Origin: a virus
Length of the DNA: 54,321 nt
UHGV virus genome: UHGV-0135730
Reading direction: 5' to 3' (one strand)
Shown here one piece after another: positions 1 through 54,321 of this stretch. Both the position numbers and the translations under genes were made by a program. How positions within the stretch are numbered: position 1 is the first letter of the stretch; every line of letters begins with the position of its first letter. The notes below the pieces were generated by a model. It saw nothing but the letters and a program-made list of their open reading frames with translations, made no database searches and had not been told where the DNA came from.

Positions 1-361
1 CGTCATTGAGTAGTTTTAATAAGGTTGATGTTTTGAAGTTGGTTGCGCCTACGTTATAGGCGAAGGAATAAAGTGCAGCGCGGGTAAAATCTGATATTTC
101 GACTTTGATATATGGGTCAATCGCTTTTGCGGTTTTGTGCAGATCTTTATTCAATAAAGCATCGCATTCTGATTGCGTGTAAGTCTTACCAAGCATGATG
201 TCTTTTCCGGTGTGACCGTAGCAAACAGTCCATACACCTACAACATCACGATAGGGATCGTGTTCCACGCCCTCTAATGGCTTAATCATCACCGCCGCAA
301 TAGCGATCGCCCCACCAGCCGCCGCCGCAATAATCTTATTCTTCAGCGATTGGCTAATCAT
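1..361 (-). CDS. SAR endolysin (lysozyme), N-terminal segment; continues at 54191-54321
   Basis: ATG at 361; [24 protein letters not shown] signal-anchor then lysozyme-like core ([20 protein letters not shown]); frame continues into window end, resembles P21-type SAR endolysin. Confidence 0.8.
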
Positions 362-362
362 G

Positions 363-563
363 TTACTTATTCCCCATTCGCGCGTCGTGTTCCTCTTGCG
401 CTCGCTTGTTCTCCTGTGATTTAAAGTAATAGTTAACGGCAAATGTGCCTATGGTTGATAAGATACCCACAAAGACGGCAATGTCATTGATGGTTATCGC
501 GCCGAAAAAAGCAGTTACGGCCCCGGTCACATACGCACACGCCTCCCGTATTCTGTCGAACAT
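363..563 (-). CDS. Holin, pinholin-like (class II)
   Basis: 66 aa from MFDR with two hydrophobic helices and charged C-terminus; RBS GGAGG; directly upstream of endolysin. ORF-track N-terminal extension rejected. Confidence 0.65.
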
Positions 564-577
564 AGATTTTCCTCCAA

Positions 578-606
578 CAAAGCAAAAACCCGGCGCGGGG
601 GCCGGG
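578..606 (-). terminator. Rho-independent terminator upstream of holin (tR'-like)
   Basis: Hairpin CCCGGC-GCGGGG-GCCGGG followed on minus strand by TTTTTGCTTTG; 15 nt upstream of holin RBS. Confidence 0.6.
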
Positions 607-634
607 TAGTTACAGTTTCGCATTGTTAGGTAAT

Positions 635-663
635 ATTTTAATCTGTTTGTTTTCGACCCACAA
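635..663 (-). promoter_or_regulatory. Candidate late promoter (PR'-like) upstream of tR'-like terminator
   Basis: TTGTGG-17-TAAAAT on minus strand; weak -35; position inferred by analogy with lambda PR'/tR'. Confidence 0.25.
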
Positions 664-671
664 ATACGGCT

Positions 672-848
672 TTACGCAGTTCTGTATATCAGTCCGTTAT
701 CAAGCAATGTTTGCATGTGTTCGCGATCCATGTCGCTTAATTCCCAATAAGGAACATCTTCATTCCTTATCATCACCTCTTCGCCTCTTACCAAATAGGC
801 GATGTCAAATACCTTATGCAAATAGATGCCATCTTCGATCTCGTTCAT
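672..848 (-). CDS. Hypothetical small protein (58 aa), paralog of 845-1027
   Basis: MNEIEDGIYLHKVFDIAYLVRGEEV...; ATGA overlap with upstream gene; shares IEDG-Y...V.GE pattern with neighbour. Confidence 0.5.
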   Translation of the reverse strand: MNEIEDGIYLHKVFDIAYLVRGEEVMIRNEDVPYWELSDMDREHMQTLLDNGLIYRTA

Positions 849-1027
849 AGGTCGCTAACCTTTACCAGTTCACCAGCATCAAGAAATATTTTAATTGTTT
901 CTCGCGTCGTCTTAATGATTGGCGCTACCCACTCGCCACCGCCAACGCAGATACGAATATCATCGCCTTCTACGCGGTAAAACAGCCTGTCGACTACTGT
1001 TGCTGCGTACACGCCATCTTCAATCAT
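845..1027 (-). CDS. Hypothetical small protein (60 aa), paralog of 672-848
   Basis: Start at internal ATG with AAGGAG RBS; MIEDGVYAATVVDRLFYRVEGDD... Confidence 0.5.
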   Translation of the reverse strand: MIEDGVYAATVVDRLFYRVEGDDIRICVGGGEWVAPIIKTTRETIKIFLDAGELVKVSDL

Positions 1028-1223
1028 TTTTGCGCTCCTTAATGGCTCGCATGATGTTAATACGCATAGCGTCACTGAATGCGTATATCGTAATGAAAGG
1101 CCAGAAGACTAGCTCGAACCAAATAATGCCGTCACTATCAACAGCTTTCTGAAAAGCGCCCATTAAAATGACGCCAGCCAGGTAAATGATAACCGCCGCA
1201 ATAATAAGGCATTCAATCATCAT
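1020..1223 (-). CDS. Hypothetical membrane protein (two predicted TM helices)
   Basis: Hydrophobic segments IIAAVIIYLAGVILMGAF and FELVFWPFITIYAF; start codon uncertain (several ATGs). Confidence 0.45.
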   Translation of the reverse strand: MMIECLIIAAVIIYLAGVILMGAFQKAVDSDGIIWFELVFWPFITIYAFSDAMRINIMRAIKERKND

Positions 1224-1470
1224 CGTCATCGTCCTCATGTTCAGCCAGGAACTCATCAACCACTCTGTAAGTCACTGGCGGGATGTATTCGAAATCATCA
1301 GAATCAAGATCAAGCGTCCGGCTGTCGCCGTCATCGTCCAGCGTATTCATCCCTAATTCACCGAAAGGGCCGTACCCAATGTGGCCCAGGTATTCGCATC
1401 CAGTCGTAAAGCCAGGGTATTCGCCTTTGCACCTGATCTTGTACAGCTTACTTGATGCGCTCAATTTCAA
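1213..1470 (-). CDS. Hypothetical acidic protein
   Basis: 85 aa ORF with poly-Asp N-terminus; operon orientation. Confidence 0.4.
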   Translation of the reverse strand: MKLSASSKLYKIRCKGEYPGFTTGCEYLGHIGYGPFGELGMNTLDDDGDSRTLDLDSDDFEYIPPVTYRVVDEFLAEHEDDDDDD

Positions 1471-1771
1471 TTCCCCCTTCTACCCCTTCAGTCATTTTGT
1501 ATTCCGCAAACAGTTCAGCGCCAAGTAATTCGACATCAGTATCACCAATACCAGGGAACGCCAGATAAGCAAAAATAAGGCTTTTAATTCTATTCGGGTC
1601 TTCAAGATGGTCTGCATTAAAAGGCGGTTCAGTTACATGGAAGCATTTAACGTGCGTGTCGTCTTCAGTGGCTACACGGAAACATGCGCCAGGTTGTCCG
1701 GCGAATTGCCCCAATGTTTCCTTGCTCGGTAAAGTGCCACGAAAAACTTTAACGCTGATAAATTTGTACAT
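1448..1771 (-). CDS. Hypothetical protein
   Basis: 107 aa ORF in same-strand gene train. Confidence 0.45.
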   Translation of the reverse strand: MYKFISVKVFRGTLPSKETLGQFAGQPGACFRVATEDDTHVKCFHVTEPPFNADHLEDPNRIKSLIFAYLAFPGIGDTDVELLGAELFAEYKMTEGVEGGIEIERIK

Positions 1772-1794
1772 TGCTTATTCTCCTTAGTAATAAA

Positions 1795-2094
1795 TTAAAA
1801 TTCAGCACCAGGTAAGCTACGCGCTTTATTTATAACATCTTGTTTTAACAATAATAGTGAGTGATAATGCATGTTAAACATTCTGCAAAGTGGTGTTTCA
1901 CTATTTTCTGACTTAATTTTGAATAACTGGTTTGCAGTAAAAATCATGTCGTCGTCTGTTATGTATAACCAGTCGCCGCGCTTACCAACAACAATATGAG
2001 ATTTTCCCCAGCTATCTTTAAATTCATAATTGCAGAAGACATCACCTTTAGGCACTTCAACGAAACAGCACGCTATGAATTTATCGCTTTTCAT
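1795..2094 (-). CDS. Hypothetical protein (AT-rich)
   Basis: 99 aa ORF; lower GC than flanks. Confidence 0.45.
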   Translation of the reverse strand: MKSDKFIACCFVEVPKGDVFCNYEFKDSWGKSHIVVGKRGDWLYITDDDMIFTANQLFKIKSENSETPLCRMFNMHYHSLLLLKQDVINKARSLPGAEF

Positions 2095-2137
2095 GATTCA
2101 ACCCTTCTGGTTTGATGGGGCCATCCGACCCCGTGCT

Positions 2138-2278
2138 TTATCCTTCTTTGCCTCCTTTGAACCCCAAACACTCCGCGTATTCGTCAATGCTTAATGCTTC
2201 TTCACCTGGTGCCAGCAATTCAAAGTAGCGGGCATATAACTCAAAAACCCATGCCGGATATTTAGCGTTAGCGCTCAT
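2138..2278 (-). CDS. Hypothetical small protein (46 aa)
   Basis: MSANAKYPAWVFELYARYFELLAPGEE...; GGAGG RBS; not in ORF track (short). Confidence 0.4.
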   Translation of the reverse strand: MSANAKYPAWVFELYARYFELLAPGEEALSIDEYAECLGFKGGKEG

Positions 2279-2311
2279 CTTCTTGCCTCCCCTCCGCCTT
2301 TCCGTGGCTTA

Positions 2312-2355
2312 TATATAACAAAATGGCACTGTCGAAACAATGCCATTTCGTATAC
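2312..2355 (-). promoter_or_regulatory. Candidate sigma70 promoter with upstream TACGAAATGGC motif
   Basis: Minus strand GTATACGAAATGGC-A-TTGTTT-17-TATATA; palindromic arms AAATGGCA/TGCCATTT. Confidence 0.4.
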
Positions 2356-2392
2356 TTTGCGAGGTAGATCACATTTATTGGTGAGAACTATA

Positions 2393-2608
2393 TTACCACT
2401 TAACGAAACGCGCCATAACTCGATTGTCAAAGCTGCCCTTAACAACCCCTTTTGCGTGATCTCCGTAAAATTGCCACGCATCGCCATCATTATCTTTTAC
2501 ATAATGAATACCTACAGCGCCGCGCTTGCACCCATTGAGAAGGTCAACGCTATATGACTCACCAACAGTAAAGTGAACAGTGTCAGAGTAAACACATCTT
2601 GCAAACAT
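2393..2608 (-). CDS. Hypothetical protein
   Basis: 71 aa ORF in gene train. Confidence 0.4.
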   Translation of the reverse strand: MFARCVYSDTVHFTVGESYSVDLLNGCKRGAVGIHYVKDNDGDAWQFYGDHAKGVVKGSFDNRVMARFVKW

Positions 2609-2610
2609 AA

Positions 2611-2862
2611 TCAGAAAACCCCTTTATAATCTGCCGTGTATTTTGCAACCAATTTCCATTCACAATAGTTTTCCATGTCGCGCGGTTGCCAGCCTTTCAT
2701 GCCTACAGCACCACGCACGCCGTGGCGACGATAATTATCGTTATAGTCAGCTACGCACCACGGCTGAAGCACAAACATGTAATTGGCCTCGTTAACCAGG
2801 ATCGCCATCTGCTTTCCTGTTGCCTTATCTTTCGCCCGGAAATAACTTACCCTGATTTTCAT
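2611..2862 (-). CDS. Hypothetical protein
   Basis: 83 aa ORF; start may be a downstream ATG (overlap with upstream gene). Confidence 0.4.
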   Translation of the reverse strand: MKIRVSYFRAKDKATGKQMAILVNEANYMFVLQPWCVADYNDNYRRHGVRGAVGMKGWQPRDMENYCEWKLVAKYTADYKGVF

Positions 2863-3073
2863 TTTGATATACCTCTATCAACATTTCTTCCTCAAGGTTG
2901 GCAGGACGTTTACGGAATACCCCGGCAAAAACCAGATCGTCGAGCAAGTCTTTGCTCTTAAATAGCCATTCCTTCATTATTACCCCATCGTCGCTGCGAT
3001 ATACCACGCTGTTTTTCAGAAAATAAAACGTGTGCGTGTTTGTCTGGAGGTACAGATCTTCGTAAACGTCCAT
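2825..3073 (-). CDS. Hypothetical protein
   Basis: 82 aa ORF in gene train. Confidence 0.4.
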   Translation of the reverse strand: MDVYEDLYLQTNTHTFYFLKNSVVYRSDDGVIMKEWLFKSKDLLDDLVFAGVFRKRPANLEEEMLIEVYQNENQGKLFPGER

Positions 3074-3077
3074 GATG

Positions 3078-3305
3078 TTAACCCTCGACTACTTCCAGCC
3101 CGCGCCCCTTGTCGCCAACGAAGTCCCCCAGGCTGAACGTATACGACCATGCCGGATTAATGTAATGGTCATCAGCGCCAGCGGCTATCAGGTCAGCACC
3201 GTTAATCATGCAAGTGACATTATCACTATGCACAACTTTAACGACCTTACCAACAACCTGTTTCAGTGACGGATAACCGTGATCGTGCAAGAATTTTACT
3301 TTCAC
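3078..3305 (-). CDS. Hypothetical protein
   Basis: 75 aa ORF, tightly spaced. Confidence 0.4.
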   Translation of the reverse strand: MKVKFLHDHGYPSLKQVVGKVVKVVHSDNVTCMINGADLIAAGADDHYINPAWSYTFSLGDFVGDKGRGLEVVEG

Positions 3306-3580
3306 TCTTCTGCCTCCCAGCGCTCAATACTGATTAAAAAGTCCCGGATAGCGTGGCGCTCGTCGCGCGTTGGTTTGCGTTTCCGGTAGATCCTGAAATC
3401 GAACCATTCTTTTTCCTGCTCAAAATCCAGGTCGTAAGCAAGCGCCTCAATGTATCCGCATTCGTGATACCAGTACGCAACGCCAGCACGAACAAAAAAG
3501 CGGGTTTTATCCCGCTTGTGCTCATAGATACGCATATTCACCCCGTTATGCTGTTGTGTAGCTGTCAACCAGTTTTTCAT
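3302..3580 (-). CDS. Hypothetical protein
   Basis: 92 aa ORF, 4-nt overlap with next gene. Confidence 0.4.
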   Translation of the reverse strand: MKNWLTATQQHNGVNMRIYEHKRDKTRFFVRAGVAYWYHECGYIEALAYDLDFEQEKEWFDFRIYRKRKPTRDERHAIRDFLISIERWEAEE

Positions 3581-3776
3581 CTTTCATTCTGGCAAGCTGT
3601 GCGATGTTCATCGTGTAGCCGCCATCAGCGAAAAGCAATTCCGCCGCAGCGCGACGGAAAGCAATATCATCATGGTTACGTGTCCATGTAGCGATCACAA
3701 CGCGTTTCCCGTTAGTGGCGAACATAGACAATTCGTTATCAACAACGTCGATAGCACACCAGATTTTTAGCTCCAT
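3546..3776 (-). CDS. Hypothetical protein
   Basis: 76 aa ORF. Confidence 0.35.
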   Translation of the reverse strand: MELKIWCAIDVVDNELSMFATNGKRVVIATWTRNHDDIAFRRAAAELLFADGGYTMNIAQLARMKDEKLVDSYTTA

Positions 3777-4132
3777 GACTTATCCCCGTAGATCTTGAAT
3801 AGTTCGCGCTCTTCCTGGTCTTCAACTATCCCTATATGCAGATCACGCAGGCGGCGCATTGTGCGGAATCGTGGCCTGAACTCCTGGCTGCGTTTAATGT
3901 ACTTACCGCCAATTGAGTAAATGTGTCCGTATGAGTACCATCTATTCCCTACCCATATTTCATATTCCTTTCCTTCGTAATTGAATTTTATCGTTAGCTC
4001 TCCGACTTCAACTATTAACCCTTTGTCAATAATGTCGTTAAGCATTTCATCCCATTCTTTTAGAAATGGTTGTTGATAAAAACCAAAAATCGTATTAACA
4101 GCGTGACAGAGATAATCAATGATTATTTGCAT
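3767..4132 (-). CDS. Hypothetical protein (AT-rich)
   Basis: 121 aa ORF. Confidence 0.45.
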   Translation of the reverse strand: MQIIIDYLCHAVNTIFGFYQQPFLKEWDEMLNDIIDKGLIVEVGELTIKFNYEGKEYEIWVGNRWYSYGHIYSIGGKYIKRSQEFRPRFRTMRRLRDLHIGIVEDQEERELFKIYGDKSWS

Positions 4133-4136
4133 ATTA

Positions 4137-4352
4137 TCACCACATCATATAATAAACGTTGTCGTTAGCTACTTCGTCAGCTTGTTCTTGTGTTAATAGC
4201 GGTGCGCTTTCCATAAAAGCATCAGAGTAATGCCATTCATAAACAAGCATTCGCGCCCATTTACGGCGCTGGCGCTTATTGCGACGCAGATCATCAAAAG
4301 CCTTTAATGCTTTGTCATACGCCCTTACCAGGCGCTTACGGTTACTTTTCAT
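4137..4352 (-). CDS. Hypothetical basic protein
   Basis: 71 aa ORF, Arg/Lys-rich. Confidence 0.4.
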   Translation of the reverse strand: MKSNRKRLVRAYDKALKAFDDLRRNKRQRRKWARMLVYEWHYSDAFMESAPLLTQEQADEVANDNVYYMMW

Positions 4353-4654
4353 TTTTCACCTCTTAGCATCCAATTCACATCGCATTTAATTGCGAATACC
4401 TTAACAGGATCAGGGCCGAACAATGGATGTATGATTGTTTTCACTTCATAGCCAAAATAAGGTAGGTCTATAATCCGGTGTTTTTCGTGTCCTGCCGGAT
4501 AACCCCATTTAATGAACAAACGTTCATACTCCCGACCTTCCAGGCGCTTGCGCCAGTAGTCATTATAAAGCCGGTATTCCTCCACCTTCTTTCCCGCACG
4601 GATAGCGTGGAAGTATTCTCCTTTTAAATTCAAATGCAGGTGTTTACTTGCCAT
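4349..4654 (-). CDS. ASCH-domain-like protein
   Basis: GxKxxExR-type motif (IRAGKKVEEYR) typical of ASCH/PUA-like fold; start at MASKHL. Confidence 0.45.
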   Translation of the reverse strand: MASKHLHLNLKGEYFHAIRAGKKVEEYRLYNDYWRKRLEGREYERLFIKWGYPAGHEKHRIIDLPYFGYEVKTIIHPLFGPDPVKVFAIKCDVNWMLRGEK

Positions 4655-4913
4655 CGCTATGATCCTGTAAACAGTCGTTATAGCCTTCAATGTATCCAGT
4701 TAACCCAGTGTTGCTAACAGACCAGTCAGCCGAACGGCGCTTGATGGCCTTGTCTATAGTCATTTCATCGCCCTGGCCGCCTGGCTCAATGTATTTTCTC
4801 AAATCCCTTGCTATCCATTCCCTTAGCTGTTGCGTATCACTGAGCACACGCGCCGTCAGTGTCAGTTCGTTAACCAGCTTTGCAAATAGATGTTCTTTTA
4901 ATTTAGGCTTCAT
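4644..4913 (-). CDS. Hypothetical protein
   Basis: 89 aa ORF. Confidence 0.4.
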   Translation of the reverse strand: MKPKLKEHLFAKLVNELTLTARVLSDTQQLREWIARDLRKYIEPGGQGDEMTIDKAIKRRSADWSVSNTGLTGYIEGYNDCLQDHSDGK

Positions 4914-5103
4914 CTTTCACCTCGCGACGATAGATATTTACTGGCTTAACCGGGATGGCGTTAAAATCCCCTTCATCCAGTGCGGCAATAAACGTTAGCG
5001 CCAACCGTGCTTCAACACCGCTTAAATACTTGCACCATGCCTCACCGTTATGATCTTCAAAAAGAATAACCACTTTTTTCATGTTTATTTCTTGTTGTTC
5101 CAT
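4903..5103 (-). CDS. Hypothetical protein
   Basis: 66 aa ORF immediately downstream of Q. Confidence 0.4.
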   Translation of the reverse strand: MEQQEINMKKVVILFEDHNGEAWCKYLSGVEARLALTFIAALDEGDFNAIPVKPVNIYRREVKDEA

Positions 5104-5831
5104 TATTCACCCCGTGTCACTCGTTTAATTTCGTTATCAGCCCGCGCCTCTTCTTTGAACAATTCAGCAATGGCGTCTTCATAGAAAGCACGGTATTTCT
5201 TCCACCATGTTGATCGGCTTACCGGAAAAACAAGCTGATTAACCGCCTGTCGGACAAGATCTACAGGGAAACGCGAGTACCCGCGCCCGCCGCAGTGCTG
5301 GCACGTTTTGAACACTGGCATTTCCGCCGCTTCACTGGCTGCTTTATCCGGTACTTCGCCACGACCCTTGCACCGCTGGCAATGGTTTTTAACGTAGCCT
5401 TTGCCGCCGCACCGCGAGCAAACTGTCGATGCGTACTCACAATATGGATGTGGTGAAAGCCCGTTACCGCCGCACTTAGGGCAAACTTTTTCGGTCGCTG
5501 CACTCTGGCAATAATCCCGAAACGCGAAAACGGCAACAAGAATAATGAGATCATTGCGTTTGGCCTCGTCCAGTTCCATAACGTATTCATATTCTTTTGC
5601 CATAGCTCTTAAACGCTCTGTAAGCAAAACTACGGCCTTATGTTTTTCGGCTTGTGATAGTTCCATCTTTCCCAAAAAAGCGCTATAGCCAAGCTCTACG
5701 CGCGATTGCGCCATACCTGCGGCAGTTAGTGCATCCGTAGTATTAAGCGCATCCGGGGACGTGCCCCGGCTTTCATCTGATAAACGCGGTGATTTTGGGA
5801 AGTGGAATTTGAGAATAGATTCCAGATTCAT
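5103..5831 (-). CDS. Q: Late-gene antiterminator Q (lambda Q family)
   Basis: MNLESILKFHFPKSPRLSDESRGTSPD closely parallels lambda Q N-terminus; multiple CxxC zinc-binding motifs. Confidence 0.85.
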   Translation of the reverse strand: MNLESILKFHFPKSPRLSDESRGTSPDALNTTDALTAAGMAQSRVELGYSAFLGKMELSQAEKHKAVVLLTERLRAMAKEYEYVMELDEAKRNDLIILVAVFAFRDYCQSAATEKVCPKCGGNGLSPHPYCEYASTVCSRCGGKGYVKNHCQRCKGRGEVPDKAASEAAEMPVFKTCQHCGGRGYSRFPVDLVRQAVNQLVFPVSRSTWWKKYRAFYEDAIAELFKEEARADNEIKRVTRGE

Positions 5832-6013
5832 TACTTGCCCCCGTAACGCGCAACAAGTCTTTTGCGATCAGATATTGCCTGCACCAACTTTCTTTCAAGC
5901 TCTTTAAGTGCAAGCAATTCTCGCATGTGGAAAGCCTGTATTTGTCGCACAGTCTCTAAATCATGCTCATCGCGCTGAATATCTATTTGCAGATCTTTAA
6001 TTTCGTTTTTCAT
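5831..6013 (-). CDS. Hypothetical coiled-coil protein
   Basis: 60 aa ORF between RusA and Q. Confidence 0.4.
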   Translation of the reverse strand: MKNEIKDLQIDIQRDEHDLETVRQIQAFHMRELLALKELERKLVQAISDRKRLVARYGGK

Positions 6014-6016
6014 TTG

Positions 6017-6418
6017 TCACCCCCACATATTAGTTTCGTATTCACCAATATCCGGTAACAGGTCGCCGCGTTCGCGTACCTTAATAAACAATCGCCCGCC
6101 TTTTACCTTCCGGCAGCGAACAATTTTTATTGAGTCAATTTGCCCGTCATCCATCCAGAATCCGGCATAAGTAAGGCTGTCAAAAAGGCATTTAGGGATA
6201 TTATCCAGATCTCTGATCCGGTTATCCGGCGGCGCGGCGTAAATGGCAATTGCCAGTCGGCAAGGTAGGTTAATATTTAAATTTAATAGCTCGATGATGT
6301 CTCTTACTTGTTCCCTGTATTCCTTCCCTACTTTGCTGATATAATGAAAACCGCGCGAATGTCGGTAATAGCGATTATTCGATGGCGGGTAAGGCAGGCT
6401 AAAAGAATATTCATTCAT
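6017..6418 (-). CDS. rusA: Holliday junction resolvase RusA
   Basis: 133 aa, RusA-like size and conserved acidic residues; nin-region context. Confidence 0.7.
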   Translation of the reverse strand: MNEYSFSLPYPPSNNRYYRHSRGFHYISKVGKEYREQVRDIIELLNLNINLPCRLAIAIYAAPPDNRIRDLDNIPKCLFDSLTYAGFWMDDGQIDSIKIVRCRKVKGGRLFIKVRERGDLLPDIGEYETNMWG

Positions 6419-7020
6419 GCCGCCTTTCTCCTTAAGGCGTCCAATTTAGCCTGATAGACTTTTATGATTTCCTTACATTCTTCTATCGTCCATTTGTGAG
6501 TTTCGTTGTTGTTCTCCAGCGCTACCACCCTGGCGAGGCCAATTTTTCGAATCAGTGCCGGGCGATACCCTCCGATGTTGCCGTCTAGTGTCTGGTTGCA
6601 GTGCCTGCATTGTTTATGGCAATTATCCTCGTTAAAGCGAAGATGTCCGGCGGCGGCTACCGTCCTGTAATGGCCCGCATCCCACCCGCATTGCTCACCG
6701 TAGTAAGTACCGCAAGATATACACGGCAAGCGCGCGTCACGTTCGCGAATATAGGCGTTAAATACATTTTGAACTTGTTTGATCCAATAACTACGCGGAT
6801 TTAACTGCTTCCGCTTCCGGTTGCGCTCTTCCCGCTGGCGGTCGCGGCGTTTCTTCCGCTCCATAGCCTTCATAGCCTTCTCACGGTCGCGGCATAGCTG
6901 ATCAAATTTCAGCTCTTCCAGACACTCATCACTGCACCACGTTTGATTATGGTATTTAGGCTCAAAAAAAACGCCGCAGCATTTGCAACGGCGTTTTATG
7001 GGTTTTTTAGGGTTCTGCAT
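6415..7020 (-). CDS. ninG: NinG (Rap) recombination protein
   Basis: RSYWIKQVQNVFNAYIRERDARLPCISCGT...WDAGHYRTVAAAGHLRFNE..NCHKQC matches lambda NinG; ATG at 7020. Confidence 0.85.
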   Translation of the reverse strand: MQNPKKPIKRRCKCCGVFFEPKYHNQTWCSDECLEELKFDQLCRDREKAMKAMERKKRRDRQREERNRKRKQLNPRSYWIKQVQNVFNAYIRERDARLPCISCGTYYGEQCGWDAGHYRTVAAAGHLRFNEDNCHKQCRHCNQTLDGNIGGYRPALIRKIGLARVVALENNNETHKWTIEECKEIIKVYQAKLDALRRKAA

Positions 7021-7034
7021 AAAAACCACCCCGA

Positions 7035-7211
7035 TTATTTTTGATTCTCTGTTTCGTTCAGCCTTTCGGCGTGTCCGGCCCTTAGCCAATGATCTAAACA
7101 TTCGTTGCACTCGTTACAGCCTCCTTTCTTTGTGCTGCATACATTGCACATTGCACGCATGACGCTTTCTCGTTCATAGTCGTCATGCCATTGGTAATTA
7201 TCAAAAGACAT
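7035..7211 (-). CDS. Hypothetical Cys-rich small protein (58 aa)
   Basis: Strong AGGAGGG RBS; CNVC...CNECNEC motifs suggest zinc ribbon. Confidence 0.5.
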   Translation of the reverse strand: MSFDNYQWHDDYERESVMRAMCNVCSTKKGGCNECNECLDHWLRAGHAERLNETENQK

Positions 7212-7291
7212 AATGCTCCCTCCTTTTCAGGTGATTTATACGCATTTCAGCGCTGCCGGATTTTTAAAGAGCATTTTGTTTGCTTGAAGTA

Positions 7292-7366
7292 TACAAAATG
7301 GATACATGCAAACAAGACAAAAAGCGCCATTATGTGATCCGCATCACGCAATGACGCCATTTTGTA
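7292..7366. promoter_or_regulatory. Intergenic regulatory region: divergent TACAAAATGG motifs flanking palindrome TGTGATCCGCATCACG
   Basis: TACAAAATGG at 7292-7301 (+) and 7357-7366 (-); TGTGA-N6-TCACG palindrome at 7333-7348. Confidence 0.45.
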
Positions 7367-7370
7367 AACT

Positions 7371-8153
7371 TCAGTCCGGTAAAACGCGGTTGAGCGTAGT
7401 ACGATTGATGGCCCGGTCGTTAGCCATAAATACAGCACGGGCAAAGCCGCGCGGCGTTAGTGAGCGGATCATCTTTGTTCGTTTCGTCCGGCCTCCAGTT
7501 TTAGCCCACCCTGGGTTATCACCAGAATTAAGATCTACAGCCCTGAAAAGCGGCCGTTTGAATCCGTTGCCGCACCATATGCAAGTTTTCTTCGTGTAAG
7601 CGTCGCGCGGCGGGTAAACATCCGGGAAAGCAGGATGCTTGTCGTCTTCCGGCAGGTAGCCACCGTAAGCGCACGGATTGAAGATAAAATCCGGTTTACG
7701 CCATAGCGTTGACAGTGCTCCCACCGGATTTTCCACCATCCACGGCACGTTATACATATTCGCCAGTTTTTCTACCAATTTTGCGTTATACGCCGCCTTT
7801 ACCTGGAAGTCAGGATCTTCTTTTCGCTTGTCAGCGAACCAGCGAGCGCCAGACACGGCGAGATTGTCGCATGGCGGGAAGCCCAGGATAATATCAGGCT
7901 CCGGGTAAACTGATAATTCAGGCGAGAACATCACCAGGAAGTGACTGTCAATCCACACGTTAACGTATTCAATATTCGGGTGAATGATTTTAACGCCTTC
8001 ATAATCGCCGTGATTTGCGCCGTCATAGTTGAAGCAATAGCATTTATATCCTGCTTCCGCCCAGTCTTTAACGGCGTACCCGCTGCCGTCGTACAGCGAC
8101 CACACAACCCAGTTTCTTAGCCAGTTATTTAACCAGTGTTTAGCCTTGCTCAT
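7371..8153 (-). CDS. DNA cytosine-C5 methyltransferase-like protein (divergent)
   Basis: Order of motifs resembles C5-MTases: YDGSGY (motif I-like), GFPPCDNLAVSGA (motif IV-like, PCD in place of PCQ), ENPVG (motif VI-like). Confidence 0.35.
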   Translation of the reverse strand: MSKAKHWLNNWLRNWVVWSLYDGSGYAVKDWAEAGYKCYCFNYDGANHGDYEGVKIIHPNIEYVNVWIDSHFLVMFSPELSVYPEPDIILGFPPCDNLAVSGARWFADKRKEDPDFQVKAAYNAKLVEKLANMYNVPWMVENPVGALSTLWRKPDFIFNPCAYGGYLPEDDKHPAFPDVYPPRDAYTKKTCIWCGNGFKRPLFRAVDLNSGDNPGWAKTGGRTKRTKMIRSLTPRGFARAVFMANDRAINRTTLNRVLPD

Positions 8154-8695
8154 TTTTTGCCCTCAAACGTGAAATAGCGGCGCATGATGATAGTGATCAC
8201 CGTCACCGCTGCCATTTTTGAGATAAACTGCATCGCTGATATTTCCGGCATAAACGCCATAAACGATAGCGTCGGGAAAATTAACGCATCCCCGATGGCT
8301 GAAGCTATATTTGCAGGCCAGCGTTTCGAATCGAAATCACCAGGCAAAACCCGGTAAACACCGCCAGATATAAGCGCACCGGAAACAACCGCGACGAATG
8401 ACGCTATTGCTACCATTCCTGCATCGTAATTTATTAGCACCGTGATTGCGCCAGCGGCGGCGCATGTTGTAGCCGACCATTTCAGGCCGCCGTCATATAA
8501 CAGGAAGTCACGGATCATCATATTGACACATACAGCGGCTACCGTAGTGATCGGAATTACCCACGGGCCGCAATGGTTAACAATAAGGTTGATGATCACG
8601 AAAACGGCGACATAAACGCAGGCCAATAACCTGTCAATTGTCACCTTTTTCATTTGGGTCATACCTCTTATCGCGAATAGCTTCAGATCTGTCAA
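8150..8695 (-). CDS. Multi-pass inner membrane protein, unknown function
   Basis: 181 aa with at least 5 hydrophobic helices; overlaps neighbours. Confidence 0.5.
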   Translation of the reverse strand: MTDLKLFAIRGMTQMKKVTIDRLLACVYVAVFVIINLIVNHCGPWVIPITTVAAVCVNMMIRDFLLYDGGLKWSATTCAAAGAITVLINYDAGMVAIASFVAVVSGALISGGVYRVLPGDFDSKRWPANIASAIGDALIFPTLSFMAFMPEISAMQFISKMAAVTVITIIMRRYFTFEGKK

Positions 8696-9131
8696 AACTC
8701 AAATCAAGCCGAGTTGAAATACAACCGCATTGAGGGTTAAGCATTGAATGAGGCAATCCCTTACAGCTTGTTATTGCTGCGTCATTTATTATTCCATCAT
8801 TAATATTGGCGGCAGTGAACTGCCTTTTCTTCAGTTCCTCTTCCCTATCGTTTAATATTTGCTCCGCTTTTAGTGCGCTGTAGCTAATTAAATCAACCAA
8901 TGTATCAGTAGGATCGCTTTCATTAACTAAAATGGCCTCTAAACGCGCCTCCTTAAGACAAATCAACAGATCCCACACATCAAGTGGGGTTAAACTTGCC
9001 CCCTTCTTAGCGTTGTATATAGTGGCTATTTTTGGCGCTGATTTTTCCTCTTTTCTGTCGTAGCCGTTTTGTTTACCCCTTTGCTCTATTGTTTCCGCTG
9101 CAACTCGTAATAAATCTGCTGCACTAGTCAT
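8634..9131 (-). CDS. Hypothetical protein
   Basis: Start at MTSAADLL; between Dam-like methylase and membrane protein. Confidence 0.45.
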   Translation of the reverse strand: MTSAADLLRVAAETIEQRGKQNGYDRKEEKSAPKIATIYNAKKGASLTPLDVWDLLICLKEARLEAILVNESDPTDTLVDLISYSALKAEQILNDREEELKKRQFTAANINDGIINDAAITSCKGLPHSMLNPQCGCISTRLDLSFDRSEAIRDKRYDPNEKGDN

Positions 9132-9663
9132 TTTCTGCACCTCTTGCATATAGCTCTTTACGCGTTATGTGTGTGAAAATACATTCATGTCTGCACCGTG
9201 GATGCCAGATCAAAAACAAGCTCCCCTTGTTGTTTCCGCTAACTGGCTTACCAGTCGCAGCATTTATAAAAGCCAGCCGCCCGCGCGTTATTAATCTGCA
9301 TTCGTTTGCCGTCTCAACGCCGTTCATGAACCAGCTAACAGAAACGTCAGCGGGCAACAACATTACGCAACCAATGTGATTTCGTTGATGTTCAAGCGCC
9401 GCTTTATCAACGAATGGCCCTGGGTTTGAGTATGGCGGATTCATCCAGACATATTCACCAGGCATTGCCACCGCTCCCCACGGATAATGCAGCGTGTCCA
9501 TTTCTTCGGTTATATATCGCGGGATTAATGCGTTTGCCTTGTTTGCCGCCACGTCAGCGACAAATTCAAACTCGCGGTCCATTCCTCTAAAAACTGGTTT
9601 AGGTGTCTGCCACAGGTCTTTAATTTCCTTCGGCGTGCTGCTGCCTCCAAAATCATTTTTCAT
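9124..9663 (-). CDS. DNA N6-adenine methyltransferase (phage Dam-like)
   Basis: NPPY catalytic motif (VWMNPPYSN) and size typical of phage N6A methylases. Confidence 0.7.
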   Translation of the reverse strand: MKNDFGGSSTPKEIKDLWQTPKPVFRGMDREFEFVADVAANKANALIPRYITEEMDTLHYPWGAVAMPGEYVWMNPPYSNPGPFVDKAALEHQRNHIGCVMLLPADVSVSWFMNGVETANECRLITRGRLAFINAATGKPVSGNNKGSLFLIWHPRCRHECIFTHITRKELYARGAEND

Positions 9664-9672
9664 TACGCCCCC

Positions 9673-9921
9673 TTAAAAATAATCTTGTTCAGTCCCCCAA
9701 CGGTTGTTTAAATACCCAACCAACCAGATAAAACGCTCAATGCTGATTAGCGGGGCAACCTTGCGATAATGCTTTTCTAATATCAGCCGCGTAGCTTTAT
9801 CGCTGTAGCCGTTTCTTTCTACCTCTGCTTTGCAGGCAGAAAGCGCCGCACGCGCGGCAGTTTTTACGGCATTAAATTGCAGTTCTGACATATTGAACAA
9901 AGCCATAGGATCACCATTCAT
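9673..9921 (-). CDS. Hypothetical protein
   Basis: Start placed at MNGDPMALF to avoid long overlap. Confidence 0.35.
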   Translation of the reverse strand: MNGDPMALFNMSELQFNAVKTAARAALSACKAEVERNGYSDKATRLILEKHYRKVAPLISIERFIWLVGYLNNRWGTEQDYF

Positions 9922-10144
9922 CCCAATCCTGCGAAACGGTAAGGCAAAAACCGATGAATGCGCTACCAGCCAATAAAGCGCGCACAGTAAAAAGAATACT
10001 TTCAATGTCGTTAAATTCAGGTACTGACCATGTAACAAACATCATACCCAGCGTAAATATAACGATAGCGCCGCTGAACACCAAAAAAACAGAAAGCGTA
10101 GCCAAAAGCCACGCCTTTAACCAGTTTAAAAAGATTTTAACCAT
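9911..10144 (-). CDS. Hypothetical membrane protein (2 TM)
   Basis: 77 aa with two long hydrophobic helices. Confidence 0.45.
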   Translation of the reverse strand: MVKIFLNWLKAWLLATLSVFLVFSGAIVIFTLGMMFVTWSVPEFNDIESILFTVRALLAGSAFIGFCLTVSQDWDEW

Positions 10145-10145
10145 T

Positions 10146-10349
10146 TTAAACCTCGTCTATTACACCGCCTTGCACGCGCTCTTTAATGTCCCATGTATGA
10201 GGCTTGCATAATTCTTGATAATAGTGATCCGGCCTGCTGCCGAAATACCATTTACCTTCCATATAAAAATAAACGCCCGAAAATATTCCGGGCGCTGCCT
10301 TTGTTGCTGATTCTGGAATCTTCCAGTCTTTATACTGTTTAAACTTCAT
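10146..10349 (-). CDS. Hypothetical protein
   Basis: 67 aa ORF. Confidence 0.4.
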   Translation of the reverse strand: MKFKQYKDWKIPESATKAAPGIFSGVYFYMEGKWYFGSRPDHYYQELCKPHTWDIKERVQGGVIDEV

Positions 10350-10533
10350 GAGCTTTTAAGTAACCTCTTCTGAATGCTTTGATGTAAAGTCCTAGCCTTC
10401 TTATATGCTGAACGCCATCAATGATGCGCACCAAATAAATTTTCCCGTTTGTGTCAGATACAAAACGACAACCAAAACCAATGCCAACCAACGTCAGGTT
10501 GTCAGGTATTCTATAATCAGTTTTCTGTTCCAT
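10339..10533 (-). CDS. Hypothetical protein
   Basis: 64 aa ORF. Confidence 0.4.
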   Translation of the reverse strand: MEQKTDYRIPDNLTLVGIGFGCRFVSDTNGKIYLVRIIDGVQHIRRLGLYIKAFRRGYLKAHEV

Positions 10534-10536
10534 GCC

Positions 10537-10629
10537 TCACCTCATATGGTATTCAATAAACCACCTGATAAACAGGCATAAGGCAATAAAACCCCAGCAA
10601 CAGCACATATAAAACAATGTGTCGTCCAT
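10537..10629 (-). CDS. Small hydrophobic peptide (30 aa)
   Basis: MDDTLFYMCCCWGFIALCLFIRWFIEYHMR; packed between flanking genes (3-nt gaps). Confidence 0.4.
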   Translation of the reverse strand: MDDTLFYMCCCWGFIALCLFIRWFIEYHMR

Positions 10630-10631
10630 AA

Positions 10632-10850
10632 TTAAGCCTCAATAACACCGTAATCAAACGTGCCCAAATACCGTTCGATACTTACAACTTCAATACCATC
10701 AACGCACCGTTTCCACACAGACACCTGGCTTTCATTTTCTCTGAAGTGCATATTAGAAAGCACTTCATCGGCTGGATAGCCTTTCCCGGCGACGTAGGCA
10801 TCGTGACCTACTCCACCCTCAACACAATAAAGCATTAATTCGCGGGCCAT
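10632..10850 (-). CDS. Hypothetical protein
   Basis: 72 aa ORF downstream of predicted promoter. Confidence 0.45.
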   Translation of the reverse strand: MARELMLYCVEGGVGHDAYVAGKGYPADEVLSNMHFRENESQVSVWKRCVDGIEVVSIERYLGTFDYGVIEA

Positions 10851-10924
10851 CTTATTTCCCTCCGCACCGTAAACCTTTTGATTTCAGTTCACAAAACGGA
10901 TTCGCGATCACAATACAAAACGTA

Positions 10925-10953
10925 TATTTATGTGATCGCAATCACGATGTCAA
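10925..10953 (-). promoter_or_regulatory. Candidate sigma70 promoter with operator-like palindrome in spacer
   Basis: Minus strand TTGACA-17-TAAATA; the 17-nt spacer contains palindrome TGTGATCGCAATCACG (10931-10946). Confidence 0.5.
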
Positions 10954-11570
10954 TGAAGTACGCGTTTTTCAGGTTCTGGCATTGGCTGTGCGTCTTTCCG
11001 TGCGTCATTAAGCACGGCTATAGCTGCCTGTACACCTAAATCATTTGCGCGCATATTATTGCCAACCATTTCGCCGTAAAATAATGGCATGATCGCCTTT
11101 ACTTCTTCCTCTGTGTGCCCTTCATCAATACACTTCTGTAACGCTTTAGCCTCGAATACTTTTTTCATTACGCCGCGCATAGAATACAGCGCAACGCTAC
11201 CCATATGATTTTTATCTAACGGGAAAATAACCGCACTTCCGAACGCCAGCGGGTCAATTTCTTCCGGCACTGGCACGCGACCATACTCCTCTTCCATGCG
11301 CTTTACGAAAGTAAGGCAGAAGACATAGCGAGCTACGGCAGTTTTTTCTTCAGCGTTTAAAGACACATAATCGCGGATCGACGCGTCCATCACAATATCA
11401 ACAATCTGTAACGCCAGATTCAAATCGGCGTCATACTTGCCAGATTCCATATCTTTCAATACTTCGTGATAATCTTTAATTTCCACTTCATGAAAACTTG
11501 CGTCTTCAGTGTAGCGAGTGATTAACATGCCTTCGCTGCCGAGTGAATAAGCTGTTTTGATGTCTTTCAT
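10950..11570 (-). CDS. Hypothetical protein
   Basis: 206 aa ORF. Confidence 0.5.
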   Translation of the reverse strand: MKDIKTAYSLGSEGMLITRYTEDASFHEVEIKDYHEVLKDMESGKYDADLNLALQIVDIVMDASIRDYVSLNAEEKTAVARYVFCLTFVKRMEEEYGRVPVPEEIDPLAFGSAVIFPLDKNHMGSVALYSMRGVMKKVFEAKALQKCIDEGHTEEEVKAIMPLFYGEMVGNNMRANDLGVQAAIAVLNDARKDAQPMPEPEKRVLH

Positions 11571-11583
11571 GATATTTATCCTT

Positions 11584-11916
11584 TTATAGTGGGTGATGCC
11601 ATTTCATTTCTGTTTCTGAATTAAACGGGTTTCCTTCGCTTGAAAGGAATAAATCACGCTCCCGTTTCAGTTCTTCCGGGCTTATTTCTATTTCATCAAT
11701 CTGACCGAACGATCCCGGCATCATTCGTTTTAAATCAGATAGCGGACGCATAAGGCCGCAGCCGCGTAACAGCATATCGACCGCGAATTGTCTACGTCCG
11801 GCGGCGTCATTAAAGCGCCGCGCCCAGGGCACAACCACGATCCGGCGTTCGAATTCGATAAATAGTGATAGCTTGTTTGTTTCGCTATCATATGCTTTAT
11901 GGAATTTAATTTTCAT
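11584..11916 (-). CDS. Hypothetical protein
   Basis: 110 aa ORF. Confidence 0.45.
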   Translation of the reverse strand: MKIKFHKAYDSETNKLSLFIEFERRIVVVPWARRFNDAAGRRQFAVDMLLRGCGLMRPLSDLKRMMPGSFGQIDEIEISPEELKRERDLFLSSEGNPFNSETEMKWHHPL

Positions 11917-12097
11917 TTAACACCTCAACATATTGTTCAAGATGCCATTGACCCACCTCATCATCTTCCTCGTCAAATAATGTTACCTGACCACCAGGCC
12001 CAAAAGAAAAGGCAGCTATGATAAATTTATACCCATACCACGTACGGATCTTTTCGCCGCCTTTTAAATCTTTAACTTTCACCAATTTTATAGCCAT
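11906..12097 (-). CDS. Hypothetical protein
   Basis: 63 aa ORF. Confidence 0.4.
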   Translation of the reverse strand: MAIKLVKVKDLKGGEKIRTWYGYKFIIAAFSFGPGGQVTLFDEEDDEVGQWHLEQYVEVLNEN

Positions 12098-12360
12098 ACG
12101 CCGAACATCCCATTCAGTCCGGCGAACAATTTCCGCCAGTGGTTTTCAACATAAGCCCGGAACGGCTTAACGCGAACATTGCGGGCCTTCAGTTCAATCT
12201 TGTCGAAGAAACGCGGCTCTATAATTGTTCCATCTAGATATTTAACCAGGATCGGGCGCTCAAGATCGTTATATGTCTTGTTCAGCACAACCAGACCAGG
12301 GTCTTTACGGTATTCCGGGAGCACGACCAGATCGCCCGTTTTGATATTCATGAATGGCAT
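12088..12360 (-). CDS. Hypothetical protein
   Basis: 90 aa; ATG at 12360 overlaps stop of upstream peptide gene (TGATG). Confidence 0.45.
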   Translation of the reverse strand: MPFMNIKTGDLVVLPEYRKDPGLVVLNKTYNDLERPILVKYLDGTIIEPRFFDKIELKARNVRVKPFRAYVENHWRKLFAGLNGMFGVWL

Positions 12361-12476
12361 CACATCACCCCGCCGATATAGCTAATAATTGCCGCAGTCG
12401 CGCCAGCCATTACCACCATGAAGACGAAAGCGACCACGCAGAAAACAGCCTTGACAGTATTTTTGTCGACTCGCAT
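12360..12476 (-). CDS. Small hydrophobic peptide (38 aa)
   Basis: MRVDKNTVKAVFCVVAFVFMVVMAGATAAIISYIGGVM; single predicted TM helix. Confidence 0.45.
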   Translation of the reverse strand: MRVDKNTVKAVFCVVAFVFMVVMAGATAAIISYIGGVM

Positions 12477-12483
12477 ATAAACC

Positions 12484-12591
12484 TCACATGTCAGTAATCA
12501 GCTTAACAATCGCCACAGTGATATAAAGTGACGCAATAAGGTAAACAGCCGCCACAGCAACGGCGGCGGATAACATTGCAATCTTTTTCAT
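12484..12591 (-). CDS. Small hydrophobic peptide (35 aa)
   Basis: MKKIAMLSAAVAVAAVYLIASLYITVAIVKLITDM; ATGA overlap with upstream gene. Confidence 0.45.
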   Translation of the reverse strand: MKKIAMLSAAVAVAAVYLIASLYITVAIVKLITDM

Positions 12592-12827
12592 TTGCCACCC
12601 TCCGCAATGAACTTATCAAGCCATTTGTTATTAGCCAGCCGTTCTTTGTCATTACCAAAACTGTTTCTGCTTAAAAGCTCCTGTTTTGTTAATTGCGGCC
12701 ACTTATCCGTCCACCCAGCCGACGTATCGAACTCATACAGACCGCCGTCAAAAGTAACAAAGTCATCAGCCGTGTCAGGCACTTCTTTATCAACTTCTTT
12801 TTCTTCGATCATGATTTGATACCTCAT
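12588..12827 (-). CDS. Hypothetical protein
   Basis: 79 aa ORF. Confidence 0.45.
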   Translation of the reverse strand: MRYQIMIEEKEVDKEVPDTADDFVTFDGGLYEFDTSAGWTDKWPQLTKQELLSRNSFGNDKERLANNKWLDKFIAEGGK

Positions 12828-13120
12828 TAATCGTTAATGACCTGGCCCATACGCCCGCGATATTTGCGCATACGTGGATCGACATATTCAGGCCAATGCA
12901 TATCCGGTTTTCTTTGCAGTGGGTAAAAACTTGCCTGCCAGTTGTCGAACCATATTTGCTTTGCGTACAGGTCACTAAATCTTTTCGCCATTCGTTCCGC
13001 TGCCGTGCCGCATAAAAAAAGCCCGCGATCGATTTGATCACGGGCTTCTCTTAAAACTTGCTCTTTTGTTCGCGGAATCGGTGGCGCATTAAGATAATGC
13101 GTGGATTCTGCTTTTTCCAT
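12827..13120 (-). CDS. Hypothetical protein
   Basis: Start at MEKAEST; downstream of SSB. Confidence 0.4.
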   Translation of the reverse strand: MEKAESTHYLNAPPIPRTKEQVLREARDQIDRGLFLCGTAAERMAKRFSDLYAKQIWFDNWQASFYPLQRKPDMHWPEYVDPRMRKYRGRMGQVIND

Positions 13121-13556
13121 ATTGTAACCCAATAGGAGCAAATGGAATATCGTCGTCGAGGTCCATCGGCGGCGCATTATTCCCGTTATTATTCTGCTGC
13201 TGCGGCGGCGCTTTCTGCTGCTGGCCTTGCTGCTGGCCTTGTTGGTTAACGTTCATGAATTCGAATTCGTTAACCGCCACTTCAACCGCCGTCCCCTTCG
13301 TGCCGTCGTTCCGGTCATATTGCCGAACATCCAGGCGACCGCTTACCACTATTTTTCCACCCTTACGAATATGTGGCGCTAATTTTTCCGCACGCTCGCC
13401 AAATACCAGGCAAGTGATCCACATTACCCGCTTATTATCGCCGTAGCCATTCGTTACAGCTAACGGAAAGCTACCAATAGCTTTACCGTTTTGCGTGTAG
13501 CGAACTTCCATATCATTTCCGATATTACCGCCCAGCATGATTGAATTTAAGCTCAT
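13089..13556 (-). CDS. ssb: Single-stranded DNA-binding protein
   Basis: OB-fold-like N-terminus, Gln/Gly-rich linker, C-terminal acidic tip DDDIPF. Confidence 0.85.
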   Translation of the reverse strand: MSLNSIMLGGNIGNDMEVRYTQNGKAIGSFPLAVTNGYGDNKRVMWITCLVFGERAEKLAPHIRKGGKIVVSGRLDVRQYDRNDGTKGTAVEVAVNEFEFMNVNQQGQQQGQQQKAPPQQQNNNGNNAPPMDLDDDIPFAPIGLQYGKSRIHALS

Positions 13557-14209
13557 TAACCGATCTCCCCGTTAAGCTCTTTTAAGCGAATATCATAAAC
13601 GTCTTTAGCTTTCTGTTGCTGCTCTGAATCTTTAGGAAGTAGCTTCCAGCACTTTCCGAAGATCTCGCGTAACTTGTTAGCGTCCGGCGCTTTCGCTGCC
13701 GCATCACAGAAACGCGCTAACACTTCATCAGGATTTGGCGGCGCTTTCTGCTGCTGTGGTTTCTGATTAGTTTGTTGTTTTGGTGGGTTTTTCTGTTGGC
13801 GAGGCTGCTGGCCTGTCTGCTTAGCGTATGCGTCAGTATCAGGATCTCGCGCATCGTCAATGCAGAACAATCCGTTCAACGCGTATTTACGCGCATAACT
13901 TGATGTCGCGCCAGTTAACTGGCTTGCGTCCATTCCCTTCTTGCTTTCTTCTTCCCTGGCGTAAGCAGTTACCGCAATTTCATCTTCGCCGTCGCTTAGT
14001 GTAGCCGTGGCTTTCACATAATAGCGATTGCCGATCAGGACGATTTCATCGCTAACAGTCAGCGTTATATTTTGAAGAAGTGGCTTAACCGCCTCCAAAA
14101 TATCCTCCGCCGACCTGTAATTGTACCCACCAAAATTATTACGCTGATTTTTCGGCGCGTTCAACGTTTGTTGAATCGTCCACAGCTTTTTGTGTAACTC
14201 TGTTTTCAC
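13556..14209 (-). CDS. erf: ERF-family single-strand annealing recombinase
   Basis: N-terminal FGGYNYRSAEDILEAVKPLL and TGATSSYARKYALNGLF typical of ERF; GTG start with AGGAG RBS. Confidence 0.75.
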   Translation of the reverse strand: MKTELHKKLWTIQQTLNAPKNQRNNFGGYNYRSAEDILEAVKPLLQNITLTVSDEIVLIGNRYYVKATATLSDGEDEIAVTAYAREEESKKGMDASQLTGATSSYARKYALNGLFCIDDARDPDTDAYAKQTGQQPRQQKNPPKQQTNQKPQQQKAPPNPDEVLARFCDAAAKAPDANKLREIFGKCWKLLPKDSEQQQKAKDVYDIRLKELNGEIG

Positions 14210-14328
14210 TCTTTGATCTCCTTCGCTGTTAACACTATGTATAAGGCTTTATTCGCGGCGCTCCACATTTCGGCATCGTGAAGCATTTCCGCTACTGCCA
14301 GTTTGAATTGAAGCGCCTCGATAACCAT
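14206..14328 (-). CDS. Hypothetical small protein (40 aa)
   Basis: GGAGG RBS; stop overlaps erf start (GTGA). Confidence 0.35.
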   Translation of the reverse strand: MVIEALQFKLAVAEMLHDAEMWSAANKALYIVLTAKEIKE

Positions 14329-14358
14329 AATGTAACCTCCGAATGTTTACATTTTGTA

Positions 14359-14649
14359 TTAATGGTAACGGACTTTATCCAGGGGTTTCTCCCCTAAATG
14401 GCGTGGTTGCGTTGCGTGGTAGTAGCTGCCACTTTCATTTTCCGTATACCATTTTACTGATCCTTTGCGACGTTCTTTTTTGCCATCTGGCTTGCATCTT
14501 TCGTCACTTGCCATTCGAATGGCTTTTTCCACATTGTCAGTTTTATTAATTGCAGGTGATGATTTTCTTTCGTTTTCTCTTTTTATCCTTCTGCGTTCCC
14601 TGGCATTTATTTTGCTATCACATTTACCATATATAATTGTAACGCTCAT
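14359..14649 (-). CDS. Arg-rich basic protein, candidate N-like antiterminator
   Basis: First gene after the pL-like promoter and a 340-nt leader; N-terminal arginine-rich motif NARERRRIKRENERK resembles N-family ARM. Confidence 0.4.
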   Translation of the reverse strand: MSVTIIYGKCDSKINARERRRIKRENERKSSPAINKTDNVEKAIRMASDERCKPDGKKERRKGSVKWYTENESGSYYHATQPRHLGEKPLDKVRYH

Positions 14650-14705
14650 AATCTGATCTCCGTATATCCTTGATGATACTTAATAAAAAATCATCTTCGT
14701 TAATT

Positions 14706-14743
14706 GCCGCACTTCCAGCGGCTGACCAGATTGTTAATGAGCG
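14706..14743 (-). promoter_or_regulatory. Candidate nutL (boxA-like plus boxB-like hairpin)
   Basis: Minus strand CGCTCATTA (boxA-like) then 12 nt then hairpin GCCGC-UGGAAGU-GCGGC, upstream of the N-like gene. Confidence 0.35.
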
Positions 14744-14997
14744 GCTTAACATCTTTCAACTAATCCCGCAATCATCGCCGTTCCCGGCGTGACCTTGCTC
14801 ACTCCAAGCAAGCTGACTCGTCGCCTTGCGTGCGGTTTCGTGGGGGATGTAACGCTTTAAACACCCCATGCGCCTTGTTATCAGTGCCGCTTTCGGTCCC
14901 CCATCGGGGAGTTACTCCACGGTTGACAAGGTGTTAAGCCTGATTTTTAAAGTGCCAGGAAGTTGCTTTTGTTGCCTGCTCCCTTCCTTTGATTCGC

Positions 14998-15040
14998 AAT
15001 ATACGCCCCGTAAAACACCGAGTCAATCCATTTTGTATAC
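14998..15040 (-). promoter_or_regulatory. Early leftward promoter (pL-like)
   Basis: Minus strand GTATACAAAATGG-A-TTGACT-17-TATATT. Confidence 0.6.
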
Positions 15041-15107
15041 TTTTTTAAAATATTTTATATACTATTGATATTTAAACAATAAATAGCGTTTTCTGTTTAC
15101 GTTTTGG

Positions 15108-15145
15108 TGTTTTTTCGAACAAAGAAAAGCCGCCACCAGGCGGCT
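15108..15145 (-). terminator. Rho-independent terminator after repressor gene
   Basis: Hairpin AGCCGCC-ACCA-GGCGGCT followed by T-rich run on minus strand. Confidence 0.6.
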
Positions 15146-15150
15146 AATGT

Positions 15151-15798
15151 TTATGGCAGGTTTACGATCTTCGCATCAACAACCACGCCAATGATTTTTG
15201 ACTCTGGATTCATAGGGATCGGCGGATACAACGGATTCAGTGAACGCAAAAGTTTTCGGCCTCCATCAATAATCAACTGTTTAAACGTAGGTATCTGCCC
15301 TTCCTCCAGTTGTGCTATAACAAGTTTTCCGTCAATAGCTGGCGCGTGCGGGTCAACGAGTATCATAGTCCCCGCCGGGATGCTTAACCCCTGCGGTGCG
15401 TTCATTGATTCACCTTTAGCAACCAGCCAATAACTATCATCCGAACAAATAACGCTAGTAGCAACGTGTGGCAATGTTGATCGGTGTGTGCCTTCCATAT
15501 TGTTTGCTACATCCTTCCAGTCAACAACCGGGTAACTGCCTAAATCACGCGGTGGCGCTCCCGACAACGTGTTAGAAACAGAATCATCAATGACCATTCC
15601 GTCATGAGTAACAGTAAATTGCCGACGCCCAAGCGCCCGCATGATACGCGCAATATCTTCAAGATTCGGCTCACGGCGACCGTTCAGCCAGTGAGAAAGG
15701 CCGCCTTTGGTTATCCCCATAAGATCAGCCAATGAATCCTGGCTCATGCCCTGCGCCCGCATGAGTTGTTTTGCTAAGTCATACCATTTTGTTTTCAT
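15151..15798 (-). CDS. CI-like prophage repressor (HTH plus S24 LexA-like peptidase)
   Basis: N-terminal HTH (QDSLADLMGITKGGLSHWLNG), C-terminal S24 domain with GESM serine motif. Confidence 0.85.
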   Translation of the reverse strand: MKTKWYDLAKQLMRAQGMSQDSLADLMGITKGGLSHWLNGRREPNLEDIARIMRALGRRQFTVTHDGMVIDDSVSNTLSGAPPRDLGSYPVVDWKDVANNMEGTHRSTLPHVATSVICSDDSYWLVAKGESMNAPQGLSIPAGTMILVDPHAPAIDGKLVIAQLEEGQIPTFKQLIIDGGRKLLRSLNPLYPPIPMNPESKIIGVVVDAKIVNLP

Positions 15799-15857
15799 GT
15801 CGCTACCCTATAACCTAAAAAATTTTGATGCAAGTCACAAAACGTGTTTTTCAAGCC

Positions 15858-15885
15858 TTGACCTGTTAGCGCCATTATGTAAACT
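15858..15885 (+). promoter_or_regulatory. Early rightward promoter (pR-like) within operator region
   Basis: TTGACC-16-TAAACT; flanked by TTGATGCAAG / CTTGCAATGATGCAAGG operator-like repeats. Confidence 0.45.
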
Positions 15886-15961
15886 TGCTGACAAGGTAAA
15901 GCCATACTTGCAATGATGCAAGGAAAAAGATAAGGGAAAGCACAAAAAGGCCGACGCCTTA

Positions 15962-15995
15962 AGCTCTTTAAAAATCCGGTGTCGCTGCGAAGCGA
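15962..15995 (+). promoter_or_regulatory. Candidate nutR (boxA-like plus short hairpin)
   Basis: AGCTCTTTA followed by hairpin TCGC-TGCGAA-GCGA in the rightward leader. Confidence 0.25.
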
Positions 15996-16103
15996 AAAAC
16001 AAATATCACGCAACGGCGGGATCTGTTGAGCGGTCAGTCACTGCTATCTAATGCTAATGGGATGCCCGCCCGCGCGTTCACTCTAACCATAGGAGAAAAG
16101 AAT

Positions 16104-16349
16104 ATGTATTACGTGCGCAAGGCTTTTGATATTCGCCTGAATAACAATGATCCGGCGCAAAAACTCATCTTAATTGCACTGGCAACAAAGGCCGGATGCA
16201 ACGGCAAAAGCGAAGTAACGCCAGAAGAGATCGCGGAAATGTGCGAAATTTCGTTACGCGATACTATCTCTGCACTGCATCAACTGAAAAGAAGCGGCCT
16301 AATCAGCCAGCTGCCAGGTTTCTTCTGTGTTTATCAGTTAATGTTTTAG
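16104..16349 (+). CDS. HTH protein, paralog of replication-initiator N-terminal domain (possible Cro/cII-like regulator)
   Basis: First rightward gene, AGGAGA RBS; LILIALATKAGCNGKSEVTPEEIAEMCEISLRDTISALHQLKRSGLI parallels N-terminus of 16356-17363 product. Confidence 0.55.
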   Translation: MYYVRKAFDIRLNNNDPAQKLILIALATKAGCNGKSEVTPEEIAEMCEISLRDTISALHQLKRSGLISQLPGFFCVYQLMF

Positions 16350-16355
16350 TTCGTC

Positions 16356-17363
16356 ATGAGGTTAATGCTTATGAGTATGCGGCTAATGGTAGAGGTCTTC
16401 CATACTGAGGTTGGCGACCCAATGCACAAACTGGTGCTGTTGAAGTTGGCTGATAACGCTAATGATAACGGCGAGTGTTACCCTTCTTACCATCACATAG
16501 CAAAGGAGTGTGAGATCAGCAAAAGAACAGCTATGAGGGCTGTAGACTCACTTTGTGAAAAAGGGTTGTTGATTAAACAACCAAGATATTTAATCGGAGG
16601 AAAAGAGCAAACTAGTAATTTCTATGTAATAGTCCTTCCGTCATTGCATGGTAGTGTCACTATGACACCGGGGGTAGTGACACAGAGTCACCAGGGTAGT
16701 GACACAGAGTCACCGGGGGTAGTGTCACAGAGTCACCCTAACCAGTCATATATAACCAGTAAAGAGAACATTAAAAACAATACACTCCGTGTATTGGAAA
16801 AAGACCGGTCTATCAGCGAAGAAGATCGGGAGGTTAATCTGGCGGCATTGCGTTGCCTGGCCTTCTACAACGACAAGGCAGGATGCAAATGTCGTGATGC
16901 AAAGCCATTCGTAGAACTACTGACAGAAACAAAAACACGTAAAGCGTATACGGAGGATGAAATCACATTAGTGATTGAGTGGGCTTTAACACAATGGCGT
17001 AGCCGTGGTGGAACACCTAAGCCTATAAACATTTGCCGGGTAACTAAATTTGATGGGTATCTGGCTGACGCTGAAAAATGGCACAAACTGTCAGCCACTG
17101 CAAACGCTGCCGACGTAGTGGAGGCATTTAACAGCACGTTTGATGGCCTGTTGCCACCTGCCGAACTGGATCGGGATCTTGAACGCAAGATTTATGCGTT
17201 CACTGACTACCTGAAAGACAAAAGCATCAACGGCTTTGTCGCCTACTTTGAAACGTTCAAAAACACGGCTTCAGATTTTTACTTCGGCAATGGCTTCACA
17301 GCGACACTTGATTTCCTGCTTAAACCAAAAACGCTACGTGATACACGATGTGGCGCTCTTTGA
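16356..17363 (+). CDS. Replication initiator (lambda O-like, winged-HTH N-terminus)
   Basis: HTH replication-protein-like N-terminus; iterons within coding sequence as in lambda O; start may be ATG 16371. Confidence 0.7.
   Translation: MRLMLMSMRLMVEVFHTEVGDPMHKLVLLKLADNANDNGECYPSYHHIAKECEISKRTAMRAVDSLCEKGLLIKQPRYLIGGKEQTSNFYVIVLPSLHGSVTMTPGVVTQSHQGSDTESPGVVSQSHPNQSYITSKENIKNNTLRVLEKDRSISEEDREVNLAALRCLAFYNDKAGCKCRDAKPFVELLTETKTRKAYTEDEITLVIEWALTQWRSRGGTPKPINICRVTKFDGYLADAEKWHKLSATANAADVVEAFNSTFDGLLPPAELDRDLERKIYAFTDYLKDKSINGFVAYFETFKNTASDFYFGNGFTATLDFLLKPKTLRDTRCGAL
16650..16737. repeat. Origin iterons (4 direct repeats, about 22-bp period) inside initiator gene
   Basis: GGTAGTGACACAGAGTCACC at 16673, 16695, 16718 plus degenerate copy at 16650; each contains GTGAC/GTCAC inverted half-sites; AT-rich stretch follows. 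Confidence 0.8.
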
Positions 17364-17496
17364 CCAACCACGATCTGCAAAAATCCAAAATTACCCACAA
17401 AACAACCTCACCGGCGAGCTAAAACACGCATGGTGCTACGACTGCATATCTTTAGCGGTCTAGCTCGTTATAGAGCGTTTTAGAGAGGATTTTAAA

Positions 17497-17598
17497 ATGG
17501 ACGGTAAACACGTTTTCGCCCTGGCCTTTGCCATCGCTGCTGCAATCGCTGTTAACGTCGCTTTGTTCGGCGGTTTGTTCCTTCTTATCAATCCATAA
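17497..17598 (+). CDS. Small hydrophobic peptide (33 aa)
   Basis: MDGKHVFALAFAIAAAIAVNVALFGGLFLLINP; GAGAGGA RBS; intergenic between initiator and antirepressor. Confidence 0.4.
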   Translation: MDGKHVFALAFAIAAAIAVNVALFGGLFLLINP

Positions 17599-17730
17599 CC
17601 TTCATACCAGTCTGTAAATCAAAAATTAGCCACCTGAAAGCGCCTCTGACGCAATAAGACACTGCAACCTGTGCAAACGGGTTACGCGGTGGGATTTTTG
17701 CGTTGTAGCGCGTTTTACGGAGAAATTACA

Positions 17731-18474
17731 ATGTCTGAGTTGATGTGTTTTAATTTTGATGACAATAAAATCACTGCTGTAATTTATGATGGTAAACCTG
17801 CTTTTGTTGCAATGGATGTGGCGCGGGCGCTTGGGTACGCTACGCCGCAAGATGCCATTAAAAAGCATTGTAAGTCATTGATAAAAATAAAATGTCGTGA
17901 AATGCGACATTTGGGTTTCGAACCAATCCCGCAAGGCGTAACGCTAATCCATGAATCAGATGTTTACCGCCTGGTGATGCGATCAAAAGTAGAATTGGCT
18001 GAGCGCTTCCAGGATTGGGTGTGCGAGGATGTTCTCCCTGCTTTGCGTGAAAATGGACATTACGGCTTTAAACCAGCTTTGCCGGATTTCACTGACCCAG
18101 TTGTTGCGGCTCGCGCATGGGCGGATGAGGTAGAGCAAAAACTATTAGCACAGAAGGAAGTTGATCGTCTGGCGCTGGAAAACAAGGAATTAGCGCCAAA
18201 AGCGGCTGTCTGTGATGCGATTGTAAGAAACGAACAGCATCGCAACGCGACACAGGTTGCCAAGCCTTTGGGTATGACTGCTACGCAACTCAACAAAAAA
18301 CTTGAACAGGTCGACGTCTACGATACGCGGATTAAGCGAGGCGGTCGTATGTTCAAGCAGTGGTTCGTAGACAAAGGCTACGGAGTGGTAAAATGTTCGG
18401 CTGAAGGTTACGTCCAATCACTATTTACTGCTAAGGGTCAGATTTGGGTGTCTGAACTTTTTGCGTGTAAGTAG
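17731..18474 (+). CDS. Antirepressor (Bro-N domain plus C-terminal KilA-C-like region)
   Basis: Bro-N-like N-terminus (FNFDDNKITAVIYDGKPAFVAMDVARALGY); GGAG RBS. Confidence 0.65.
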   Translation: MSELMCFNFDDNKITAVIYDGKPAFVAMDVARALGYATPQDAIKKHCKSLIKIKCREMRHLGFEPIPQGVTLIHESDVYRLVMRSKVELAERFQDWVCEDVLPALRENGHYGFKPALPDFTDPVVAARAWADEVEQKLLAQKEVDRLALENKELAPKAAVCDAIVRNEQHRNATQVAKPLGMTATQLNKKLEQVDVYDTRIKRGGRMFKQWFVDKGYGVVKCSAEGYVQSLFTAKGQIWVSELFACK

Positions 18475-18507
18475 GTATACATTTTGTTAACTGGAGGGAT
18501 TAACATT

Positions 18508-19626
18508 ATGTCGCAAAGAAAAATCAGCGATGAGCAATTGATCGCTGAATACAACAACGGTTTAACGTACAAACAGATTGCTGAGAAGTACGGCATGTCT
18601 AAACGCAATGTCGAGCGCCTGGGCGCAAAACTGGCGAAACGTGGTTTATTATCAACACGCCGCGCGCCTGGTTTTGGCGTCAATGGCGAGTCGTTGCTAG
18701 TCGATAAAAACGGCAATGTGATCATGCGCTGGATTAAAACAGCCCGTGACCGCGACGAAATGGAACAGCTAATGGAAGCGGCCCGCGACGCTTTCACGGA
18801 TGAAATACCACGCGCGGAGGCTGTGCCAGTGCCTGAAATTGATTTTCAAAAAAGCCTGGCACTTTACCCGGTATTTGACCTGCATATCGGGGCGCTTGCT
18901 CATAAAGCTGAATGCGGAGAGAGCTACGATACTGGGATCGCTGAGCGCGTGTTGAATGACTTCTTTGACTACGCTGTTGGCGCTGCTCCGATGTCTGAAA
19001 AAGCAGTACTGCTCCTCGGTGGCGATCTACTTCATTCTGACGGTATGGTCCCGGTGACGCCAACAAGCGGGCACATTCTTGATCAAGATAGTCGCTACGC
19101 AAAACTTGTTTATGTGGCGATCCGGTCTGTCCGGCGGGCGGTAGGAAAGATGTTGTTAAATCATAAAGATGTTGAAATCCAGGTGTTATCAGGCAATCAC
19201 GATCAGTCGGGCATGATTTGGCTACGTGCGGCGCTGGCGGCTTTTTACGAAGATGAACCGCGCGTGACGGTTGATGTATCACCTGCTATTGTCCACCACA
19301 CACAGTACGGTAAAACATTCCTTGCATATCATCACGGTCATACTATCAAAAAACCTGAAAATTTGTTGTCTGCCTGCGTATCTGACTGGCGTGAGGATTT
19401 CGGCAAGTCGGCGGCTGTTTACGCTCACACTGGACATCTACATCACCAATCTGTTGTTGAAACATCATTGGGGATCGTTGAACACCACGGCACGTTAGCT
19501 GGCAAAGACGCATATTCGACTAATGGCGGCTGGCGGTCGCGGCGGCTGGCAGCGGTGATTATTTACAGCCCGGATCATGGGGAAATTGGGCGCTTTGTTT
19601 ATTACCCTGAATATTCCATTTTGTAA
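18508..19626 (+). CDS. HTH domain fused to calcineurin-like metallophosphoesterase
   Basis: N-terminal HTH (LTYKQIAEKYGMSKRNVERL); phosphoesterase motifs DLH, GGDLLH, GNHD, HHGH, GHLHH in canonical order. Confidence 0.6.
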   Translation: MSQRKISDEQLIAEYNNGLTYKQIAEKYGMSKRNVERLGAKLAKRGLLSTRRAPGFGVNGESLLVDKNGNVIMRWIKTARDRDEMEQLMEAARDAFTDEIPRAEAVPVPEIDFQKSLALYPVFDLHIGALAHKAECGESYDTGIAERVLNDFFDYAVGAAPMSEKAVLLLGGDLLHSDGMVPVTPTSGHILDQDSRYAKLVYVAIRSVRRAVGKMLLNHKDVEIQVLSGNHDQSGMIWLRAALAAFYEDEPRVTVDVSPAIVHHTQYGKTFLAYHHGHTIKKPENLLSACVSDWREDFGKSAAVYAHTGHLHHQSVVETSLGIVEHHGTLAGKDAYSTNGGWRSRRLAAVIIYSPDHGEIGRFVYYPEYSIL

Positions 19627-19644
19627 ACCGGAGGTAATGACATA

Positions 19645-21060
19645 ATGGTAACTGAGCAAATAAACTCACTACGGCAGGAACGTGAAGCGTCAGTTATCGG
19701 CGGGCTGCTGTTAGGTGGCCTCACTCCTAACGCGCAAGATGTTCTCGCCACTCTGGATCCTGAAGTGTTCACGATCTCGCTTTACAAACGTGCGTTTGAA
19801 GTTATCCGGGCGCAAGCCAGAAACAGGAATCTTATCGACGCGTTATTGGTTGGCGATGAGATTGGGAATGAAAACTTTGTTCCTCTGATGCAAACGGCGC
19901 GATCGTGTCCTTCTGCCGCCAACCTGAAGGGATACGCACAGCTACTACGTGAAGAGCACCAGCGGCGGCAGATGTTGGAACTCATCGACGATATGCGCTA
20001 CAAGCTGGAAACGGGGACGCTTGAAGTCGTCAAAGAGACGATGAAAGATTTTGATTCCCGGTACTCAAAATTAAAAGTAACTAAAGACAAGATCATTCCT
20101 GTTCTGTTGCGCGATGCGGTACAGGAATACACGGAGGTTTTAAGCAAGCGCATGGAATGCGGTGTCAATTCTGACAACATCAAAACAGGGATAGAACCAC
20201 TCGACGAAATGTTAGGCGGCATTAACGCTACTGATTTGGTGCTTCTCGCCGGACGTCCTGGGTCTGGTAAATCTGCGTTGGCGCTTGCAATTGCCCGCGA
20301 GGCTGCCGAACGCCCTTACCCTGGCGGCGAAGGTCAGCGGGTAGGCGTTTTGCTGTTTACGCTTGAAATGTCACTCGATCAGATGACTGAGCGGGCTATA
20401 GCTGGCGCTGGCAATTTATCAACTGACTGCCTGCGCAATCCGGTAAAACTTGATGATGAGGGGTGGGCGCATGTCGGCCAGGGTATGAGCGCACTTGCTA
20501 ATCTTGATGTGTGGATCGTTGACGCGTCGCAGTTAACGGTTGAGGAAATACGCGCAACAACGGAACGCATGAAGCAGGATCACCCGAACCTGGGTATGGT
20601 AATGATTGACTATATCGGGTTAATGAAGCTGGCTAAAGCCGAACGTCACGATCTCGCCGTGGGGCAATTATCGTGGTCGTTAAAGATGATGGCTAAAGAA
20701 TTGCGCGTACCAGTGTTGGCGCTGGCGCAATTGTCACGCCGAGTTGAGGAACGACCAAACAAGCGCCCTAATAATTCTGATCTTCGTGATTCTGGCAACC
20801 TTGAGCAAGATGCCGACAGGATAATCATGGTTTACCGCGATGGATATTACGACGAACAGTCTGTTGCCCGCGAATATATGGAAATCATTGTGTCAAAAAA
20901 CCGTCATGGTAAGTCTGGAACTGTTTACCAGCGGTTTGATGACAACGGTAATATCTTGCCATGCGACCAGGCGCGCGCAGCCGCAGCGTGCATTCAGTCA
21001 ATGAATCATCGCACAAGCCGTTTTAACCAACGAAACAATCAGAATAACGCATCTTTTTAA
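19645..21060 (+). CDS. DnaB-family replicative helicase
   Basis: Walker A GRPGSGKS, RecA-like C-terminal domain; 471 aa. Confidence 0.85.
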   Translation: MVTEQINSLRQEREASVIGGLLLGGLTPNAQDVLATLDPEVFTISLYKRAFEVIRAQARNRNLIDALLVGDEIGNENFVPLMQTARSCPSAANLKGYAQLLREEHQRRQMLELIDDMRYKLETGTLEVVKETMKDFDSRYSKLKVTKDKIIPVLLRDAVQEYTEVLSKRMECGVNSDNIKTGIEPLDEMLGGINATDLVLLAGRPGSGKSALALAIAREAAERPYPGGEGQRVGVLLFTLEMSLDQMTERAIAGAGNLSTDCLRNPVKLDDEGWAHVGQGMSALANLDVWIVDASQLTVEEIRATTERMKQDHPNLGMVMIDYIGLMKLAKAERHDLAVGQLSWSLKMMAKELRVPVLALAQLSRRVEERPNKRPNNSDLRDSGNLEQDADRIIMVYRDGYYDEQSVAREYMEIIVSKNRHGKSGTVYQRFDDNGNILPCDQARAAAACIQSMNHRTSRFNQRNNQNNASF

Positions 21061-21136
21061 TCAATATTAGCAAACAGCTTGCCGGAAAGTTTACCGCTTT
21101 CTGGTGGCTGTTATCGCGTTTTAAACGAGGCTAAAA

Positions 21137-21694
21137 ATGAGCGCTGAAATTGAAACAAAAATTATCAATATCCTTGAACTTGATGGCATCGCAACAATGC
21201 ACCAGTTACGCCAGAAAACAGGGTTATTGGCTTGGTATGATAAGGACGGAATCATGCCTGAGACAATTAAACACTTAATAAAAAACGGCATCGTCGAGCG
21301 CGTGTATACATGTTTTGGACGCCGCCGCCGCCTGCTGGGTTATCGCATTAAACAGTTATATGCTGAACGTCGTGAGCGTGTTGCGTCGTTATTTGGTGAC
21401 TACAGCGTTAAAAAACGTATGCGCGACATTAGCGCTGAGACTGGTATCCCGTGGAATTATCTTTCTCGTACTCTTCGCCTAATGGTGATTGATGAAACAC
21501 TTTGCGTTGATCCAAATAGGCACGGCGTTAACTTTTACTCACTGTTTAAACCTGGGCGATTCGGTCACGCTAATGATTTGGCGTTTGACTTTGACAGCCG
21601 CCTGAGCGAATACCGGAAAAATAACGGCCTGCTACCTGATAAACCAGTGTTTGAGATTGAAAAACTTAACGGTGAAACGGGGTTGGAATTATGA
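21137..21694 (+). CDS. Hypothetical protein
   Basis: 185 aa ORF downstream of helicase. Confidence 0.5.
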   Translation: MSAEIETKIINILELDGIATMHQLRQKTGLLAWYDKDGIMPETIKHLIKNGIVERVYTCFGRRRRLLGYRIKQLYAERRERVASLFGDYSVKKRMRDISAETGIPWNYLSRTLRLMVIDETLCVDPNRHGVNFYSLFKPGRFGHANDLAFDFDSRLSEYRKNNGLLPDKPVFEIEKLNGETGLEL

Positions 21695-21897
21695 GACGGG
21701 TAATTTTTTATTCAGTTGAAACGTTTATTGACGAATCTCACTTTAAATTCACACGCGATCCTTGCGGAACGATGGTTTATACGCCTCCACTAATGCGCAA
21801 GTATAAGCACGTAAAATTTAACCGTGCTTTTGTGCCGATTCGTTACGCTTTGCAGGCGTTGCGCGGTGAATTACGAAACACAATGCGTATTGTGTAA
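21691..21897 (+). CDS. Hypothetical protein
   Basis: 68 aa ORF, ATGA overlap. Confidence 0.4.
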   Translation: MRRVIFYSVETFIDESHFKFTRDPCGTMVYTPPLMRKYKHVKFNRAFVPIRYALQALRGELRNTMRIV

Positions 21898-21907
21898 GGG
21901 GGAGATC

Positions 21908-22105
21908 ATGAACAGGGAATTGGATTTGACCGTGGAAGACTTAAGCACGATTGCGGAATACATGCGCGGCGGCGATCCTGATAAGCCTGTTGTTGTTGAT
22001 ATGAGGTACTTAAAAAGCGCTTTTATGACAAGCTCGCGCCTAATTTCTTTGCGGGCGATCATGTATGCGCGGGCACAGTGGAAAAATAGTAACGGTGTAT
22101 CATGA
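21908..22105 (+). CDS. Hypothetical protein
   Basis: Start at MNRELD with GGGGGAG RBS. Confidence 0.4.
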   Translation: MNRELDLTVEDLSTIAEYMRGGDPDKPVVVDMRYLKSAFMTSSRLISLRAIMYARAQWKNSNGVS

Positions 22106-22533
22106 GGCAAATAAGATTTGAAATAGTAAACGACGCCGTAAAAGAAAACGCTATCAGGCAGATAAGAGAGATCCAGCCTGATAGCAAAAGCCCGCTGGTA
22201 ATTACCATCCGTGAGAAGACACGCTCACTGAGTCAAAATGCGTTGCTTTGGGCGCTATTAACAGACGTTAGCGATCAGGTTAATTGGTACGGAAAAAAGC
22301 TGTCGCCGGAAGATTGGAAAGCGGTATTTACTGCCGGGCTTAAGAAATATGGCGTTGTCCCTAACCTGGATAAATCAGGTTTTGTTGTGCTGGGTACGTC
22401 AACCAGCCGGATGAGTAAGGCTGAATTTAGCGAATTAATCGAACTGATCTACTCGTTCGGCGCTGAACATGGTGTTCAGTGGTCTGGCGATACGAAGTTA
22501 AACGAGGAATTTATAAAACGCTGGGGGCAATAA
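22102..22533 (+). CDS. ninB: NinB (Orf-family recombination mediator)
   Basis: 143 aa; SLSQNALLWA motif characteristic of lambda NinB. Confidence 0.75.
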   Translation: MRQIRFEIVNDAVKENAIRQIREIQPDSKSPLVITIREKTRSLSQNALLWALLTDVSDQVNWYGKKLSPEDWKAVFTAGLKKYGVVPNLDKSGFVVLGTSTSRMSKAEFSELIELIYSFGAEHGVQWSGDTKLNEEFIKRWGQ

Positions 22534-22709
22534 TGGTTCGTTACTACATGGCTAAACCTACAGGCATTTTGTATAAGATTGATGGCGAATATGTTTATTA
22601 CTTTCACAATCAGGCGCGTGAGTGGCGATTATGTCACGCGCACTTTCAGCACGAAATAGAAAACCATCCTGAATATTTTATCAAAGTTGACAATGTAACG
22701 GTGGCGTAA
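22533..22709 (+). CDS. Hypothetical protein
   Basis: 58 aa ORF with overlapping stop-start. Confidence 0.35.
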   Translation: MVRYYMAKPTGILYKIDGEYVYYFHNQAREWRLCHAHFQHEIENHPEYFIKVDNVTVA

Positions 22710-22723
22710 TTGAGGATAAGAAA

Positions 22724-23383
22724 ATGAATAAACTTAAAGTAATTGGCGTGATTAGCCATCGTACTAACCCTGAGTGTTACCCATCGTTTGAGGTAACAAC
22801 ATGCCGCACAGAATATAATTTTGGATCATGCTATTTAATGGGCATTCGCGCTGACACTGGCGGCACTTATTCTGTTATGGCTGCAAGCTGGAAATTTGAA
22901 AAATACGATGATTTATCGAATAAGGATGATGACGGCATGAATAAAGAAAGTGAAGTTGTTGATGAATTAATCGAAGACGAACGCCGTGACTGCGAAACGA
23001 AACAAGAAAAAACGGAATGGAAGCCAGGAGAAAAGCCGCCGTGCGGCGTGTGGCTTGAATGTTATTATCCTGATGGTTATCTAGTTGGGATTGTAATGTT
23101 TAAATTTGTCGGTGATAAATTCGGTGTGTACACTGAAAAAGGCAGTAAACAGCAAGAACATACTATTGATTGGGGTTTTTGTAATTATTTTTTATATGTT
23201 GACCCGAAAGAAAAAGCACTTGCTGAAATCGCGTTTGCACTTGCTATCAAAGTTATGGGTGAAGACGCGGCAAAAGAGATTGACTTTAACCATGACAATG
23301 ATTTTTCGTGCGATTATCGCAATATGGCGCAAGCTATTATTGATGGATGTATCGGACACGTTGAATACACGGGGAAAAGATAA
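22724..23383 (+). CDS. Hypothetical protein (AT-rich, possible cargo)
   Basis: 219 aa ORF; lower GC. Confidence 0.5.
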   Translation: MNKLKVIGVISHRTNPECYPSFEVTTCRTEYNFGSCYLMGIRADTGGTYSVMAASWKFEKYDDLSNKDDDGMNKESEVVDELIEDERRDCETKQEKTEWKPGEKPPCGVWLECYYPDGYLVGIVMFKFVGDKFGVYTEKGSKQQEHTIDWGFCNYFLYVDPKEKALAEIAFALAIKVMGEDAAKEIDFNHDNDFSCDYRNMAQAIIDGCIGHVEYTGKR

Positions 23384-23613
23384 TGGATAAAACGGCAACA
23401 ATTCTTCTTAGTCGCCCTGCCATCTGCCGTATGCTTGGGGGAATTAGCAGGGGAACGTTCTATTCATGGCGTAAAAAGTGGGAGGAAAACGGAACTCCAT
23501 TCCCGGACCCTGTTGATGTGTTGGGGACCGGGAGGGGCGTCATGTACCGCTATCAGGATGTAATGCGGTTCTTTGATAAGATCGGATTAACGCCAGCCAG
23601 GGATAAGACGTAA
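23383..23613 (+). CDS. AlpA-family DNA-binding protein / excisionase candidate
   Basis: Short HTH protein (ICRMLGGISRGTFYSWRKK) adjacent to integrase; 3' end overlaps int 3' end convergently. Confidence 0.6.
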   Translation: MDKTATILLSRPAICRMLGGISRGTFYSWRKKWEENGTPFPDPVDVLGTGRGVMYRYQDVMRFFDKIGLTPARDKT

Positions 23614-24767
23614 TCCGCAAATTTATTTAACGCCTCCTTTTGTTCATCAAGATAATCATATTTGTCGTACACTGCCAGTATTCCTCTGAGTGAATGGCCT
23701 AATACCTTTTCCGCGATATGTACCGGAACACCTATAGCTGAAAGGTGTGTACGGCACGTCCTGCGGAGGTCGTGACAGGACCATGATTTGCCTCCCATCC
23801 TTTTACGCACGAAGATTGCAGCTACTTTTATCACTGATGCGTTTACTGGCTTGTTGCCGCCGTTAATCACTGGCGGGAACACATAATCATACTCATGGGA
23901 GGCTAATACCTCCCTGAGCATTTTTATCGACAAATCTGATAATCCCCGCCTGATTTCACTTCTTGTCTTCGCCACTGCCGCCGGGACGGTCCATACCCCG
24001 TTATCCAGGTCGAGGTGTTCCCTTCTCATTTTCTGCAACTCCCCCACCCTGCACCCAGTTAGCAATAATAGCCTTAATGCTATCTTGTTTTGACGGTAGA
24101 TCTGCGAATCATCCACCGTTCGCCAGAAATGGCCTATTTCATCGCATGATAAATAACGCTCGCCAACCGCATAATTTTCGCCTACGTCAACAACCCTGAT
24201 ATTGTTTATCGCTGTACTGGTCATTAGCCCGCGCCGGATAGCGCTGTTTACAACAATCTTCATTCGCTTAAGTATCAGCCCAGCCGTAACCGCGTGGCCC
24301 GCCGCAGTGATCTCGCCAAATATATCCATCCATTGCTTCGTGCTGACATCATCGGCAATATACTCACCGAATTTATCGACAACGTGGCGCTTAAGCGCGC
24401 TCCTGACGTCATTATATGCAACCAGCTTAATAACGTTCGGCAGGGATAAATAGTCACTCACAATGGCGCTTATTGTTAATTTGCCACGCTCAATATTTAT
24501 CGCTTGCTTTACTGAAACAGTCGGGTTCTTCCCCTTCGCTAATAGCTCTTTGTATTCTGCCACCGCGTAGCGTGCATCTTTCAATGTCATGTTGCCATAA
24601 TCGCCAATCTTCATCCTTACAGGTTTACCGTTGAACCTGTACCTGAACTGGAAAATGATTTTCCCCTTCGGGCTTATCCTGGCAGACAAGCCATCGCGAT
24701 CCGCTATCTCGTTCGGGCCGTCATATGGCTTGTTTGCTATTGCGCGTAATTTCGTATCCGTCAGCAT
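23553..24767 (-). CDS. int: Tyrosine integrase (P4-like)
   Basis: N-terminal arm-binding-like domain, C-terminal catalytic region with HDLRRT...HxxxH...Y. Confidence 0.85.
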   Translation of the reverse strand: MLTDTKLRAIANKPYDGPNEIADRDGLSARISPKGKIIFQFRYRFNGKPVRMKIGDYGNMTLKDARYAVAEYKELLAKGKNPTVSVKQAINIERGKLTISAIVSDYLSLPNVIKLVAYNDVRSALKRHVVDKFGEYIADDVSTKQWMDIFGEITAAGHAVTAGLILKRMKIVVNSAIRRGLMTSTAINNIRVVDVGENYAVGERYLSCDEIGHFWRTVDDSQIYRQNKIALRLLLLTGCRVGELQKMRREHLDLDNGVWTVPAAVAKTRSEIRRGLSDLSIKMLREVLASHEYDYVFPPVINGGNKPVNASVIKVAAIFVRKRMGGKSWSCHDLRRTCRTHLSAIGVPVHIAEKVLGHSLRGILAVYDKYDYLDEQKEALNKFADYVLSLAGVNPILSKNRITS

Positions 24768-24785
24768 TCTGATACCTCTTTTTTT

Positions 24786-25046
24786 TGGTCACGATTTGGT
24801 ACACATTTTTATCTGAACGGATATTAACACCATCGAACGGATTTAAACACACGACATGATGATTTATGCGTAACTTAGTGAATTTAAATGGTATTTTTTA
24901 TCAACCGTGAACGAGTATGAACAGGATTGAACACCACTAATCGTTACTGTCTGGAATGGTTAGCGCCGTGAATAATCACTTATAAAACAGTATGTTACAG
25001 TGCTTTTGCTTTTGGTTTTTGATATTTGGTCACAATTTGGTACACA
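24786..25046. other. attP-like region with arm-type direct repeats
   Basis: 20-bp direct repeats TGGTCAC(G/A)ATTTGGTACACA at 24786 and 25027; three GAAC(G/A)GAT(A/T)T(A/G)AACAC repeats at 24815, 24835, 24919; intergenic next to int. Confidence 0.5.
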
Positions 25047-25073
25047 AAAAGAAACGAGGCGTAAGCCTCGTTT
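25044..25073 (-). terminator. Rho-independent terminator after tail-fibre gene
   Basis: Hairpin CGAGG-CGTAAG-CCTCG followed on minus strand by TTTCTTTTTGT. Confidence 0.6.
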
Positions 25074-25103
25074 CGCGCGGCGATGTTCTTCGCACATCAC
25101 CTC

Positions 25104-28100
25104 TTATTCTTCGCTTCCTGTTAACTGCCGGACAAGCGCTTCAAGTTTTGCGATACGCTCATCCATTGCGGCAATGTTGGCGCGTAGGCTGGCGTTTTCC
25201 TCTTCCAGTTCGGTTACGCGGTTATCTGTTTCGCGTGCCACCTGGACAAGTAAACCAGTCACCGCCGCATAGTCAACATTGAGGTAACGAGTTTCCTCGC
25301 GTAGCTCGTTGCCGTCAGTGGTCGGGCCTTGTAACGCTTCACCGTAATGAGTAAATGATCCAACAGCTTCCGGCAGCGCCTCCATGACCTCCTGAGCGAT
25401 AACGCCAGCGTAAGGCAGGCCGTTTTCCTTAAGGGTATAAGTGTACCCGTTCATTTTACGGATTGCTTCGGTAGCGTCACCTATAACCTGAATGTTGTCT
25501 TTAAGATCGCGGTCTGATGTTTGGGTAACTGTTGTGCATGTAATACTACCTCCTACCTGCAACTGGGCAGAACCATCTGAGAGGTATTTAGCCATAAACA
25601 GTGATTTCAATGATGTCTCACTACTGTTTGTATCAGCCGCTATGACTTCATAATACAACGGGACAGATTTATCACCCCACGATACTATTTTGGCGTTCAC
25701 TGTCGATGATGCGGAACACTGATGTTTCATGAAACGTGTGTGCGTGCTATCAAAGACATAATGAACAGTAAAATGATTGTCTCCTGTCCATAAGTTTTTT
25801 GTGTCAAGCGTAGCAAGTTGATGCCAGCCTTTATCAACTCCCGCCTCAAAACTTCTTGCATAGAATGATGAGTTTCGCCCGGCGAACTGGGTGGCATGTG
25901 TACCGCTAAATCCAACATGAAAACCGCCATATGTAACGTTGCTTTCAGGTGCATTAACATTACCCGCAATAGGCTTAAAATTGTTTAAGCTACCTGACTG
26001 CTGCGTGTTCCAGTCAGCGCCAGTTTCTGCAGCGTAACCTTTAGACGATCCTATCGTGCCATTTATAGTTAGCTTCGGCATCGTCATAGATATTTCTTCG
26101 CCGACGGTAATCCCGCTAAACAGACCTACGCGAGCACCACTACAAATATAATGGAGTCCTTCAGTTGTTGCGGAATAAAAACCACAACGCCCCATCCTGA
26201 AGTCAAACATAACCTGTAGGTTTTTATATGAACCTAAAGGATCTGATACACCCCACGGGATGATCGTTTCTGTATCTTTACCACTATTATATACAACCTG
26301 GGCGGTTGGTACTTGTACTGTTACGCCTACAGGCAAGCGCATTTTAACAGGGAATGCCCTTGCTTCAACAAAAACAAAGAGCAAGTTTTCTTTGTCTTTG
26401 CTGGAACTGCAGATAGAATGTAAAGCGATTTCTTTGTCGGTATAGCGATTATAAAAACCGTACCCGGCATCTTTTCTGTCACTCCACCCGCCAGTCCTTA
26501 TATACCCTGAAAAGGTGTTACAGTTCATTGGGTAACTACCAGCGCCAGACGCTGTAACAATATCGACCTGATAGCCAGTCAGGTAAGCGTTGTAATAATT
26601 GGCGTTTATAATTATAGGGTAATACTTCCCATCCTCAACGCCTTCCGGTGCTTCGATTGTCATCAACTCGCCACCGCCTATGGTTGGGATATTGAGATTT
26701 CTCCTTGTCTGTTGAGCGTTCTTAGCTTTGAAAGAGTCGGCTATAAATTCGCCGTTCGCGGTAAGGCTGGCGTATTTGCTCACGCCGCCAGTTCTCAAAT
26801 GCATTGTTAGCTGATCAGGCTCAGTAAGATGCGTTTCTGGATACACAGCACCATAAACACGCTCCGTTCCTGTTGTACCAACCAAAGCGCTAGATAAAAG
26901 ACCACCAGCAACCCACCCGGTAGTTACGTCAGTAGCCCTTTTTAGTGAAACATTAAGGAACTGCGGGCTATTTGAAGACCCGACGCCGAGGTTTGCCCTT
27001 GCTGTCTCTGCATTTGTTGCACCAGTACCACCCTGAGCAACGGCGAGCGGGATCCATTTTTTCTGCGTGTCGCTGTAACAACCCCATAATGAGGCTGATA
27101 AACCCATGCGCATAGAGTTGTCAGCGTTATATATCCACGTCTCGCTTCCCCACTCATCAACCCTTTCTGTTACTACAATTTTCTTCCATGCGCTCCAACC
27201 TTCCCCGTTAAACACCCTTCTATAGCTGGTTTTTACATCGTTAAACACATAATAGGTCTGGATGCACCCCTTAGCGTCACCCGCGCCAGTTTTTTGCACT
27301 AACAGTGATCCCGCAACCTGTTTAGGGTAATTTAACTCAGGTTTTGCGTTTGCTGATAAATATTGATGATAAAAGCCTGCCGAGTCTCCTTTTAAATCAT
27401 CAAGATTCTGAGTCGAACTAAGGGAAGATTTTGCATCATGCATAACCATTAGGTTATTTCTGGCTTCTGCTGCGTTTCCTGCACCAGTACCGCCATACAT
27501 AATGCCTAACTTAATTGCCCCAGTTGTTGAATAAGCACCCCACCCAGTGTTATTAACGAAGATATAATTTTTCTTGTCCCCGTCCCATAACTGACTTTCT
27601 TTTGAGGAACCAGCACTTTGAAGTAAGCGATCCACTTCATCCTTGCGTGCGTGGCGTGTCCAGTTCGCGCCTGATGATGCAATCCATGTATAGGTATAAA
27701 GTGATCGCGTAGACCAGCCGACAAAGACGCCTGTATATGAAGGCGTTGTGTCTCGTTGACAGATAAATCCACTCAAAAATGATTCACCAGCCGCCACGGA
27801 AGGAAAACCCTTAGTCGTTTCCTTTATGCGCAAAAATCCAACGTAAGAAGACGGATTGCCTGATATATCGGTGCAATCTCGCGGCTCTGGCCCCAAGCCA
27901 ATATTGCTGCCATCTATTGCGCTGGATATTTCATCTTCCTTTTCCTGATAAAAACGAAGCGTTTCCGCTACATCCTGAGCAAGCCCATCAACTGAGATCG
28001 AGTCAGAAAGCAGAATGCTAAATTTTGTCCCGGCAGCGATTGCAGGGCTAGCCGCTGGCGTTACTGACAGTTCAGTACCGCTCTTGATTTCAGTAATGGT

Positions 28101-28235
28101 AAAGATCTGGATAGGGTTGCTAATAGCAATAAGCGTGCAACCTACACGAATGAGAGAAAGCGGCGCGGAGAAGTTTGTGCCCGTGCCTTTAACAGTGTTG
28201 CCGTTGATGGCAATTGTTCCAGTTGTGTAAATCAT
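25104..28235 (-). CDS. Side tail fibre with C-terminal intramolecular chaperone (S74-like) domain
   Basis: 1043 aa; C-terminal TSDRDLKDNIQVIGDATEAIRKMNGYTY...coiled coil resembles self-cleaving chaperone domains of tail fibres/tailspikes. Confidence 0.75.
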   Translation of the reverse strand: MIYTTGTIAINGNTVKGTGTNFSAPLSLIRVGCTLIAISNPIQIFTITEIKSGTELSVTPAASPAIAAGTKFSILLSDSISVDGLAQDVAETLRFYQEKEDEISSAIDGSNIGLGPEPRDCTDISGNPSSYVGFLRIKETTKGFPSVAAGESFLSGFICQRDTTPSYTGVFVGWSTRSLYTYTWIASSGANWTRHARKDEVDRLLQSAGSSKESQLWDGDKKNYIFVNNTGWGAYSTTGAIKLGIMYGGTGAGNAAEARNNLMVMHDAKSSLSSTQNLDDLKGDSAGFYHQYLSANAKPELNYPKQVAGSLLVQKTGAGDAKGCIQTYYVFNDVKTSYRRVFNGEGWSAWKKIVVTERVDEWGSETWIYNADNSMRMGLSASLWGCYSDTQKKWIPLAVAQGGTGATNAETARANLGVGSSNSPQFLNVSLKRATDVTTGWVAGGLLSSALVGTTGTERVYGAVYPETHLTEPDQLTMHLRTGGVSKYASLTANGEFIADSFKAKNAQQTRRNLNIPTIGGGELMTIEAPEGVEDGKYYPIIINANYYNAYLTGYQVDIVTASGAGSYPMNCNTFSGYIRTGGWSDRKDAGYGFYNRYTDKEIALHSICSSSKDKENLLFVFVEARAFPVKMRLPVGVTVQVPTAQVVYNSGKDTETIIPWGVSDPLGSYKNLQVMFDFRMGRCGFYSATTEGLHYICSGARVGLFSGITVGEEISMTMPKLTINGTIGSSKGYAAETGADWNTQQSGSLNNFKPIAGNVNAPESNVTYGGFHVGFSGTHATQFAGRNSSFYARSFEAGVDKGWHQLATLDTKNLWTGDNHFTVHYVFDSTHTRFMKHQCSASSTVNAKIVSWGDKSVPLYYEVIAADTNSSETSLKSLFMAKYLSDGSAQLQVGGSITCTTVTQTSDRDLKDNIQVIGDATEAIRKMNGYTYTLKENGLPYAGVIAQEVMEALPEAVGSFTHYGEALQGPTTDGNELREETRYLNVDYAAVTGLLVQVARETDNRVTELEEENASLRANIAAMDERIAKLEALVRQLTGSEE

Positions 28236-28412
28236 CGCAATGACTCCATAATGTTAATTAACGGAATAATTCTACCATTTTGTGATCTGTGTTGCATTTT
28301 CTGCTTACACAAAATGTATTTGTTGATTTTTATCAATATACGAAATGTGGTTTTGTCGGATATTTAAGTCACCGGATGAACCGGACGAACCAACAAGAGC
28401 GAGGATTCAAAG

Positions 28413-28661
28413 ATGAAAAACGTATTCAAAGTGGTTTTGTTCGCTGCGGCTGTAGCTCTTACTGGTTGTGCTGTTGACAAAGAGGCTGCATTGCATAACC
28501 TGCCGAACAGCGGAGTGATTCCACAGGATGTTGTCTATGATGGTAGCGGTCATCTTGTCTATGACACTGAAAAGCTACCGTATACTGGGCAATGGTGTCA
28601 TGAACTCGATCACAACATGCGCCGCATCGGTAGCCCGTCAAACTGTGTAGCTAACTACTAA
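28413..28661 (+). CDS. Small lipoprotein (opposite-strand cargo between fibre genes)
   Basis: Signal peptide with lipobox LTGC (MKNVFKVVLFAAAVALTGCA); own terminator. Confidence 0.65.
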   Translation: MKNVFKVVLFAAAVALTGCAVDKEAALHNLPNSGVIPQDVVYDGSGHLVYDTEKLPYTGQWCHELDHNMRRIGSPSNCVANY

Positions 28662-28666
28662 AAGAA

Positions 28667-28694
28667 AACCCCGCGCGAAGCGGGGTTGTTTTTT
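28667..28694. terminator. Bidirectional rho-independent terminator
   Basis: Hairpin CCCCGC-GCGAA-GCGGGG flanked by A-run and T-run. Confidence 0.7.
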
Positions 28695-31600
28695 AACCTG
28701 AGAATGTACCAGAACCGCGCGACACAATGACAGTCGGCGAGTTTATATATGCCCCCTTACTATTTTGAGCGGATACACTAATTATCACTGTAACGCTCCT
28801 GTTAGCTACTGATGCTGCGTGCATAACAAGGCGCTCTTCGCCAGTCATAGAAAGTTGTTTCTGCGAACCGCTGATGTTTATCGTACATCCGCCGAAGCCC
28901 TTAACGTTTGCTATGACACAAACATGTCGGGCGTATGCTGCGTCTGTTGTATCGTAGTACTGAATTGTTTTTTGCAATACGCCATTTTGTAACCTGCTAA
29001 CGTCAGATCCCGTATACATGTTCGCAACGTCACCGATAAATGTCTTCGCTTCCAGTTGTCCTGAGAATTTACCGTTGGTTGCGTACACTGTACCGTTAAA
29101 CACCCCATCATTAGCGTATACCGTGCCCCTTATTGTTGCCTGGTTAAATACTGCTGCACCGTTTTTGTTTATCGCCCAGCCTGTACCGTTTTCCCAGCTG
29201 TAATTACTGGATTGTATTTGCTGAGCTATTTTTGCAGTAGTGATCGATGCGTCTTTAATAAACGCTTCTTTCACATACATTGCACCGTTAGACACATAGA
29301 ATGGCGTTGTATATGTGCCGTTTGCAGCCGTCATCAACACGAAGCGGTCAACAAGGAAGATACACTGCGATTGGACGTTAGTACCGTTGCCAGTCAGCCC
29401 AAGCGACATACCTGTCGCATACTTCATGCCGTTGTTGTCGGTTGCCAGCTTGATGGAATACGTCGCATCGACATTACCTTTGAAGTCGGTTAACGCTTTC
29501 GAAGTAGTCTGTATAGCTGTTGTGTTCCCGTTAACGGTCACTGTTAGCTGATCGATTTTGCTTGATAATGCCTCGTCAGCCGTTGCCATTGTCTGTGACC
29601 ATTCTGTAATACTTGAGTTTACAGAATCGAAAGACGCTGAGATCTGGCCGAATTTTTCCGCGCTTGATGCCTCATGCGTAGAAAGCGCCGTTGATACCTC
29701 AGACACCTTCGAGTTAATCGTACTGGTAAGCGATGAGTTAAGGTTACTTATCGCGTCAGTGCGTGCCTTCGTTTCGTCAGCGACGGCCTTGTCGAGACGG
29801 TTAACGTTGCTTGTCACTTTGCCATCAAGGGTTGAAATTGATGCGTTCACGCCAGTGATGGCTTGTGCTCTGGCGCTGGACTCGTCAGCAATCGCCTGGT
29901 CCAGTCTGCTAACCTCGGATTCAGTGTTGCTTTCGAGGGTGTTAATGCTCGCATTCACTCCACTGATAGCTTCTGTTCTTGCGCTGGTTTCGTTGGCAAT
30001 AGCCTGATCTAAACGTTTAACGCTGGCGTCGGTTTTCTTGTCGAGCGCTGAAATGCTTGCGTTAACGTTGCTCACCGCCTGGCTGCGTGCGTTGGTTTCG
30101 TCAGCGATAGCCTTATCGAGACGTGAAACGCTGGCATCGGTTTTCTTATCAAGATCCGTGATCGATGCTTTTACCACGCCGATTGCTTCGGCTGTAGCTT
30201 TTTTCTCTTCAGCGATAACACTGTCAATACGATCAATCTGCGCGCTTGTTTCCTTGCGACCTTTCTTGTACTGGGCCGTAAGCGTAACACGCGTGTTGGT
30301 TTGAGCGATTGAGTTGTTAATCAGAGCAATAGATGCGTTTTGCAGGCTTGCTTTGGTCTGGCTTATTTCGTCGCTGTTCTTGTCAACGTTATTTTCAACC
30401 TTGCCAAGCTCGGCGCTGATTCCAGATATAGCCTGAGCACGGGCGCTTGATTCGTCAGCAATAGCCTGGTCTAAGCGTTTTACGCTGGCGTTTGTGTTAC
30501 TTTCGAGCGTTGTTAAATCAGCTTTAACCTCTGTTATTGCGTCGCTTCTTGCCTGCGTTTCATCTGCTATTGCTTTATCGAGTCTGGAAACGCTGGCGTC
30601 TGTTTTGCTTTCAAGGTTGCTTATTGATGCTTTCACATCGCTCACAGCCTGGGCGCGGGCGCTGACCTCGTCAGCAATAGACTGGTCAAGGCGTTTAACT
30701 GCCGAATTGGTGTTACCTTCAAGCGTGTCAATACTTGCTTTGACACTACTGATAGCTTCAGTTCTTGCACTGGTTTCGTCTGCTATTGCTTGATCCAGGC
30801 GTTTAACGCTGGCGTCGGTTTTCTTGTCAAGCGCTGAAATGCTTGCGTTAACGTCACTGACTGCCTGTGTGCGGGCGTTCGTTTCGTCTGCAATAGCCTG
30901 ATCAAGTCTATTGACGCTGGCATCGGTTTTCTTGTCGAGATTGCTTATTGATGCGTTCACGCCGTTAATTGCTTCGGCGCGGGCACTGGTTTCGTCAGCT
31001 ACTGCGCGTTCCACGCTGGAGATCTGACCCTTGAGGTTGGAATCCATCGTGTTCATTTCTGCCGTGATGGTTTTCAGAGATTCAGCCGTGGCCTGTTTCT
31101 CATCAGCAATAACGTTGTCAATGCGGTCAATTTCAGCCTTCGTCTCTGTCCTGCCTTTCTTGTACTGTGCAGTGAGAGTAACCCGCGTGTTGGTCTGAGC
31201 AAGGGAGTTGTTGATAAGTGCCAACGACGCGTTTTGCAGGCTTGCTTTTGCTTGCGCCAGTTCACTGCCAACTTTTTCGCTGGATACCTCCAGAGAGTCT
31301 ATTCTTGCCTCATGCTGTCCAATATCGTCGGCGTTTTCCCCAACCTTTTTGTAAAGATCTTCCGTCTCTTTTTTCAGTGTGTCCGTGTCAGCTTTTATGG
31401 CCCCTGTTTCTGTGATTAGGCCGTCCGTATCAGTCCTCAATTCGTCAGTGATGTTTGTCAGGTTGTCAGTGTCAACCCTTAAATCGTCAGTGATGTTTGT
31501 CAGGTTATCAGTTGCAGTTTTGAGGCTGTCAGTAGCGTCTTTAAGGTCATTTGTAGCGCTTTCGATAAGGTCGGCGCGGTTGCCAAGATCTTCAATATCG

Positions 31601-34077
31601 CTAATCATGCCCTTGAACTGCTCTGACCCCATGACGTCCTTCATCACGTAGTCGCTGATTTCGTCAAAGTTTTCAGTCGGTTTACCTGATGCCTCAACGA
31701 AGTCTGACACACCGAAAGCGTTACGCGTGCGCACATAAACGTAATAGGTGTGGCCCGTGTTCATGCCGCCAAAAGTCCATTGGTAGCCGCGCCCGGTGAA
31801 TTGCGCCAGCGTGGTTACTTTTGACGGGTCTGTGATCTGATTCTCACCTGAGTAGTAAAACTCATATGCCGTATCAGTGGTCAGCGTTGTTTTGCTGATC
31901 GGGTAGACTGTTGCCTGGAAGACGCCCGGAATCCAGTTGACTCCAATCGGGGCCGCTGGCGCACCAATAACCAGGTCAACAATACTTTCCGCACCCTTCA
32001 TACCAGTGTCATTACGCCCGCGAATACCAAGCGTGTAGCTGCCAGCGTTGAGGCCATAGAAATCATAACGGTAATTCGTGGTTTCATAAGTTGCCACTAC
32101 ACGCCCATCTGCGTTATATACGCGGATTTCAAAGGTCAGGCGATGCGTTGTTGTCTGTGTTTCCCACGTTGCGCGGCATTGAACCGTCTCAGAACCAACA
32201 TTTAACACCCTCAGGTTTTCGATGTTCGGAACGCGGAAGTGATTAAGCGTGTCGTTGTTTACCTCGAAGATTGCACCTTCATCAACTACAGCCTGTTTAT
32301 GCGGATCGTGCTGTGCAGCCTCAATGGTGTACACGCTGTTATTTTCGGTTTCCGCTACACTGGTAATTCGGCACAGAACCGGTTTTGCAGATTCAGTAGA
32401 CACGGCGAATACGGTTCCGTTGCGGATCCATGCTGGCGCTGCCGCAAGGGTAATATTGTTTCCGTTAACCCCAGTGATCTGATGTTTTTTAAACTTGCCA
32501 TCGCTGTCCAGCAAGCTGATGGTGTCACCAGCCGCCACCAGGTCAGAATCAACCTTGTCTACAGTTATTACTTTCCCGTTATTCGCCACGATGCGACCGC
32601 CTAAACGAGCGCCTGCGCGGTTATTGTCGAGTATCTCGATAATATCCCCTGGGGTGAAGTGAATTGCGTCACGGGCCATTTTAAACGTGAATTTTGAGGG
32701 TTCGCGTTTTGCTGTTTCTATCAGCCATTTGCCTGCGCGGTACGCCTGCCCGCGTGATGTGCAACCAAAAGCCTCCAACGTGGTTTCGTTGTAACCATCG
32801 CGGGCGATCAGTTCATCATCTGCCACGTATTCTTTTGATTGTTCCCAACCGTTTTCCGGGTCAGTCCATGATACGATCACGGCGTTGTAAGATTCTGCGC
32901 GAGCGATACTTGAACGAGTGAACGCGCCATCAACGACGTTAGCATTCGTGATGGTGGCAATTGGATCCTGAGGCGCATCAATCATCACAGTAAGGCGCTG
33001 CCCGTCCCATAACGCGATACCACGGAACATGCCCGCAATGTTGTCCAGCAAGTCGCGTGCGCTCATTTGCTCAGTGATGTATGCGTTAAGCGTCATGCGT
33101 GGTTCAAGGCCACCGTAACCGTCGTTTACCAACTGGTCGCAGTATTGAGAAAGCGTATACAGTGCGCCGTCATCAACGTCGATGTAACCAGCGTGGCGGG
33201 CAAGCCCGAAGCGTTCATTTTTAACCAGATACCGGAAAAGCCATGCAGGGTTGTTGGTATATGCCTTTTTAAAGCCACCAAGCCATAAACCTGAATATGT
33301 GCGCGTTTCCGGGTCGTAGTTATCAGGCACGTCAACAATCAGACCGCGCATGTGATAGGTACGTGTCGGCGTGTCAGTATACTGATCGTGGTCAATTACC
33401 GCGCCTGCTACAGCGGTGTGAGGATAAGATAAATTATCGTCGATTATCTCGCTGTAACTGCTCCACCTGGTGTCATTGCGAAGTAGATCGCTTTTGCTGT
33501 CTGGCGTTATGCGACGAACGCGGATGTCAAACGGTTTTTCATCCGGTGCCTGGATGATATGCGCTTCCATGTACTCGCCGCTTTGCTTACCAGGGCCAAT
33601 GGTAATGCCTTTAACAATTGACCATGTTGTTGATGATGAAGGCTTAACGTCAACAGCCAACGTAACAGATGTGTTGTATTGATTGCCTTTATCATCTGAC
33701 TGAACCAGAGAATCGACACCAAGATTCAGCCTTACGCGGTTAACGTTTGGATCTGAAACGGTTCGGATTATTGGTGTATCGTAAGTCACTTTTGCGTTAA
33801 CAATAACGGTTGATTCAATGGCGTTGAATCCGTTGATTGGTGACTGGTCTGCCGTACCATTACGCCACGCCACGCTGACGCCGGGGACTGATGTATTACC
33901 GTTGGCGTCAGTGATTGGGCTGTCATTAAGCATTACGCTGTTTAATGGCGCTTTCTGGTTTACAGGTCCATAGATTGGGCCCTCGCTGAGAATGTCCAAA
34001 ACGCGATAGAACTGTTTATGGAACAGGTTATCGTTTAATAGTGTTGGTGTTTTGGCTTTGCCGCCGCCGCTACTCAT
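28693..34077 (-). CDS. Central tail fibre / host-specificity protein (lambda J-like) with inserted coiled-coil repeat region
   Basis: 1794 aa; N-terminus MSSGGGKAKTPTLLNDNLFHKQFYRVLDILSEGPIYGPV parallels lambda J; central 36-aa tandem repeats; J-like C-terminal domain. Confidence 0.8.
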   Translation of the reverse strand: MSSGGGKAKTPTLLNDNLFHKQFYRVLDILSEGPIYGPVNQKAPLNSVMLNDSPITDANGNTSVPGVSVAWRNGTADQSPINGFNAIESTVIVNAKVTYDTPIIRTVSDPNVNRVRLNLGVDSLVQSDDKGNQYNTSVTLAVDVKPSSSTTWSIVKGITIGPGKQSGEYMEAHIIQAPDEKPFDIRVRRITPDSKSDLLRNDTRWSSYSEIIDDNLSYPHTAVAGAVIDHDQYTDTPTRTYHMRGLIVDVPDNYDPETRTYSGLWLGGFKKAYTNNPAWLFRYLVKNERFGLARHAGYIDVDDGALYTLSQYCDQLVNDGYGGLEPRMTLNAYITEQMSARDLLDNIAGMFRGIALWDGQRLTVMIDAPQDPIATITNANVVDGAFTRSSIARAESYNAVIVSWTDPENGWEQSKEYVADDELIARDGYNETTLEAFGCTSRGQAYRAGKWLIETAKREPSKFTFKMARDAIHFTPGDIIEILDNNRAGARLGGRIVANNGKVITVDKVDSDLVAAGDTISLLDSDGKFKKHQITGVNGNNITLAAAPAWIRNGTVFAVSTESAKPVLCRITSVAETENNSVYTIEAAQHDPHKQAVVDEGAIFEVNNDTLNHFRVPNIENLRVLNVGSETVQCRATWETQTTTHRLTFEIRVYNADGRVVATYETTNYRYDFYGLNAGSYTLGIRGRNDTGMKGAESIVDLVIGAPAAPIGVNWIPGVFQATVYPISKTTLTTDTAYEFYYSGENQITDPSKVTTLAQFTGRGYQWTFGGMNTGHTYYVYVRTRNAFGVSDFVEASGKPTENFDEISDYVMKDVMGSEQFKGMISDIEDLGNRADLIESATNDLKDATDSLKTATDNLTNITDDLRVDTDNLTNITDELRTDTDGLITETGAIKADTDTLKKETEDLYKKVGENADDIGQHEARIDSLEVSSEKVGSELAQAKASLQNASLALINNSLAQTNTRVTLTAQYKKGRTETKAEIDRIDNVIADEKQATAESLKTITAEMNTMDSNLKGQISSVERAVADETSARAEAINGVNASISNLDKKTDASVNRLDQAIADETNARTQAVSDVNASISALDKKTDASVKRLDQAIADETSARTEAISSVKASIDTLEGNTNSAVKRLDQSIADEVSARAQAVSDVKASISNLESKTDASVSRLDKAIADETQARSDAITEVKADLTTLESNTNASVKRLDQAIADESSARAQAISGISAELGKVENNVDKNSDEISQTKASLQNASIALINNSIAQTNTRVTLTAQYKKGRKETSAQIDRIDSVIAEEKKATAEAIGVVKASITDLDKKTDASVSRLDKAIADETNARSQAVSNVNASISALDKKTDASVKRLDQAIANETSARTEAISGVNASINTLESNTESEVSRLDQAIADESSARAQAITGVNASISTLDGKVTSNVNRLDKAVADETKARTDAISNLNSSLTSTINSKVSEVSTALSTHEASSAEKFGQISASFDSVNSSITEWSQTMATADEALSSKIDQLTVTVNGNTTAIQTTSKALTDFKGNVDATYSIKLATDNNGMKYATGMSLGLTGNGTNVQSQCIFLVDRFVLMTAANGTYTTPFYVSNGAMYVKEAFIKDASITTAKIAQQIQSSNYSWENGTGWAINKNGAAVFNQATIRGTVYANDGVFNGTVYATNGKFSGQLEAKTFIGDVANMYTGSDVSRLQNGVLQKTIQYYDTTDAAYARHVCVIANVKGFGGCTINISGSQKQLSMTGEERLVMHAASVANRSVTVIISVSAQNSKGAYINSPTVIVSRGSGTFSG
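29560..31560. repeat. In-frame tandem repeats within J-like gene (about 108-bp units plus a higher-order duplication)
   Basis: Repeated units encoding ...KKTDASVKRLDQAIADETSARTEAISGVNASI...; duplicated block encoding LTAQYKKGR... at about 30260 and 31160. Confidence 0.75.
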
Positions 34078-34090
34078 GGTTTTTCTCCTG

Positions 34091-34621
34091 TTAACTTACA
34101 ACGTCAAGGGCGTCTCTGTTGTTACTTGTGTCTATGCCTAACGACCCGACATTTGAACCTATTTTCATTTCACCCAACAGGATCGGCACTGGTCTACCCT
34201 GGCCTACCTTGTTTTCAACGCTGGTGTATGTGTTGTTAGATATGGTGTTATCTTGTGCGCTTTCTGCTGATGTTTTTATCTTCATGTTGCGTGACATAAA
34301 GATCGAGAATGCAACGCTAACAACCGAAACACCAATCAAAATCCAGCCTACAACGCCAATCCCCGCAATACCACCTTCCACAACTGGTGCAACAATGACT
34401 GTGGTTCCGTCCGGGTATTTACTGTTAACCGCTGCGGGCGCGGTCTTTTCGTCATAATCTTTCCCGGCAATCCTCAGGCGCAAAGGGGTATTTAAAAACG
34501 CCTTCTTGAACTCATGATTCTGCGCAACCAATAAGTTAAGACCTTGCGCTGGCGTATCAACGTTCAAACACACCTTGCCGTAATATCTTCGAAGATTGCC
34601 CGTAAATCTAAACTTGAGCAT
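34091..34621 (-). CDS. Tail assembly protein I-like
   Basis: 176 aa, position between K and J, hydrophobic central segment. Confidence 0.6.
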   Translation of the reverse strand: MLKFRFTGNLRRYYGKVCLNVDTPAQGLNLLVAQNHEFKKAFLNTPLRLRIAGKDYDEKTAPAAVNSKYPDGTTVIVAPVVEGGIAGIGVVGWILIGVSVVSVAFSIFMSRNMKIKTSAESAQDNTISNNTYTSVENKVGQGRPVPILLGEMKIGSNVGSLGIDTSNNRDALDVVS

Positions 34622-35295
34622 TTGTCAGATCTCCATATTGAATTGGTCTGTCGAACATACGCGGGCCGCATTTGCTCGCGGCGGCTTAACAGTCCGGCAT
34701 TGTCATGATGCAAAACAGTGTTATCGCCCAGGTAAATCATCGCGTGGCATGGGTCAGCGCCTTTAAACGGCTGGCGGATAATCACGTCACCGGGCTGAAT
34801 GCTTTGCGCGTCAACCATGAAAAACCCGTTCAATGGCAGGTTCTTTATGTACAGGTTTTCCCCACGCAGCCACCACCCGTCGTGGCGTTCAAAGTCAGGC
34901 AGATCCACGCCGCATAGGTGATAGGCGTCACGGAAAAGCGAATAACAGTCTGTTTTCCCGTGCTCAAATTTACGGCCTAACAGGTGCGCCACTGGGCGGA
35001 ATTTTCTCACCCTGCCACCGGAGCACAAAAACCACGGCAGGCCGGAAATAACCTGCTGTTGTCGATCCCGCGCTGACAACACCAATGAATCATTAGTATG
35101 TGAGTGGAAAACAGCTGTTATAACGCCCAATTCGTCAGCTTTGATATAATCGTCAGGAGAGATTTTAAAACTGTTGTGCGGCGTTTCAGACACGTTAGCG
35201 CACGGGTAAAAATAATCGTTATCTATCACCAGCCCGCACACTTCCTCGCGCGGGTGGGCTGCCGCATAGCGAATCATTTTATCTTCAAGTGCCAT
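34564..35295 (-). CDS. Tail assembly protein K-like (MPN/JAMM plus NlpC/P60)
   Basis: HSHT JAMM-like motif (FHSHTNDS) and C-terminal Cys/His peptidase-like region; start at MALEDK. Confidence 0.7.
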   Translation of the reverse strand: MALEDKMIRYAAAHPREEVCGLVIDNDYFYPCANVSETPHNSFKISPDDYIKADELGVITAVFHSHTNDSLVLSARDRQQQVISGLPWFLCSGGRVRKFRPVAHLLGRKFEHGKTDCYSLFRDAYHLCGVDLPDFERHDGWWLRGENLYIKNLPLNGFFMVDAQSIQPGDVIIRQPFKGADPCHAMIYLGDNTVLHHDNAGLLSRREQMRPAYVRQTNSIWRSDKCSSLDLRAIFEDITARCV

Positions 35296-35297
35296 AA

Positions 35298-36002
35298 TTA
35301 ACCGACCTTGCTTGATCCGGGAAAACATGAAATTGGTAACGGATTGGGGCGCGGGAAACGCAAACGGCAACCGCTCAGGCGGTGGCTGCATTTATCCAGC
35401 TTTGGATCGCTGGTCGATTCGTCTTTATCTGTAGCTACAGGGCCGCCACTGTATCCGCAACCGTCGCCCCGGTATTGCCACTGGCAAACGTCAGCAAGGA
35501 TTGTGCGCCCAGGAATAACCGCCTTGTCAGCATCAATTGGCGTTGACAGTTCATACTGCACCTGGTCGGCTGTTTCTTCGCTCATCGCCTCAACGACGTA
35601 AAAAGATACAGCCTCGATAGATGGATCTGCATCCGGGTTGCCGTTGGGGAAATTAACGGCGTCCAGGTATTTTACTTCCACTTGGCGGCGCGTAACCTTC
35701 ATTCCTCGCAGGTCGTTAAAATCGTTGTTCATCCCGGTGATTAGCCCGCCAATGTTGGCTACTACCATTTGCGGGCGCGAGTAAACGCCTTCGTTTTTCA
35801 TTTCGAAGCCAGTAGCCTCGATTGGGTAGCTGTTGTAAGTCACTCCCTTCCAGATAACCGGGCCGTAATAACCATTCGCGCCGGAATGGAAGCGGATAAC
35901 CTCGCCACCCAGGGGTGTGAGGTCTAATTCAAACAGGTCAATTACCGCGCCGACTCCGGCATCGACGGAATCAATAATCATTTCTGTAGGTATGGTGCGC
36001 AT
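35298..36002 (-). CDS. Minor tail protein L-like
   Basis: 234 aa, position and C-terminal Cys cluster as in lambda L. Confidence 0.65.
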   Translation of the reverse strand: MRTIPTEMIIDSVDAGVGAVIDLFELDLTPLGGEVIRFHSGANGYYGPVIWKGVTYNSYPIEATGFEMKNEGVYSRPQMVVANIGGLITGMNNDFNDLRGMKVTRRQVEVKYLDAVNFPNGNPDADPSIEAVSFYVVEAMSEETADQVQYELSTPIDADKAVIPGRTILADVCQWQYRGDGCGYSGGPVATDKDESTSDPKLDKCSHRLSGCRLRFPRPNPLPISCFPGSSKVG

Positions 36003-36020
36003 TTTATCACCTTGTCATTT

Positions 36021-36084
36021 TGTGATCGCCATCACGCTAAATCATACCAAAACGGTTGATCGCGTTTTTTACAATACGTATATT
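36021..36084 (+). promoter_or_regulatory. CRP-like palindrome plus sigma70 promoter for cargo cassette
   Basis: TGTGATCGCCATCACG (36021-36036) centred about 62 bp upstream of predicted start; TTGATC-17-TATATT at 36056-36084. Confidence 0.5.
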
Positions 36085-36100
36085 GTACTCAAAAGGAAGC

Positions 36101-36286
36101 ATGGTTAACAAAATGGCGCGGAGGTGTGAGGTGGATGATAAGGTGTGGAGGTTGACGGTGTTCCTTAGTGATGGCAGGAAAATGACTGTAGCTCTGTATA
36201 AGGATGAAGGCGAGGCACTGACTGACGCGCTTTTACTTGCTGAAGACGATCGCGTTTTGGGGTACAGGATCGAACCTGTCAAATGA
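36101..36286 (+). CDS. Hypothetical protein (cargo cassette)
   Basis: Start at MVNK with AAGGAAG RBS. Confidence 0.5.
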   Translation: MVNKMARRCEVDDKVWRLTVFLSDGRKMTVALYKDEGEALTDALLLAEDDRVLGYRIEPVK

Positions 36287-36298
36287 GAGGTTAACGAA

Positions 36299-36646
36299 AT
36301 GCAAAAATATAGTCTTGATGTGTGGTTAAGTGGTTGCAAGGAGTGTTTCGGATTATTTGATAGCGAAGAGGCAGCTTTGGAAGAAGGAAGGATTCTTGAA
36401 TGTAGTTTAGGCCATCCAGTGAAATATGCTGCTAATCCGGTGCAGGTAAATGATGAGGTGGAAAACATGAACCCGAAAGATATTAACTTTAACGTCAATG
36501 TTGAATTTGCAGGCTCTATGGATCAGGCTTGCCCTGGTGAAATCCACGCAAAAGGCTTCCCGGCTGACGATCCTGAGGCAAAACGCGAATACGAAAAAGC
36601 GGCGAAAGACTTCTGCATTGATAACCTGGGCGCATTCGATAAATAA
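36299..36646 (+). CDS. Hypothetical protein (cargo cassette)
   Basis: 115 aa ORF on strand opposite to tail operon. Confidence 0.55.
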   Translation: MQKYSLDVWLSGCKECFGLFDSEEAALEEGRILECSLGHPVKYAANPVQVNDEVENMNPKDINFNVNVEFAGSMDQACPGEIHAKGFPADDPEAKREYEKAAKDFCIDNLGAFDK

Positions 36647-36655
36647 GGCGGCAAC

Positions 36656-36904
36656 ATGGGGCGGCGCAATCACGGCGATTATGTGTACACGTTGAAACAG
36701 GCCGCCCGCCTAGTTGGTTATCATGAACACGAATTTATTGATTTGCTGATTGAGCGCGGGATACTGTACCAGGTCTGTTTAACGCTGTACCCGAAAGCGA
36801 AATACCTACAGGAAAAGTTATTCATCATCATGACGGATGAAAACCAGGTTAACCATTCATTCGTCACGGATAAGGGCGTTAATTATCTGCGTGATAACTT
36901 ATAG
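36656..36904 (+). CDS. Putative HTH DNA-binding protein (cargo cassette)
   Basis: YTLKQAARLVGYHEHEFIDLLIERGIL resembles MerR/excisionase-type HTH. Confidence 0.45.
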   Translation: MGRRNHGDYVYTLKQAARLVGYHEHEFIDLLIERGILYQVCLTLYPKAKYLQEKLFIIMTDENQVNHSFVTDKGVNYLRDNL

Positions 36905-36914
36905 GTGACAGATT

Positions 36915-37031
36915 ATGAAAATAGAAGTTTTGGCGCTAATAATAATGGGATTGATAGTATTTGGCGTTCATGCTGTAGATCTGGACTGGAAAACGATAGC
37001 GGAAAATATAGCATTAATGGAAATGGAATAA
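36915..37031 (+). CDS. Small hydrophobic peptide (38 aa)
   Basis: MKIEVLALIIMGLIVFGVHAVDLDWKT...; last ORF before terminator. Confidence 0.35.
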   Translation: MKIEVLALIIMGLIVFGVHAVDLDWKTIAENIALMEME

Positions 37032-37034
37032 TAA

Positions 37035-37062
37035 TAACCCCGCTTCTCGCGGGGTCGTGTTT
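37035..37062. terminator. Bidirectional terminator hairpin
   Basis: Hairpin CCCCGC-TTCTC-GCGGGG with flanking A/T runs. Confidence 0.55.
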
Positions 37063-37258
37063 ATACGCCATCAACCAAAAATAAAACCTCCTTCCCTTCC
37101 CGGGATCTACACCCCACGTACCCATCGCCAACGTCGTGAAGATACCATATATCGCCGTTGTCAGCTTTTACAGTAAGGTCGTTGATCTCATAGTCGTCAA
37201 ACAATGTAAAAGCGTAAGTTTTGTCAACTACACAAGTCCCGTACATAACAACCCCCAT
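37061..37258 (-). CDS. Hypothetical protein downstream of M
   Basis: 65 aa ORF, start overlaps M stop. Confidence 0.4.
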   Translation of the reverse strand: MGVVMYGTCVVDKTYAFTLFDDYEINDLTVKADNGDIWYLHDVGDGYVGCRSREGKEVLFLVDGV

Positions 37259-37611
37259 TAGCCAACAACTTGTTCAAACGTTGCGTTTAGCGTGTACACA
37301 GGCCCGTCTTTGGTCATGCTCCAGCTACGGCAAACGAAAAGCCTTTGCACCCCGTCGATCGATGGAGTCCAGTAAAACGCCTCGACAGCGCCGCGCGCCC
37401 TCAAAAATGCTTCGGCCTGGATCGCCACGTTTCCACCATCACCACATCCCGCGCTACTGCCTTTGAAAACCAGGGTGTAACTATCAAGCAACGTGTTAAT
37501 CCCTTTCGCCTGGCGCTGTTCATAACCATCACCAAGTTTAACGACAGACACATTTGGTTCCCTGGTCACGCTGTAGCTTCTTTGCGGCGTCCATCTGAAA
37601 ACTTCTGGCAT
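37258..37611 (-). CDS. Minor tail protein M-like
   Basis: 117 aa; position after tape measure; GGGGG RBS. Confidence 0.65.
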   Translation of the reverse strand: MPEVFRWTPQRSYSVTREPNVSVVKLGDGYEQRQAKGINTLLDSYTLVFKGSSAGCGDGGNVAIQAEAFLRARGAVEAFYWTPSIDGVQRLFVCRSWSMTKDGPVYTLNATFEQVVG

Positions 37612-37639
37612 GATTCCCCCTATAAGTTACATATTGCAT

Positions 37640-37668
37640 ACATCTTTACGCGCCTCTACGCGAAAAAT
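37640..37668 (-). promoter_or_regulatory. Conserved 29-nt element upstream of M (second copy at portal start)
   Basis: Minus strand ATTTTTCGCGTAGAGGCGCGTAAAGATGT; near-identical to 49853-49881. Confidence 0.45.
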
Positions 37669-37739
37669 GAGAAATTCATCACAAGAATTATAACCAGTTT
37701 ACAAAATGGCTTCACATAAGGCGTGACAAGATGTATATA
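37668..37739 (+). promoter_or_regulatory. CRP-like site plus TACAAAATGG-type promoter for cargo cassette
   Basis: TGAGAAATTCATCACA (37668-37683); GTTTACAAAATGGC then TTCACA-17-TATATA (37711-37739). Confidence 0.5.
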
Positions 37740-37779
37740 GTAAGCAAGAAGAAAAAGCAGTACCGACAAGGGGGGCAAT

Positions 37780-37935
37780 ATGGAACGCTATGTGGTTGTG
37801 ATGCTGAACAAAGCATTCGAACAGGTGGAAGTTGCGATTGTGAAGGGCTTTGATGATGCATTCAAATACGGTCAATTCATGATGAATGCAAAAGAAGATG
37901 AATACCGTGATTTCTTCCTGAAAGTGGTCAACTAA
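37780..37935 (+). CDS. Hypothetical small protein (cargo cassette)
   Basis: 51 aa ORF. Confidence 0.45.
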   Translation: MERYVVVMLNKAFEQVEVAIVKGFDDAFKYGQFMMNAKEDEYRDFFLKVVN

Positions 37936-37953
37936 TGGATTGCGGGGTGGGTT

Positions 37954-38208
37954 ATGAAATTGGTAATGATTGGTAAAAACCTGAAAGCACAGAAAAACGC
38001 ACAGGACCGGATCATCAAAAAGGGCAAGGCTTTATTAAATGCTTTCCTGAAAAAAGAGGCCAACCCCAAAAAATTACGCGATGGCTACGGTTATAAATTT
38101 GACATCAACCCCGATTGGCGGTTATTCAGCGAAGATTTAAAGATGTGGTTAATTATTGACCACCTGGAATATAACAGGCACTGTGGGGTGAAAGGTGCTC
38201 ACAAGTGA
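37954..38208 (+). CDS. Hypothetical basic protein (cargo cassette)
   Basis: 84 aa ORF. Confidence 0.5.
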   Translation: MKLVMIGKNLKAQKNAQDRIIKKGKALLNAFLKKEANPKKLRDGYGYKFDINPDWRLFSEDLKMWLIIDHLEYNRHCGVKGAHK

Positions 38209-38239
38209 CACGGATTTGAATGTTGCGGAGGAAAACAAA

Positions 38240-38410
38240 ATGAAAAATCCGGCAAATAAAAGCAACGTAAAACGCATAGCCTGGGTGCTAAAATATATGG
38301 ATAGTAAAGGGGATACATATACATGCCCATTTTTCAGGTATACTGACGCGGTATTTGCCAGAAGTGTACACGGAGGGAAAATTGAGAGAGGATATACAAG
38401 ATTTGAGTAA
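38240..38410 (+). CDS. Hypothetical small protein (cargo cassette)
   Basis: Start at MKNPANK with GGAGG RBS. Confidence 0.45.
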   Translation: MKNPANKSNVKRIAWVLKYMDSKGDTYTCPFFRYTDAVFARSVHGGKIERGYTRFE

Positions 38411-38448
38411 ATTTATTCACGAAATCAATAACATGACGAAGGTTAACA

Positions 38449-38628
38449 ATGGTTATTCATGAGACTGAAGAATGCAGAAGTATTAATCTTAGTATTGAAG
38501 ATGACGGGAGATTATGGATCGTTAGCGACTGCGAGATGATTGTAATAGACCAAAAGCAAGCTGACGAACTAATAAGAGCATTACAGCTTTATGCAAACGG
38601 CGAATTTAAAAATGATGAAATTGAATAA
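38449..38628 (+). CDS. Hypothetical small protein (cargo cassette)
   Basis: 59 aa ORF ending at terminator. Confidence 0.45.
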   Translation: MVIHETEECRSINLSIEDDGRLWIVSDCEMIVIDQKQADELIRALQLYANGEFKNDEIE

Positions 38629-38632
38629 AGAT

Positions 38633-38665
38633 AACCCCGGCATTGTACCGGGGTTTTGTTTATTT
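38633..38665. terminator. Bidirectional rho-independent terminator
   Basis: Hairpin CCCCGG-CATTGTA-CCGGGG followed by TTTTGTTTATTT. Confidence 0.7.
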
Positions 38666-41008
38666 CCTGCGAGGTTGCAACATTCCTCCGGGTCGTTGCG
38701 ATTCCCTTGCCATCATTTTCATCGCGACGCGTTCCATCGTCTGTTCAAGTCTGCGACTGTCTTCGTCGCTAAATCCGTTTGTGGTCTGTACGGTGATGTT
38801 AACAGGCATATTGATGCCGCCGCCGCTGAAGAGATCACGGCCAGGAATTACCCTACCATTCTCGCCAGGAATCATATACTGACGCCCGTTGCTCGTCTGG
38901 AATAGCTCTGGGATTCCGTGCTCACCTACGCGATACAGGCTGCCACCATTAACAGAACCACCATTATAACGCCCGCCACCAAAGATTGACGTTGCCAGCG
39001 ACATGATCGCAGAAAGCGCCGCAGCACCAGCCGCCGCCCAGCTACCACCAGTTGACGCCGCAGTCGCCGCCGCCGCTGGGGCCGCCGCCGCTGCAATCTG
39101 GCCTTGTGCCGCTACTGCGCCAGCCGTTGTACTTGCCTGGGTAGCCTTGCTTTGCGTTTCCATCATCAATTGATCTGCTATCCAGTTAGCGGCAATTTCT
39201 GACAGTTTGTTGCCAACGGTGTTAAGTATGCTACTTCCCAGGTTGGCGAAAACCTCGCTTAATGATTGAGTGCCGTTTAGCAGTCCGGTAAGGGCATTAC
39301 CCATGCCACCCTTCAGGCCGCTGACGCACGCACCAATCAGGCCGTTTGTTTCGCTTTGCGCCTGCCATTGTTCCCATTTCAGATCTCTGATCTGTTGTTC
39401 ATATTCCAATAGCGCCTGTTTCTGTTGCGCCTCTGTAGCGCCCAAGTCTATCAGCATTTGTTTGCGAACGGCCCATTCATTTTGTGCCTGCTTGATTGGG
39501 TCAATTTCTCCCTTAAGCTGGTCCATCGGGCTGACTATGTGATCCCATTTGTCGCGTAGCTCATCAACAGGGATTTGCGCCAATTCGTCCTTCAGTTCCT
39601 TGCCTATCCCTTTCTGCGCGGCCTTGTACTCAAGTAGGGTTATTTTGCCCTGGGCGAATGCAGCTTCAATGGCCTTGCCGTTCTCTAATGCTTTGCGCAT
39701 AGCGGCGGCGTCCTTGTTGTACTGGTCGGACACTTTTATGCCTTCATCACCAAGCCGATCAGCTTCAGATTTCTTGTCCTTTTTGCCCTTTTTCCCTTTT
39801 TTAGGCTTACCGACTGGCTGATCGAATCCGGTGATCTTGCCATCGTCAGCCTCATCCTGTTTCTGCATTAACTCATCATAGGCGGCGGTCGCGTTTTTAA
39901 TGTCGTTTGCAAACGTCATGACTTTGCCGACGGTGGGGCCAAATTTTTTCTCGTTGTTGCTGTTTAGCTCTTCCTTGCGTTTATCGACGATCTCCTTCAT
40001 CCACTTGTAACCATCCATTAGCGCTTTGATTGGCGTTACCATTTTGATGATTTCTTCCGCCACCTCACCAGCCTTAACAGCAACGTCGTCAAACATGTCG
40101 ATGAACTCGTTACCAGCGGTTTTAAGTGTGTTGAAACAGGTTGCGGCGAATTTTGCGCCTTTACCCAATCCCTCAACGCCACCAGTGATTAAGTCTATTG
40201 CTGTTACAACGCCGTCAGATATGCCGAAAAGATCATCAAGCTGTTCGACAAGTCCCATAACCTCAACTTTAAGCTCGTTGAAGGCCATGCCGGATGTGCG
40301 AGGCAACTGCGCAAACTTCTCGTTTGTTTCCTGCGTAGCGGCCTGGATCGCGTTAAGCATCCTTTCAGCCGTGATCTTGCCGTCCAGCATTTCAGCGCGG
40401 AACTGACCCATAGACAACCCCATTTGGCGGGCCATTTCCTGTATGATTGTTGGTGTGTTGTCACGTATTGAGTTAAATTCCTCAGCCTGCAACACGCCAG
40501 CATCAATAGCCTGGCGGAACTGAAGCATGGAGTTTGATAGTTGTTCCGCAGACACGCCGCCCAGGTTGCCGAGTTTTTGCAGCGTGCTAACCAGGTTGAG
40601 TACCTGGCCTTCTGTAGCGGATGTGTTTTTTAGCGATATAGCAAGACCTTGCCACAGGGCACCAGTATCCTTGAGGCTTTGGCCTGTTTCTTTTGATATA
40701 TCTTTCAGTCTGTTGAAAACACGTTCCGTGGCCTCCGCTTCACCTGTAAGCAGTTTGATTTTTACGCGAAGCATTTTCGCTTGCTCCGCCATGTCAATAA
40801 ACTGGCGTACAGCCTCCGCAGCAAGTAGCAAATGGATAACCCTGGATAGCGCTTTGATTGAAGTCTTAAGCGTGTTCACCTGGCGGTCAGCGCGTTTTGC
40901 GCCACGCTCGATGCTGTCAAAAGCCTGGTCTGCCTGTCGTTGAGCAACGAGAAGTTGACCAGTTTTTGCATCAACTTCGTAGTAAATTGTACCTAAACTA
41001 GTTGCCAT
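38660..41008 (-). CDS. Tail tape measure protein
   Basis: 782 aa, coiled-coil rich with Gly/Ala-rich segment; between chaperone and M. Confidence 0.85.
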   Translation of the reverse strand: MATSLGTIYYEVDAKTGQLLVAQRQADQAFDSIERGAKRADRQVNTLKTSIKALSRVIHLLLAAEAVRQFIDMAEQAKMLRVKIKLLTGEAEATERVFNRLKDISKETGQSLKDTGALWQGLAISLKNTSATEGQVLNLVSTLQKLGNLGGVSAEQLSNSMLQFRQAIDAGVLQAEEFNSIRDNTPTIIQEMARQMGLSMGQFRAEMLDGKITAERMLNAIQAATQETNEKFAQLPRTSGMAFNELKVEVMGLVEQLDDLFGISDGVVTAIDLITGGVEGLGKGAKFAATCFNTLKTAGNEFIDMFDDVAVKAGEVAEEIIKMVTPIKALMDGYKWMKEIVDKRKEELNSNNEKKFGPTVGKVMTFANDIKNATAAYDELMQKQDEADDGKITGFDQPVGKPKKGKKGKKDKKSEADRLGDEGIKVSDQYNKDAAAMRKALENGKAIEAAFAQGKITLLEYKAAQKGIGKELKDELAQIPVDELRDKWDHIVSPMDQLKGEIDPIKQAQNEWAVRKQMLIDLGATEAQQKQALLEYEQQIRDLKWEQWQAQSETNGLIGACVSGLKGGMGNALTGLLNGTQSLSEVFANLGSSILNTVGNKLSEIAANWIADQLMMETQSKATQASTTAGAVAAQGQIAAAAAPAAAATAASTGGSWAAAGAAALSAIMSLATSIFGGGRYNGGSVNGGSLYRVGEHGIPELFQTSNGRQYMIPGENGRVIPGRDLFSGGGINMPVNITVQTTNGFSDEDSRRLEQTMERVAMKMMARESQRPGGMLQPRRK

Positions 41009-41027
41009 GATTTAACCTCATGAAAAT

Positions 41028-41089
41028 TGTGATCTAGATCTCTATTCTATACAAAATGGCTTCAGTTCAACGAATACATTTTGTATAAA
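41028..41089 (+). promoter_or_regulatory. CRP-like site plus TACAAAATGG-type promoter for cargo cassette
   Basis: TGTGATCTAGATCTCT (41028-41043) centred about 60 bp upstream of predicted start; TATACAAAATGGC then TTCAGT-17-TATAAA. Confidence 0.5.
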
Positions 41090-41165
41090 GAAGATAAAAG
41101 AAAGGGATAGAGCGAAGGGACTTAAAAGGCCGGATTAACCGGAGGAAGCAAAAGAGGATAAGAAA

Positions 41166-41255
41166 ATGAAAAACGTAAACTACCACCCCAACGAGCATGA
41201 GCGTTATGCCGACTTCATCAAAGAAATGTTGAAAGCACTTAAAAACAAAAACTAA
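41166..41255 (+). CDS. Hypothetical small protein (29 aa)
   Basis: MKNVNYHPNEHERYADFIKEMLKALKNKN; precedes secreted-protein gene. Confidence 0.35.
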   Translation: MKNVNYHPNEHERYADFIKEMLKALKNKN

Positions 41256-41267
41256 GCGGGGTGAGTT

Positions 41268-41684
41268 ATGAAACGGTTAATTAGAGCGGCAATGATGGCG
41301 GTAATGGTTGGTTTGGCATTCAACGCAAATGCAAACGATGTAATAAATATAAACTGCGATGAAGTAGCAAATAACGTTGCCGAATACCATAAAATTTTCA
41401 AGAAGGAACCCGCAGCCATCAAGGTTTTTTATAAAGCAATTGACAAGCATTTCGAAGGTAAACCAGTTTATGCAAGATGGTTTAATTATGGGCTTGTGAA
41501 GGAGGCTGCTGTAGGTGTCGTATTCGAAGGTAACAATGAAATAAGAAACAGAATAGCCAACGAGTGCAACGCTGATAAAGCCGCATTTGCTGAAAGAATA
41601 TTTAACGAAGGCGGCGCGGGTGTTAAAAATCATGCTATCGTTGATTTAGGTAACGGCAGAATTGAAATTGTAAGGATCAGATAA
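41268..41684 (+). CDS. Secreted protein of unknown function (cargo)
   Basis: Cleavable signal peptide MKRLIRAAMMAVMVGLAFNANA; own promoter and terminator on opposite strand. Confidence 0.6.
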   Translation: MKRLIRAAMMAVMVGLAFNANANDVININCDEVANNVAEYHKIFKKEPAAIKVFYKAIDKHFEGKPVYARWFNYGLVKEAAVGVVFEGNNEIRNRIANECNADKAAFAERIFNEGGAGVKNHAIVDLGNGRIEIVRIR

Positions 41685-41708
41685 TGAGCACTATCAAAAA
41701 GCATCATC

Positions 41709-41733
41709 GACATATAACGCCCGGTTCTACCGG
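41709..41733 (+). terminator. Rho-independent terminator after secreted-protein gene
   Basis: Hairpin GCCCGG-TTCTA-CCGGGC followed by TTTTTCTT. Confidence 0.7.
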
Positions 41734-42413
41734 GCTTTTTCTTGCTCGCGTTTTTTCATCAATTCCAGCACCCTTTTAGCCGCTCCCATTTGCTCATCAT
41801 AATCACGTTTATTTATATGAACGTTTGGTTTACCTTTCTCGTTTCTTTCGTCTGGCGGCGTTTTAGCGCGTACAGCGGCCCTATATCCGGTCATTGTCAT
41901 GCCCCACGCTTCAGATTCAGACAATCCCAAGTGAGCAACGGCGGAGTAAACATACTCAAGGATGTCGAATGTTGGCTTGTACTCACCTTCCTGGTTTGTG
42001 ACCGTGTCTTCTTCTGGACCGTCACCAATTAAACCGTGATACATACAGTGTTGCGCCAGCGTGATAACGTCGCTGGTGGGCATCAATCCCGGTTTCATTC
42101 TCAACTTACCCGAAGGAGTAAAGCTGCATTCGCCCAATAACGGGCCTATTTCGCATTCTGAGCAACATTTCAGTACGTGGATGGACGTTTGCACCAGTTC
42201 ACCATAACAACGCGCCAGAATGCGATTGCGGAGGTCTGAATCAGTTGGCAAACGTTGTGGGTATCTGCCACCGTGCACCGTTGCGAAGTATTCTACCAGC
42301 TCCCTGTCGCTGCCGATCTTAGCCATTGCAGCAAAGCAGGGATTGAACTCGTAACGTCTGCCATCAACCACAACCGCAAATTGTCCTGTTCGAACATGGA
42401 TCATAACTGTCAC
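41727..42413 (-). CDS. Tail assembly chaperone-like protein
   Basis: Position between major tail and tape measure; basic C-terminus; no frameshift site identified. Confidence 0.4.
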   Translation of the reverse strand: MTVMIHVRTGQFAVVVDGRRYEFNPCFAAMAKIGSDRELVEYFATVHGGRYPQRLPTDSDLRNRILARCYGELVQTSIHVLKCCSECEIGPLLGECSFTPSGKLRMKPGLMPTSDVITLAQHCMYHGLIGDGPEEDTVTNQEGEYKPTFDILEYVYSAVAHLGLSESEAWGMTMTGYRAAVRAKTPPDERNEKGKPNVHINKRDYDEQMGAAKRVLELMKKREQEKAR

Positions 42414-42458
42414 CCTAAAAATAAAGGGGCCAAATGGCCCCGATGTTAATATTTACTG

Positions 42459-42935
42459 TTACATTGACGGAACGTCACCTACTGTGACCTTGCCAGCGCT
42501 TTCGCACTCAATGGACCAGGTGGACACATCGTCGTGCGGATCTTCTTCTTTAAAGGAGGTGCAAAGGAATGGGCCTTCGGTTACGTCGAGCGGGGAAACA
42601 AGTTTTAGCCAGACGTAAGGCTGCGCACCAGTTGTTTCGCCAGGGTTAATAACGTGGCGTTTAAGTGCTTTCTGGTTGTGGATCTCTTCGGTGCGGGATA
42701 CGCCGTCGCCGGAGAAAGAAACGGACTTGTAAGTTACCATTGATTCTTTGGTATAGTCTGCTGATTTATCAGCGGTGGCGTCTGCAGTTTCCCATTCTAC
42801 GGAAAGCGATTTGCCACGCATCATACCTAACGCTTTATAAGCGCTTTCTTCAGGTTTCGCATTAGGGCAAGCGATAGCGTAAAATGCGGCAACGTCGCGG
42901 CCTAAGAACGAACCTTTATCACAAGTCTGAGACAT
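42459..42935 (-). CDS. Major tail protein
   Basis: 158 aa, position upstream of chaperone/tape measure. Confidence 0.6.
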   Translation of the reverse strand: MSQTCDKGSFLGRDVAAFYAIACPNAKPEESAYKALGMMRGKSLSVEWETADATADKSADYTKESMVTYKSVSFSGDGVSRTEEIHNQKALKRHVINPGETTGAQPYVWLKLVSPLDVTEGPFLCTSFKEEDPHDDVSTWSIECESAGKVTVGDVPSM

Positions 42936-42948
42936 GTTTAGTTACCTC

Positions 42949-43335
42949 TTATCTTGATATGATGGTTTGGAAAGCTACGGTGAAGATGAAGCGCCCTTCC
43001 CTTGTCTGCATTGCAGGAATCGCGCCAATTGGTTTCATGTGTGTAATTTTATCAGTTTTGTATTCGGTTATCATACTCTGGCGTATTGCGTCGGCGAGAT
43101 CTTCCACTTCACTGATATTTGCGTCATTCCGCGCTGAAATAACCAGGATGCGAAAATAGTCACGGGTTACTGCTTCTTCACCAGCCGCACCGCCGTTTTG
43201 CTGTATGACAATATATCTGCTGTTATTCGAATTGGATCGCTCATTCCAGAAACGGGCCTGCAAAATATAACCTTCGTCGTACCCGTGGGATTTAATCCAA
43301 TCCCTTATTTCGTCATATACTTCGCTGCGTTTCAT
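42949..43335 (-). CDS. Tail completion / neck protein
   Basis: 128 aa, position between head-tail joining genes and major tail. Confidence 0.45.
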   Translation of the reverse strand: MKRSEVYDEIRDWIKSHGYDEGYILQARFWNERSNSNNSRYIVIQQNGGAAGEEAVTRDYFRILVISARNDANISEVEDLADAIRQSMITEYKTDKITHMKPIGAIPAMQTREGRFIFTVAFQTIISR

Positions 43336-43805
43336 GATTGTTTCGTCCAGTACCCAAGTTTAATCGTGTTCCAGATCTCATTGAAATTATCTGGTTCCTC
43401 GAACGCCTTGCGCAAAAATTCAGGTTCCGCGTTTGGATCCCAGTAATAACCCTTCCCAGTACCGCCGCCGAACTCAACTACCTGTTTCGGGCCGAAATCT
43501 GAAAGGTTATTGGTTTTCCCGAAATGCTCGCGAGGCTGTCCCATTAATGTCCCCGGCATGTCATGCACCCATTCAGCATAGCGGGCGGTATATCCAACCA
43601 TGAGACAAAGGCCGTTACCGTTTTTCTCGACAGTCTGGTACATGCTGTTAATTAAAAAACCCGTATCAACTGGCGTCATTCCAGATGCAAGGCCGGACGC
43701 GACATTGCCAACAATCCATAGCACTTCATAAGTCTTTTTGTCTGCTATGTTCCTGATTTCTTCCGTCATTTTCATACGGACGCGTTTGACGCCTTTCAGT
43801 GGCAT
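43332..43805 (-). CDS. Head-tail joining protein (HK97 gp10-like)
   Basis: 157 aa; size and position consistent with HK97 gp10 family. Confidence 0.5.
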   Translation of the reverse strand: MPLKGVKRVRMKMTEEIRNIADKKTYEVLWIVGNVASGLASGMTPVDTGFLINSMYQTVEKNGNGLCLMVGYTARYAEWVHDMPGTLMGQPREHFGKTNNLSDFGPKQVVEFGGGTGKGYYWDPNAEPEFLRKAFEEPDNFNEIWNTIKLGYWTKQS

Positions 43806-43807
43806 GA

Positions 43808-44182
43808 TTAACCTCCTGTGACGATCTTATAATCCGGCGTGTCGTTAAACATACTCATGTCCCATTCAACGATCCCAGTTATAAAGTTGGCCCCAGCCGC
43901 CAGCGGGTCAGAAATAGCAGTGGTGTCACCAGTGGCAAGCATCCATCCTTTTTCCGGGAGCTGCACTGGCTGCATCTTGTGAAGCAGTTCGGTATATACG
44001 GTTATCGTGTTGCTAACCTCATTCCCGTTTGCGTCTGTTGCGGTTCCGTCAGTACGCTCCCATGCACAATCTACCAGGTATGGCGCACCGTATACGTCGG
44101 AGTTTGTCCAGTCGTCACGCGTTACGGGGTAAATGGTGGCTAATGCCTTGTAACTGAATCTCGCGATCTTACTCATAGCCAT
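43808..44182 (-). CDS. Head closure / head-tail adaptor protein
   Basis: 124 aa, position. Confidence 0.45.
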   Translation of the reverse strand: MAMSKIARFSYKALATIYPVTRDDWTNSDVYGAPYLVDCAWERTDGTATDANGNEVSNTITVYTELLHKMQPVQLPEKGWMLATGDTTAISDPLAAGANFITGIVEWDMSMFNDTPDYKIVTGG

Positions 44183-44354
44183 AGCTCCATTTAACGATTT
44201 TCGGATGGGTTTTCGCCACTCGCGGGCATAGAATTACCCATTCGCCAGCGTCATTGAGATAGGCCGCCACCTGTCGCCCGGTGTCAGTCTTCACCCACAC
44301 GCGAGTAAACAGTTTCGGCAATAGCGGATCCGGTAATGTCAGGTCGTTCCACAT
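44169..44354 (-). CDS. Hypothetical small structural-module protein
   Basis: 61 aa ORF. Confidence 0.35.
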   Translation of the reverse strand: MWNDLTLPDPLLPKLFTRVWVKTDTGRQVAAYLNDAGEWVILCPRVAKTHPKIVKWSYGYE

Positions 44355-44356
44355 TG

Positions 44357-44743
44357 TTACATCCTCCCGCTTTTACCTATCCAAAGCCCAGCGTGCGCGG
44401 TATTTTCTGGATCTGGTGGGATCAGTTCGGCTGTACAGTGATGTTTATCAAGGGAGTAAAGCAACGAGTAGGCTGCCTTCCATTTTTTATTGAAATCGAC
44501 ATAGCGGTATGACTGGCTTGCACCGTTAGGACCAGTTTGCGAGGAAACGTACTTGTTAGCCTGGGTAAGTCCTAACAGGCCAATAAGATAAAGTTGAATC
44601 AATGTTGCACTGGAGGCCGGATAGTTGGCATCAAGGCATTCATTAACGCTGTTTGCCTGCTCCACCAGCAAGGATAAGATAACGTCTGGCAGGTCAATAC
44701 CCTGGCTTTCAAGATATTCCCGCGCCTGTTCTGTAGTGACCAT
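44357..44743 (-). CDS. Head-tail connector-like protein
   Basis: Start at MVTTEQ (GGAG RBS); first ATG of the ORF lies inside the terminator hairpin. Confidence 0.45.
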   Translation of the reverse strand: MVTTEQAREYLESQGIDLPDVILSLLVEQANSVNECLDANYPASSATLIQLYLIGLLGLTQANKYVSSQTGPNGASQSYRYVDFNKKWKAAYSLLYSLDKHHCTAELIPPDPENTAHAGLWIGKSGRM

Positions 44744-44761
44744 TTTGTTTGCTCCACATAC

Positions 44762-44790
44762 AAAAAAAATCCCCGGCATCGCGCCGGGGA
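44762..44790 (-). terminator. Rho-independent terminator after major capsid gene
   Basis: Hairpin TCCCCGGC-ATCGC-GCCGGGGA followed on minus strand by TTTTTTTT. Confidence 0.75.
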
Positions 44791-44808
44791 GTTACAGGAA
44801 ATGCGAAA

Positions 44809-45861
44809 TTATTTGTGACCGTAAACGACACCGGAACGGCCCAGCATGTCGCAGGTGATTTGTAAACCTTCGGCAGACATGATTTTGAAATTGTAGTTAT
44901 CGGTAGGCATGGTGCGCGGCAGAGGCACTACGCCAGTAGTCATACCAACCAGCGGGGTAATGACGTTGCGGCGGCGTTGATAGGCAATGAACTCGTTGCC
45001 TTTCAGTGCATAGGTCTGACGGATCTCTTTAACCGGAATGAACGGTTTAACGATATTCAGAACACTGCCTACGACAGTCCCGTTTGCAATGTGCGGCGCT
45101 GCCAGGTTAGCCATAATTTCAGGTGACACCCACATGAGATCATACTGGTCAACGCGGTTGTTGCGGGCCATAACACCGAATGCACCAGTGGTGAAGAATT
45201 TGATGAGAGCATCGAATCCGTCAGTGGTGAGATCTTCGGAGGTCATGACTAGTTGCTGGGTATTGCGGTGATTTTTAATACCCTGGCCCGGTTTACCGTT
45301 GACGTTGATTTTTGCGTTACCGTTAAGGTAATACTCAACGCGGGCCTTGTTGAATTTTTGCAGTTTCAGGCGCTGGCTATCCAGTGCAAGGTCAATACCC
45401 ACAGTTTTCAGACCCTCGGAATGACGCCAGCTGACACCGTAACCCGCTGCGAACATCGGGATCGGGTCGCCATCGCTGCCATATTCAGTGTGATCGAAGC
45501 CATGCGGGGCTTGACCATCGATACTAACGACAACCTCATCGTTAATATCACCGGATACGCTGTACATTTTCTCGGTTTTACCGATTGGCAATACGGTTTG
45601 CACAGCCATCAAATCGTTTACGATTTCAATGCCAGTCTCTTCGGTGCTCATTTCGATAATCTGGTTATCGACAGCTTTCCAGAACTCCTGATCGAAGCCG
45701 CCAACGGCATTACATGCCAGGATGTCAGCGGTCATGTTTGCCATATTTGCGGCAATAAGAGCGCCGTCCTGCTCATTGAACATGTTGCGCTGCGCCCAAA
45801 GGTGATCCCACTGGGCACGAATGCGGCTGTTGGTAGCAAGGTTGTGTTTATTAAACAACAT
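44809..45861 (-). CDS. Major capsid protein
   Basis: 350 aa, followed by strong terminator, preceded by decoration and scaffold genes. Confidence 0.7.
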   Translation of the reverse strand: MLFNKHNLATNSRIRAQWDHLWAQRNMFNEQDGALIAANMANMTADILACNAVGGFDQEFWKAVDNQIIEMSTEETGIEIVNDLMAVQTVLPIGKTEKMYSVSGDINDEVVVSIDGQAPHGFDHTEYGSDGDPIPMFAAGYGVSWRHSEGLKTVGIDLALDSQRLKLQKFNKARVEYYLNGNAKINVNGKPGQGIKNHRNTQQLVMTSEDLTTDGFDALIKFFTTGAFGVMARNNRVDQYDLMWVSPEIMANLAAPHIANGTVVGSVLNIVKPFIPVKEIRQTYALKGNEFIAYQRRRNVITPLVGMTTGVVPLPRTMPTDNYNFKIMSAEGLQITCDMLGRSGVVYGHK

Positions 45862-45880
45862 AGTTTTTCACCTCTTATTA

Positions 45881-46291
45881 TTATGCAACGCGGACACGTA
45901 CAAAATCAGCCGCTTCAAGGGTTACAGTTTCCTGGCAGAAAGCGAAAACCGGATCGGCAGATTCACCAGTTGCTGCGACCTTAAAGCCATCAGCACCAAT
46001 GGTGATACCAGCGTCTTTGGTGTAAGTGCCAGTCGGAAGCAGGATTGCGAATTCGCGCCCTTCTTCTGCGTAGTCAGCGACCACGGAATGACCAACCGGG
46101 ATCGCATCTTCAATGCCTAATCCTTCATGGTATGCTGGATTAACAACATAAATACGGCCTACGGTATCGGTGGCGGCAACGAATTTACCAGCCGTCATTT
46201 TTACCGGGGTACCTGGTTTAAGCTCTGCGGCAGATACTGCGGTTTCGGTAATAGATTTACCGTCAATATTCACACGACGAAAACGGGCCAT
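45881..46291 (-). CDS. Head decoration-like protein
   Basis: 136 aa, immediately upstream of capsid gene. Confidence 0.4.
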   Translation of the reverse strand: MARFRRVNIDGKSITETAVSAAELKPGTPVKMTAGKFVAATDTVGRIYVVNPAYHEGLGIEDAIPVGHSVVADYAEEGREFAILLPTGTYTKDAGITIGADGFKVAATGESADPVFAFCQETVTLEAADFVRVRVA

Positions 46292-46301
46292 AATTCACCT
46301 C

Positions 46302-47588
46302 TTATGCGAAATAGTTGTTAATGTCAGGGGTGGCAGGTTTATTTCCACCAGCGGCGGAGTTTGCTGCCATTGGTGCTGCTTTACCCAGAGATTTAAACAT
46401 TGCTTCTAACGCTTCCCCACTTAATGCGTTAGCAACAATTTCGCCGTGTACTTTCGCAACTGCGGCGCGTTTTTCTGCTACTTCTTTATTTGCGTTTGCT
46501 GCGATCTCTTCTTTAATCGCTTTTTGATTGGTCTGTAATTCTTCAACGCTTGCCTGTACTGGTTTAAGCGCTTCAGCGATTGCATTAGCCATATTTGCAG
46601 TGATGCTTTCGTTAATTTCTTTTACCAGTTCGGCGCGTTCTTCTTTGGTCAAAGGCATGGGATCGTCCTCCGATTTATTGGCCTTAATTTTTTCGTTTAA
46701 TGAGAAAAGATTGGATAGGTGTTCAGCGAACTGAGCGAACCAGGATTTACCTTCCTCATTGGTTGCAAGCTCGCCATTATTGAGAATTATTTTATCAGCC
46801 TGTTTTTCATACGTGCAAACTTGAGCATTTTCAGCGTTAGTAGCAATCGTCACTTCTTTATCAGTGAAGTCCACGACATAGACATAATCTGCATCGGGGA
46901 ACAGTTTACGCGCCGCTTCCTCAAGTTGTCTTTCAAGCGTGCGATAGCTGTTTTCTTTCATTGCCACCGCCATTAATGGCTTCGCCTGGTCAGTGTTAAC
47001 CATCAGGCCAACGCCCTGTTCAGGCGATGCGGCTGGCGGTTCATGCAATAAGATAGCGTCATGGTCAATCGACATAATTTTGACAACGCTGTCAGCACCC
47101 TGTGCTTTCATCTCTTCAGTAGCTGGCATGCGCTGACGATATACGGCAACAGATGACCAGATCGGATCTTTGCTTTCGCCTTTTTCCAGTGCTTCCAGTC
47201 GGCTTAATAATTCGCGGCCTTGTTCTGAATGGCTGGCGGTTTCCACATCCACCCATTTTTCCACATAAACACGGTTGCCGCGTAATTCAACATTTCTGTT
47301 CCACGCTCCACAAAAGCCAATATTCAGACCTTCCGGGCTAAATGCGGAAACAAATTCACCGTCAACCGTAGGATGGCCCAGCGGTGCGAGCGTGCCTTCC
47401 AGAGATTGATAATTAGCAATGATTTCGGCTTCCGGGTAATATTCCCGATTCATAACGATATTGAAGGGCAACGTATAAGACGGGACCACAATATGTTCGC
47501 GCCCGTTATATGTTTCCCGGCGGATGGTATTAGCGGTTAATTTGGTATTAACCTGAATCAGTTCTTTACTCACGGTTTTTACTCCCAA
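46302..47588 (-). CDS. Scaffolding / prohead protease-like protein
   Basis: 428 aa, coiled-coil Ala/Glu/Lys-rich C-terminal half; position between head morphogenesis and capsid genes. Confidence 0.45.
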   Translation of the reverse strand: MGVKTVSKELIQVNTKLTANTIRRETYNGREHIVVPSYTLPFNIVMNREYYPEAEIIANYQSLEGTLAPLGHPTVDGEFVSAFSPEGLNIGFCGAWNRNVELRGNRVYVEKWVDVETASHSEQGRELLSRLEALEKGESKDPIWSSVAVYRQRMPATEEMKAQGADSVVKIMSIDHDAILLHEPPAASPEQGVGLMVNTDQAKPLMAVAMKENSYRTLERQLEEAARKLFPDADYVYVVDFTDKEVTIATNAENAQVCTYEKQADKIILNNGELATNEEGKSWFAQFAEHLSNLFSLNEKIKANKSEDDPMPLTKEERAELVKEINESITANMANAIAEALKPVQASVEELQTNQKAIKEEIAANANKEVAEKRAAVAKVHGEIVANALSGEALEAMFKSLGKAAPMAANSAAGGNKPATPDINNYFA

Positions 47589-48523
47589 TCTTCGCCATAT
47601 TTAGCGTGCGCAACTTTATAGTTTTCTTGCGCCCGATCTAATATTCGTTTGTTTAATATATTACCGTCTTCGTCAACTAATACGGTAATCGTGCTACATT
47701 TGCAGTTAATTGAATTAGGGGATTTGCTCCACCATTCGCGCTGCTCTTCTATGGTGTACGTTTTCCCGTGTCGCTGTGCGTGTGACAGCCTGGTAGTCGG
47801 TGACAATGCCGAAATATGCATCTGCATAGTGCGCAAGTTAAGCTCATCCGATGCGGCCTCTGCCTCATCCATACGCGCTGTGCGTAACGCTGTGCATATT
47901 TCAGTACGGGCAATACGTTTGCACCTGTATAGCGGCAATTGCGTTTCCTGCTGCAATGTGCGCGCTATTTCCAGTGGGTTTAGGCCACGGGCCATGCCTT
48001 CGGTTAATCGGCGGGCCATATCCTTCTTGATCTGTGCGGTAAGACCGCGCATCTCTTCAAATACACGGGTACGGACCAGGGCAAGGCGCGTGCGATAGGT
48101 CTGACTGGTTAATACTGCCGACACTTCAGGATAAGCCCTGGAATATGTGACTGACTGGTTAGCGAGGTTGGCATATTCCTGAGAAGTGCCGCGCTGATAT
48201 GCCACCTTCACGTATTCCTGCCAGAACCAGAAGTTTTCCGGGTCTGTTAACTCGAATATTTCATCAATCATGACGCTGGCGTCTTCCAGCAAATCATGCA
48301 ATTCGTCAATGTAGATCTGGAAGGTGTATTTCTTGTTAACAGCCAGGCTATATTGCATCCTGTCCAGTATGGCGATATACGGATCCGCAACTTTCTTCAG
48401 GCAGGTTTTAAAACGCTTGATAGCTCCCGACCGTAACTTACCTGTCATGGTCGGGTCTTCGGTGTTAGATGGCATTATCGCGGCTGGAGGTATTCGCCTG
48501 ATTATCTTCTTCACCCTCATCAT
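47579..48523 (-). CDS. Head morphogenesis protein (Mu F-like)
   Basis: 314 aa following portal; strong GAGGAGG RBS at first ATG; 3' overlap with portal. Confidence 0.55.
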   Translation of the reverse strand: MMRVKKIIRRIPPAAIMPSNTEDPTMTGKLRSGAIKRFKTCLKKVADPYIAILDRMQYSLAVNKKYTFQIYIDELHDLLEDASVMIDEIFELTDPENFWFWQEYVKVAYQRGTSQEYANLANQSVTYSRAYPEVSAVLTSQTYRTRLALVRTRVFEEMRGLTAQIKKDMARRLTEGMARGLNPLEIARTLQQETQLPLYRCKRIARTEICTALRTARMDEAEAASDELNLRTMQMHISALSPTTRLSHAQRHGKTYTIEEQREWWSKSPNSINCKCSTITVLVDEDGNILNKRILDRAQENYKVAHAKYGEDWE

Positions 48524-49835
48524 CGTCCTCCTCTTCCGTTTCTACTTCACTGGCTGGGCCATCGTATCCGGCAGCCTCGCGGATCTCGTCACCGCTAAAT
48601 ATTTCTTCACCAGTAGCCAGACAAGCCTGATTGATTTGTGCCATTTTGTATGCCGCTTCCAGTAGTTCGGCTTTGGTCATAGCGTTCAGGTCGTCCCATA
48701 TCACTGATACGTCTACTGGCATACTGATAAGGCGTAGCGCTGCCATCTTGCTAAACAGATCTTCAAGCTCACCCCCGATTTCCTCCCTGCGAGTCATACA
48801 GCGGCTGTTGAAGTAGCGGAGGTCTTCGGTTGATGCGCGTTCGCCCTGCTGGTTCCCAACCAGGATGCGGGTCGGAATATCAATACCAGCGGCGGCGGTT
48901 TGCAGGTTGACGTCATAGGTTGCTGACGGGTCAGATACGGCAGTCACCAGCGGGCTTACTGTCGCCCCTTGTAATGCCATCATCACGTCGTTACCCTTAT
49001 TCATTTCAGCCGCTGCCTCATTGAATCTTTCTCGCAGCTCTGTGACGTCGCAATCGTATGTTGCAGCCAGGGAGCGGAAGTCGATTTCCTTATCGAATGA
49101 GATAGCAAGCTGGCGGGCGGCGTTTTTCAGGAATGATTCACCGCTACCCCCTTCCACCTTCTCAAGTGACACAAAGGCGTTATAGGACGGTTCAAGGAAA
49201 GCGATGGCATCATCAGAATAGTCGCCAAAGATGAAAATACGGTCAGGGTGGATCCTTCTTGCTATGGTCTTACTGTTAATGCGTTCTTTGTATTCCCACC
49301 ACGTCGGCAGGCCATAGTTTTCACTGTTTGGGTCTTCTTCGAACTCCTTCGGCGTAAGCGCACCAGCCCATACCGGGGTAAATTTGGCAATGCCTACGCC
49401 TTTTGTGACTGGCTTATCCCACGGCTGGTTATCTCTGACATGAATCAACAGGCCAGCATAACGACCGATGAGGCGGCGGCGGTCACATTCGGCAATGGTG
49501 CGCCAAAATCTGTTGTCGAATTGTTTCTTGATTTCTCTTTCCCAGGGTGTTTCCTTTTCGGCTTTCTCGTCTTCGGTTCCCTCGATTAGCGTTGGCATGG
49601 TTCGCCAGCAAGTGGTAACAATCTTCTCAACAGCACCGTGAGCGATACCACCGCGCCTGTACAGTTTGTATAGATCGTCGTACGTGATCTCTTCTTTGAA
49701 TCCGTATTCACTCCATGCAGCATCGCGTTTGGCATCTATCCCCATAGTGAATGGGTGGGCTGCGGCATAGCGGGCATATGCAGCCTGGCGTTGAGACAAG
49801 GCAGCATTAACCGCCAATTCTAAATTGGATGGCAT
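48465..49835 (-). CDS. Portal protein
   Basis: Follows terminase large subunit; acidic C-terminal tail; start reassigned to ATG 49835 (AGGAG RBS). Confidence 0.65.
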   Translation of the reverse strand: MPSNLELAVNAALSQRQAAYARYAAAHPFTMGIDAKRDAAWSEYGFKEEITYDDLYKLYRRGGIAHGAVEKIVTTCWRTMPTLIEGTEDEKAEKETPWEREIKKQFDNRFWRTIAECDRRRLIGRYAGLLIHVRDNQPWDKPVTKGVGIAKFTPVWAGALTPKEFEEDPNSENYGLPTWWEYKERINSKTIARRIHPDRIFIFGDYSDDAIAFLEPSYNAFVSLEKVEGGSGESFLKNAARQLAISFDKEIDFRSLAATYDCDVTELRERFNEAAAEMNKGNDVMMALQGATVSPLVTAVSDPSATYDVNLQTAAAGIDIPTRILVGNQQGERASTEDLRYFNSRCMTRREEIGGELEDLFSKMAALRLISMPVDVSVIWDDLNAMTKAELLEAAYKMAQINQACLATGEEIFSGDEIREAAGYDGPASEVETEEEDDDEGEEDNQANTSSRDNAI

Positions 49836-49852
49836 AATGTTTACTCCTGAAT

Positions 49853-49881
49853 ACATGTTTACGCGTTGCTACGCGAAAAAT
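49853..49881 (-). promoter_or_regulatory. Conserved 29-nt element at portal gene start (copy of 37640-37668)
   Basis: Minus strand ATTTTTCGCGTAGCAACGCGTAAACATGT. Confidence 0.45.
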
Positions 49882-49912
49882 AGAAAAACTTGTGGGTAGT
49901 TGTGAGGCAGAT

Positions 49913-51397
49913 TTAAAATCCGCGCAGGCGCTTCGGTAACATAAGGCCCATCGCCTGTGGCTGGCTTAGTTCAGTGATACCCCATACCATTGCGTCCATA
50001 CGGTCAGGGGATTTTTTAGCGGTTGCTGGCACGTATTCCATCATTTGATTTTCCAGCGTGTACAGGCTGCCAGTGTGGGCCACCCTTCCTTGTGCATACA
50101 GTGCCGATATTGGTTCGGCACGGGCGAATTTACCCTTGCTTGCGTGCACCTTAACAATGCGGCCTTTGAATCCGGCGTTACGTAGCGTGGCCTCTGCCAT
50201 TTCGCCGCCCTGGTTGGTTTCGATAACCATCGCGTCAGCTTCATGGATGTTGTAGGCGTTCATTGCTGCTTGCGCCCAGTCGTTAGGAGACATGCGGCCT
50301 GAGTAGTCACCATCAACAGAATACTGAGCATTCTTGCCGCCACCATAAGCGGAACACGCCATGATCCCCGTTTCGTCCGACTCATCAGATGACGTTGTCG
50401 CCGGGTCAATGGCTATTACCGTGCGGATCTTGTCCTGCGTTATCTGCATCCGGTGCGCTGCGGTTATCATCGCTTCAGTCCACAATGCACCCTCTTCGTC
50501 GAACTTACGCGGGCGCTGCATGTACTGGGCCTCAAATGACCGTCTGTGTGCCTTCAATCCAGCTTCATGGGCGTCATTGTGTTTTTTAGGCCATAGCCAG
50601 CCATCAGGCAGGTTGTGAGCAATAGGGATAGCGAACTCGTTTTCAGGGTACAGATCCCGGTAGTCAACGCTGTTGTCGATCTTCACTGGCAGGTTAAGGT
50701 GATACCACTTTTCACCGCTCCCACCGCGTAGCAGGTAGCCGGACAAATCATCGTAGTGGATGCGCTGCATGATGACGATAACAGGCGTCGTTTGCACTGC
50801 CAGACGTGAAGCAAGCGTGTCGTTATAGTTGGTGTTAACCTGCTTTCTCACCACGTCAGAATAAGCGTCAGCGGGTTTTAATGGGTCGTCGATGATTAAC
50901 GCGCCGTTAAATCCTGGTTCCATATACCCCGCACGGAACCCAGTAACCTGGCCAAGCGATGACGTTGCATACACGCCGCCACCGTATTCAGTCCACCACA
51001 TCGATTTACTGTTTGCATCGTTGCGGATCTTCATGGGCCACATTGCCTGATATTCAGGCGTGCAGATCATATTTCTTACAGTCGAGGAATTGAGTAGCGC
51101 CAGGTTGTTGGAATAGGAAACGTGAAGGAATCGTGTGCGGGGATTTATTGCGAGGGACCGCGCCATCATATTGATAGTTGCGATCATGGTTTTACCGTAC
51201 CCTGGGGGAATGTTAATAATGAGGCGGGTTATCTCACCATTAATAACGCGTTGCAATGCATCACGGATAGCTAAATGATGGCCTGATAATAACATCTTCG
51301 TTCCGTTCGCTTGCTTATAGAAGTAGCGATTGAAAAACAGGCCATCGTTTTCACATTTGGACTGAATAACTCGTTCTTTGATTGTCAACATAATCAC
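49913..51397 (-). CDS. Terminase large subunit
   Basis: Walker A-like PPGYGKT; C-terminal nuclease-like acidic residues; 494 aa. Confidence 0.85.
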   Translation of the reverse strand: MIMLTIKERVIQSKCENDGLFFNRYFYKQANGTKMLLSGHHLAIRDALQRVINGEITRLIINIPPGYGKTMIATINMMARSLAINPRTRFLHVSYSNNLALLNSSTVRNMICTPEYQAMWPMKIRNDANSKSMWWTEYGGGVYATSSLGQVTGFRAGYMEPGFNGALIIDDPLKPADAYSDVVRKQVNTNYNDTLASRLAVQTTPVIVIMQRIHYDDLSGYLLRGGSGEKWYHLNLPVKIDNSVDYRDLYPENEFAIPIAHNLPDGWLWPKKHNDAHEAGLKAHRRSFEAQYMQRPRKFDEEGALWTEAMITAAHRMQITQDKIRTVIAIDPATTSSDESDETGIMACSAYGGGKNAQYSVDGDYSGRMSPNDWAQAAMNAYNIHEADAMVIETNQGGEMAEATLRNAGFKGRIVKVHASKGKFARAEPISALYAQGRVAHTGSLYTLENQMMEYVPATAKKSPDRMDAMVWGITELSQPQAMGLMLPKRLRGF

Positions 51398-51879
51398 ACC
51401 TCATCTTCTACTTCCTGAACGATGCGGGCGATCTCTTCTTTTGTGACTTCTACCTGTACGGGCGCTTCTTCCCTGTTGCCTACGATTTCCTGCGTAACGC
51501 GTTCGCCATACTTACGCGGTTGCAGTTTTGCCAATAGCCATTTACGCGTTTCAATCATCAGTTGATGGCGGCGGCATTCGTCTTTATCGATGTTCTCCGC
51601 TGCATCGGCTATATCGATGATCTCATCAGCCAATACCTCAAAACCGATCTCCTTCGCGCGCATGTACATGTCCGAGAACCCTGGCACGTCTCTGAACCAT
51701 TTAAGGATTGTTGAACGCGCAGGCATATCAGGCATCTTCGAAATTTTGTTAATACTCTGACCGTCCGCCACCAGCTCACAGATTTCTAATGCCTTTTCTT
51801 CGGTATAACCATGCGGACGGCCCGTCTTTTTGGCTGCTGGCTTTTTATCGTCAGCCTTTGCCTTTTTCGTGCGGGCCAT
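51394..51879 (-). CDS. Terminase small subunit
   Basis: 161 aa, HTH-like N-terminal region, ATGA coupling to large subunit. Confidence 0.7.
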   Translation of the reverse strand: MARTKKAKADDKKPAAKKTGRPHGYTEEKALEICELVADGQSINKISKMPDMPARSTILKWFRDVPGFSDMYMRAKEIGFEVLADEIIDIADAAENIDKDECRRHQLMIETRKWLLAKLQPRKYGERVTQEIVGNREEAPVQVEVTKEEIARIVQEVEDEV

Positions 51880-51889
51880 AATTCACCTC

Positions 51890-51973
51890 TTAATATTTAT
51901 TGATGATATATACGCAAGCCACAAAACTTGCGCAGTATGTTAATACTTCCAACCAGTCGAATAGCTCTTTCAT
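51890..51973 (-). CDS. Small hydrophobic peptide 0 (27 aa)
   Basis: MKELFDWLEVLTYCASFVACVYIINKY; RBS AAGGG; first member of tandem array next to terS. Confidence 0.45.
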   Translation of the reverse strand: MKELFDWLEVLTYCASFVACVYIINKY

Positions 51974-51983
51974 TGCTTACCCT

Positions 51984-52052
51984 TTATGCGAAGAAAACGA
52001 TAACGACTAACAGCGAACTTATAGCTATGATTAAGAAATCGACGTCAGACAT
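51984..52052 (-). CDS. Small hydrophobic peptide 1 (22 aa)
   Basis: MSDVDFLIIAISSLLVVIVFFA; ATGTCTGA overlap with upstream peptide gene. Confidence 0.5.
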   Translation of the reverse strand: MSDVDFLIIAISSLLVVIVFFA

Positions 52053-52119
52053 TGATAATAAACCCAATAATAACAACCGCAGCGATGCACACGAATAATA
52101 CTGCTTCGATAGTTTCCAT
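52045..52119 (-). CDS. Small hydrophobic peptide 2 (24 aa)
   Basis: METIEAVLFVCIAAVVIIGFIINV; RBS AGGTGA. Confidence 0.5.
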   Translation of the reverse strand: METIEAVLFVCIAAVVIIGFIINV

Positions 52120-52127
52120 ATATTCAC

Positions 52128-52196
52128 CTATTGAGTCAGCGCGGTCATGGTAAGAACAATCGCAACAATCAGGAAAAAGAAATCAAGCAGTTTCAT
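52128..52196 (-). CDS. Small hydrophobic peptide 3 (22 aa)
   Basis: MKLLDFFFLIVAIVLTMTALTQ; strong RBS AGGAGG. Confidence 0.55.
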   Translation of the reverse strand: MKLLDFFFLIVAIVLTMTALTQ

Positions 52197-52213
52197 TTTT
52201 AACCTCCTGCGAT

Positions 52214-52285
52214 TCAGTTAACGCTTAAAAGGACGGCAACGATGACGATCACTATAATCATGCAAAAGAAGTCTGCTTCTCTCAT
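52214..52285 (-). CDS. Small hydrophobic peptide 4 (23 aa)
   Basis: MREADFFCMIIVIVIVAVLLSVN; ATGA overlap with upstream peptide gene. Confidence 0.5.
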   Translation of the reverse strand: MREADFFCMIIVIVIVAVLLSVN

Positions 52286-52362
52286 CTTTTCAACCCTCGA
52301 TAAAAATCTACGGCGATAACTGTAATAACAGCCACCAGCAATAGCATTTCGTATGCATTCAT
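52282..52362 (-). CDS. Small hydrophobic peptide 5 (26 aa)
   Basis: MNAYEMLLLVAVITVIAVDFYRGLKR; ATGA overlap. Confidence 0.5.
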   Translation of the reverse strand: MNAYEMLLLVAVITVIAVDFYRGLKR

Positions 52363-52457
52363 TTGATGCTACCCATAACAAGGCCGATGATGATAATTAT
52401 GGCGACAATGCCTAACATCATTCCGCACATAATCGCCAGTAATTCGAATATATCCAT
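52359..52457 (-). CDS. Small hydrophobic peptide 6 (32 aa)
   Basis: MDIFELLAIMCGMMLGIVAIIIIIGLVMGSIK; RBS AGGTGA. Confidence 0.5.
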   Translation of the reverse strand: MDIFELLAIMCGMMLGIVAIIIIIGLVMGSIK

Positions 52458-52465
52458 GCCGTCAC

Positions 52466-52540
52466 CTATACAACATTCTTCCACCAGAAATAGATAATGA
52501 CGGCGACCACCAACCACCAGATGAGATCGTAAATATTCAT
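52466..52540 (-). CDS. Small hydrophobic peptide 7 (24 aa)
   Basis: MNIYDLIWWLVVAVIIYFWWKNVV; RBS AAAGG. Confidence 0.5.
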   Translation of the reverse strand: MNIYDLIWWLVVAVIIYFWWKNVV

Positions 52541-52551
52541 GATGAGAACCT

Positions 52552-52626
52552 TTAGCTTTCAATGAATATCATGATCGCCAGCCATACAGCGACGCAGGCA
52601 GAAAGGATAATGAGCGGGTCAATCAT
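52552..52626 (-). CDS. Small hydrophobic peptide 8 (24 aa)
   Basis: MIDPLIILSACVAVWLAIMIFIES; RBS GGGGTGG. Confidence 0.5.
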   Translation of the reverse strand: MIDPLIILSACVAVWLAIMIFIES

Positions 52627-52639
52627 CTTGCCACCCCAT

Positions 52640-52735
52640 CTAATACTTGCTCTTTACGGTTATCAGTACAGCAATAACAAAACTCACCAGAAATACAGAA
52701 ACGCCGATTAATCCGGCGATGATATAATCGTCCAT
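52640..52735 (-). CDS. Small hydrophobic peptide 9 (31 aa)
   Basis: MDDYIIAGLIGVSVFLVSFVIAVLITVKSKY; RBS GGTGA. Confidence 0.5.
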   Translation of the reverse strand: MDDYIIAGLIGVSVFLVSFVIAVLITVKSKY

Positions 52736-52739
52736 AACA

Positions 52740-54321: not shown

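Follow-up and report, generated by a model that had tools for sequence, protein, structure and literature searches.

In every characterized Q cassette, the late promoter PR' is found right after the Q gene (PMC9388147), and the same holds for the Stx phages (PMC6266700). The latter carry, in this order, Q, PR', tR', tRNA genes, stx, other morons, and S, and their cargo, located downstream of PR'/tR', is Q dependent (PMC6266700, PMC7547250). In both lambda and P22, the PR' region reads TAAATT-TGACTC-AACGAT, with the start site and qut annotated there; the P22-pbi annotation puts the start at the first A of AACGAT. An intrinsic terminator follows, in P22 only tens of nucleotides downstream of PR' (annotated at +31 to +59), and the lysis genes come first after it. 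The lambda nin region, which lies between P and Q, is a mosaic of small, packed genes whose stops and starts overlap; it is expressed as delayed-early through N antitermination. For the mEpimmI coliphages (mEp021, mEp010, mEp013, mEp044, mEp515, and mEp554), the accessible part of the published description reports a Gp17/nut early antitermination system, with a nutR2 site ahead of the small-gene region, and a Q-like protein (PMC11893012). The location of the late promoter or its separation from Q was not found in that part.

Q and the genome that carries it

The DNA analyzed here (the window, 54,321 nt) is the whole, circularly permuted genome of a phage belonging to the mEpimmI (mEp021-like) group, as judged from its high identity and synteny with described members. 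Seven records match positions 1-7200; the best six of them (MagusPhagus, mEp044, mEp010, mEp554, mEp013, and mEp515) show 89-91% nucleotide identity and a shared gene order, with mEp021 being the seventh. MagusPhagus is a related phage, standing beside the described mEpimmI members, from which the window shows no difference in kind. In mEp021, everything from gp16/gp17 through the lysis genes is encoded on the same strand and punctuated by TERM_1 to TERM_5. A putative boxA resembling nutR2 was found in the window at about 7270.

The Q protein of the window scored 109.9 bits against Pfam PF03589 (Antiterm; cutoff 26.7, E 7e-32), which represents the Q-lambda family (PMC9388147), and aligned with lambda Q over its full length (BLASTP, 35% identity, E 2e-47, residues 1-240 against 1-207). 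The antitermination torus of lambda Q is formed by the N-terminal segment (PMC9388147), and 25 of 44 residues of this segment are identical in the BLASTP alignment. The cysteines of the zinc-ribbon arm are also present; in contrast to lambda and P22, a 33-aa insertion adds two more CXXCXGXG motifs, an extra pair of zinc knuckles. With a dN/dS of 0.07, Q is subject to strong purifying selection. It is a full-length member of the lambda-Q family.

The original prediction separated Q from the lysis cassette by about 4.5 kb, and the matches to PF03589, lambda Q, and PF16080 agree with this placement. The true holin start is the ATG at 563, preceded by a ribosome-binding site (GGAGG, 575-571), and the resulting 66 aa match the annotation in mEp021 and MagusPhagus. 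At its other end, the interval begins without a break: the Q stop overlaps the ATG of the next gene (TGATG) in every genome compared, and thus there is no room for a PR' site beside Q. The sequence after Q contains nothing conserved and nothing non-coding, and at least four unrelated sequences occur directly 3' of Q among the relatives, even though their Q proteins are at least 85% identical. In contrast to the lambda and P22 cassettes, the candidate PR' does not immediately follow Q but lies 4.46 kb from its stop. We found that Q and holin are never adjacent in 51 relatives, picked by Q homology and not by motif: the gap from the Q stop to holin ranges from 2004 to 6802 nt (2.0-6.8 kb to the cis module across the group). 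A prophage with a 71%-identical Q shows the same arrangement.

Table 1. Features of the Q-lysis interval in the window.
Feature	Coordinates	Strand	Evidence and remarks
Q antiterminator, lambda-Q family, 242 aa	5103-5831	minus	Pfam PF03589, BLASTP to lambda Q
Gene A, 66 aa	4903-5103	minus	phrog_35000; flexible, 43/50; dN/dS 0.22; ATG overlaps Q stop
Gene B, 89 aa	4644-4913	minus	phrog_29262; flexible, 42/50
Gene C, 101 aa from internal ATG	4349-4654	minus	phrog_625; flexible, 36/50
Gene D, 71 aa, basic	4137-4352	minus	phrog_8758; flexible, 45/50
Gene E, 121 aa	3767-4132	minus	phrog_16975; nearly core, 48/50
Five-gene core F-J	2611-3776	minus	50/50 relatives; dN/dS 0.06-0.15
Gene F	3546-3776	minus	core
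Gene G	3302-3535	minus	core
Gene H	3078-3305	minus	core
Gene I	2825-3073	minus	core
Gene J	2611-2862	minus	core
Gene K, 71 aa	2393-2608	minus	phrog_31142; flexible, 21/50
Non-coding gap, 114 nt	2279-2392	minus	sequence; sole sizeable gap in block
Gene L'	2138-2278	minus	flexible; PHROG match
Gene M	1795-2094	minus	flexible; without PHROG match
Gene N	1448-1771	minus	flexible; PHROG match
Gene O	1213-1470	minus	flexible; PHROG match
Gene P	1020-1259	minus	flexible; PHROG match
Gene R	845-1027	minus	flexible; PHROG match
Gene S	672-848	minus	flexible; PHROG match
Candidate late promoter PR'	663-635	minus	-35 TTGTGG (663-658), 17-nt spacer, -10 TAAAAT (640-635)
Candidate Q-binding element, promoter-spacer segment AAACAAACAGAT	641-652	minus	position alone
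AACAAT, candidate -10-like sigma-dependent pause element	627-622	minus	layout as in lambda/P22
Intrinsic terminator tR' (mEp021 TERM_5/t5)	607-579	minus	hairpin + T-tract
Holin, class II, 66 aa, opens lysis cassette	363-563	minus	PF16080, E 3.8e-14
Endolysin, next after holin	361-2, continuing 54319-54191	minus	wrap-around of circular genome

A candidate late promoter before the holin gene

The strong terminator that had been predicted just upstream of holin is present, 16 nt before the holin start. Its 7-bp stem ACCCGGC/GCCGGGT (607-601/594-588) encloses a 6-nt loop (600-595) and is followed by TTTTTGCTTT, with the T-tract at 588-579. The leader RNA, predicted to be about 45 nt long as compared to 194 nt in lambda, folds with -21.6 kcal/mol (z = -4.3). 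A terminator is annotated at the same site in mEp021 (TERM_5, score 100), mEp010, mEp013, mEp044, and mEp515; across the relatives, the stem is invariant and the loop variable. TERM_5 of the GenBank record is presumably the terminator named t5 in the description of the group. In the accessible part of that description, t5 is listed among the experimentally demonstrated terminators (PMC11893012).

As in the lambda and P22 cassettes, the terminator separates the lysis genes from the best candidate for PR'. A promoter relocated next to the lysis genes had been proposed on the strength of a weak candidate; the site at 663-635 appears to be better supported than that, given the accompanying AACAAT and the conserved 74-nt module that contains both. 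Its -10, unchanged throughout the group, matches at 5/6 positions. For the -35, which is not conserved, the match is just 3/6, so that a consensus promoter scan did not list the site; three unrelated upstream variants occur in the -35 region, and 12 of the 51 genomes have no recognizable -35 (TCGCGC). This weak and variable -35 differs from lambda and P22, and promoter, pause, and Q binding are predictions from sequence here.

The initially transcribed region carries a -10-like putative pause element, the layout being TAAAAT-ATTACCT-AACAAT with 7 nt between the two hexamers and AACAAT invariant in the group. The same arrangement, a -10 hexamer followed after 6-7 nt by AAC(G/A)(A/G)T, is shared by lambda, P22, HK225, L103, Bp96115, and the window. 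The AACGAT layout is located just downstream of Q in HK225 and in L103 (lambdoid, Q 41% identical), and Bp96115, whose Q is the closest outside the group (38%), has TATCAT-AACCCT-AACAGT just downstream of Q. Transcription in the window would start at about 627-628 and pause at about 612-611. A loose "-10 + AACRRT" motif occurs five times in the window as compared to 2.6 +/- 1.6 in shuffles, which is not significant alone. The 663-635 module is the sole site of the lambda type between Q and holin on the coding strand and is kept in every relative.

In lambda, the Q-binding element (QBE) sits between the -35 and -10 elements. Of its 13 bp, positions 1-4 and 11-13 are contacted (PMC9388147). Judging by its position, AAACAAACAGAT may be the corresponding element in the window: AAACAA and GAT are invariant and the 3 nt between them are variable among the 34 unique sequences of 52 genomes. 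The conserved AACAATGCGAAAC could alternatively be constrained by pairing with the terminator U-tract.

We found the promoter-pause-terminator block at a fixed distance just upstream of holin in 51 of 51 relatives. The same 34 unique sequences show no change in the -10, the pause element, or the terminator stem but differ in the loop and the -35; conservation starts at about -27, and from the hairpin, invariant sequence reaches upstream for about 45 nt. In genomes with a divergent holin, the 74-nt block is 88-91% identical at the nucleotide level, as compared to 63-67% for holin and 55-64% for the upstream 150 nt. Thus, the block is a separately conserved module. The lysis region is little diverged within the core group (holin dS 0.12), and this argument therefore rests mainly on three divergent-holin genomes.

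We consider it likely that the lambda-type Q late switch has been pulled apart in this phage, with Q in the distal early operon and the cis half before holin. Q and the 19 small genes would form the distal end of a long rightward early operon, read by RNA polymerase modified at nut sites by the N-like Gp17. The cis half, 4.5 kb downstream of Q, would consist of PR', the putative QBE in its spacer, AACAAT, and tR'. If Q is lacking, transcription from PR' would end after the leader of about 45 nt. If Q is supplied in trans, the polymerase would take on its modification during the pause at about +16, pass tR' (hairpin from about +21), and go on to the holin, endolysin, and spanin genes and those for packaging and structural proteins. 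The small genes would be delayed-early and Q independent. Action of Q at a distance, offered originally as the alternative to a relocated promoter, does not amount to a separate mechanism, since Q is diffusible and would bind the 663-635 site in trans. The separation of Q from its cis module rearranges the classic lambda late switch only mildly, but in a way not described so far. Cis-preference has been reported for lambda Q; if our reading is correct, the split cassette forces strict trans action of Q and would provide a natural test of this preference.

Other readings of the block before holin

If the layout were instead that of the Stx phages, PR'/qut would be hidden inside the first small ORFs after Q, the small genes would count as late cargo under Q control, and Q-modified polymerase would ignore the terminator before holin as an internal one. 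This would agree with the position of PR' right after Q in all characterized cassettes, and the terminator-like hairpins inside the small-gene block (3659-3639 and 3517-3498) would be tolerable to such a polymerase. However, the ATG overlapping the Q stop in all genomes and the unrelated sequences after Q argue against it, the coding strand from 5103 to 672 has no lambda-type -10 + AACRRT motif, and the conserved promoter-like block before holin would be left without a role. We regard this layout as highly unlikely. There might also be no late promoter at all, the block being t5 at the end of the early-right operon, with the late genes reached by read-through of Gp17-modified polymerase and Q either dispensable or acting elsewhere. 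N-modified polymerase is known to read through into the lambda late genes at a low level, and the lack of a conserved -35 points in the same direction. The terminator, moreover, is the best-supported element of the block and was apparently among those tested alongside the Gp17 work, according to the accessible part of PMC11893012. Yet the selection on Q and its retained lambda-type torus segment are at odds with a dispensable protein, and the invariant stretch that precedes the hairpin for about 45 nt holds a good -10 and AACAAT in the lambda register. When the whole genome was searched for the initial 34 nt of the block with up to 3 mismatches, no second copy on which Q could act was found. 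An arrangement of this kind is therefore improbable.

The block might, on the other hand, consist of a QBE, a sigma-dependent pause site, and a terminator and itself lack a promoter. Polymerase that has come through the 13-kb early operon would then pause with sigma-70, take up Q, and enter the late genes; if true, this would show promoter-distal Q engagement occurring in nature. Such loading would explain the onset of conservation at about -27 and the free replacement of the -35 in many genomes, and for phage 82 Q, engagement of a paused complex distal to the promoter is possible in vitro (PMC4914094). In the same work, however, NusA antagonized phage 82 Q at the promoter-distal position (PMC4914094), and Gp17-modified polymerase should resist pausing if it follows the N paradigm. 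Because the good -10 (TAAAAT, 5/6) and the pause element are correctly spaced, the simplest reading of the block is a promoter, and we hold promoter-distal loading to be very improbable.

The small genes between Q and the terminator

About 20 tightly packed ORFans had been predicted between Q and the terminator. Nineteen of the ORFs are real genes, under purifying selection when compared with the relatives (dN/dS 0.05-0.27), and the twentieth (ORF L, 2275-2490; dN/dS 1.16, no PHROG family match) is probably spurious. The packing is tight apart from the gap at 2279-2392, which ORF L overlaps and which contains a hairpin (AATGGCA-N12-TGCCATT, then TTGTT). In the strict sense, the genes are not ORFans: 17 of the 19 have PHROG matches, to families without a known function, and five are found in all 50 relatives over which prevalence was counted. 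The block is composed of these five group-wide core genes (F-J) and about 14 flexible ones. The stretch from L' to S (672-2278), with prevalences of 31-45 of 50 and dN/dS of 0.06-0.27, includes the tandem paralogues R and S. The families of F, G, and J also cluster with genes of a distant relative, L102 (Q 45% identical). The mEp021 homologue of gene I, gp41, carries the annotation "virion structural protein"; gene I has only 3 matches among 1.84 billion representative proteins.

The searches for remote homology and structure that had been suggested for these genes gave an ASCH-like fold for gene C and no assignable fold for the others. Sources label the homologues of gene C "ASCH domain-containing" or "RNA-binding protein", and the top 14 PDB fold matches of the gene C AlphaFold model (pLDDT 87.6) are all ASCH, albeit weak (E 0.03-0.7). 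As judged from these matches, gene C is an ASCH/DUF3850-like PUA-fold protein, the sole one in the block with an assignable fold. The model of gene H (pLDDT 91) is a small SH3/KOW-like barrel that matches uncharacterized phage proteins only, and gene E had no match among PDB sequences.

The analogy with the slot that holds Stx and other conversion genes stands for map position, as several kilobases of accessory genes lie between Q and holin in both cases. It fails for regulation: in contrast to the Stx cargo, the block lies upstream of the sole PR' candidate, is translationally coupled to Q, and has no tRNA genes or known RNA families. Since it lies upstream of PR' and its first start codon overlaps the Q stop, it should belong to the early-right operon. 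The lambda nin region offers a closer likeness, with its small, packed, mosaic genes and overlapping stops and starts; the block likewise comes after a nut site and homologues of NinF/NinG/RusA, on what would be the early-right transcript. Unlike nin, it follows Q, and five of its genes are universal in the group; homologues of named nin genes are absent from it. Thus, the small genes are most likely Gp17/N-dependent delayed-early genes, nin-like but placed after Q, rather than late cargo of the Stx type.

The block had also been proposed as a candidate anti-defence island, a role that stays hypothetical, with hints coming from relatives only. Its genes in the window yielded no Pfam or NCBIfam function and no match to a known anti-defence protein. 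Among the 39 gene families of the Q-holin interval in 55 genomes, the only meaningful Pfam matches are Lar and PAPS_reduct. A Lar restriction-alleviation gene lies directly after Q in one distant relative, and a PAPS-reductase-like gene is present in four relatives.

Q, the lysis genes and their setting

The gene predicted to encode an antiterminator of the lambda Q family proved to be one: its product matches PF03589 in Pfam (109.9 bits), and its alignment with lambda Q is full-length (35% identity, E 2e-47) and takes in the N-terminal 44 residues. In lambda Q, the N-terminal segment folds into a torus that blocks hairpin formation (PMC9388147). The window protein differs from lambda Q by a 33-amino acid insertion in the zinc-ribbon arm, which adds two CXXCXGXG motifs and brings their number to four; these are DnaJ-like, probably with two zinc sites. 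In lambda Q, contact with the QBE and sigma region 4 is made through the zinc-ribbon arm.

The holin (PF16080) starts at the same ATG as annotated in relatives. The terminator placed by the original prediction just 5' of this gene is indeed present as an intrinsic terminator 16 nt upstream of the holin start, and relatives carry an annotated terminator at the matching place. Thus, the proposed order of Q, small genes, terminator, and holin was correct on checking. In mEp021, the terminator before the holin is TERM_5; on the assumption that the matching GenBank numbering holds, it is the t5 of the literature, which is among the experimentally demonstrated terminators t1, t2, and t5 in the accessible part of PMC11893012.

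The 54,321-bp window is a full phage genome, circularly permuted, whose ends cut the endolysin gene; all genes discussed here lie on the minus strand. Over positions 1-7200, identity to the mEpimmI phages mEp010, mEp013, mEp044, mEp554, mEp515, and mEp021 and to MagusPhagus is 89-91%. The mEpimmI phages have already been published as a group of temperate, Nus-dependent, non-lambdoid coliphages; the accessible part of that paper discusses neither the location of the late promoter nor its split from Q (PMC11893012).

Coordinates of the features discussed and comparison of late promoter regions (window positions unless a locus is named)
Feature	Position	Strand	Sequence or remark
Q gene	5103-5831	-	
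Part of Q with the zinc-ribbon arm insertion	5340-5480	-	33 aa
t4-like and boxA-like region	7240-7350	-	boxA-like site at ~7270-7240
Core genes F, G, H, I, J	3776-2611		
Hairpins inside F and G	3659-3639, 3517-3498	-	with T-tracts
Gene I	2825-3073	-	homologue of mEp021 gp41
Dropped ORF	2275-2490		
Non-coding gap	2279-2392	-	114 nt
Gene R	845-1027	-	phrog_15318
Gene S	672-848	-	phrog_15318
Gene S-holin spacer		-	108 nt, including TTGTGG, 17 nt, TAAAAT, ATTACCT, AACAAT, 15 nt, terminator
Candidate PR'	663-635		
Putative pause element	627-622		AACAAT
Predicted leader	579-627	-	
Intrinsic terminator	stem 607-601/594-588	-	7 bp, G+C-rich; T-tract TTTTTGCTTT
Holin start	563	-	ATG
Endolysin, aa 1-120	361-2		
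Endolysin, aa 122-164	54319-54191		
Spanin	54203-53733	-	after endolysin
Hairpin after spanin	~53450-53520	-	mEp021 TERM_6 map position
Lar restriction-alleviation gene	L102 9188-9415		directly after Q; one distant relative
PAPS-reductase-like gene	L100 14058-14813		post-Q interval; such genes in four genomes
Candidate late promoter, window			TAAAAT-ATTACCT-AACAAT; 4.5 kb from Q
Late promoter, lambda and P22			TAAATT-TGACTC-AACGAT; P22 record: start at first A of AACGAT, qut site over AACGAT
Late promoter, HK225 and L103 (lambdoid, Q 41% identical)			AACGAT; canonical position, just downstream of Q
Late promoter, Bp96115 (closest Q outside the group, 38%)			TATCAT-AACCCT-AACAGT; canonical position

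A candidate late promoter beside the holin

In textbooks and in descriptions of the structures, the Q gene adjoins the PR'-pause-terminator unit in a single cassette. We consider it likely that the Q switch of the window phage is of the lambda type and that its cis module (candidate PR', pause element, and terminator tR') has been parted from Q by a mosaic stretch of early genes and now moves together with the lysis cassette. Compared with the promoters of lambda, P22, and other phages, the window AACAAT lines up with the sigma-dependent pause element known for the lambda-Q family. The hairpin is predicted to start at about +21, just past the pause expected at +16/17, and the P22 terminator, annotated at +31 to +59, sets a precedent for a terminator this near PR'.

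Other readings of the same spacer were rejected. If AACAAT were itself the -10, the transcription start would fall inside the terminator. A boxB- or nut-like leader hairpin (ACAAT-GCGAA-ATTGT) forms only with T at a variable position, which is C in the window and G in one relative, so that the pair is broken, with no compensating change. A second match to the motif, at 53512 (TAAAAT-N6-AACGGT), is considered coincidental; it overlaps the hairpin at the map position of TERM_6. That conserved hairpin, AAACGG-N12-CCGTTT followed by TCAGTGTTTTAT, received no call there in a simple terminator scan; it would be a terminator within the late operon, upstream of the packaging genes.

Over its first 13 nt, AACAAUGCGAAAC, the predicted leader can pair with the U-tract of the terminator, GUUUUUGCUUUGUU, which lengthens the hairpin; this complementarity could also constrain the leader sequence. 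If lysogens make the predicted RNA of ~45 nt constitutively, it could be a small RNA comparable to StxS, which derives from the PR' of Stx phages (PMC7547250).

Conservation of the module and alternative readings

For the comparison, 45 IMG/VR loci chosen by Q homology, independently of the motif, were combined with seven GenBank phages. In each of the 51 genomes that extend as far as the holin, a constant distance separates the module from the holin ATG downstream of it, although the lysis region of the core group shows little divergence (holin dS 0.12), which limits the argument from conservation. Between the Q stop and the holin there are 2004 to 6802 nt, and in none of the 51 are the two adjacent. 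A prophage with a Q only 71% identical has the same arrangement, with 26 intervening genes. This prophage (63% nucleotide identity in the holin) and two genomes with another holin allele (57% amino acid identity) are more informative: in these three the 74-nt block remains 88-91% identical while both flanks fall to 55-67%, which indicates a separately conserved module with recombination joints at both edges. The near-perfect co-occurrence of block and Q in IMG/VR is expected from common descent and was not counted as evidence.

The same hairpin might be a plain early-operon terminator read through by Gp17, the N-like antiterminator of mEp021, in which every gene from gp17 to the lysis genes lies on one strand, with TERM_1 to TERM_5 in between. 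We regard this as unlikely; among 34 unique sequences, the invariant columns comprise AAACAA, GATTAAAATA, and AACAATGC as well as the terminator stem and T-tract, while the -35 region, the few bases preceding AACAAT, and the terminator loop vary. Several points weigh against the promoter call. The candidate -35 matches the consensus at 3/6 positions and occurs in three unrelated versions, 12 of the 51 genomes have no recognizable -35, a consensus promoter scan did not list the candidate, and the bare pairing of a -10 with an AACRRT-type element is no more frequent than chance would give (5 found versus 2.6 +/- 1.6 expected). Loading of Q at a promoter-distal site (compare PMC4914094) seems very improbable. 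We likewise see little chance of a hidden PR' adjoining Q, the canonical position in HK225 and Bp96115. The Q stop overlaps the next ATG (TGATG) in all 53 related genomes, and what comes next is of at least four unrelated kinds (gene A in either of two versions, or else gene B or gene F directly), leaving neither room nor conserved sequence for a qut site beside Q.

Thus, the observation behind the original prediction stands, and its interpretation was right in part: a PR' next to the lysis genes is the most likely arrangement, whereas late cargo of the Stx type is not supported. In the whole group of gut coliphages, Q and the cis module appear 2-7 kb apart, with exchangeable genes between them. 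If this is true, the module is autonomous and portable, bound to the lysis genes and not to the Q gene, and the Q protein has to reach it in trans. The mEp021 system, whose early antitermination has already been studied, would gain a concrete, testable late switch.

The genes between Q and the module

The small genes come after Q, their stops and starts overlapping or almost touching, and all lie upstream of the candidate PR'. From this coupling and position, we infer delayed-early expression that depends on Gp17 and not on Q. Convincing terminator-like hairpins inside the universal genes F and G suggest that the region is read solely by antitermination-modified polymerase. Gp17 acts at nutL, nutR1, and nutR2, the last lying downstream of the methyltransferase gene, according to the accessible part of PMC11893012. 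Upstream of Q in the window, a long hairpin followed by TTTTTGTCTT (t4-like) precedes TGCTCTTTAAAAA, which resembles boxA and has a hairpin with an A-rich loop; the site is probably an mEp021-type nutR2, just ahead of NinF, NinG, RusA, and Q.

The proposed analogy with the Stx slot would then hold for map position only, as the block, upstream of the candidate PR' and probably early, would be its regulatory opposite; in Stx phages the cargo lies downstream of PR'/tR' (PMC6266700, PMC7547250). The lambda nin region is a closer analogy, although it precedes Q in lambda and the block follows it here. If so, position between Q and holin is no guide to timing, a caveat relevant for annotating prophage "cargo": here early, Q-independent expression is expected, unlike that of Stx.

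About 20 genes had been proposed in the interval. Nineteen (A to S) are under purifying selection (dN/dS 0.05-0.27 versus relatives), while one further ORF, with a dN/dS of 1.16 and no family match, is regarded as spurious. Dropping it leaves the sole sizeable non-coding gap of the block. The gap contains a hairpin, AATGGCA-N12-TGCCATT, with TTGTTATATATAAG after it. This could serve as a terminator inside the block, as a promoter, or as both, at a mosaic joint; ARNold-predicted terminators in relatives lie close to the homologous place.

The description of these genes as ORFans does not hold throughout: 17 of the 19 fall into PHROG families, none of them with a known function. The core genes F to J occur in 50/50 relatives and the other 14 in 21-48 of 50; the clusters of F, G, and J also take in genes of a distant relative whose Q is 45% identical. 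Searches of Pfam and NCBIfam gave no functional match for any of the 19, PDB sequence searches with genes C, E, N, and M returned nothing significant, and scans of 1-8000 for Rfam families and tRNAs gave no credible hit. Gene C appears ASCH/DUF3850-like, judging from homologues so named by their sources and from its model (pLDDT 87.6), whose 14 best fold matches in the PDB are to ASCH proteins throughout, if weak. The model of core gene H (pLDDT 91) is a small SH3/KOW-like barrel with only generic small-barrel and uncharacterized phage matches in a fold search. Core gene I, whose mEp021 homologue is annotated as a virion structural protein, sits in the expected early operon; it has only three matches among 1.84 billion representative proteins and is nearly confined to its own phage lineage.

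The block fits an early accessory, host-takeover region, and the suggested anti-defence island is not established. Across 55 genomes, the Q-holin interval holds ~39 gene families, with meaningful Pfam matches for two only, Lar and PAPS-reductase-like. Genes R and S, nearest the module, are tandem paralogues.

Follow-up and report, generated by a model that had tools for sequence, protein, structure and literature searches.

The window, i.e., the whole stretch of 54,321 nt analyzed here, is the complete genome of a temperate coliphage of the mEp021 ("mEpimmI") group. The mEpimmI phages form a single immunity group, whose nut sites we took from the paper describing them and for which that paper defines no operators (PMC11893012). 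A CI-like repressor gene (Rep; 15151..15798, minus strand) encodes Pfam HTH_3 and Peptidase_S24 domains, matches the lambda repressor 3bdn at an E-value of 1e-18 and is the proposed binding protein for the sites described below. Its N-terminal domain (MKTKWYDLAK...ITKGGLSHWLNGRREP) is common to other CI repressors. The DNA-binding domain is 95–100% identical in 43/43 close relatives, in agreement with an invariant site and a single immunity group (PMC11893012). The first rightward gene (16026-16349) encodes a winged-helix product with a weak Pfam HTH_36 match, and the mEpimmI phage group has no Cro-type HTH_3 gene.

The original prediction described a recurrent element, TATACAAAATGG, at several promoters, and this motif is real. 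If up to one mismatch is allowed, the window contains ten matches where 0.45 are expected (0/100 shuffled sequences reached ten, with a maximum of three), and if up to two are allowed, 26 where 6.7 are expected. All coordinates predicted for it were correct, and further copies lie at 10888, 10912, 14346, 18476, 19613, 28306, 28337, and 36068. The number of in-gene matches (48641, 49658, 28982, and 22561) roughly equals the chance prediction. The full site is a 15-bp pseudo-palindrome with the consensus TATACA-NNN-TGTATA. Most copies read TATACAAAATGG, which covers the strong half-site, the A/T center, and the start of a weaker half. This weak half keeps TGG at most sites and not the symmetric TGT, an asymmetry that is unexplained by a simple symmetric dimer and counts against reading the sites as CI operators. 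The motif is specific to the mEpimmI phage group: 73 mEpimmI loci contain 2.0–2.7 copies per 10 kb, versus 0.02 per 10 kb for 50 loci from other phages with common tail genes. Phylogenetic footprints from 19–34 distinct relatives show it to be nearly invariant next to promoter spacers that vary. In total, sites occupy about 20 places and reach beyond the surroundings of the repressor gene to cargo promoters and to junctions inside early operons (three early promoters preceding nut sites, five or six other promoters, and three early-operon gene junctions). At nine promoters they are centered at about -41 and/or -16, with pairs 24–25 bp apart.

CI proteins with the same N-terminal DNA-binding domain (54–61% identity over the domain where measured) are found in Salmonella phages L and SEN22, in VT2-Sakai-type Stx phages and in Enterobacter and Citrobacter prophages (here L049/L047, L183 from Enterobacter, and L184 from Citrobacter, besides phage L, SEN22, and VT2-Sakai). 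These outside phages carry the operator form (T/A)ATAC(A/G)-NNN-(T/C)GTAT(A/T) in two to three copies in the cro-cI gap, and another two to three copies occupy the gap that separates cI from the N/nut region; the spacing within OL and OR is 25–33 bp. The site in the window is identical to the operators of repressors in the same DNA-binding domain class. A weight matrix had 14 operators from L183, L184, and L049 as its only input, excluding the sites of the window; it is not fully independent since the outside operators were picked by the TATACA-N3-TGTATA pattern. In the window, 11 matches reached ≥12 bits (1.5 expected) and 17 reached ≥10 bits (4.5 expected), the top matches being motif sites. 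Eight of the 17 fall in the part of the genome not covered by open reading frames, which amounts to about 7% (p ~1e-5). The concern about independence is reduced by the VT2-Sakai record, which itself annotates 15-mers as putative operators, and by SEN22, where the matrix recovers only the five OL/OR sites and the 15-mer is found nowhere beyond OL/OR in the whole 41-kb genome.

There is a slim chance that a phage regulator other than CI is the main binder, one candidate being the winged-helix product of 16026-16349 acting as a Cro equivalent in a group with no Cro-type HTH_3 gene. In lambdoid phages Cro uses the operators of CI too, and a second reader of these sites is therefore expected; such a reader would add to CI binding and not replace it. 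In addition, the CI N-terminal domain tracks the site across unrelated phage backgrounds, and the outside phages have ordinary Cro-type genes without the winged-helix protein.

All three promoters preceding nut sites carry the motif. The core of the leftward early promoter pL (TTGACT-17-TATATT, 14998..15026, minus strand, from a promoter scan) is followed by nutR1, and both its hexamers are invariant in relatives. The motif copy at 15028-15039(-) stops 1 nt before the -35 hexamer TTGACT and belongs to a strong operator (TATACAAAATGGATT, 15025..15039, minus strand) centered at about -41, which scores 16.7 bits with the outside-phage matrix. This operator is invariant in 34 distinct relatives except for G/T at motif position 12 and two flank changes, both within the three flanking bases, and it stays constant where the promoter spacer varies. 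Its spacing of 25 bp from the first suggests a weak second pL operator (TTTACGGGGCGTATA, 15000..15014, minus strand) centered at about -16; it scores 3.2 bits (the top 0.2% of window positions) and relatives keep AC(A/G)-NNN-CGTATA. Lambda CI activates from -41 and does not repress there, so that the pL arrangement, with its strong site in this position and a weak one at -16, is a point against the CI reading.

At the rightward early promoter pR (TTGACC-16-TAAACT, 15858-15885, plus strand, from a promoter scan), the predicted variant was found at 15872-15883 as CCATTATGTAAA (plus strand), overlapping the spacer and -10; many relatives have the one-mismatch form CCATTTTGTAAA. Alignment and promoter geometry define the operator here as GCGCCATTATGTAAA (15869..15883, plus strand), centered at -16. 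It is a single site with a low score (4.4 bits, outside matrix), which also speaks against the CI reading. The OR region holds other conserved palindromes at 15907-15922, a further point against it. The motif is the only element common to the pL and pR regions.

The third early promoter (TTGTTT-16-TATACT) lies immediately upstream of the nutR2 boxA and has an operator over its spacer and -10 (TATCCATTTTGTATA, minus strand, 7290..7304, 16.3 bits), invariant in 34 relatives, with single-base changes in a few. An upstream copy (TTTACAAAATGGCGT, 7354..7368, minus strand, 5.5 bits with the outside matrix) directly follows the methyltransferase stop codon and overlaps the foot of terminator hairpin t4. 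The motif copies 7290(+) and 7357(-) form an inverted pair with 55 nt in between, corresponding to the divergent pair predicted at 7292 and 7357.

Within the leftward operon, an internal promoter carries a near-perfect palindromic operator (AATACAAAACGTATA, 10912..10926, minus strand, 19.2 bits) that is conserved in 32 relatives. Its partner (AATCCGTTTTGTGAA, minus strand, 10888..10902) lies 24 bp downstream and covers the spacer and -10 of the promoter TTGTGA-16-TGAACT. Three other sites are located at gene junctions. The first (AATACAAAATGTAAA, 14346..14360, minus strand, 16.6 bits) separates the N-like gene from the gene that follows, whose Shine-Dalgarno sequence it immediately precedes; it is nearly invariant in 24 distinct relatives (14/24 displayed), and a sister group has its counterpart at the same place (L181, position 11280). 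The second (TATACATTTTGTTAA, 18476..18490, plus strand) is just 5' of the Shine-Dalgarno sequence that belongs to gene 18484-19626; relatives largely retain its half-sites, vary in the central 3 bp and show no homology in the left flank. The third (ATTCCATTTTGTAAA, 19613..19627, plus strand) is just 5' of the helicase Shine-Dalgarno sequence, with a sister-group counterpart before the DnaB gene (L181, position 5255).

The remaining sites belong to cargo, lipoprotein and pre-lysis promoters. The promoter TTGTTT-17-TATATA, upstream of a small-gene block that precedes the lysis genes, has an operator centered at about -42 (TATACGAAATGGCAT, 2340..2354, minus strand, from motif match and geometry), which is conserved in phage MagusPhagus. 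A degenerate inverted arm over its spacer and -10 (GTGCCATTTTGTTAT, 2315..2329, minus strand) stays below 2.5 bits with the outside matrix and therefore counts only as a possible weak site. The tail-fiber and lipoprotein genes are separated by a divergent region that contains TACACAAAATGTATT (28306..28320, plus strand, 15.9 bits, conserved in 19 relatives) and TATACGAAATGTGGT (28337..28351, plus strand, 11.3 bits), the latter with an FNR-like box on one side and the -10 of the lipoprotein promoter on the other. The promoter TTGATC-17-TATATT drives the cargo cassette 36130-36904, which includes a KilAC/ANT-domain protein (Pfam ANT match), and has an operator centered at -16 (TTTACAATACGTATA, 36068..36082, plus strand, 15.5 bits) conserved in 27 relatives. 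At the cargo promoter TTCACA-17-TATATA, motif match and alignment identify an operator centered at -41 (TTTACAAAATGGCTT, 37698..37712, plus strand). Its weak partner is centered at -16, 25 bp away (GTGACAAGATGTATA, 37723..37737, plus strand, 6.0 bits); 28 relatives largely keep CAAGnTGTATA there while the spacer varies.

Finally, TATACAAAATGGCTT (41048..41062, plus strand) is centered at -41 of a rightward cargo promoter and at -16 of a leftward promoter standing before the tape-measure gene, and AATACATTTTGTATA (41073..41087, plus strand), 25 bp away and the top match of the window (19.9 bits), has the reverse arrangement (-16 rightward, -41 leftward). The copies 41048/41076 are the two arms of a 40-bp inverted repeat, as are 2343/2318, and both 41048/41076 arms are invariant in 30 relatives, even with different downstream cargo. 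The motif copies 2343-2354(-), 37698-37709(+), and 41048-41059(+) lie 1–2 nt upstream of -35-like hexamers, as predicted for these promoters and pL, and these hexamers are 17 bp from TATAWW -10 hexamers, so that the motif spans about -48 to -37.

The original prediction also offered a specialized UP-like element. On this reading, the alpha C-terminal domain of the polymerase would dock at the motif, with a class I CRP site on one side and the -35 on the other, and the motif would have been duplicated among promoters and be bound by no phage protein. The motif indeed occupies -48 to -37 in five promoters, CRP-like sites lie at about -60.5 or -70.5, and its ACAAAATG segment fits 7/9 positions of the proximal UP subsite consensus AAAAAARNR. 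This account covers only the -41 copies. Copies that are just as conserved cover the spacer and -10 (pR, the nutR2 promoter, and 36068), follow a -10 (10912), or adjoin Shine-Dalgarno sequences at gene junctions (14346, 18476, and 19613), where alpha cannot read them. Since the motif also has invariant G/C positions and is missing from other coliphages with common tail genes, and since homologous repressors have this 15-mer in their operators, we consider a UP-like element very improbable.

Another reading, possible but unlikely, keeps the same CI and reverses its sign: CI would be a class II-type activator where the only good site is at -41 next to a weak -35 (37698, possibly 2343), so that some cargo genes would be on in lysogens and off again once high CI fills the weaker -16 site. 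Lambda CI activates pRM from OR2, and the -41/-16 geometry resembles that of OR2 and OR3 relative to pRM (about -42 and -19). The cargo-promoter -35 hexamers are weak (TTCAGT, TTCGTT, and TTGTTT), and cargo like the exclusion lipoprotein is commonly expressed in lysogens. Lpp exclusion was demonstrated from plasmids only. However, pL must be off in the lysogen and yet has a strong -41 and a weak -16 site as well, the sites at 41048/41076 are both strong, which puts a strong site over the -10 of each promoter, and one operator of the lipoprotein promoter sits between the FNR-like box and the -10.

We therefore favor the reading, which we hold to be quite probable on sequence grounds, that the lambda-type CI (15151-15798) has a 15-bp operator, of which the motif forms the conserved part, and would silence its targets in the lysogen. 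The originally suggested CI site is supported by the sharing between pL and pR, the 15-mers in outside OL and OR regions and the outside matrix, and the sites seem to link immunity and cargo promoters in one regulon, as the prediction had it. CI dimers would bind the TATACA-NNN-TGTATA sites, possibly cooperatively at pairs whose 24–25 bp spacing corresponds to about 2.3 helical turns, like in lambda OL and OR. At sites centered at -16, which overlap the -10 hexamer, CI would block RNA polymerase. The -41 sites are flanked by the -35 hexamer and, at about -60, by a CRP-like site. Class I CRP promoters recruit the alpha C-terminal domain to this position, and bound CI could therefore also prevent activation. 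Through both effects CI would silence, in the lysogen, the three early promoters preceding nut sites, the internal promoters of the leftward operon and the promoters of reverse-oriented cargo cassettes in the tail region, while the early-operon junction sites may be roadblocks to residual transcription. Binding by CI, cooperation between dimers and the direction in which each promoter is regulated are inferred from sequence.

The closest known systems are the repressors of the phage L c2, SEN22, and VT2-Sakai-type cI class, which share the N-terminal domain type (47–61% identity), the M-K-x-(K/P)-W start, the (K/Q)GxxxHW recognition helix and a 15-bp site, (A/T)ATACA-NNN-TGTA(T/C)T, with neighbors about 25 bp off. 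Their sites are confined to OL (two) and OR (three), whereas the mEp021-group phage has one clear site at OR, one strong site at pL and about 15 more genome-wide, most with TGG in the weak half. Lambda CI shares the HTH and S24 architecture and has pseudo-palindromic operators with one consensus and one variable half, neighboring sites in OL and OR being about 24 bp apart; its sites are 17 bp long and of other sequence, while those described here are 15 bp long and dispersed, without a triple operator at OR. The experimentally defined operators of 933W are 15-bp, rotationally symmetric sites with invariant A-C at positions 4–5 and a poorly conserved center, but they number only five and cooperative binding was not reported (PMC3317979). 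This layout equals the one inferred here; the recognition-helix numbering of the 933W repressor (S41, K42, and K46) differs. The P1 C1 repressor is an unrelated protein that binds DNA as a monomer. Its roughly 22 sites across the genome control many operons (PMC8546580). They are likewise dispersed but asymmetric and 17 bp long. In Cluster A mycobacteriophages, short intergenic gaps contain many of the stoperators. These phages (L5, Bxb1) have many immunity-repressor sites genome-wide, some of which lie inside transcription units and terminate elongation (PMC9283540). The junction sites 14346, 18476, and 19613 resemble stoperators in position. Stoperators are asymmetric and bound by a monomeric two-domain repressor, whereas the present site is pseudo-palindromic and paired with a lambda-type repressor.

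Over long stretches, the window is 84–93% identical at the nucleotide level to phages mEp021, mEp010, mEp013, mEp044, mEp515, mEp554, and MagusPhagus; the mEp021 record has the reverse orientation. The six sequenced “mEpimmI” phages are Nus-dependent, non-lambdoid temperate coliphages of human faecal origin, and mEpimmI phages are reported to be as frequent as lambdoid phages among the human faecal isolates of the source collection (PMC11893012). The leftward early operon begins just below the CI-like repressor gene (15151–15798, minus strand), with genes for an N-like antiterminator, recombination, Q, and lysis; it crosses the window ends and reaches into the head and tail genes. The rightward operon (16026–23613) contains the replication genes. 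Short cassettes of small genes are reversed within the tail region (~36130–36904, 37780–38628, and 41268–41684), and a lipoprotein gene is located at 28413–28661. The mEp021 repressor (Rep021) confers immunity and three nut sites have been defined, but the same study defines neither operators nor promoters for the mEpimmI group (PMC11893012). No description of an mEpimmI operator was found in the literature searched.

The recurrent 12-nt element TATACAAAATGG occurs ten times in the window when up to one mismatch is allowed, against 0.45 copies expected, and none of 100 shuffled sequences reached ten copies. The original prediction stands in its enrichment over shuffled background, in all its coordinates, and in placing the motif directly against the −35 at several promoters. 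Five promoters (pL, 2343 on the minus strand, 37698 and 41048 on the plus strand, and 41076 on the minus strand) have an identical layout, with the motif at about −48 to −37, 1–2 nt, a −35-like hexamer, 17 bp, and a TATAWW −10. The motif is specific to the mEpimmI phage group: the 73 related loci have 2.0–2.7 copies per 10 kb, and the 50 loci from other phages with a shared tail gene have 0.02. This restriction argues against the UP-like element that had been offered as an alternative, i.e., an alpha-CTD site read by the host polymerase, which should be A/T-rich, fixed upstream of the −35, and not phage-specific. The copies beside a −35 have the position of such an element, but others are located at −16, around +1, and at gene junctions, and the motif contains invariant G/C positions; the UP reading is therefore not supported. 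Judged by eye, the aligned sites do not fit a sigma-54 promoter (the TGGC...TTGC spacing is 3–4 bp short) or IHF, Fis, DnaA, TyrR, marbox, and LysR-type sites, and the TG is in the wrong register for an extended −10 element. A nut-site component was rejected since boxA and boxB are located downstream and are distinct from the motif, and a reading of the motif as nothing but a divergent −10 breaks down at pL, as the opposite strand has no −35 there.

Conservation was assessed by aligning each site region among related IMG/VR loci surrounding the repressor gene or a tail gene. Across 19–34 distinct sequences per region, hardly any change is seen in the motif or the promoter hexamers, and the promoter spacers are variable. 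The element at 41048/41076 is retained even with a different downstream cargo gene. At 18476, the left flank is unrelated among relatives, TATACA and TGT(A/T)A are largely retained, and the central three bases vary, as would be expected where a dimer reads the site without contacting its centre. The motif is also the sole element that the pL and pR regions have in common. Motif-like matches in coding sequences (48641–48652, 49658–49672, 28982–28993, 22561–22575, 2496–2510, 5573–5587, and 6761–6775) are near chance in number and were not counted as sites; those at 48641 and 22561 are conserved together with their genes.

The motif belongs to a 15-bp pseudo-palindrome, TATACA-NNN-TGTATA, within the 14–17 bp that fit a dimer. 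Near-perfect palindromes are found at 41073 (AATACATTTTGTATA), 10912 (AATACAAAACGTATA), 14346 (TTTACATTTTGTATT), and 36068 (TTTACAATACGTATA), and the remaining sites pair a strong half with a weak one. In the common form TATACAAAATGG, the strong half TATACA and an A/T centre precede the first bases of the weaker half (TGG…), whose asymmetry is conserved. Each apparent 40-bp inverted repeat is a pair of 15-mers, with 25 bp from centre to centre. A relaxed symmetric pattern, TATACANNNTGTATA with three mismatches, is modestly enriched (35 versus 22 expected), and a weight matrix discriminates far better.

By its sequence, the repressor is a true lambda-CI relative: it has an N-terminal HTH_3 and a C-terminal Peptidase_S24 (LexA-like) Pfam domain, matches the lambda repressor (3bdn, E 1e-18), and is encoded beside early promoters. 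The N-terminal domain (MKTKWYDLAK…ITKGGLSHWLNGRREP) is shared with repressors that differ in C-terminal domain and come from prophages with other genome backbones, namely the outside prophage loci L049/L047, an Enterobacter prophage (L183), a Citrobacter prophage (L184), Salmonella phages L and SEN22, VT2-Sakai-type Stx phages, and a sister phage group (L181/L182) with an identical recognition helix. This domain and the 15-bp site co-occur in six other phage backgrounds. In the classical phages, the cI–cro gap contains three copies each of (T/A)ATAC(A/G)-NNN-(T/C)GTAT(A/T) and the cI–N/nut gap contains two or three, with neighbours 25–33 bp apart; in VT2-Sakai, the depositors' own annotation calls these copies putative operators.

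A symmetric weight matrix was built from 14 operators of L183, L184, and L049 only. In the window, this outside matrix gives 11 matches of at least 12 bits (1.5 expected) and 17 of at least 10 bits (4.5 expected), with the originally predicted sites ranking on top. Eight of the 17 are located outside ORFs, in ~7% of the sequence under a deliberately generous ORF mask (p ~1e-5), and matches inside genes are at about the chance number. As a control, the whole 41 kb of SEN22 yields exactly five matches, of which OL has two and OR three, and mEp021, MagusPhagus, and the window each have 13–17 dispersed matches. The outside operators were chosen by a pattern derived from the window, a circularity that is limited because of the SEN22 and VT2-Sakai results. 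A profile search of genome contigs with the DNA-binding-domain alignment gave no match, and a 71-aa query against the protein database returned fragments only. The CI-like repressor, originally proposed as a possible reader of the motif, is upheld as its predicted reader by the same class of DNA-binding domain going with the same 15-mer in outside phages. The motif is thus most likely a CI operator of the phage L/VT2-Sakai class.

The sites occupy recurrent positions relative to predicted promoters. Centres at −41 and −16 are found at pL (strong and weak), at an internal promoter near 10900, at cargo promoter 37698 (moderate and weak), and at the back-to-back promoters 41048/41076, which share two strong sites. 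Promoter 2343 has a centre at −42 and a degenerate arm near −17. A −16 site only is present at pR, at cargo promoter 36068, and at a third early promoter (TTGTTT-16-TATACT) directly upstream of the nutR2 boxA. All three nut-associated early promoters carry a site, and putative operators overlap the two divergent early promoters on either side of the repressor gene. The 24–25 bp spacing at pL, 10912/10888, 37698/37723, and 41048/41073, also seen in OL of L183, L184, and SEN22, corresponds to ~2.3 helical turns, a sequence spacing that would suit cooperative binding. A degenerate motif copy is located 22 bp upstream of the strong pL operator, and the region upstream of pL (15058–15110) contains the invariant blocks CACCAAAACGTAAAC and TTTAAATATCAAT (minus strand).

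At pR there is one clear site (15869–15883), scoring low with the outside matrix, and a further candidate at 15834–15848 (6.5 bits), instead of three tandem OR operators forming a cI/cro switch as in sister phage L181 and the classical phages. No Cro-type HTH_3 gene is present opposite the repressor gene (15799–16026 and 16026–16349), where the first rightward gene (16026–16349) encodes a winged-helix (HTH_36-like) protein; the sister group and all classical relatives have a Cro-type gene. The OR region also contains invariant palindromes that do not resemble the operator, CTTGCAATGATGCAAG at 15907–15922 and TGATGCAAG, also at 15826, where a second regulator may bind. A possible repressor maintenance promoter (TTGTGA-17-TAGGTT, 15805–15845, minus strand) would start ~5–6 nt before the ATG, giving a nearly leaderless mRNA like that of lambda cI from pRM.

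Three further sites (14346, 18476, and 19613) are located within the early operons, in short intergenic gaps directly upstream of Shine-Dalgarno sequences. Relatives retain these positions, and matching junctions in the sister group likewise carry sites. A promoter reading was rejected here because the start would fall beyond the ribosome-binding site. Such positions within transcription units are stoperator-like. Stoperators are asymmetric sites at which a monomeric repressor stops elongation in an orientation-dependent manner. The TGTAWA half points downstream at all three junction sites and at every −16 site; the site is pseudo-palindromic, and the repressor, a lambda-type protein, is presumed to be dimeric.

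Two observations concern antirepressors. At 8554–8610 of sister phage L181 (Logan SRR23253299), a pair of perfect TATACAAAATGG copies spaced by 39 bp directly precedes a Rha/ANT-domain antirepressor gene, so that the sister group repressor probably controls an antirepressor. The cassette behind the 36068 promoter encodes an 82-aa protein (36656–36904) with a KilAC/ANT antirepressor-domain match (E 1e-6).

The operator-bearing promoters also have candidate sites for host regulators. CRP-like sites (TGTGA-N6-TCACA, at most one mismatch) number eight versus 1.63 expected, and six of the eight are located at −59.5 to −62.5 or −70.5 from the predicted starts of operator-bearing promoters. These sites include 2358–2373, 7333–7348, 10931–10946, 15824–15839, 36021–36036, and 37668–37683; 41028–41043, with two mismatches, is a seventh so placed. 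In relatives, one or both half-sites are conserved and the N6 is variable. These positions suggest class I CRP control of early and cargo promoters. A perfect FNR consensus (TTGATTTTTATCAA, 28323–28336), centred at −41.5 from a GATATT −10 (28359–28364), is located upstream of the lipoprotein (exclusion) gene between two operator copies (28306/28337) and is retained in relatives as TTGATnnnn(A/G)TCAA, suggesting anaerobic control of this gene. Exclusion by the lipoprotein has been demonstrated from plasmids only. On the minus strand at 7262–7365, the cytosine methyltransferase gene is directly succeeded by a strong terminator, made up of a hairpin (t4; dG −24 kcal/mol, z −4.8) and a T-run, and then by the conserved third early promoter and nutR2 boxA/boxB; nutR2 thus appears to have its own promoter. 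The top of the hairpin also forms a CRP-like palindrome, and its stem includes the variant at 7327 (ACATAATGG), which was for this reason rejected as an operator.

From these positions we infer that CI dimers would bind the 15-mers and fill pairs 24–25 bp apart cooperatively. Binding at −16 would occlude the −10; binding at −41, between the −35 and the CRP-like site (~ −60), would keep out the polymerase alpha subunit and prevent activation by CRP. The sites at junctions may serve as roadblocks in stoperator fashion (PMC9283540). In a lysogen, the early promoters, internal promoters, and cargo cassettes would then be silenced. The opposite effect, activation of weak cargo promoters by CI at moderate levels, is less likely, yet it keeps some weight because the −41/−16 geometry is the same as that of lambda OR2/OR3 relative to pRM. 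Beyond silencing, we tentatively put forward, as a doubtful reading, that this lambda-type CI is a genome-wide regulator with ~20 sites and three modes (−16 occlusion, −41 pRM-like activation or CRP anti-activation, and stoperator-like roadblocks at junctions), combined with host CRP (~ −60) and FNR wiring of cargo and early promoters. If true, prophage cargo expression and the lytic decision would read both the repressor level and gut-relevant host physiology.

New here are the predicted operator sequence, its 15-bp architecture, and the map of ~20 putative sites. They suggest that control by a lambda-type repressor reaches beyond the two classical operator regions to tail-region cargo cassettes, internal promoters, and possibly elongation. 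To our knowledge, control far beyond the classical operators has so far been known from unrelated repressors (P1 C1 and mycobacteriophage L5). P1 C1 has 22 asymmetric, dispersed operators (PMC8546580), and dispersed repressor sites are also known for Cluster A mycobacteriophages (PMC9283540); both repressors are of other types than the lambda-type CI found here. The experimentally determined 933W repressor site is 15 bp, symmetric, and has an invariant A-C at positions 4–5 (PMC3317979), the same layout as here, and is taken as an analogue only, not assigned to the same DNA-binding-domain class. The protein and predicted site belong with the repressor–operator pairs of the phage L/VT2-Sakai lambdoid class, and the near-identical site predicts possible cross-talk with the widespread Stx-phage and phage L-type repressors. 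Compared with the classical phages, the window has one clear OR site, one strong pL site, and ~15 further sites genome-wide, and lacks a Cro-type gene.

Follow-up and report, generated by a model that had tools for sequence, protein, structure and literature searches.

CRP-like palindromes of the phage

The window analyzed here (the whole stretch of 54,321 nucleotides) is a mEp021-like (mEpimmI) temperate coliphage. Within its early-left operon are two 16-mers, TGTGATCCGCATCACG (7333–7348, site 1) and TGTGATCGCAATCACG (10931–10946, site 2), which an earlier note on this DNA had assigned to a single palindrome family. Both were found at these positions, inside the 22-mers 7330–7351 and 10928–10949, and they are identical at 13 of 16 bases. 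They are the best-matched members of a CRP-like family, with at least eight sites in the phage resembling those of the host cAMP receptor protein (CRP), whose core is TGTGA-N6-TCACA. The pattern TGTGAT-N4-ATCACG has three exact matches in the window, all on the + strand, compared to 0.02 expected from shuffles; the third copy is TGTGATCGCCATCACG (36021–36036, site 3). Allowing one mismatch at most, TGTGA-N6-TCACA occurs eight times against 1.63 expected. On a rough CRP matrix, derived from 24 classic sites of which one was mis-registered, seven matches reached at least 14 bits and four at least 16 bits (0.63 and 0.03 in simulations, respectively), while lambda gave none at either threshold, and the lac site scored 16.4 bits. 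Seven of the eight top matrix matches fall between predicted ORFs, as read by eye from the ORF lists.

The 16 majority half-sites can be summarized as wwwTGTGAtct, with G5, G7, and A8 in 15 of them, T6 in 13, and T4 in 12, flanked by A/T and with a weak preference for TCT at positions 9–11. This profile agrees with the published CRP consensus AAATGTGATCTAGATCACATTT (PMC2859248), including positions that were not used in finding the sites. Among relatives, only 1–2 of the 10 core columns vary at sites 1 and 3 and at the module B and Lpp members (see below), versus 4–5 of the 6 centre columns. The 16-mers thus look like DNA sites for one dimeric regulator rather than RNA signals, and this regulator would most likely be CRP-cAMP. 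The earlier note had already proposed one regulator for all of them and named host CRP, which is plausible and, judging from sequence, the best candidate.

Promoter-like modules around the sites

Site 1 is the top CRP-matrix match of the window (17.3 bits), and across 46 sequences its pentamers are kept while the centre is variable, with scores of 15.7–20.3 bits. It forms the apex of a long hairpin, a conserved 34-bp inverted repeat on the minus strand (7323–7358) that outer A:U pairs lengthen to 7317–7365 in this genome; the fold has −24 kcal/mol (z −2.9) and is followed by UUUUU. In mEp021 the equivalent of site 1 (L001 3711–3726) lies inside the annotated TERM_4 (L001 3702–3735), or t4, a predicted terminator (PMC11893012), so that the stem of this predicted terminator is probably a second role of the site. 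The inner 15 pairs are almost invariant in relatives, where rare changes are one-sided and none of the 21 pairs shows a compensatory one, whereas conservation is absent from the outer pairs and only partial in the U-tail (e.g., GCGCTATTCACC in mEp021). An internal promoter is predicted on the minus strand just beyond the hairpin (7315–7288), with a −35 TTGTTT (7315–7310), a 16-nt spacer, and a −10 TATACT (7293–7288) that is part of the statistically significant motif CCATTTTGTATACT (7301–7288). In 45 of 46 sequences, the centre of site 1 is 47.5 bp away from this −10. Directly downstream is boxA of nutR2 (TGCTCTTTAAAAA, 7261–7273, minus strand), which is invariant in relatives; nutR2 is positioned after the methyltransferase gene (PMC11893012).

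Site 2 scores 12.4 bits; its versions in relatives lie between the perfect TGTGATTGCGATCACA and a degraded AGTAATTCCGATCACA (3.3 bits). Sites 1 and 2 belong to paralogous modules of ca. 65 bp, and the predicted site 2 module promoter (minus strand, 10913–10886) has a −35 TTGTGA (10913–10908), a 16-nt spacer, and a −10 TGAACT (10891–10886) within motif CCGTTTTGTGAACT, at 47.5 bp from the site centre in 48 of 48 sequences. This −10 is TAAACT in most relatives, and in one clade it decays to TAAGCC along with the palindrome. The earlier note had instead placed site 2 in the spacer of a strong minus-strand promoter (10953–10925). The elements described do exist, TTGACA (10953–10948) and TAAATA (10930–10925) being separated by 17 nt that the palindrome fills exactly, but the promoter can hardly be called strong: its −10 matches TATAAT at 3 of 6 positions, lacking the final T, and the promoter scan called none there. 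Moreover, TTGACA takes its G (10951) from the middle of the TGA stop codon that ends the upstream gene. That stop is TAA in 47 of 47 relatives, which read TTAACA, TTAACC, or TTAATA at this position, the G being found in this genome only. A spacer location did not extend to site 1 either, which has no bracketing promoter-like pair and sits in the predicted terminator hairpin.

The remaining members precede other promoter-like elements. Site 3 (14.9 bits) precedes a + strand cassette that has been inserted between the tail genes M and L and whose promoter was called by the scan (36056–36084; TTGATC, 17 nt, TATATT). Across 42 sequences its GTGA and TCACG never change, one sequence has C in place of the leading T, and variation is seen at the four central bases; the promoter is conserved and the site centre lies 50.5 bp upstream of the −10 (50.5 or 51.5 bp in relatives). 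The PR-upstream member, TTTGATGCAAGTCACA (15824–15839, 16.3 bits), is located 48.5 bp upstream of the −10 of PR, which was also called by the scan (15858–15885; TTGACC, 16 nt, TAAACT). It overlaps the −35 and spacer of the predicted PRM and is nearly invariant in 44 sequences; with its invariant centre, it could instead be an operator of the phage repressor. The Lpp member, TGTGATCTGTGTTGCA (28281–28296), is 48.5 bp upstream of TATACG (28337–28342) and ahead of a lipoprotein gene (28413–28661), and the first 84 bp including this site are retained in mEp021 and mEp515 despite their different lipoprotein type. In module A, TGAGAAATTCATCACA (37668–37683) precedes TATATA (37734–37739) by 58.5 bp, ahead of a + strand cassette starting at 37780; its score is 11.1 bits, with relatives reaching 15.7, and the distance is the same in the 14 commonest of 21 site/distance/−10 variants (35 of 42 sequences). 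Module B has TGTGATCTAGATCTCT (41028–41043, 16.7 bits) 48.5 bp upstream of TATAAA (41084–41089) and ahead of a + strand cassette (41166–41684), a distance shared by the 14 most frequent of its 21 variants (38 of 45 sequences). Finally, in module C, compared in four sequences only, TGCGAGGTAGATCACA (2358–2373, 16.8 bits) is 47.5 bp upstream, on the minus strand, of TTATAT (2318–2313), ahead of an ORF at 2138–2278.

Overall, six modules have the site centre 47.5–48.5 bp upstream of where a −10-like hexamer starts; the distance is 50.5 bp for site 3 and 58.5 bp for module A, the latter being offset by about one helical turn. This distance is conserved in ca. 45 relatives, being constant in nearly every relative listed, while the sequence between site and −10 varies. 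The hexamer is contained in a conserved CCATTTTGTAWACT motif in five modules, and the module hexamers have only a poor −35 partner (TTGTnn). When 2.9 million viral contigs were searched for the module with gaps of 30–38 allowed, 33 matches were retrieved; this phage group accounted for 29, and the gap was exactly 34 in all. Modules A, B, C, and site 2 also have an outward-facing −10-like hexamer that ends 1–3 nt from the palindrome.

Placing the −10 at −12 to −7 would centre the sites at approximately −60 to −62, and at −70 in module A, that is, at the Class I activator position. The activator-like placement proposed before for the cargo sites thus holds (site 3 at ca. −62, Lpp and B at ca. 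−60, and A at ca. −70). However, the contrast drawn with repressor positions at sites 1 and 2 disappears, as these two are also 47.5 bp upstream of a conserved −10-like hexamer. Since the sites lie ca. 60 bp upstream of weak phage promoters, activation seems likelier than blocking inside a spacer.

Candidate regulators and alternative readings

We give about an even chance to the sites being host cAMP-CRP sites, mainly activating, in a repeated promoter module. There is a precedent in phage T1, several promoters of which are directly regulated by cAMP-CRP (PMC6737242). CRP bound at the Class I position would recruit RNA polymerase through the alpha C-terminal domain, and cAMP-CRP would raise transcription from two early-left internal promoters, PR, module C, and four cargo cassettes. 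One of the early-left promoters would feed nutR2, the nin genes, and Q, and the other the gp26-to-ipe region. The four cassettes, among them the exclusion lipoprotein, would be transcribed in the tail region on the opposite strand; being + strand units within a minus-strand operon, they need promoters of their own. Several observations go against CRP or this geometry. Site 3 has TCACG and in none of the 42 relatives TCACA, many relatives have a decayed site 2 (3–8 bits), and the conservation of site 1 reaches the 34-bp inverted repeat, well past a 22-bp CRP site. In the site 2 module of this genome, the −10 (TGAACT) is missing the A that is critical at its second position. Again taking the −10 as −12 to −7, there are sites at −59.5 or −60.5, 1–2 bp short of the canonical −61.5, and distances of 47.5–51.5 bp can share one helical phase only if start-site distances are not the same in every module.

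A phage-encoded protein might bind the family in place of CRP, the candidates being the CI-like Rep (15151–15798), the small wHTH protein in the Cro position (16104–16349), or some other factor. The module is confined to the mEpimmI group and the palindrome is always accompanied by the second, phage-specific motif CCATTTTGTAWACT. The wHTH is a paralog of the initiator N-terminus, and the initiator iterons (GTGAC-N5-GTCAC) resemble GTGA-N6-TCAC. The overlap of the PR-upstream site with the predicted PRM is much like lambda OR3, and Rep is 91–98% identical across relatives, so that an invariant site fits Rep equally well. Nevertheless, we find a phage factor unlikely. The wHTH beside PR has at least four recognition-helix types in relatives, while the sites, including the invariant one at PR, are unchanged. 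The palindrome is absent from the PL and PR cores, which have CCATTTTGTAWACT as their sole common motif, and would therefore not be the primary Rep operator. The half-site profile holds no information beyond the CRP consensus, and CI-type activators act from ca. −42, not from −60 as suggested for these sites. That the family has no function, its likeness coming from duplicated intergenic DNA or chance, strikes us as highly improbable. Shared ancestry does explain part of the similarity between the paralogous sites 1 and 2, and the closeness of the relatives (80–95% identity) weakens the argument from conservation. Yet the enrichment is far above that of shuffles and lambda, the core is kept while centre and linker vary, the spacing is fixed in eight modules otherwise unrelated in sequence, and the Lpp site survives the swap of the lipoprotein gene.

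The scheme of the earlier note, in which the regulator would repress the TTGACA promoter through the site 2 spacer, and by extension act likewise at site 1, while activating the cargo promoters, appears quite unlikely to us. The spacer is filled exactly here, and the alternative −10 has weakened to TGAACT in this genome, so the TTGACA promoter could matter locally. There are also the outward hexamers next to the palindromes, and CRP is able to repress an overlapped promoter while activating another, as at galP2 and galP1. Against it stand the G shared by no relative and placed in a stop codon, the poor, uncalled −10, the lack of bracketing hexamers at site 1, and the upstream geometry that sites 1 and 2 share with the cargo sites. 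What may survive is the duality itself, which is geometrically possible at other promoters, namely the outward hexamers of A, B, C, and site 2, and PRM at PR. It is very unlikely that the palindromes are hairpins in minus-strand transcripts (terminators, processing or stability elements) and not protein-binding DNA. The stable fold and U-tract of site 1, its TERM_4 annotation, and the single orientation of the three exact copies are what such elements would give. However, sites 2 and 3 are 5-bp stems with no U-tract, the stem of site 3 is shorter in most relatives (GTCAC) and its z is −0.7, the fold of site 2 pairs with a neighbouring repeat, and these hairpins are no better than shuffles. Even at site 1, compensatory pairs are lacking and conservation of the U-tail is poor. 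In other family members one arm is degenerate, which makes a hairpin impossible there, sites are found upstream of the predicted starts of + strand cassettes, and an Rfam search gave no match.

Comparison with known systems

Under the preferred reading of host CRP acting mainly as activator, the closest architecture would be that of Class I promoters, for example lacP1, with its CRP site centred at −61.5 (PMC2859248). As in E. coli Class I promoters, a 22-bp two-fold symmetric TGTGA-N6-TCACA site is found upstream of a promoter with a weak −35, and the phage has A/T tracts at the place contacted by the alpha C-terminal domain, ca. 18–22 bp downstream of the centre of the site. The predicted start is also ca. 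60 bp from this centre, or a further helical turn away, malT being a further-upstream Class I variant at −70.5. By contrast, the predicted centres go from −59.5 to −62.5, not all in canonical phase, and the phage promoter core has an extra conserved motif (CCATTTTGTAWACT) compared to host CRP promoters.

The galP1/galP2 pair, in which a single CRP site serves to activate one promoter and to repress another that overlaps it, is the closest mechanism to the dual idea of the earlier note. The sites of A, B, C, and site 2 are likewise at ca. −60 from one −10-like element and at ca. −5 to +12 from the opposite one, although here the paired elements are divergent and not overlapping on the same strand, and the outward promoters are predicted. 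As for spacer operators (lambda OR/OL, engineered lacO or tetO), the site 2 palindrome resembles them by its place in the 17-bp TTGACA/TAAATA spacer, in this genome only; it differs from them in its unconserved arrangement, in the poor −10, and in the absence of a copy from the cores of the early promoters PL and PR.

Host CRP acts directly on more than one promoter of T1 (pir, dam, and recE; Laganenka et al., 2019, PMC6737242), tying the life cycle of this coliphage to carbon status. The case presented here is similar, with CRP inferred from sequence, but the effect of CRP in T1 is repression and the architecture of its sites was left undefined, while in this unrelated phage family there are explicit sites in a module of fixed spacing, the geometry of which suggests activation. 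The nearest relative of site 1 is t4 of mEp021 (TERM_4; Negrete-Mendez et al., 2025, PMC11893012; GenBank MH706966), the same hairpin located between the cytosine methyltransferase gene and nutR2. That publication treats t4 solely as a predicted terminator, mentioning CRP zero times and the word "promoter" once (PMC11893012). New with respect to the mEp021 annotation are the CRP-like core, the site 2 paralog, and the promoter-like element between t4 and nutR2.

CRP-like sites in a member of the mEpimmI group

The 6-kb stretch around the two 16-mers described in the earlier note is 88–90% identical to mEp010, mEp554, mEp021, mEp515, mEp013, mEp044, and MagusPhagus, and the tail region of the window matches the same phages. 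These are Nus-dependent, non-lambdoid "mEpimmI" temperate coliphages (PMC11893012). They reportedly equal lambdoid phages in frequency in human faecal E. coli. The window runs in the reverse orientation of the mEp021 record and contains a CI-like repressor, Rep (15151..15798, minus strand), an N-like Gp17 (14359..14649, minus strand), and two early promoters called by the promoter scan, PL (TTGACT, 17 nt, TATATT; 15026..14998, minus strand) and PR (TTGACC, 16 nt, TAAACT; 15858-15885, plus strand). The Rep ORF has 215 aa here, with the start MKTKW (15747-15798 region), and 198 aa from an internal Met in the mEp021 record; the published mEpimmI paper treats the lysines at the N-terminus of that longer form. 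Promoters and operators of these phages are undescribed; that paper does not report them, nor does it mention CRP (PMC11893012).

The 16-mers at 7333-7348 (site 1) and 10931-10946 (site 2) had been correctly located from the sequence, and the observation is genuine and wider than it first appeared. The pattern TGTGAT-N4-ATCACG has exactly three matches in the window, all on the plus strand (0.02 expected), the third being site 3 (36021-36036), and TGTGA-N6-TCACA is found eight times when up to one mismatch is allowed, versus 1.63 expected. We scored the window with a rough, approximate CRP matrix made from 24 classic E. coli sites, whose consensus is identical to the published one, AAATGTGATCTAGATCACATTT (PMC2859248). 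At 14 bits or more there were seven matches, versus 0.63 in simulations and none in the lambda genome, and at 16 bits or more four, versus 0.03 and none; with this matrix the lac site reaches 16.4 bits. The strongest are site 1 (22-mer starting at 7330, 17.3 bits), module C (2355, 16.8 bits), module B (41025, 16.7 bits), the site upstream of PR (15821, 16.3 bits), site 3 (36018, 14.9 bits), and the Lpp site upstream of the lipoprotein gene (28278, 14.3 bits), together with one inside the tail fibre gene (31828) that is probably due to chance. Site 2 (10928) reaches 12.4 bits and module A (37665), a weaker ninth, 11.1 bits. Seven of the eight top matches lie between predicted ORFs. Sites 1, 2, and 3 each agree at 9 of 10 core positions with a two-fold 22-bp CRP site, in which TGTGA and TCACA stand 6 bp apart.

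Comparison with the relatives indicates which part of the sites is conserved. Site 3 keeps GTGA and TCACG in all 42 sequences compared; one of them has C for the leading T, and the four bases in the middle are variable. The majority sequence is TGTGATCTGCGTCACG, and therefore what is conserved is a 5-6-5 core of the CRP type rather than the 6-4-6 palindrome read earlier. Site 1 is a perfect TGTGA-N6-TCACA in many relatives, with very different centres, and the site upstream of PR (15824-15839) reads TTTGATGCAAGTCACA in almost every one of 44 sequences. At site 1, site 3, module B (41028-41043), and Lpp (28281-28296), only 1–2 of 10 core columns are variable versus 4–5 of 6 central ones. A profile from 16 majority half-sites reads wwwTGTGAtct (G5, G7, and A8 each in 15 of 16) and contains nothing that the CRP consensus lacks. 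GATC occurs in every copy in the window; regulation through Dam was nevertheless discarded, as some relatives drop GATC at site 1 (e.g., TGTGATGAATGTCACA) yet keep both pentamers, and the CRP consensus itself includes GATC.

Distances to downstream promoter elements

The intergenic family members are each followed at a set distance by a -10-like hexamer, forming modules oriented toward the nearest downstream gene. Counted from the middle of the site to the hexamer's first base, the distance is 47.5 bp in module C (2358-2373; TTATAT), at site 1 (TATACT), and at site 2 (TGAACT, TAAACT in most relatives), 48.5 bp at PR (TAAACT), Lpp (TATACG), and module B (TATAAA), 50.5 bp at site 3 (TATATT), and 58.5 bp in module A (37668-37683; TATATA). 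It is constant in nearly all relatives listed (28–48 per module, only 4 for C), although the linker sequence differs. Sites 1 and 2 belong to visibly paralogous modules of ~65 bp, with the weak -35s TTGTTT and TTGTGA. A scan of 2.9 million viral contigs for TGTGA-N6-TCACA-N{30,38}-TTTTGTAWAC gave 33 matches, 29 of them in mEpimmI contigs, to which the module is almost confined, and the gap was exactly 34 in 29 of 29. Class I CRP sites have their centres at -61.5 or farther upstream (PMC2859248), and we took as Class I a centre at about -61.5, -71.5, -82.5, etc., from a mapped start. With the -10 hexamer assumed to occupy -12 to -7, the site centres would fall between -59.5 and -62.5 from the predicted starts, or at -70.5 for module A.

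The genes behind these modules are varied. The site 1 module would lead into nutR2, the third nut site (boxA 7273..7261, directly after it), and then ninF, ninG, a resolvase, and Q; that of site 2 into the gp26 and gp27 homologues and, past t3, ipe and dam; and that of PR into a small winged-helix (wHTH) protein and the O-like initiator. Four plus-strand cassettes, each with a CRP-like site and a -10-like element, are inserted between minus-strand tail genes: the exclusion lipoprotein Lpp (28413-28661), three ORFs ending with an ANT/KilAC-like protein (36101-36904), four small ORFs (37780-38628), and a 29-aa ORF with a secreted 138-aa protein (41166-41684). Being embedded in a minus-strand tail operon, they need promoters of their own. 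The Lpp promoter region was found in the mEpimmI group only; mEp021 and mEp515 carry another lipoprotein type, yet retain 84 bp at the start of the control region, site included.

The hexamer of five modules closes a second repeated motif, CCRTTWTGTAWACT, an asymmetric 14-mer with nine matches at up to one mismatch versus 0.16 expected (plus strand: 2343-2356, 7357-7370, 15028-15041, 15872-15885, 19616-19629, and 28982-28995; minus strand: 7288-7301, 10886-10899, and 37696-37709). This 14-mer may be a Rep operator or a promoter-core element. The motif, as CCATTTTGTAWACT, is the sole one common to the PL and PR regions; sigma-32, sigma-S, IHF, DnaA, and TyrR were dropped as identities for it because of poor fit. 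Two tandem reverse copies of the 14-mer, 22 bp apart, adjoin the PL -35.

The hairpin at site 1 and the promoter at site 2

Both 16-mers had been placed within promoter spacers, where a bound protein would repress, and this reading is mostly unsupported: a functional -35/-10 pair bracketing the palindrome was found at neither. Site 1 has no such pair around it at all and forms instead the apex of a hairpin (-24 kcal/mol, z -2.9), the only substantial one seen; as hairpins, sites 2 and 3 do not exceed shuffled sequences in stability. The counterpart 16-mer in mEp021 (L001 3711-3726) falls within the annotated TERM_4 (L001 3702-3735), the terminator t4 directly upstream of nutR2, which is itself predicted only (PMC11893012). 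The relatives retain the stem with almost no variation, its inner 15 pairs hardly changing and showing no compensatory substitutions, so that covariation is uninformative either way. The outer A:U pairs and the U-tail are poorly conserved (UUUUU here, CUUUUCGCC in most relatives, CUAUUCACC in mEp021), the promoter/terminator scan did not call the hairpin as a terminator, and an Rfam search of the window gave no match. Site 1 may well double as t4, but this role leaves the family of sites unaccounted for. Our analysis corrects two readings, that site 1 is only a terminator and that site 2 is a spacer operator.

At site 2 the minus-strand promoter can be read as claimed, TTGACA (10953..10948), 17 nt, and TAAATA (10930..10925), with the palindrome filling the spacer. 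Its description as strong is undercut. The -10 shares 3 of 6 bases with the consensus, the final T not among them, and the promoter scan made no call there. The G of TTGACA (10951) is also the middle base of the TGA stop codon (10950-10952) of the upstream gene (10950..11570). This codon is TAA in 47 of 47 relatives, giving TTAACA, TTAACC, or TTAATA, and none of the 47 has a perfect -35; the perfect TTGACA of this genome is thus owed to a single TAA to TGA change. The lineage with the TGA stop also has the module -10 TGAACT in place of TAAACT, and the promoter could be real in this genome alone, through the new TTGACA and the weakened module -10. Site 2 is the least conserved member of the family. 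One clade (among the orthologues L331, L334, L335, L342, and L343) has a perfectly symmetric TGTGATTGCGATCACA with the -10 TAAACT, and another has AGTAATTCCGATCACA (3.3 bits) with a decayed TAAGCC, a paired loss of palindrome and -10 that looks like the joint decay of one unit.

Repression by the family sites is possible judging from geometry, but elsewhere than had been proposed. In modules A, B, and C and at site 2 an outward-facing -10-like hexamer ends 1–3 nt from the palindrome, which occupies about -5 to +12 of that element, and the site upstream of PR overlaps the predicted PRM -35 and spacer. Inverted motif pairs are seen at 2313-2356 (ACAAAATGGC ... GCCATTTCGT) and 41046-41089 (TATACAAAATG ... 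CATTTTGTATA); both look like back-to-back divergent promoter cores, with the CRP-like site at about +1 of one core and about -60 of the other.

Candidate binding proteins and possible role

The best explanation, to which we give about even chances, is that these are sites for host CRP, occupying Class I-like positions in a phage-specific promoter module. A phage protein could bind them instead, and the small wHTH protein (16104-16349, 81 aa), first gene of the PR operon, is one candidate: it has a weak Crp-like HTH Pfam match (E 6.6e-4, below the cut-off) and is paralogous (37% identity) to the N-terminal part of the O-like initiator, whose gene holds 3.2 tandem 23-bp iterons GGTAGTGACACAGAGTCACC (16666-16737), presumably the replication origin, with a dyad GTGAC-N5-GTCAC that resembles the family palindromes. 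However, its recognition helix is of at least four types among otherwise close relatives, while the sites, including the adjacent one at PR, stay constant without any co-variation, and we reject it for this reason. Rep is conserved, but the palindrome was not found in the PL (15026..14998) or PR (15858-15885) cores, the nearest copy being ~60 bp upstream of PR, which makes Rep a disfavoured binder; CCATTTTGTAWACT is a better candidate for its operator, and a by-eye search for true Rep operators identified none. Loci with a 37%-identical repressor had no CRP-like matches. As the modules are almost confined to the mEpimmI group, cross-immunity comparisons do not separate CRP from a conserved phage factor. 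A perfect 6-4-6 palindrome, CTTGCAATGATGCAAG, is located at 15908-15923 (~+16 to +31 of PR); its arms are kept in relatives and its centre differs (AAAGAC, AAGGAT), and it could be a leader hairpin or a further operator.

If host CRP does bind the sites, early expression and the nutR2 route to Q would follow host cAMP, and a third nut site would be needed because a separate promoter would sit directly upstream of it. The lysogen's cargo (the exclusion lipoprotein, the antirepressor-like cassette, and possibly ipe) would be cAMP-responsive too, a concrete and testable tie between gut carbon supply and prophage behaviour. A broader scheme, which we consider rather unlikely as a whole, is that the entire mEpimmI family wires host cAMP-CRP into at least eight promoters, each combining a CRP site with the core CCATTTTGTAWACT, maybe a repressor operator. 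One dimer would activate the inward promoter (~-60) and block the outward one (~+1), and carbon status and immunity would jointly set replication, Q expression (through nutR2), superinfection exclusion, and the tail-region cargo genes. The simpler CRP reading is of moderate interest, as it gives a phage family that is common but little studied its first concrete hypothesis on regulation. There is a precedent in phage T1, where cAMP-CRP acts directly on the pir, dam, and recE promoters (PMC6737242).

What the first reader, a model, noticed from the sequence alone, without database searches (positions are those of the whole stretch)
7371..9663. Two orphan DNA methyltransferase-like genes in the early-left operon, one with a C5-MTase-like motif set but PCD in place of PCQ
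9124-9663 has the NPPY motif of phage Dam-like N6-adenine methylases. 7371-8153 shows the motif order of cytosine-C5 methyltransferases (YDGSGY, GFPPCDN, ENPVG), but the catalytic-loop residue after Pro-Cys is Asp rather than the conserved Gln. No restriction partner is evident. They may provide anti-restriction protection, or the divergent enzyme may have a different chemistry.
Basis: partly seen in the sequence, partly recalled or inferred. Interest (0 to 1): 0.55.

Follow-up and report, generated by a model that had tools for sequence, protein, structure and literature searches.

The report
Two ordinary phage DNA methyltransferase genes
The two genes are real, but both belong to common, already annotated families of stand-alone phage DNA methyltransferases, and the odd "PCD" motif is a normal trait of a small cytosine-methylase family that has been shown to make 5-methylcytosine.

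Summary
Both ORFs and all quoted motifs exist at the stated coordinates. The window is a complete genome of an mEp021-like (mEpimmI) temperate coliphage. In the mEp021 record the same two genes are already annotated as putative adenine-N6 and cytosine methyltransferases.

ORF 9124-9663 is a clear phage Dam (Pfam PF05869, E 3e-51; TIGR01712 above its cutoff; NPPY at residues 75-78).

It is 63% identical to the Dcm-like protein of phage KarlJaspers. The near-identical K42 enzyme raises 5mC on retron Ec86 DNA, and mutating C82, E128, K175 and K176 together abolishes this. All four residues are conserved here, as C95, E141, K188 and K189.

The missing Gln is a family trait. The residue after Pro-Cys is Thr in 104 of 124 representatives, Asp in 9 and Gln in 1. 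DNMT3B has PCN.

No restriction partner was found. A different chemistry is not supported. The sequence specificity of this small family remains poorly defined. Interest is low.

The parts
9124..9663 (-). Phage Dam-type DNA N6-adenine methyltransferase gene (179 aa). NPPY catalytic motif at residues 75-78 (nt 9430-9441), DLWQTP at residues 16-21, DVAA at residues 37-40.
   Evidence: Pfam PF05869 E 3.1e-51, 173.9 bits. TIGR01712 phage_N6A_met, 139 bits against a cutoff of 97.05. PHROG 111 E 2e-62. PADLOC 'orphan methyltransferase' E 1.8e-24. Annotated 'putative DNA N-6 adenine methyltransferase' in mEp021. Homologues in 1,875 phage records.
8634..9149 (-). DUF6378 protein gene (171 aa), function unknown. 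Overlaps the dam stop by 26 nt. Not a recognisable restriction enzyme.
   Evidence: Pfam PF19905 DUF6378 E 1.5e-7. PHROG 474/9871. No PADLOC hit. No meaningful PDB hit. Homologues of the N-terminal ~100 aa in 198 phage records, mostly Dhillonvirus.
8150..8662 (-). Small membrane protein gene (170 aa from ATG 8662; the longest ORF starts at TTG 8695). The mEp021 orthologue is annotated with 6 TM segments. Function unknown.
   Evidence: ORF. PHROG 4899, E 1.4e-46, function unknown. mEp021_32 'putative membrane protein, 6 transmembrane domains'. Only 11 close relatives in 5.8 billion proteins. No Pfam, NCBIfam or PADLOC hit.
7371..8153 (-). Small Dcm-like DNA cytosine-C5 methyltransferase gene (260 aa). 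The ATG overlaps the upstream stop (ATGA) and a GAGGG ribosome-binding site lies 5 nt upstream of it.
8076..8099 (-). Motif I-like AdoMet-binding loop, SLYDGSGY (residues 19-26).
   Evidence: Aligned to SLFDG of DNMT3B and to motif I of M.HaeIII and DNMT2 in profile searches.
7863..7883 (-). Motif IV catalytic loop, GFPPCDN (residues 91-97). Cys95 (nt 7869-7871) is the predicted nucleophile.
   Evidence: Cys is present in 116 of 124 representatives. Position 96 is Thr 104, Asp 9, Gln 1. Cys95 corresponds to C82 of K42 Dcm.
7719..7736 (-). Motif VI, VENPVG (residues 140-145). Glu141 corresponds to the ENV glutamate.
   Evidence: Glu in 120 of 124, Asn 111 of 124, Pro 122 of 124. Glu141 corresponds to E128 of K42 Dcm.
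7575..7607 (-). Motif VIII-like segment, RDAYTKKTCIW (residues 183-193). Lys188 and Lys189 correspond to K175 and K176 of K42 Dcm.
   Evidence: K175 and K176 were named as substrate-binding residues in the K42 study. Assignment to motif VIII is my inference from spacing and pattern.
7431..7469 (-). Motif IX-like segment, IRSLTPRGFARAV (residues 229-241), leading into the C-terminal helix.
   Evidence: Near-invariant R230, S231, T233, P234, G236 and A240. The resemblance to the RxLTxRExARLQGF consensus of bacterial C5-methyltransferases is from my own knowledge and was not tested structurally.

Best explanation
The region is a four-gene, translationally coupled stretch of the early operon of an mEp021-like temperate coliphage. 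That operon depends on N-like (Gp17-type) antitermination. The stretch carries two stand-alone DNA methyltransferases. The 179-aa protein is a phage Dam-type N6-adenine methyltransferase (PF05869/TIGR01712). The 260-aa protein is a member of the widespread family of small (about 227-260 aa) phage 'Dcm-like' cytosine-C5 methyltransferases. It most likely uses the standard C5 mechanism: Cys95 of the Pro-Cys loop attacks C6 of a flipped-out cytosine, Glu141 of the ENP motif protonates N3, and a methyl group passes from S-adenosylmethionine to C5, giving 5-methylcytosine. Both enzymes would be made early in lytic growth, and not in the repressed prophage. They would methylate replicating phage DNA, probably at Dam (GATC) and Dcm-like (CCWGG-type) sites, making it resistant to restriction enzymes that those marks block. 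Shown here: gene existence, family membership, fold, conservation of catalytic residues, and absence of a recognisable restriction partner. Taken from papers: 5mC formation by a close family member. Inferred: activity of this particular protein, target sequences, timing and the anti-restriction role.
For: Dam: PF05869 E 3.1e-51, TIGR01712 above cutoff, NPPY present.

C5-like protein, experimental link: 63% identity over 233 aa to KarlJaspers bas06_0055 (711 bp). The 711-bp Dcm of the 95%-identical phage K42 raised 5mC on Ec86 msDNA by LC-MS, and the C82A/E128A/K175A/K176A mutant did not. Those positions are C95, E141, K188 and K189 here, all conserved. Pantoea phage AAS23 carries the same pair: gp52 is 56% identical and gp34 is 39% identical. 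Its DNA was reported to be Dam- and Dcm-methylated by restriction analysis.

Site frequencies: GATC (244 observed, 243 expected) and CCWGG (137 observed, 138 expected) are not avoided in this genome.

Operon context: repressor, N-like antiterminator, erf, ssb ... dam ... dcm, ninF, ninG, rusA, Q. Gp17 antitermination is described for the mEp group.
Against: No experiment exists on this protein or on any PCD-bearing member.

The protein gets no Pfam or NCBIfam hit. It has no recognisable motif X and only about 35 residues where a target-recognition domain would normally sit.

The CCWGG assignment in the K42 study was made by analogy with host Dcm plus msDNA mutagenesis, not by methylome mapping.

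The AAS23 restriction data do not separate host methylation from phage methylation.

The BASEL study found no simple link between these methyltransferase genes and restriction resistance in Drexlerviridae, so the anti-restriction benefit is unproven.

The motif II acidic residue is Asn42 in this enterobacterial subgroup, against Asp in 113 of 124 representatives. The active K42-type protein shares the Asn.
Confidence: 0.8

Rival explanations
1. The Asp after Pro-Cys marks a change of chemistry or cofactor. For example, the enzyme might transfer a group other than methyl, as the phage carboxymethyltransferase CmoX does with carboxy-SAM, which E. coli makes through CmoA.
Against: CmoX selectivity depends on an Arg at the M.HhaI Asn304 position (motif X), not on the residue after Pro-Cys, and CmoX genes usually sit next to cmoA and ligase genes. 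Neither gene type was seen in this window among the ORFs tested or in the mEp021 stretch annotated. Asp and Thr interchange between proteins 82-88% identical. Asp occurs in only 9 of 124 representatives scattered through a Thr background. The PCT orthologue makes 5mC. A carboxylate next to the nucleophile would, if anything, disfavour an anionic cofactor (my inference). I could not inspect the 3D model to see which residue sits at the Asn304 position.
Confidence: 0.04
2. The 260-aa protein is catalytically dead or only weakly active. It could be a decaying methyltransferase, or a DNA-binding or decoy protein retained for another reason.
For: No Pfam hit. Non-canonical motif I. Asn instead of Asp at the motif II position. 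Very short target-recognition region. No canonical motif X.
Against: These features are shared with the K42/KarlJaspers enzyme, which is active in vivo. Cys95, Glu141, Asn142, Pro143, Lys188 and Arg230 are near-invariant across about 240 aligned family members. The gene is intact and 88-96% identical in protein across the mEp group and its close relatives, while the region's DNA identity is 87-94%. It has a good ribosome-binding site and translational coupling.
Confidence: 0.06
3. The enzyme acts on RNA (for example tRNA C38, like DNMT2) rather than on DNA.
Against: DNA enzymes score higher in the fold search (DNMT3B 14.5, HhaI 11.9). The K42 orthologue methylated the DNA part of msDNA. The gene travels with a DNA adenine methyltransferase in several phage groups.
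Confidence: 0.03
4. The methyltransferases are not orphans. One of the two intervening genes, or another unannotated ORF, is an unrecognised restriction or toxin partner.
For: The four genes overlap and are conserved together in mEp-like phages. Both intervening proteins have unknown function. Several other ORFs in the window have no family assignment.
Against: Neither intervening protein hits any PADLOC, Pfam or NCBIfam nuclease model. One of them is a 6-TM membrane protein. In KarlJaspers, AAS23 and Dhillonvirus the same methyltransferase families occur without these neighbours. PADLOC classifies the Dam-like protein with orphan methyltransferases.
Confidence: 0.03

Closest known systems
Phage 'Dcm-like' small C5 cytosine methyltransferase of Drexlerviridae (K42 Dcm; KarlJaspers bas06_0055), the trigger of retron Ec86/Eco1
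   Same: 63% identity over 233 aa. Same length class and same motif set. The catalytic and binding residues C82, E128, K175 and K176 correspond to C95, E141, K188 and K189. Also modelled against DNMT3A by the authors. Also co-resident with a PF05869 Dam.
   Different: PCD here against PCT there. This protein has an extra 13-residue N-terminal helix and a 15-residue C-terminal tail. It sits in a temperate phage's early operon between a membrane-protein gene and the nin genes, whereas K42 and KarlJaspers belong to Drexlerviridae, a family I know as virulent T1-like phages. No experiment has been done on this protein.
DNMT3A/DNMT3B catalytic domain (eukaryotic de novo C5-methyltransferases)
   Different: Only 15-17% identity. 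No regulatory domains. The DNMT3 oligomer interfaces were not examined here. No evolutionary link is implied.
Canonical bacterial C5-methyltransferases (Pfam PF00145: E. coli Dcm/M.EcoRII, M.HhaI, M.HaeIII)
   Different: No PF00145 hit for this protein. PC(T/D) instead of PCQ and ENP instead of ENV. About 100 residues shorter, with only a rudimentary target-recognition region and no recognisable GNAV motif X.
CmoX, phage DNA cytosine C5-carboxymethyltransferase (PDB 8yf3)
   Different: CmoX needs carboxy-SAM, recognised by Arg350, and is usually linked to cmoA and ligase genes. No such genes were seen among the parts of this window that were checked. The family member that was tested gives 5mC.
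Phage Dam family PF05869/TIGR01712 (as in phage 434, Stx-converting phages and Drexlerviridae)
   Same: Full-length match above curated cutoffs, with NPPY. 42% identity to the phage 434 and Stx-phage proteins and 39% to AAS23 gp34.
   Different: Nothing notable. Target specificity was not tested here.

Membership tests
Small phage Dcm-like C5-methyltransferase family (PHROG 757; K42/KarlJaspers Dcm) | Significant full-length sequence similarity to characterised or annotated members | tested here: met
   PHROG 757 E 1.9e-86 over residues 3-253. 63% identity, E 8e-107, to KarlJaspers bas06_0055. 56% identity to AAS23 gp52.
Small phage Dcm-like C5-methyltransferase family (PHROG 757; K42/KarlJaspers Dcm) | Residues shown to be required in K42 Dcm (C82, E128, K175, K176) are conserved | tested here: met
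   C95, E141, K188 and K189 align to them exactly. Family conservation is 116, 120, 112 and 51(+29 Arg) of 124. The mutant data come from the preprint.
Small phage Dcm-like C5-methyltransferase family (PHROG 757; K42/KarlJaspers Dcm) | Family-typical motif IV, FPPC-T-D-L-A | tested here: not met
   This protein has FPPC-D-N-L-A. Asp at this position is a minority state (9 of 124 representatives; 4 of 117 close relatives) but it recurs, and it is fixed in the mEp group. This is a variant within the family, not grounds for exclusion.
Small phage Dcm-like C5-methyltransferase family (PHROG 757; K42/KarlJaspers Dcm) | Produces 5-methylcytosine in DNA | not testable with these tools
   Shown only for K42 Dcm, by LC-MS. 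Suggested for AAS23 by restriction digests.
Canonical C5 DNA methyltransferases (Pfam PF00145) | Score above the Pfam gathering threshold | tested here: not met
   No Pfam family at E up to 0.1. 15 of 80 relatives give PF00145 hits, best E 1.3e-6.
Canonical C5 DNA methyltransferases (Pfam PF00145) | Class I AdoMet-methyltransferase fold closest to C5 enzymes | tested here: met
Canonical C5 DNA methyltransferases (Pfam PF00145) | Motif IV Pro-Cys nucleophile and motif VI Glu-Asn-x | tested here: met
   PPC at residues 93-95 and ENP at 141-143, near-invariant in the family.
Canonical C5 DNA methyltransferases (Pfam PF00145) | Gln after Pro-Cys (PCQ) | tested here: not met
   Asp96 here, and Gln in 1 of 124 family representatives. 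This is not universal among true C5 enzymes either: DNMT3B has PCN.
Canonical C5 DNA methyltransferases (Pfam PF00145) | Variable target-recognition domain between motifs VIII and IX, and a C-terminal motif X (GNAV) | tested here: inconclusive
   Only about 35 residues (194-228) separate the motif VIII-like and motif IX-like segments, and no GNAV-like motif follows. I could not inspect model coordinates to see what occupies the motif X position.
Phage Dam (Pfam PF05869 / NCBIfam TIGR01712) | Score above curated cutoffs over the full length | tested here: met
   173.9 bits against 28.1, profile positions 2-167 of 169. 139 bits against 97.05.
Phage Dam (Pfam PF05869 / NCBIfam TIGR01712) | (D/N)PPY catalytic motif | tested here: met
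   WMNPPYS at residues 73-79.
Phage Dam (Pfam PF05869 / NCBIfam TIGR01712) | N6-adenine methylation at GATC | not testable with these tools
   Only indirect: GATC is not depleted (244 observed, 243 expected), and the related AAS23 DNA was reported to be Dam-methylated.
Orphan (solitary) methyltransferase | No cognate restriction endonuclease encoded nearby | tested here: met
   The 8 ORFs from 5103 to 10038 gave no nuclease of restriction type in Pfam or PHROG, and the four genes of the span plus three upstream ORFs gave none in PADLOC. Ten further ORFs elsewhere in the window were scanned with Pfam and gave none. The Dam-like protein hits PADLOC's orphan-methyltransferase model. The check is not exhaustive: several ORFs have no family assignment.

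The most novel reading that the evidence does not exclude
The mEp-phage subgroup, with Asp fixed next to the catalytic cysteine, may have a property that differs from the Thr-bearing majority, such as an altered target sequence, altered cofactor use or altered reactivity. Alternatively, the tightly coupled set dam - DUF6378 - 6-TM membrane protein - dcm may work as one functional module, with the two unknown proteins supporting or regulating DNA modification. More generally, this roughly 230-aa family lacks a normal target-recognition domain and motif X, and how it recognises DNA sequence is not understood.
Probability: 0.06. Interest if true: 0.5.

Novelty: already known. Interest (0 to 1): 0.12.

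Why it matters
It matters little as a discovery. Both genes are already annotated with these functions in the published genome of the closest named relative, mEp021. The small Dcm-like family has also been tied experimentally to 5mC formation and to activation of retron Ec86/Eco1.

Three practical points remain:

1. This very common phage family (more than 1,500 phage genomes) is invisible to Pfam and NCBIfam. As a result it is labelled 'hypothetical protein' in 5 of the 6 full-length mEp genome records.
2. 'PCQ' should not be used as a litmus test for C5-methyltransferases.
3. If this enzyme behaves like its K42 relative, mEp-like temperate phages should be sensed by retron Eco1. That prediction is testable.

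Tried and rejected
1. Single-sequence AlphaFold of the 260-aa protein was useless (pLDDT 32.8). The 80-sequence alignment was needed.

2. phmmer of the protein against PDB sequences found nothing. Only family profiles gave weak C5-methyltransferase hits.

3. Pfam and NCBIfam gave no hit for the C5-like protein. I did not take this as evidence against methyltransferase identity.

4. I suspected that the 6-TM protein might be a YhhQ/Vut-type precursor transporter linked to DNA modification. There was no Pfam support, and the homologue search returned only 11 near-identical proteins with no informative domains. I dropped the idea.

5. The DUF6378 protein was checked as a possible nuclease or partner. 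PADLOC gave no hit and the PDB gave no significant hit. The PHROG label 'phosphofructokinase' has no support here.

7. I tried to decide the carboxymethyltransferase question by finding the residue equivalent to M.HhaI Asn304 / CmoX Arg350. This was not possible, because model coordinates and structural alignments are not exposed and motif X is not recognisable by sequence.

8. Site-frequency analysis is compatible with GATC and CCWGG methylation but cannot discriminate.

9. The K42 Dcm sequence itself is not available in the tools. I used its KarlJaspers (Bas06) orthologue, whose gene length (711 bp) and residue numbering match the paper exactly.
Full report
**What is in the sequence**

The quoted peptide motifs are all present:
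- YDGSGY at residues 21-26
- GFPPCDN at residues 91-97
- ENPVG at residues 141-145
- NPPY at residues 75-78 of the second protein

- A DUF6378 protein at 8634-9149.
- A small membrane protein at 8150-8662. The longest ORF starts at TTG 8695, but the orthologue in mEp021 starts at the ATG.

All four genes overlap their neighbours by 26, 29 and 4 nt. The C5-like gene has a GAGGG ribosome-binding site, and its ATG overlaps the upstream stop as ATGA.

**Where the window comes from**

The region is 87-94% identical in DNA to the mEp021 group of temperate coliphages (mEp010, mEp554, mEp021, mEp515, mEp044, mEp013, MagusPhagus). The first 25 kb of the window aligns along most of its length to those genomes. 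The window is therefore essentially a whole genome of an mEpimmI-type phage, a group described in Front Microbiol 2025 (PMC11893012).

In the mEp021 GenBank record the four genes are annotated as follows:
- mEp021_30: 'putative DNA N-6 adenine methyltransferase'
- mEp021_31: hypothetical protein
- mEp021_32: 'putative membrane protein, 6 TM'
- mEp021_33: 'putative DNA cytosine methyltransferase'

The paper lists a DNA cytosine methyltransferase among the group's probable phage-function genes. The core of the finding is therefore already on record.

**Operon context**

Reading leftward in the window from the repressor gene (15151-15798), the gene order is:
1. an N-like antiterminator
2. erf, ssb and abc2
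3. several small genes
4. dam, DUF6378, the membrane protein, the C5-like gene
5. ninF, ninG (PF05766), rusA (PF05866), Q (PF03589)
6. the lysis genes

'Early-left' is accurate for the window's orientation. The operon, however, merges what in lambda are pL-type and nin/Q-type genes. In the deposited mEp021 record the same operon runs rightward. Early antitermination by Gp17 in this group is documented.

**The Dam-like gene**

This gene is unambiguous.
- Pfam PF05869: E 3.1e-51, 173.9 bits against a cutoff of 28.1, covering positions 2-167 of the 169-position profile.
- NCBIfam TIGR01712 'phage N-6-adenine-methyltransferase': 139 bits against a cutoff of 97.05.
- PADLOC 'orphan methyltransferase': E 1.8e-24.
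- Relatives occur in 1,875 phage records, including phage 434, Stx-converting phages and Drexlerviridae.

**The C5-like gene: family**

The protein gets no Pfam or NCBIfam hit and no PDB hit by phmmer. It matches PHROG 757 'DNA methyltransferase' at E 1.9e-86.

The family is huge:
- More than 7,653 proteins passed E 0.001 among the 8,000 candidates scored.
- There are 1,218 cluster representatives at 50% identity.
- tblastn finds it in 1,506 phage genomes. By my reading of the phage names, these include Drexlerviridae, Dhillonvirus, Kagunavirus, rV5-like Vequintavirinae, the T4-like phage JSE and 9NA-like phages. Many of these genes are annotated as Dcm or C-5 cytosine methylase.

Typical members are 225-260 aa long.

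**The C5-like gene: link to C5-methyltransferases**

Profiles built from 25 or 80 members hit almost only cytosine-C5 methyltransferases in the PDB (the one exception is a kinase, ToxD, at E 0.1). The hits are weak but consistent: DNMT3B, M.HaeIII, DNMT2 and the 8yf3 enzyme, at E 0.06-1.8. They align from motif I through the Pro-Cys loop. Fifteen of 80 members hit PF00145 on their own, with a best E of 1.3e-6.

With the 80-sequence alignment, AlphaFold gives a confident model (pLDDT 91.4, pTM 0.88). Fold searches on that model gave:
- Foldseek against the PDB: DNMT3A/B at E about 4e-7.
- Foldseek against viral models: cytosine methylases.

**Experimental anchor**

A preprint on retron Ec86 (bioRxiv 10.1101/2023.08.16.553469) reports the following:
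- Escape mutants of the Drexlerviridae phage K42 all disrupt, or probably disrupt expression of, a 711-bp 'Dcm' gene. K42 is 95.4% identical to KarlJaspers/Bas06.
- Expressing this Dcm raises 5mC in the retron's msDNA, measured by LC-MS.
- A C82A/E128A/K175A/K176A mutant does not raise 5mC.
- The authors also modelled the protein on DNMT3A.

I fetched KarlJaspers. Its bas06_0055 gene is 711 bp and is annotated 'Dcm-like C5 cytosine methyltransferase'. Our protein is 63% identical to it over 233 residues (E 8e-107). In that alignment Cys82, Glu128, Lys175 and Lys176 fall exactly on our Cys95, Glu141, Lys188 and Lys189.

A later paper restates that phage cytosine methyltransferase activates retron Eco1.

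Independently, Pantoea phage AAS23 carries the same gene pair. Its gp52 is 56% identical to our C5-like protein and its gp34 is 39% identical to our Dam. Its DNA was reported to be Dam- and Dcm-methylated from digests with a panel of restriction enzymes that included EcoRII and MboI. Host contributions were not excluded in that work.

**The 'PCD instead of PCQ' point**

I aligned 241 family proteins of 190-340 aa from the two searches, together with the query and KarlJaspers, and read the column after Pro-Cys.

| Set | Thr | Asp | Glu | Arg | Gln |
|---|---|---|---|---|---|
| 124 distant representatives | 104 | 9 | 3 | 2 | 1 |
| 117 closer relatives | 113 | 4 | 0 | 0 | 0 |

The lack of Gln is therefore a trait of the whole family, including the member shown to make 5mC.

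Asp is a recurrent minority state. It is fixed in the mEp group (mEp021 PPCDD, MagusPhagus PPCDN), while an E. coli prophage protein 82% identical to ours has PPCTD.

A true C5-methyltransferase, DNMT3B, has PCNDLS aligned to this family's PC(T/D)DLA.

The other catalytic positions are near-invariant: Cys 116 of 124, Glu 120 of 124, Asn 111 of 124 and Pro 122 of 124 in ENP, and Lys188 112 of 124.

**How the family departs from canonical enzymes**

- Motif I is LFDx(S/T)G rather than FxGxG.
- The motif II acidic residue is Asp in most representatives but Asn in this enterobacterial subgroup, K42-type proteins included.
- Only about 35 residues lie between the motif VIII-like RDAYTKKT segment and the motif IX-like IRSLTPRGFARAV segment.
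- No GNAV-type motif X can be recognised.

**Could the chemistry differ?**

A natural precedent exists. CmoX from phage S-B43 is a C5-methyltransferase homologue that transfers a carboxymethyl group from carboxy-SAM (PMC12783734). Three things argue against that reading here:
- CmoX selectivity rests on Arg350 at the M.HhaI Asn304 position, not on the residue after Pro-Cys.
- CmoX genes are typically linked to cmoA and amide-ligase genes, and none was seen in the parts of this genome that were checked.
- The PCT orthologue yields 5mC.

I could not check which residue of the model sits at the Asn304 position. A small residual probability therefore remains.

**Orphan status and role**

No restriction-type nuclease was found in three checks:
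- Pfam and PHROG scans of the eight ORFs from 5103 to 10038.
- A PADLOC scan of the four genes of the span plus three ORFs upstream of dam.
- A Pfam scan of ten further ORFs elsewhere in the window.

In KarlJaspers, AAS23 and a Dhillonvirus, the same methyltransferase families occur without the DUF6378 and membrane-protein neighbours in the arrangement seen here.

GATC (244 observed, 243 expected) and CCWGG (137 observed, 138 expected) are not avoided in this genome. This is compatible with protective methylation at those sites but does not prove it.

The anti-restriction role is the standard inference. The BASEL study, however, found no simple relation between these genes and restriction resistance in Drexlerviridae. 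The CCWGG specificity of the small Dcm-like family has never been mapped directly.

**Verdict**

The suggested novelty is not supported. These are two ordinary, already annotated, stand-alone phage methyltransferases. The PCD motif is a minor variant within a family whose normal state is PCT. Residual interest lies in the undefined specificity and minimal architecture of the small Dcm-like family, and in the two unknown genes wedged between the methyltransferase genes.

Noticed in passing
window 8634-9149 (-): A DUF6378 protein lies between the two methyltransferase genes and overlaps both neighbours. Its PHROG label 'phosphofructokinase' has no support here. Homologues of its N-terminal ~100 aa occur in 198 phage records, mostly Dhillonvirus. 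In vB_EcoS-CHD5UKE2 the homologue (gp59) lies about 700 bp downstream of that phage's PF05869 Dam (gp56). This may be a loose Dam-DUF6378 association across unrelated phage groups.
   Followed up: partly
window 8150-8662 (-): A membrane protein of 170 aa (6 TM segments in the mEp021 annotation) is translationally coupled to the C5-methyltransferase gene through an ATGA overlap. Only 11 close relatives were found among 5.8 billion proteins by the word-indexed search. No Pfam, NCBIfam or PADLOC hit. Function unknown.
   Followed up: partly
window 5103-15798 (-): A single leftward early operon combines lambda pL-type genes (N-like antiterminator, erf, ssb, abc2) with lambda nin/Q-type genes (ninF, ninG, rusA, Q) and then the lysis genes. 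The replication genes (HTH_36 initiator, DnaB-type helicase, NinB) are transcribed the other way, from about 16 kb. This fits the 'non-lambdoid but Nus-dependent' description of the mEpimmI group.
   Followed up: partly
window 7371-8153 (-), residue 42 (nt 8028-8030): The motif II position is Asp in 113 of 124 distant family representatives but Asn in all 117 close (enterobacterial phage) relatives, including the experimentally active K42/KarlJaspers type. In canonical C5-methyltransferases this acidic residue binds the AdoMet ribose.
   Followed up: no
related records PP180001-PP180005 (mEp010, mEp013, mEp515, mEp044, mEp554): In 5 of the 6 full-length mEp genome records, all the genes of this region, both methyltransferase genes included, are labelled 'hypothetical protein'. 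The small Dcm-like family has no Pfam or NCBIfam model that catches it, so it is systematically under-annotated despite occurring in more than 1,500 phage genomes.
   Followed up: partly
whole window: CTAG (16 observed, 59 expected) and GAATTC (4 observed, 11.5 expected) are strongly depleted. GGCC (ratio 0.67) and GGWCC (ratio 0.65) are moderately depleted. GATC and CCWGG are at expectation.
   Followed up: no
window 14998-15145: A strong terminator-like hairpin that reads on both strands (15128-15145) lies directly downstream of the repressor gene. It is followed by the best sigma-70-like promoter match in the region (15026-14998, minus strand, 10 of 12 matches). This is a plausible start of the early operon that carries the methyltransferase genes.
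   Followed up: no
P0212 (453 aa), P0228 (414 aa), P0240 (401 aa); BFVD A0A6J5SE15 (1397 aa): Some family members carry the small Dcm-like domain fused to other domains: after an N-terminal extension of about 170-190 residues in the three P-numbered proteins, and within very large helicase-containing proteins. These could help define partners or targets of the family.
   Followed up: no
window 18484-19626 (+): A 380-aa ORF in the replication-side operon has no Pfam hit. Part of it has about 72% DNA similarity to Klebsiella phage genes, one of which is annotated 'DNA repair exonuclease'. Function unresolved.
   Followed up: no
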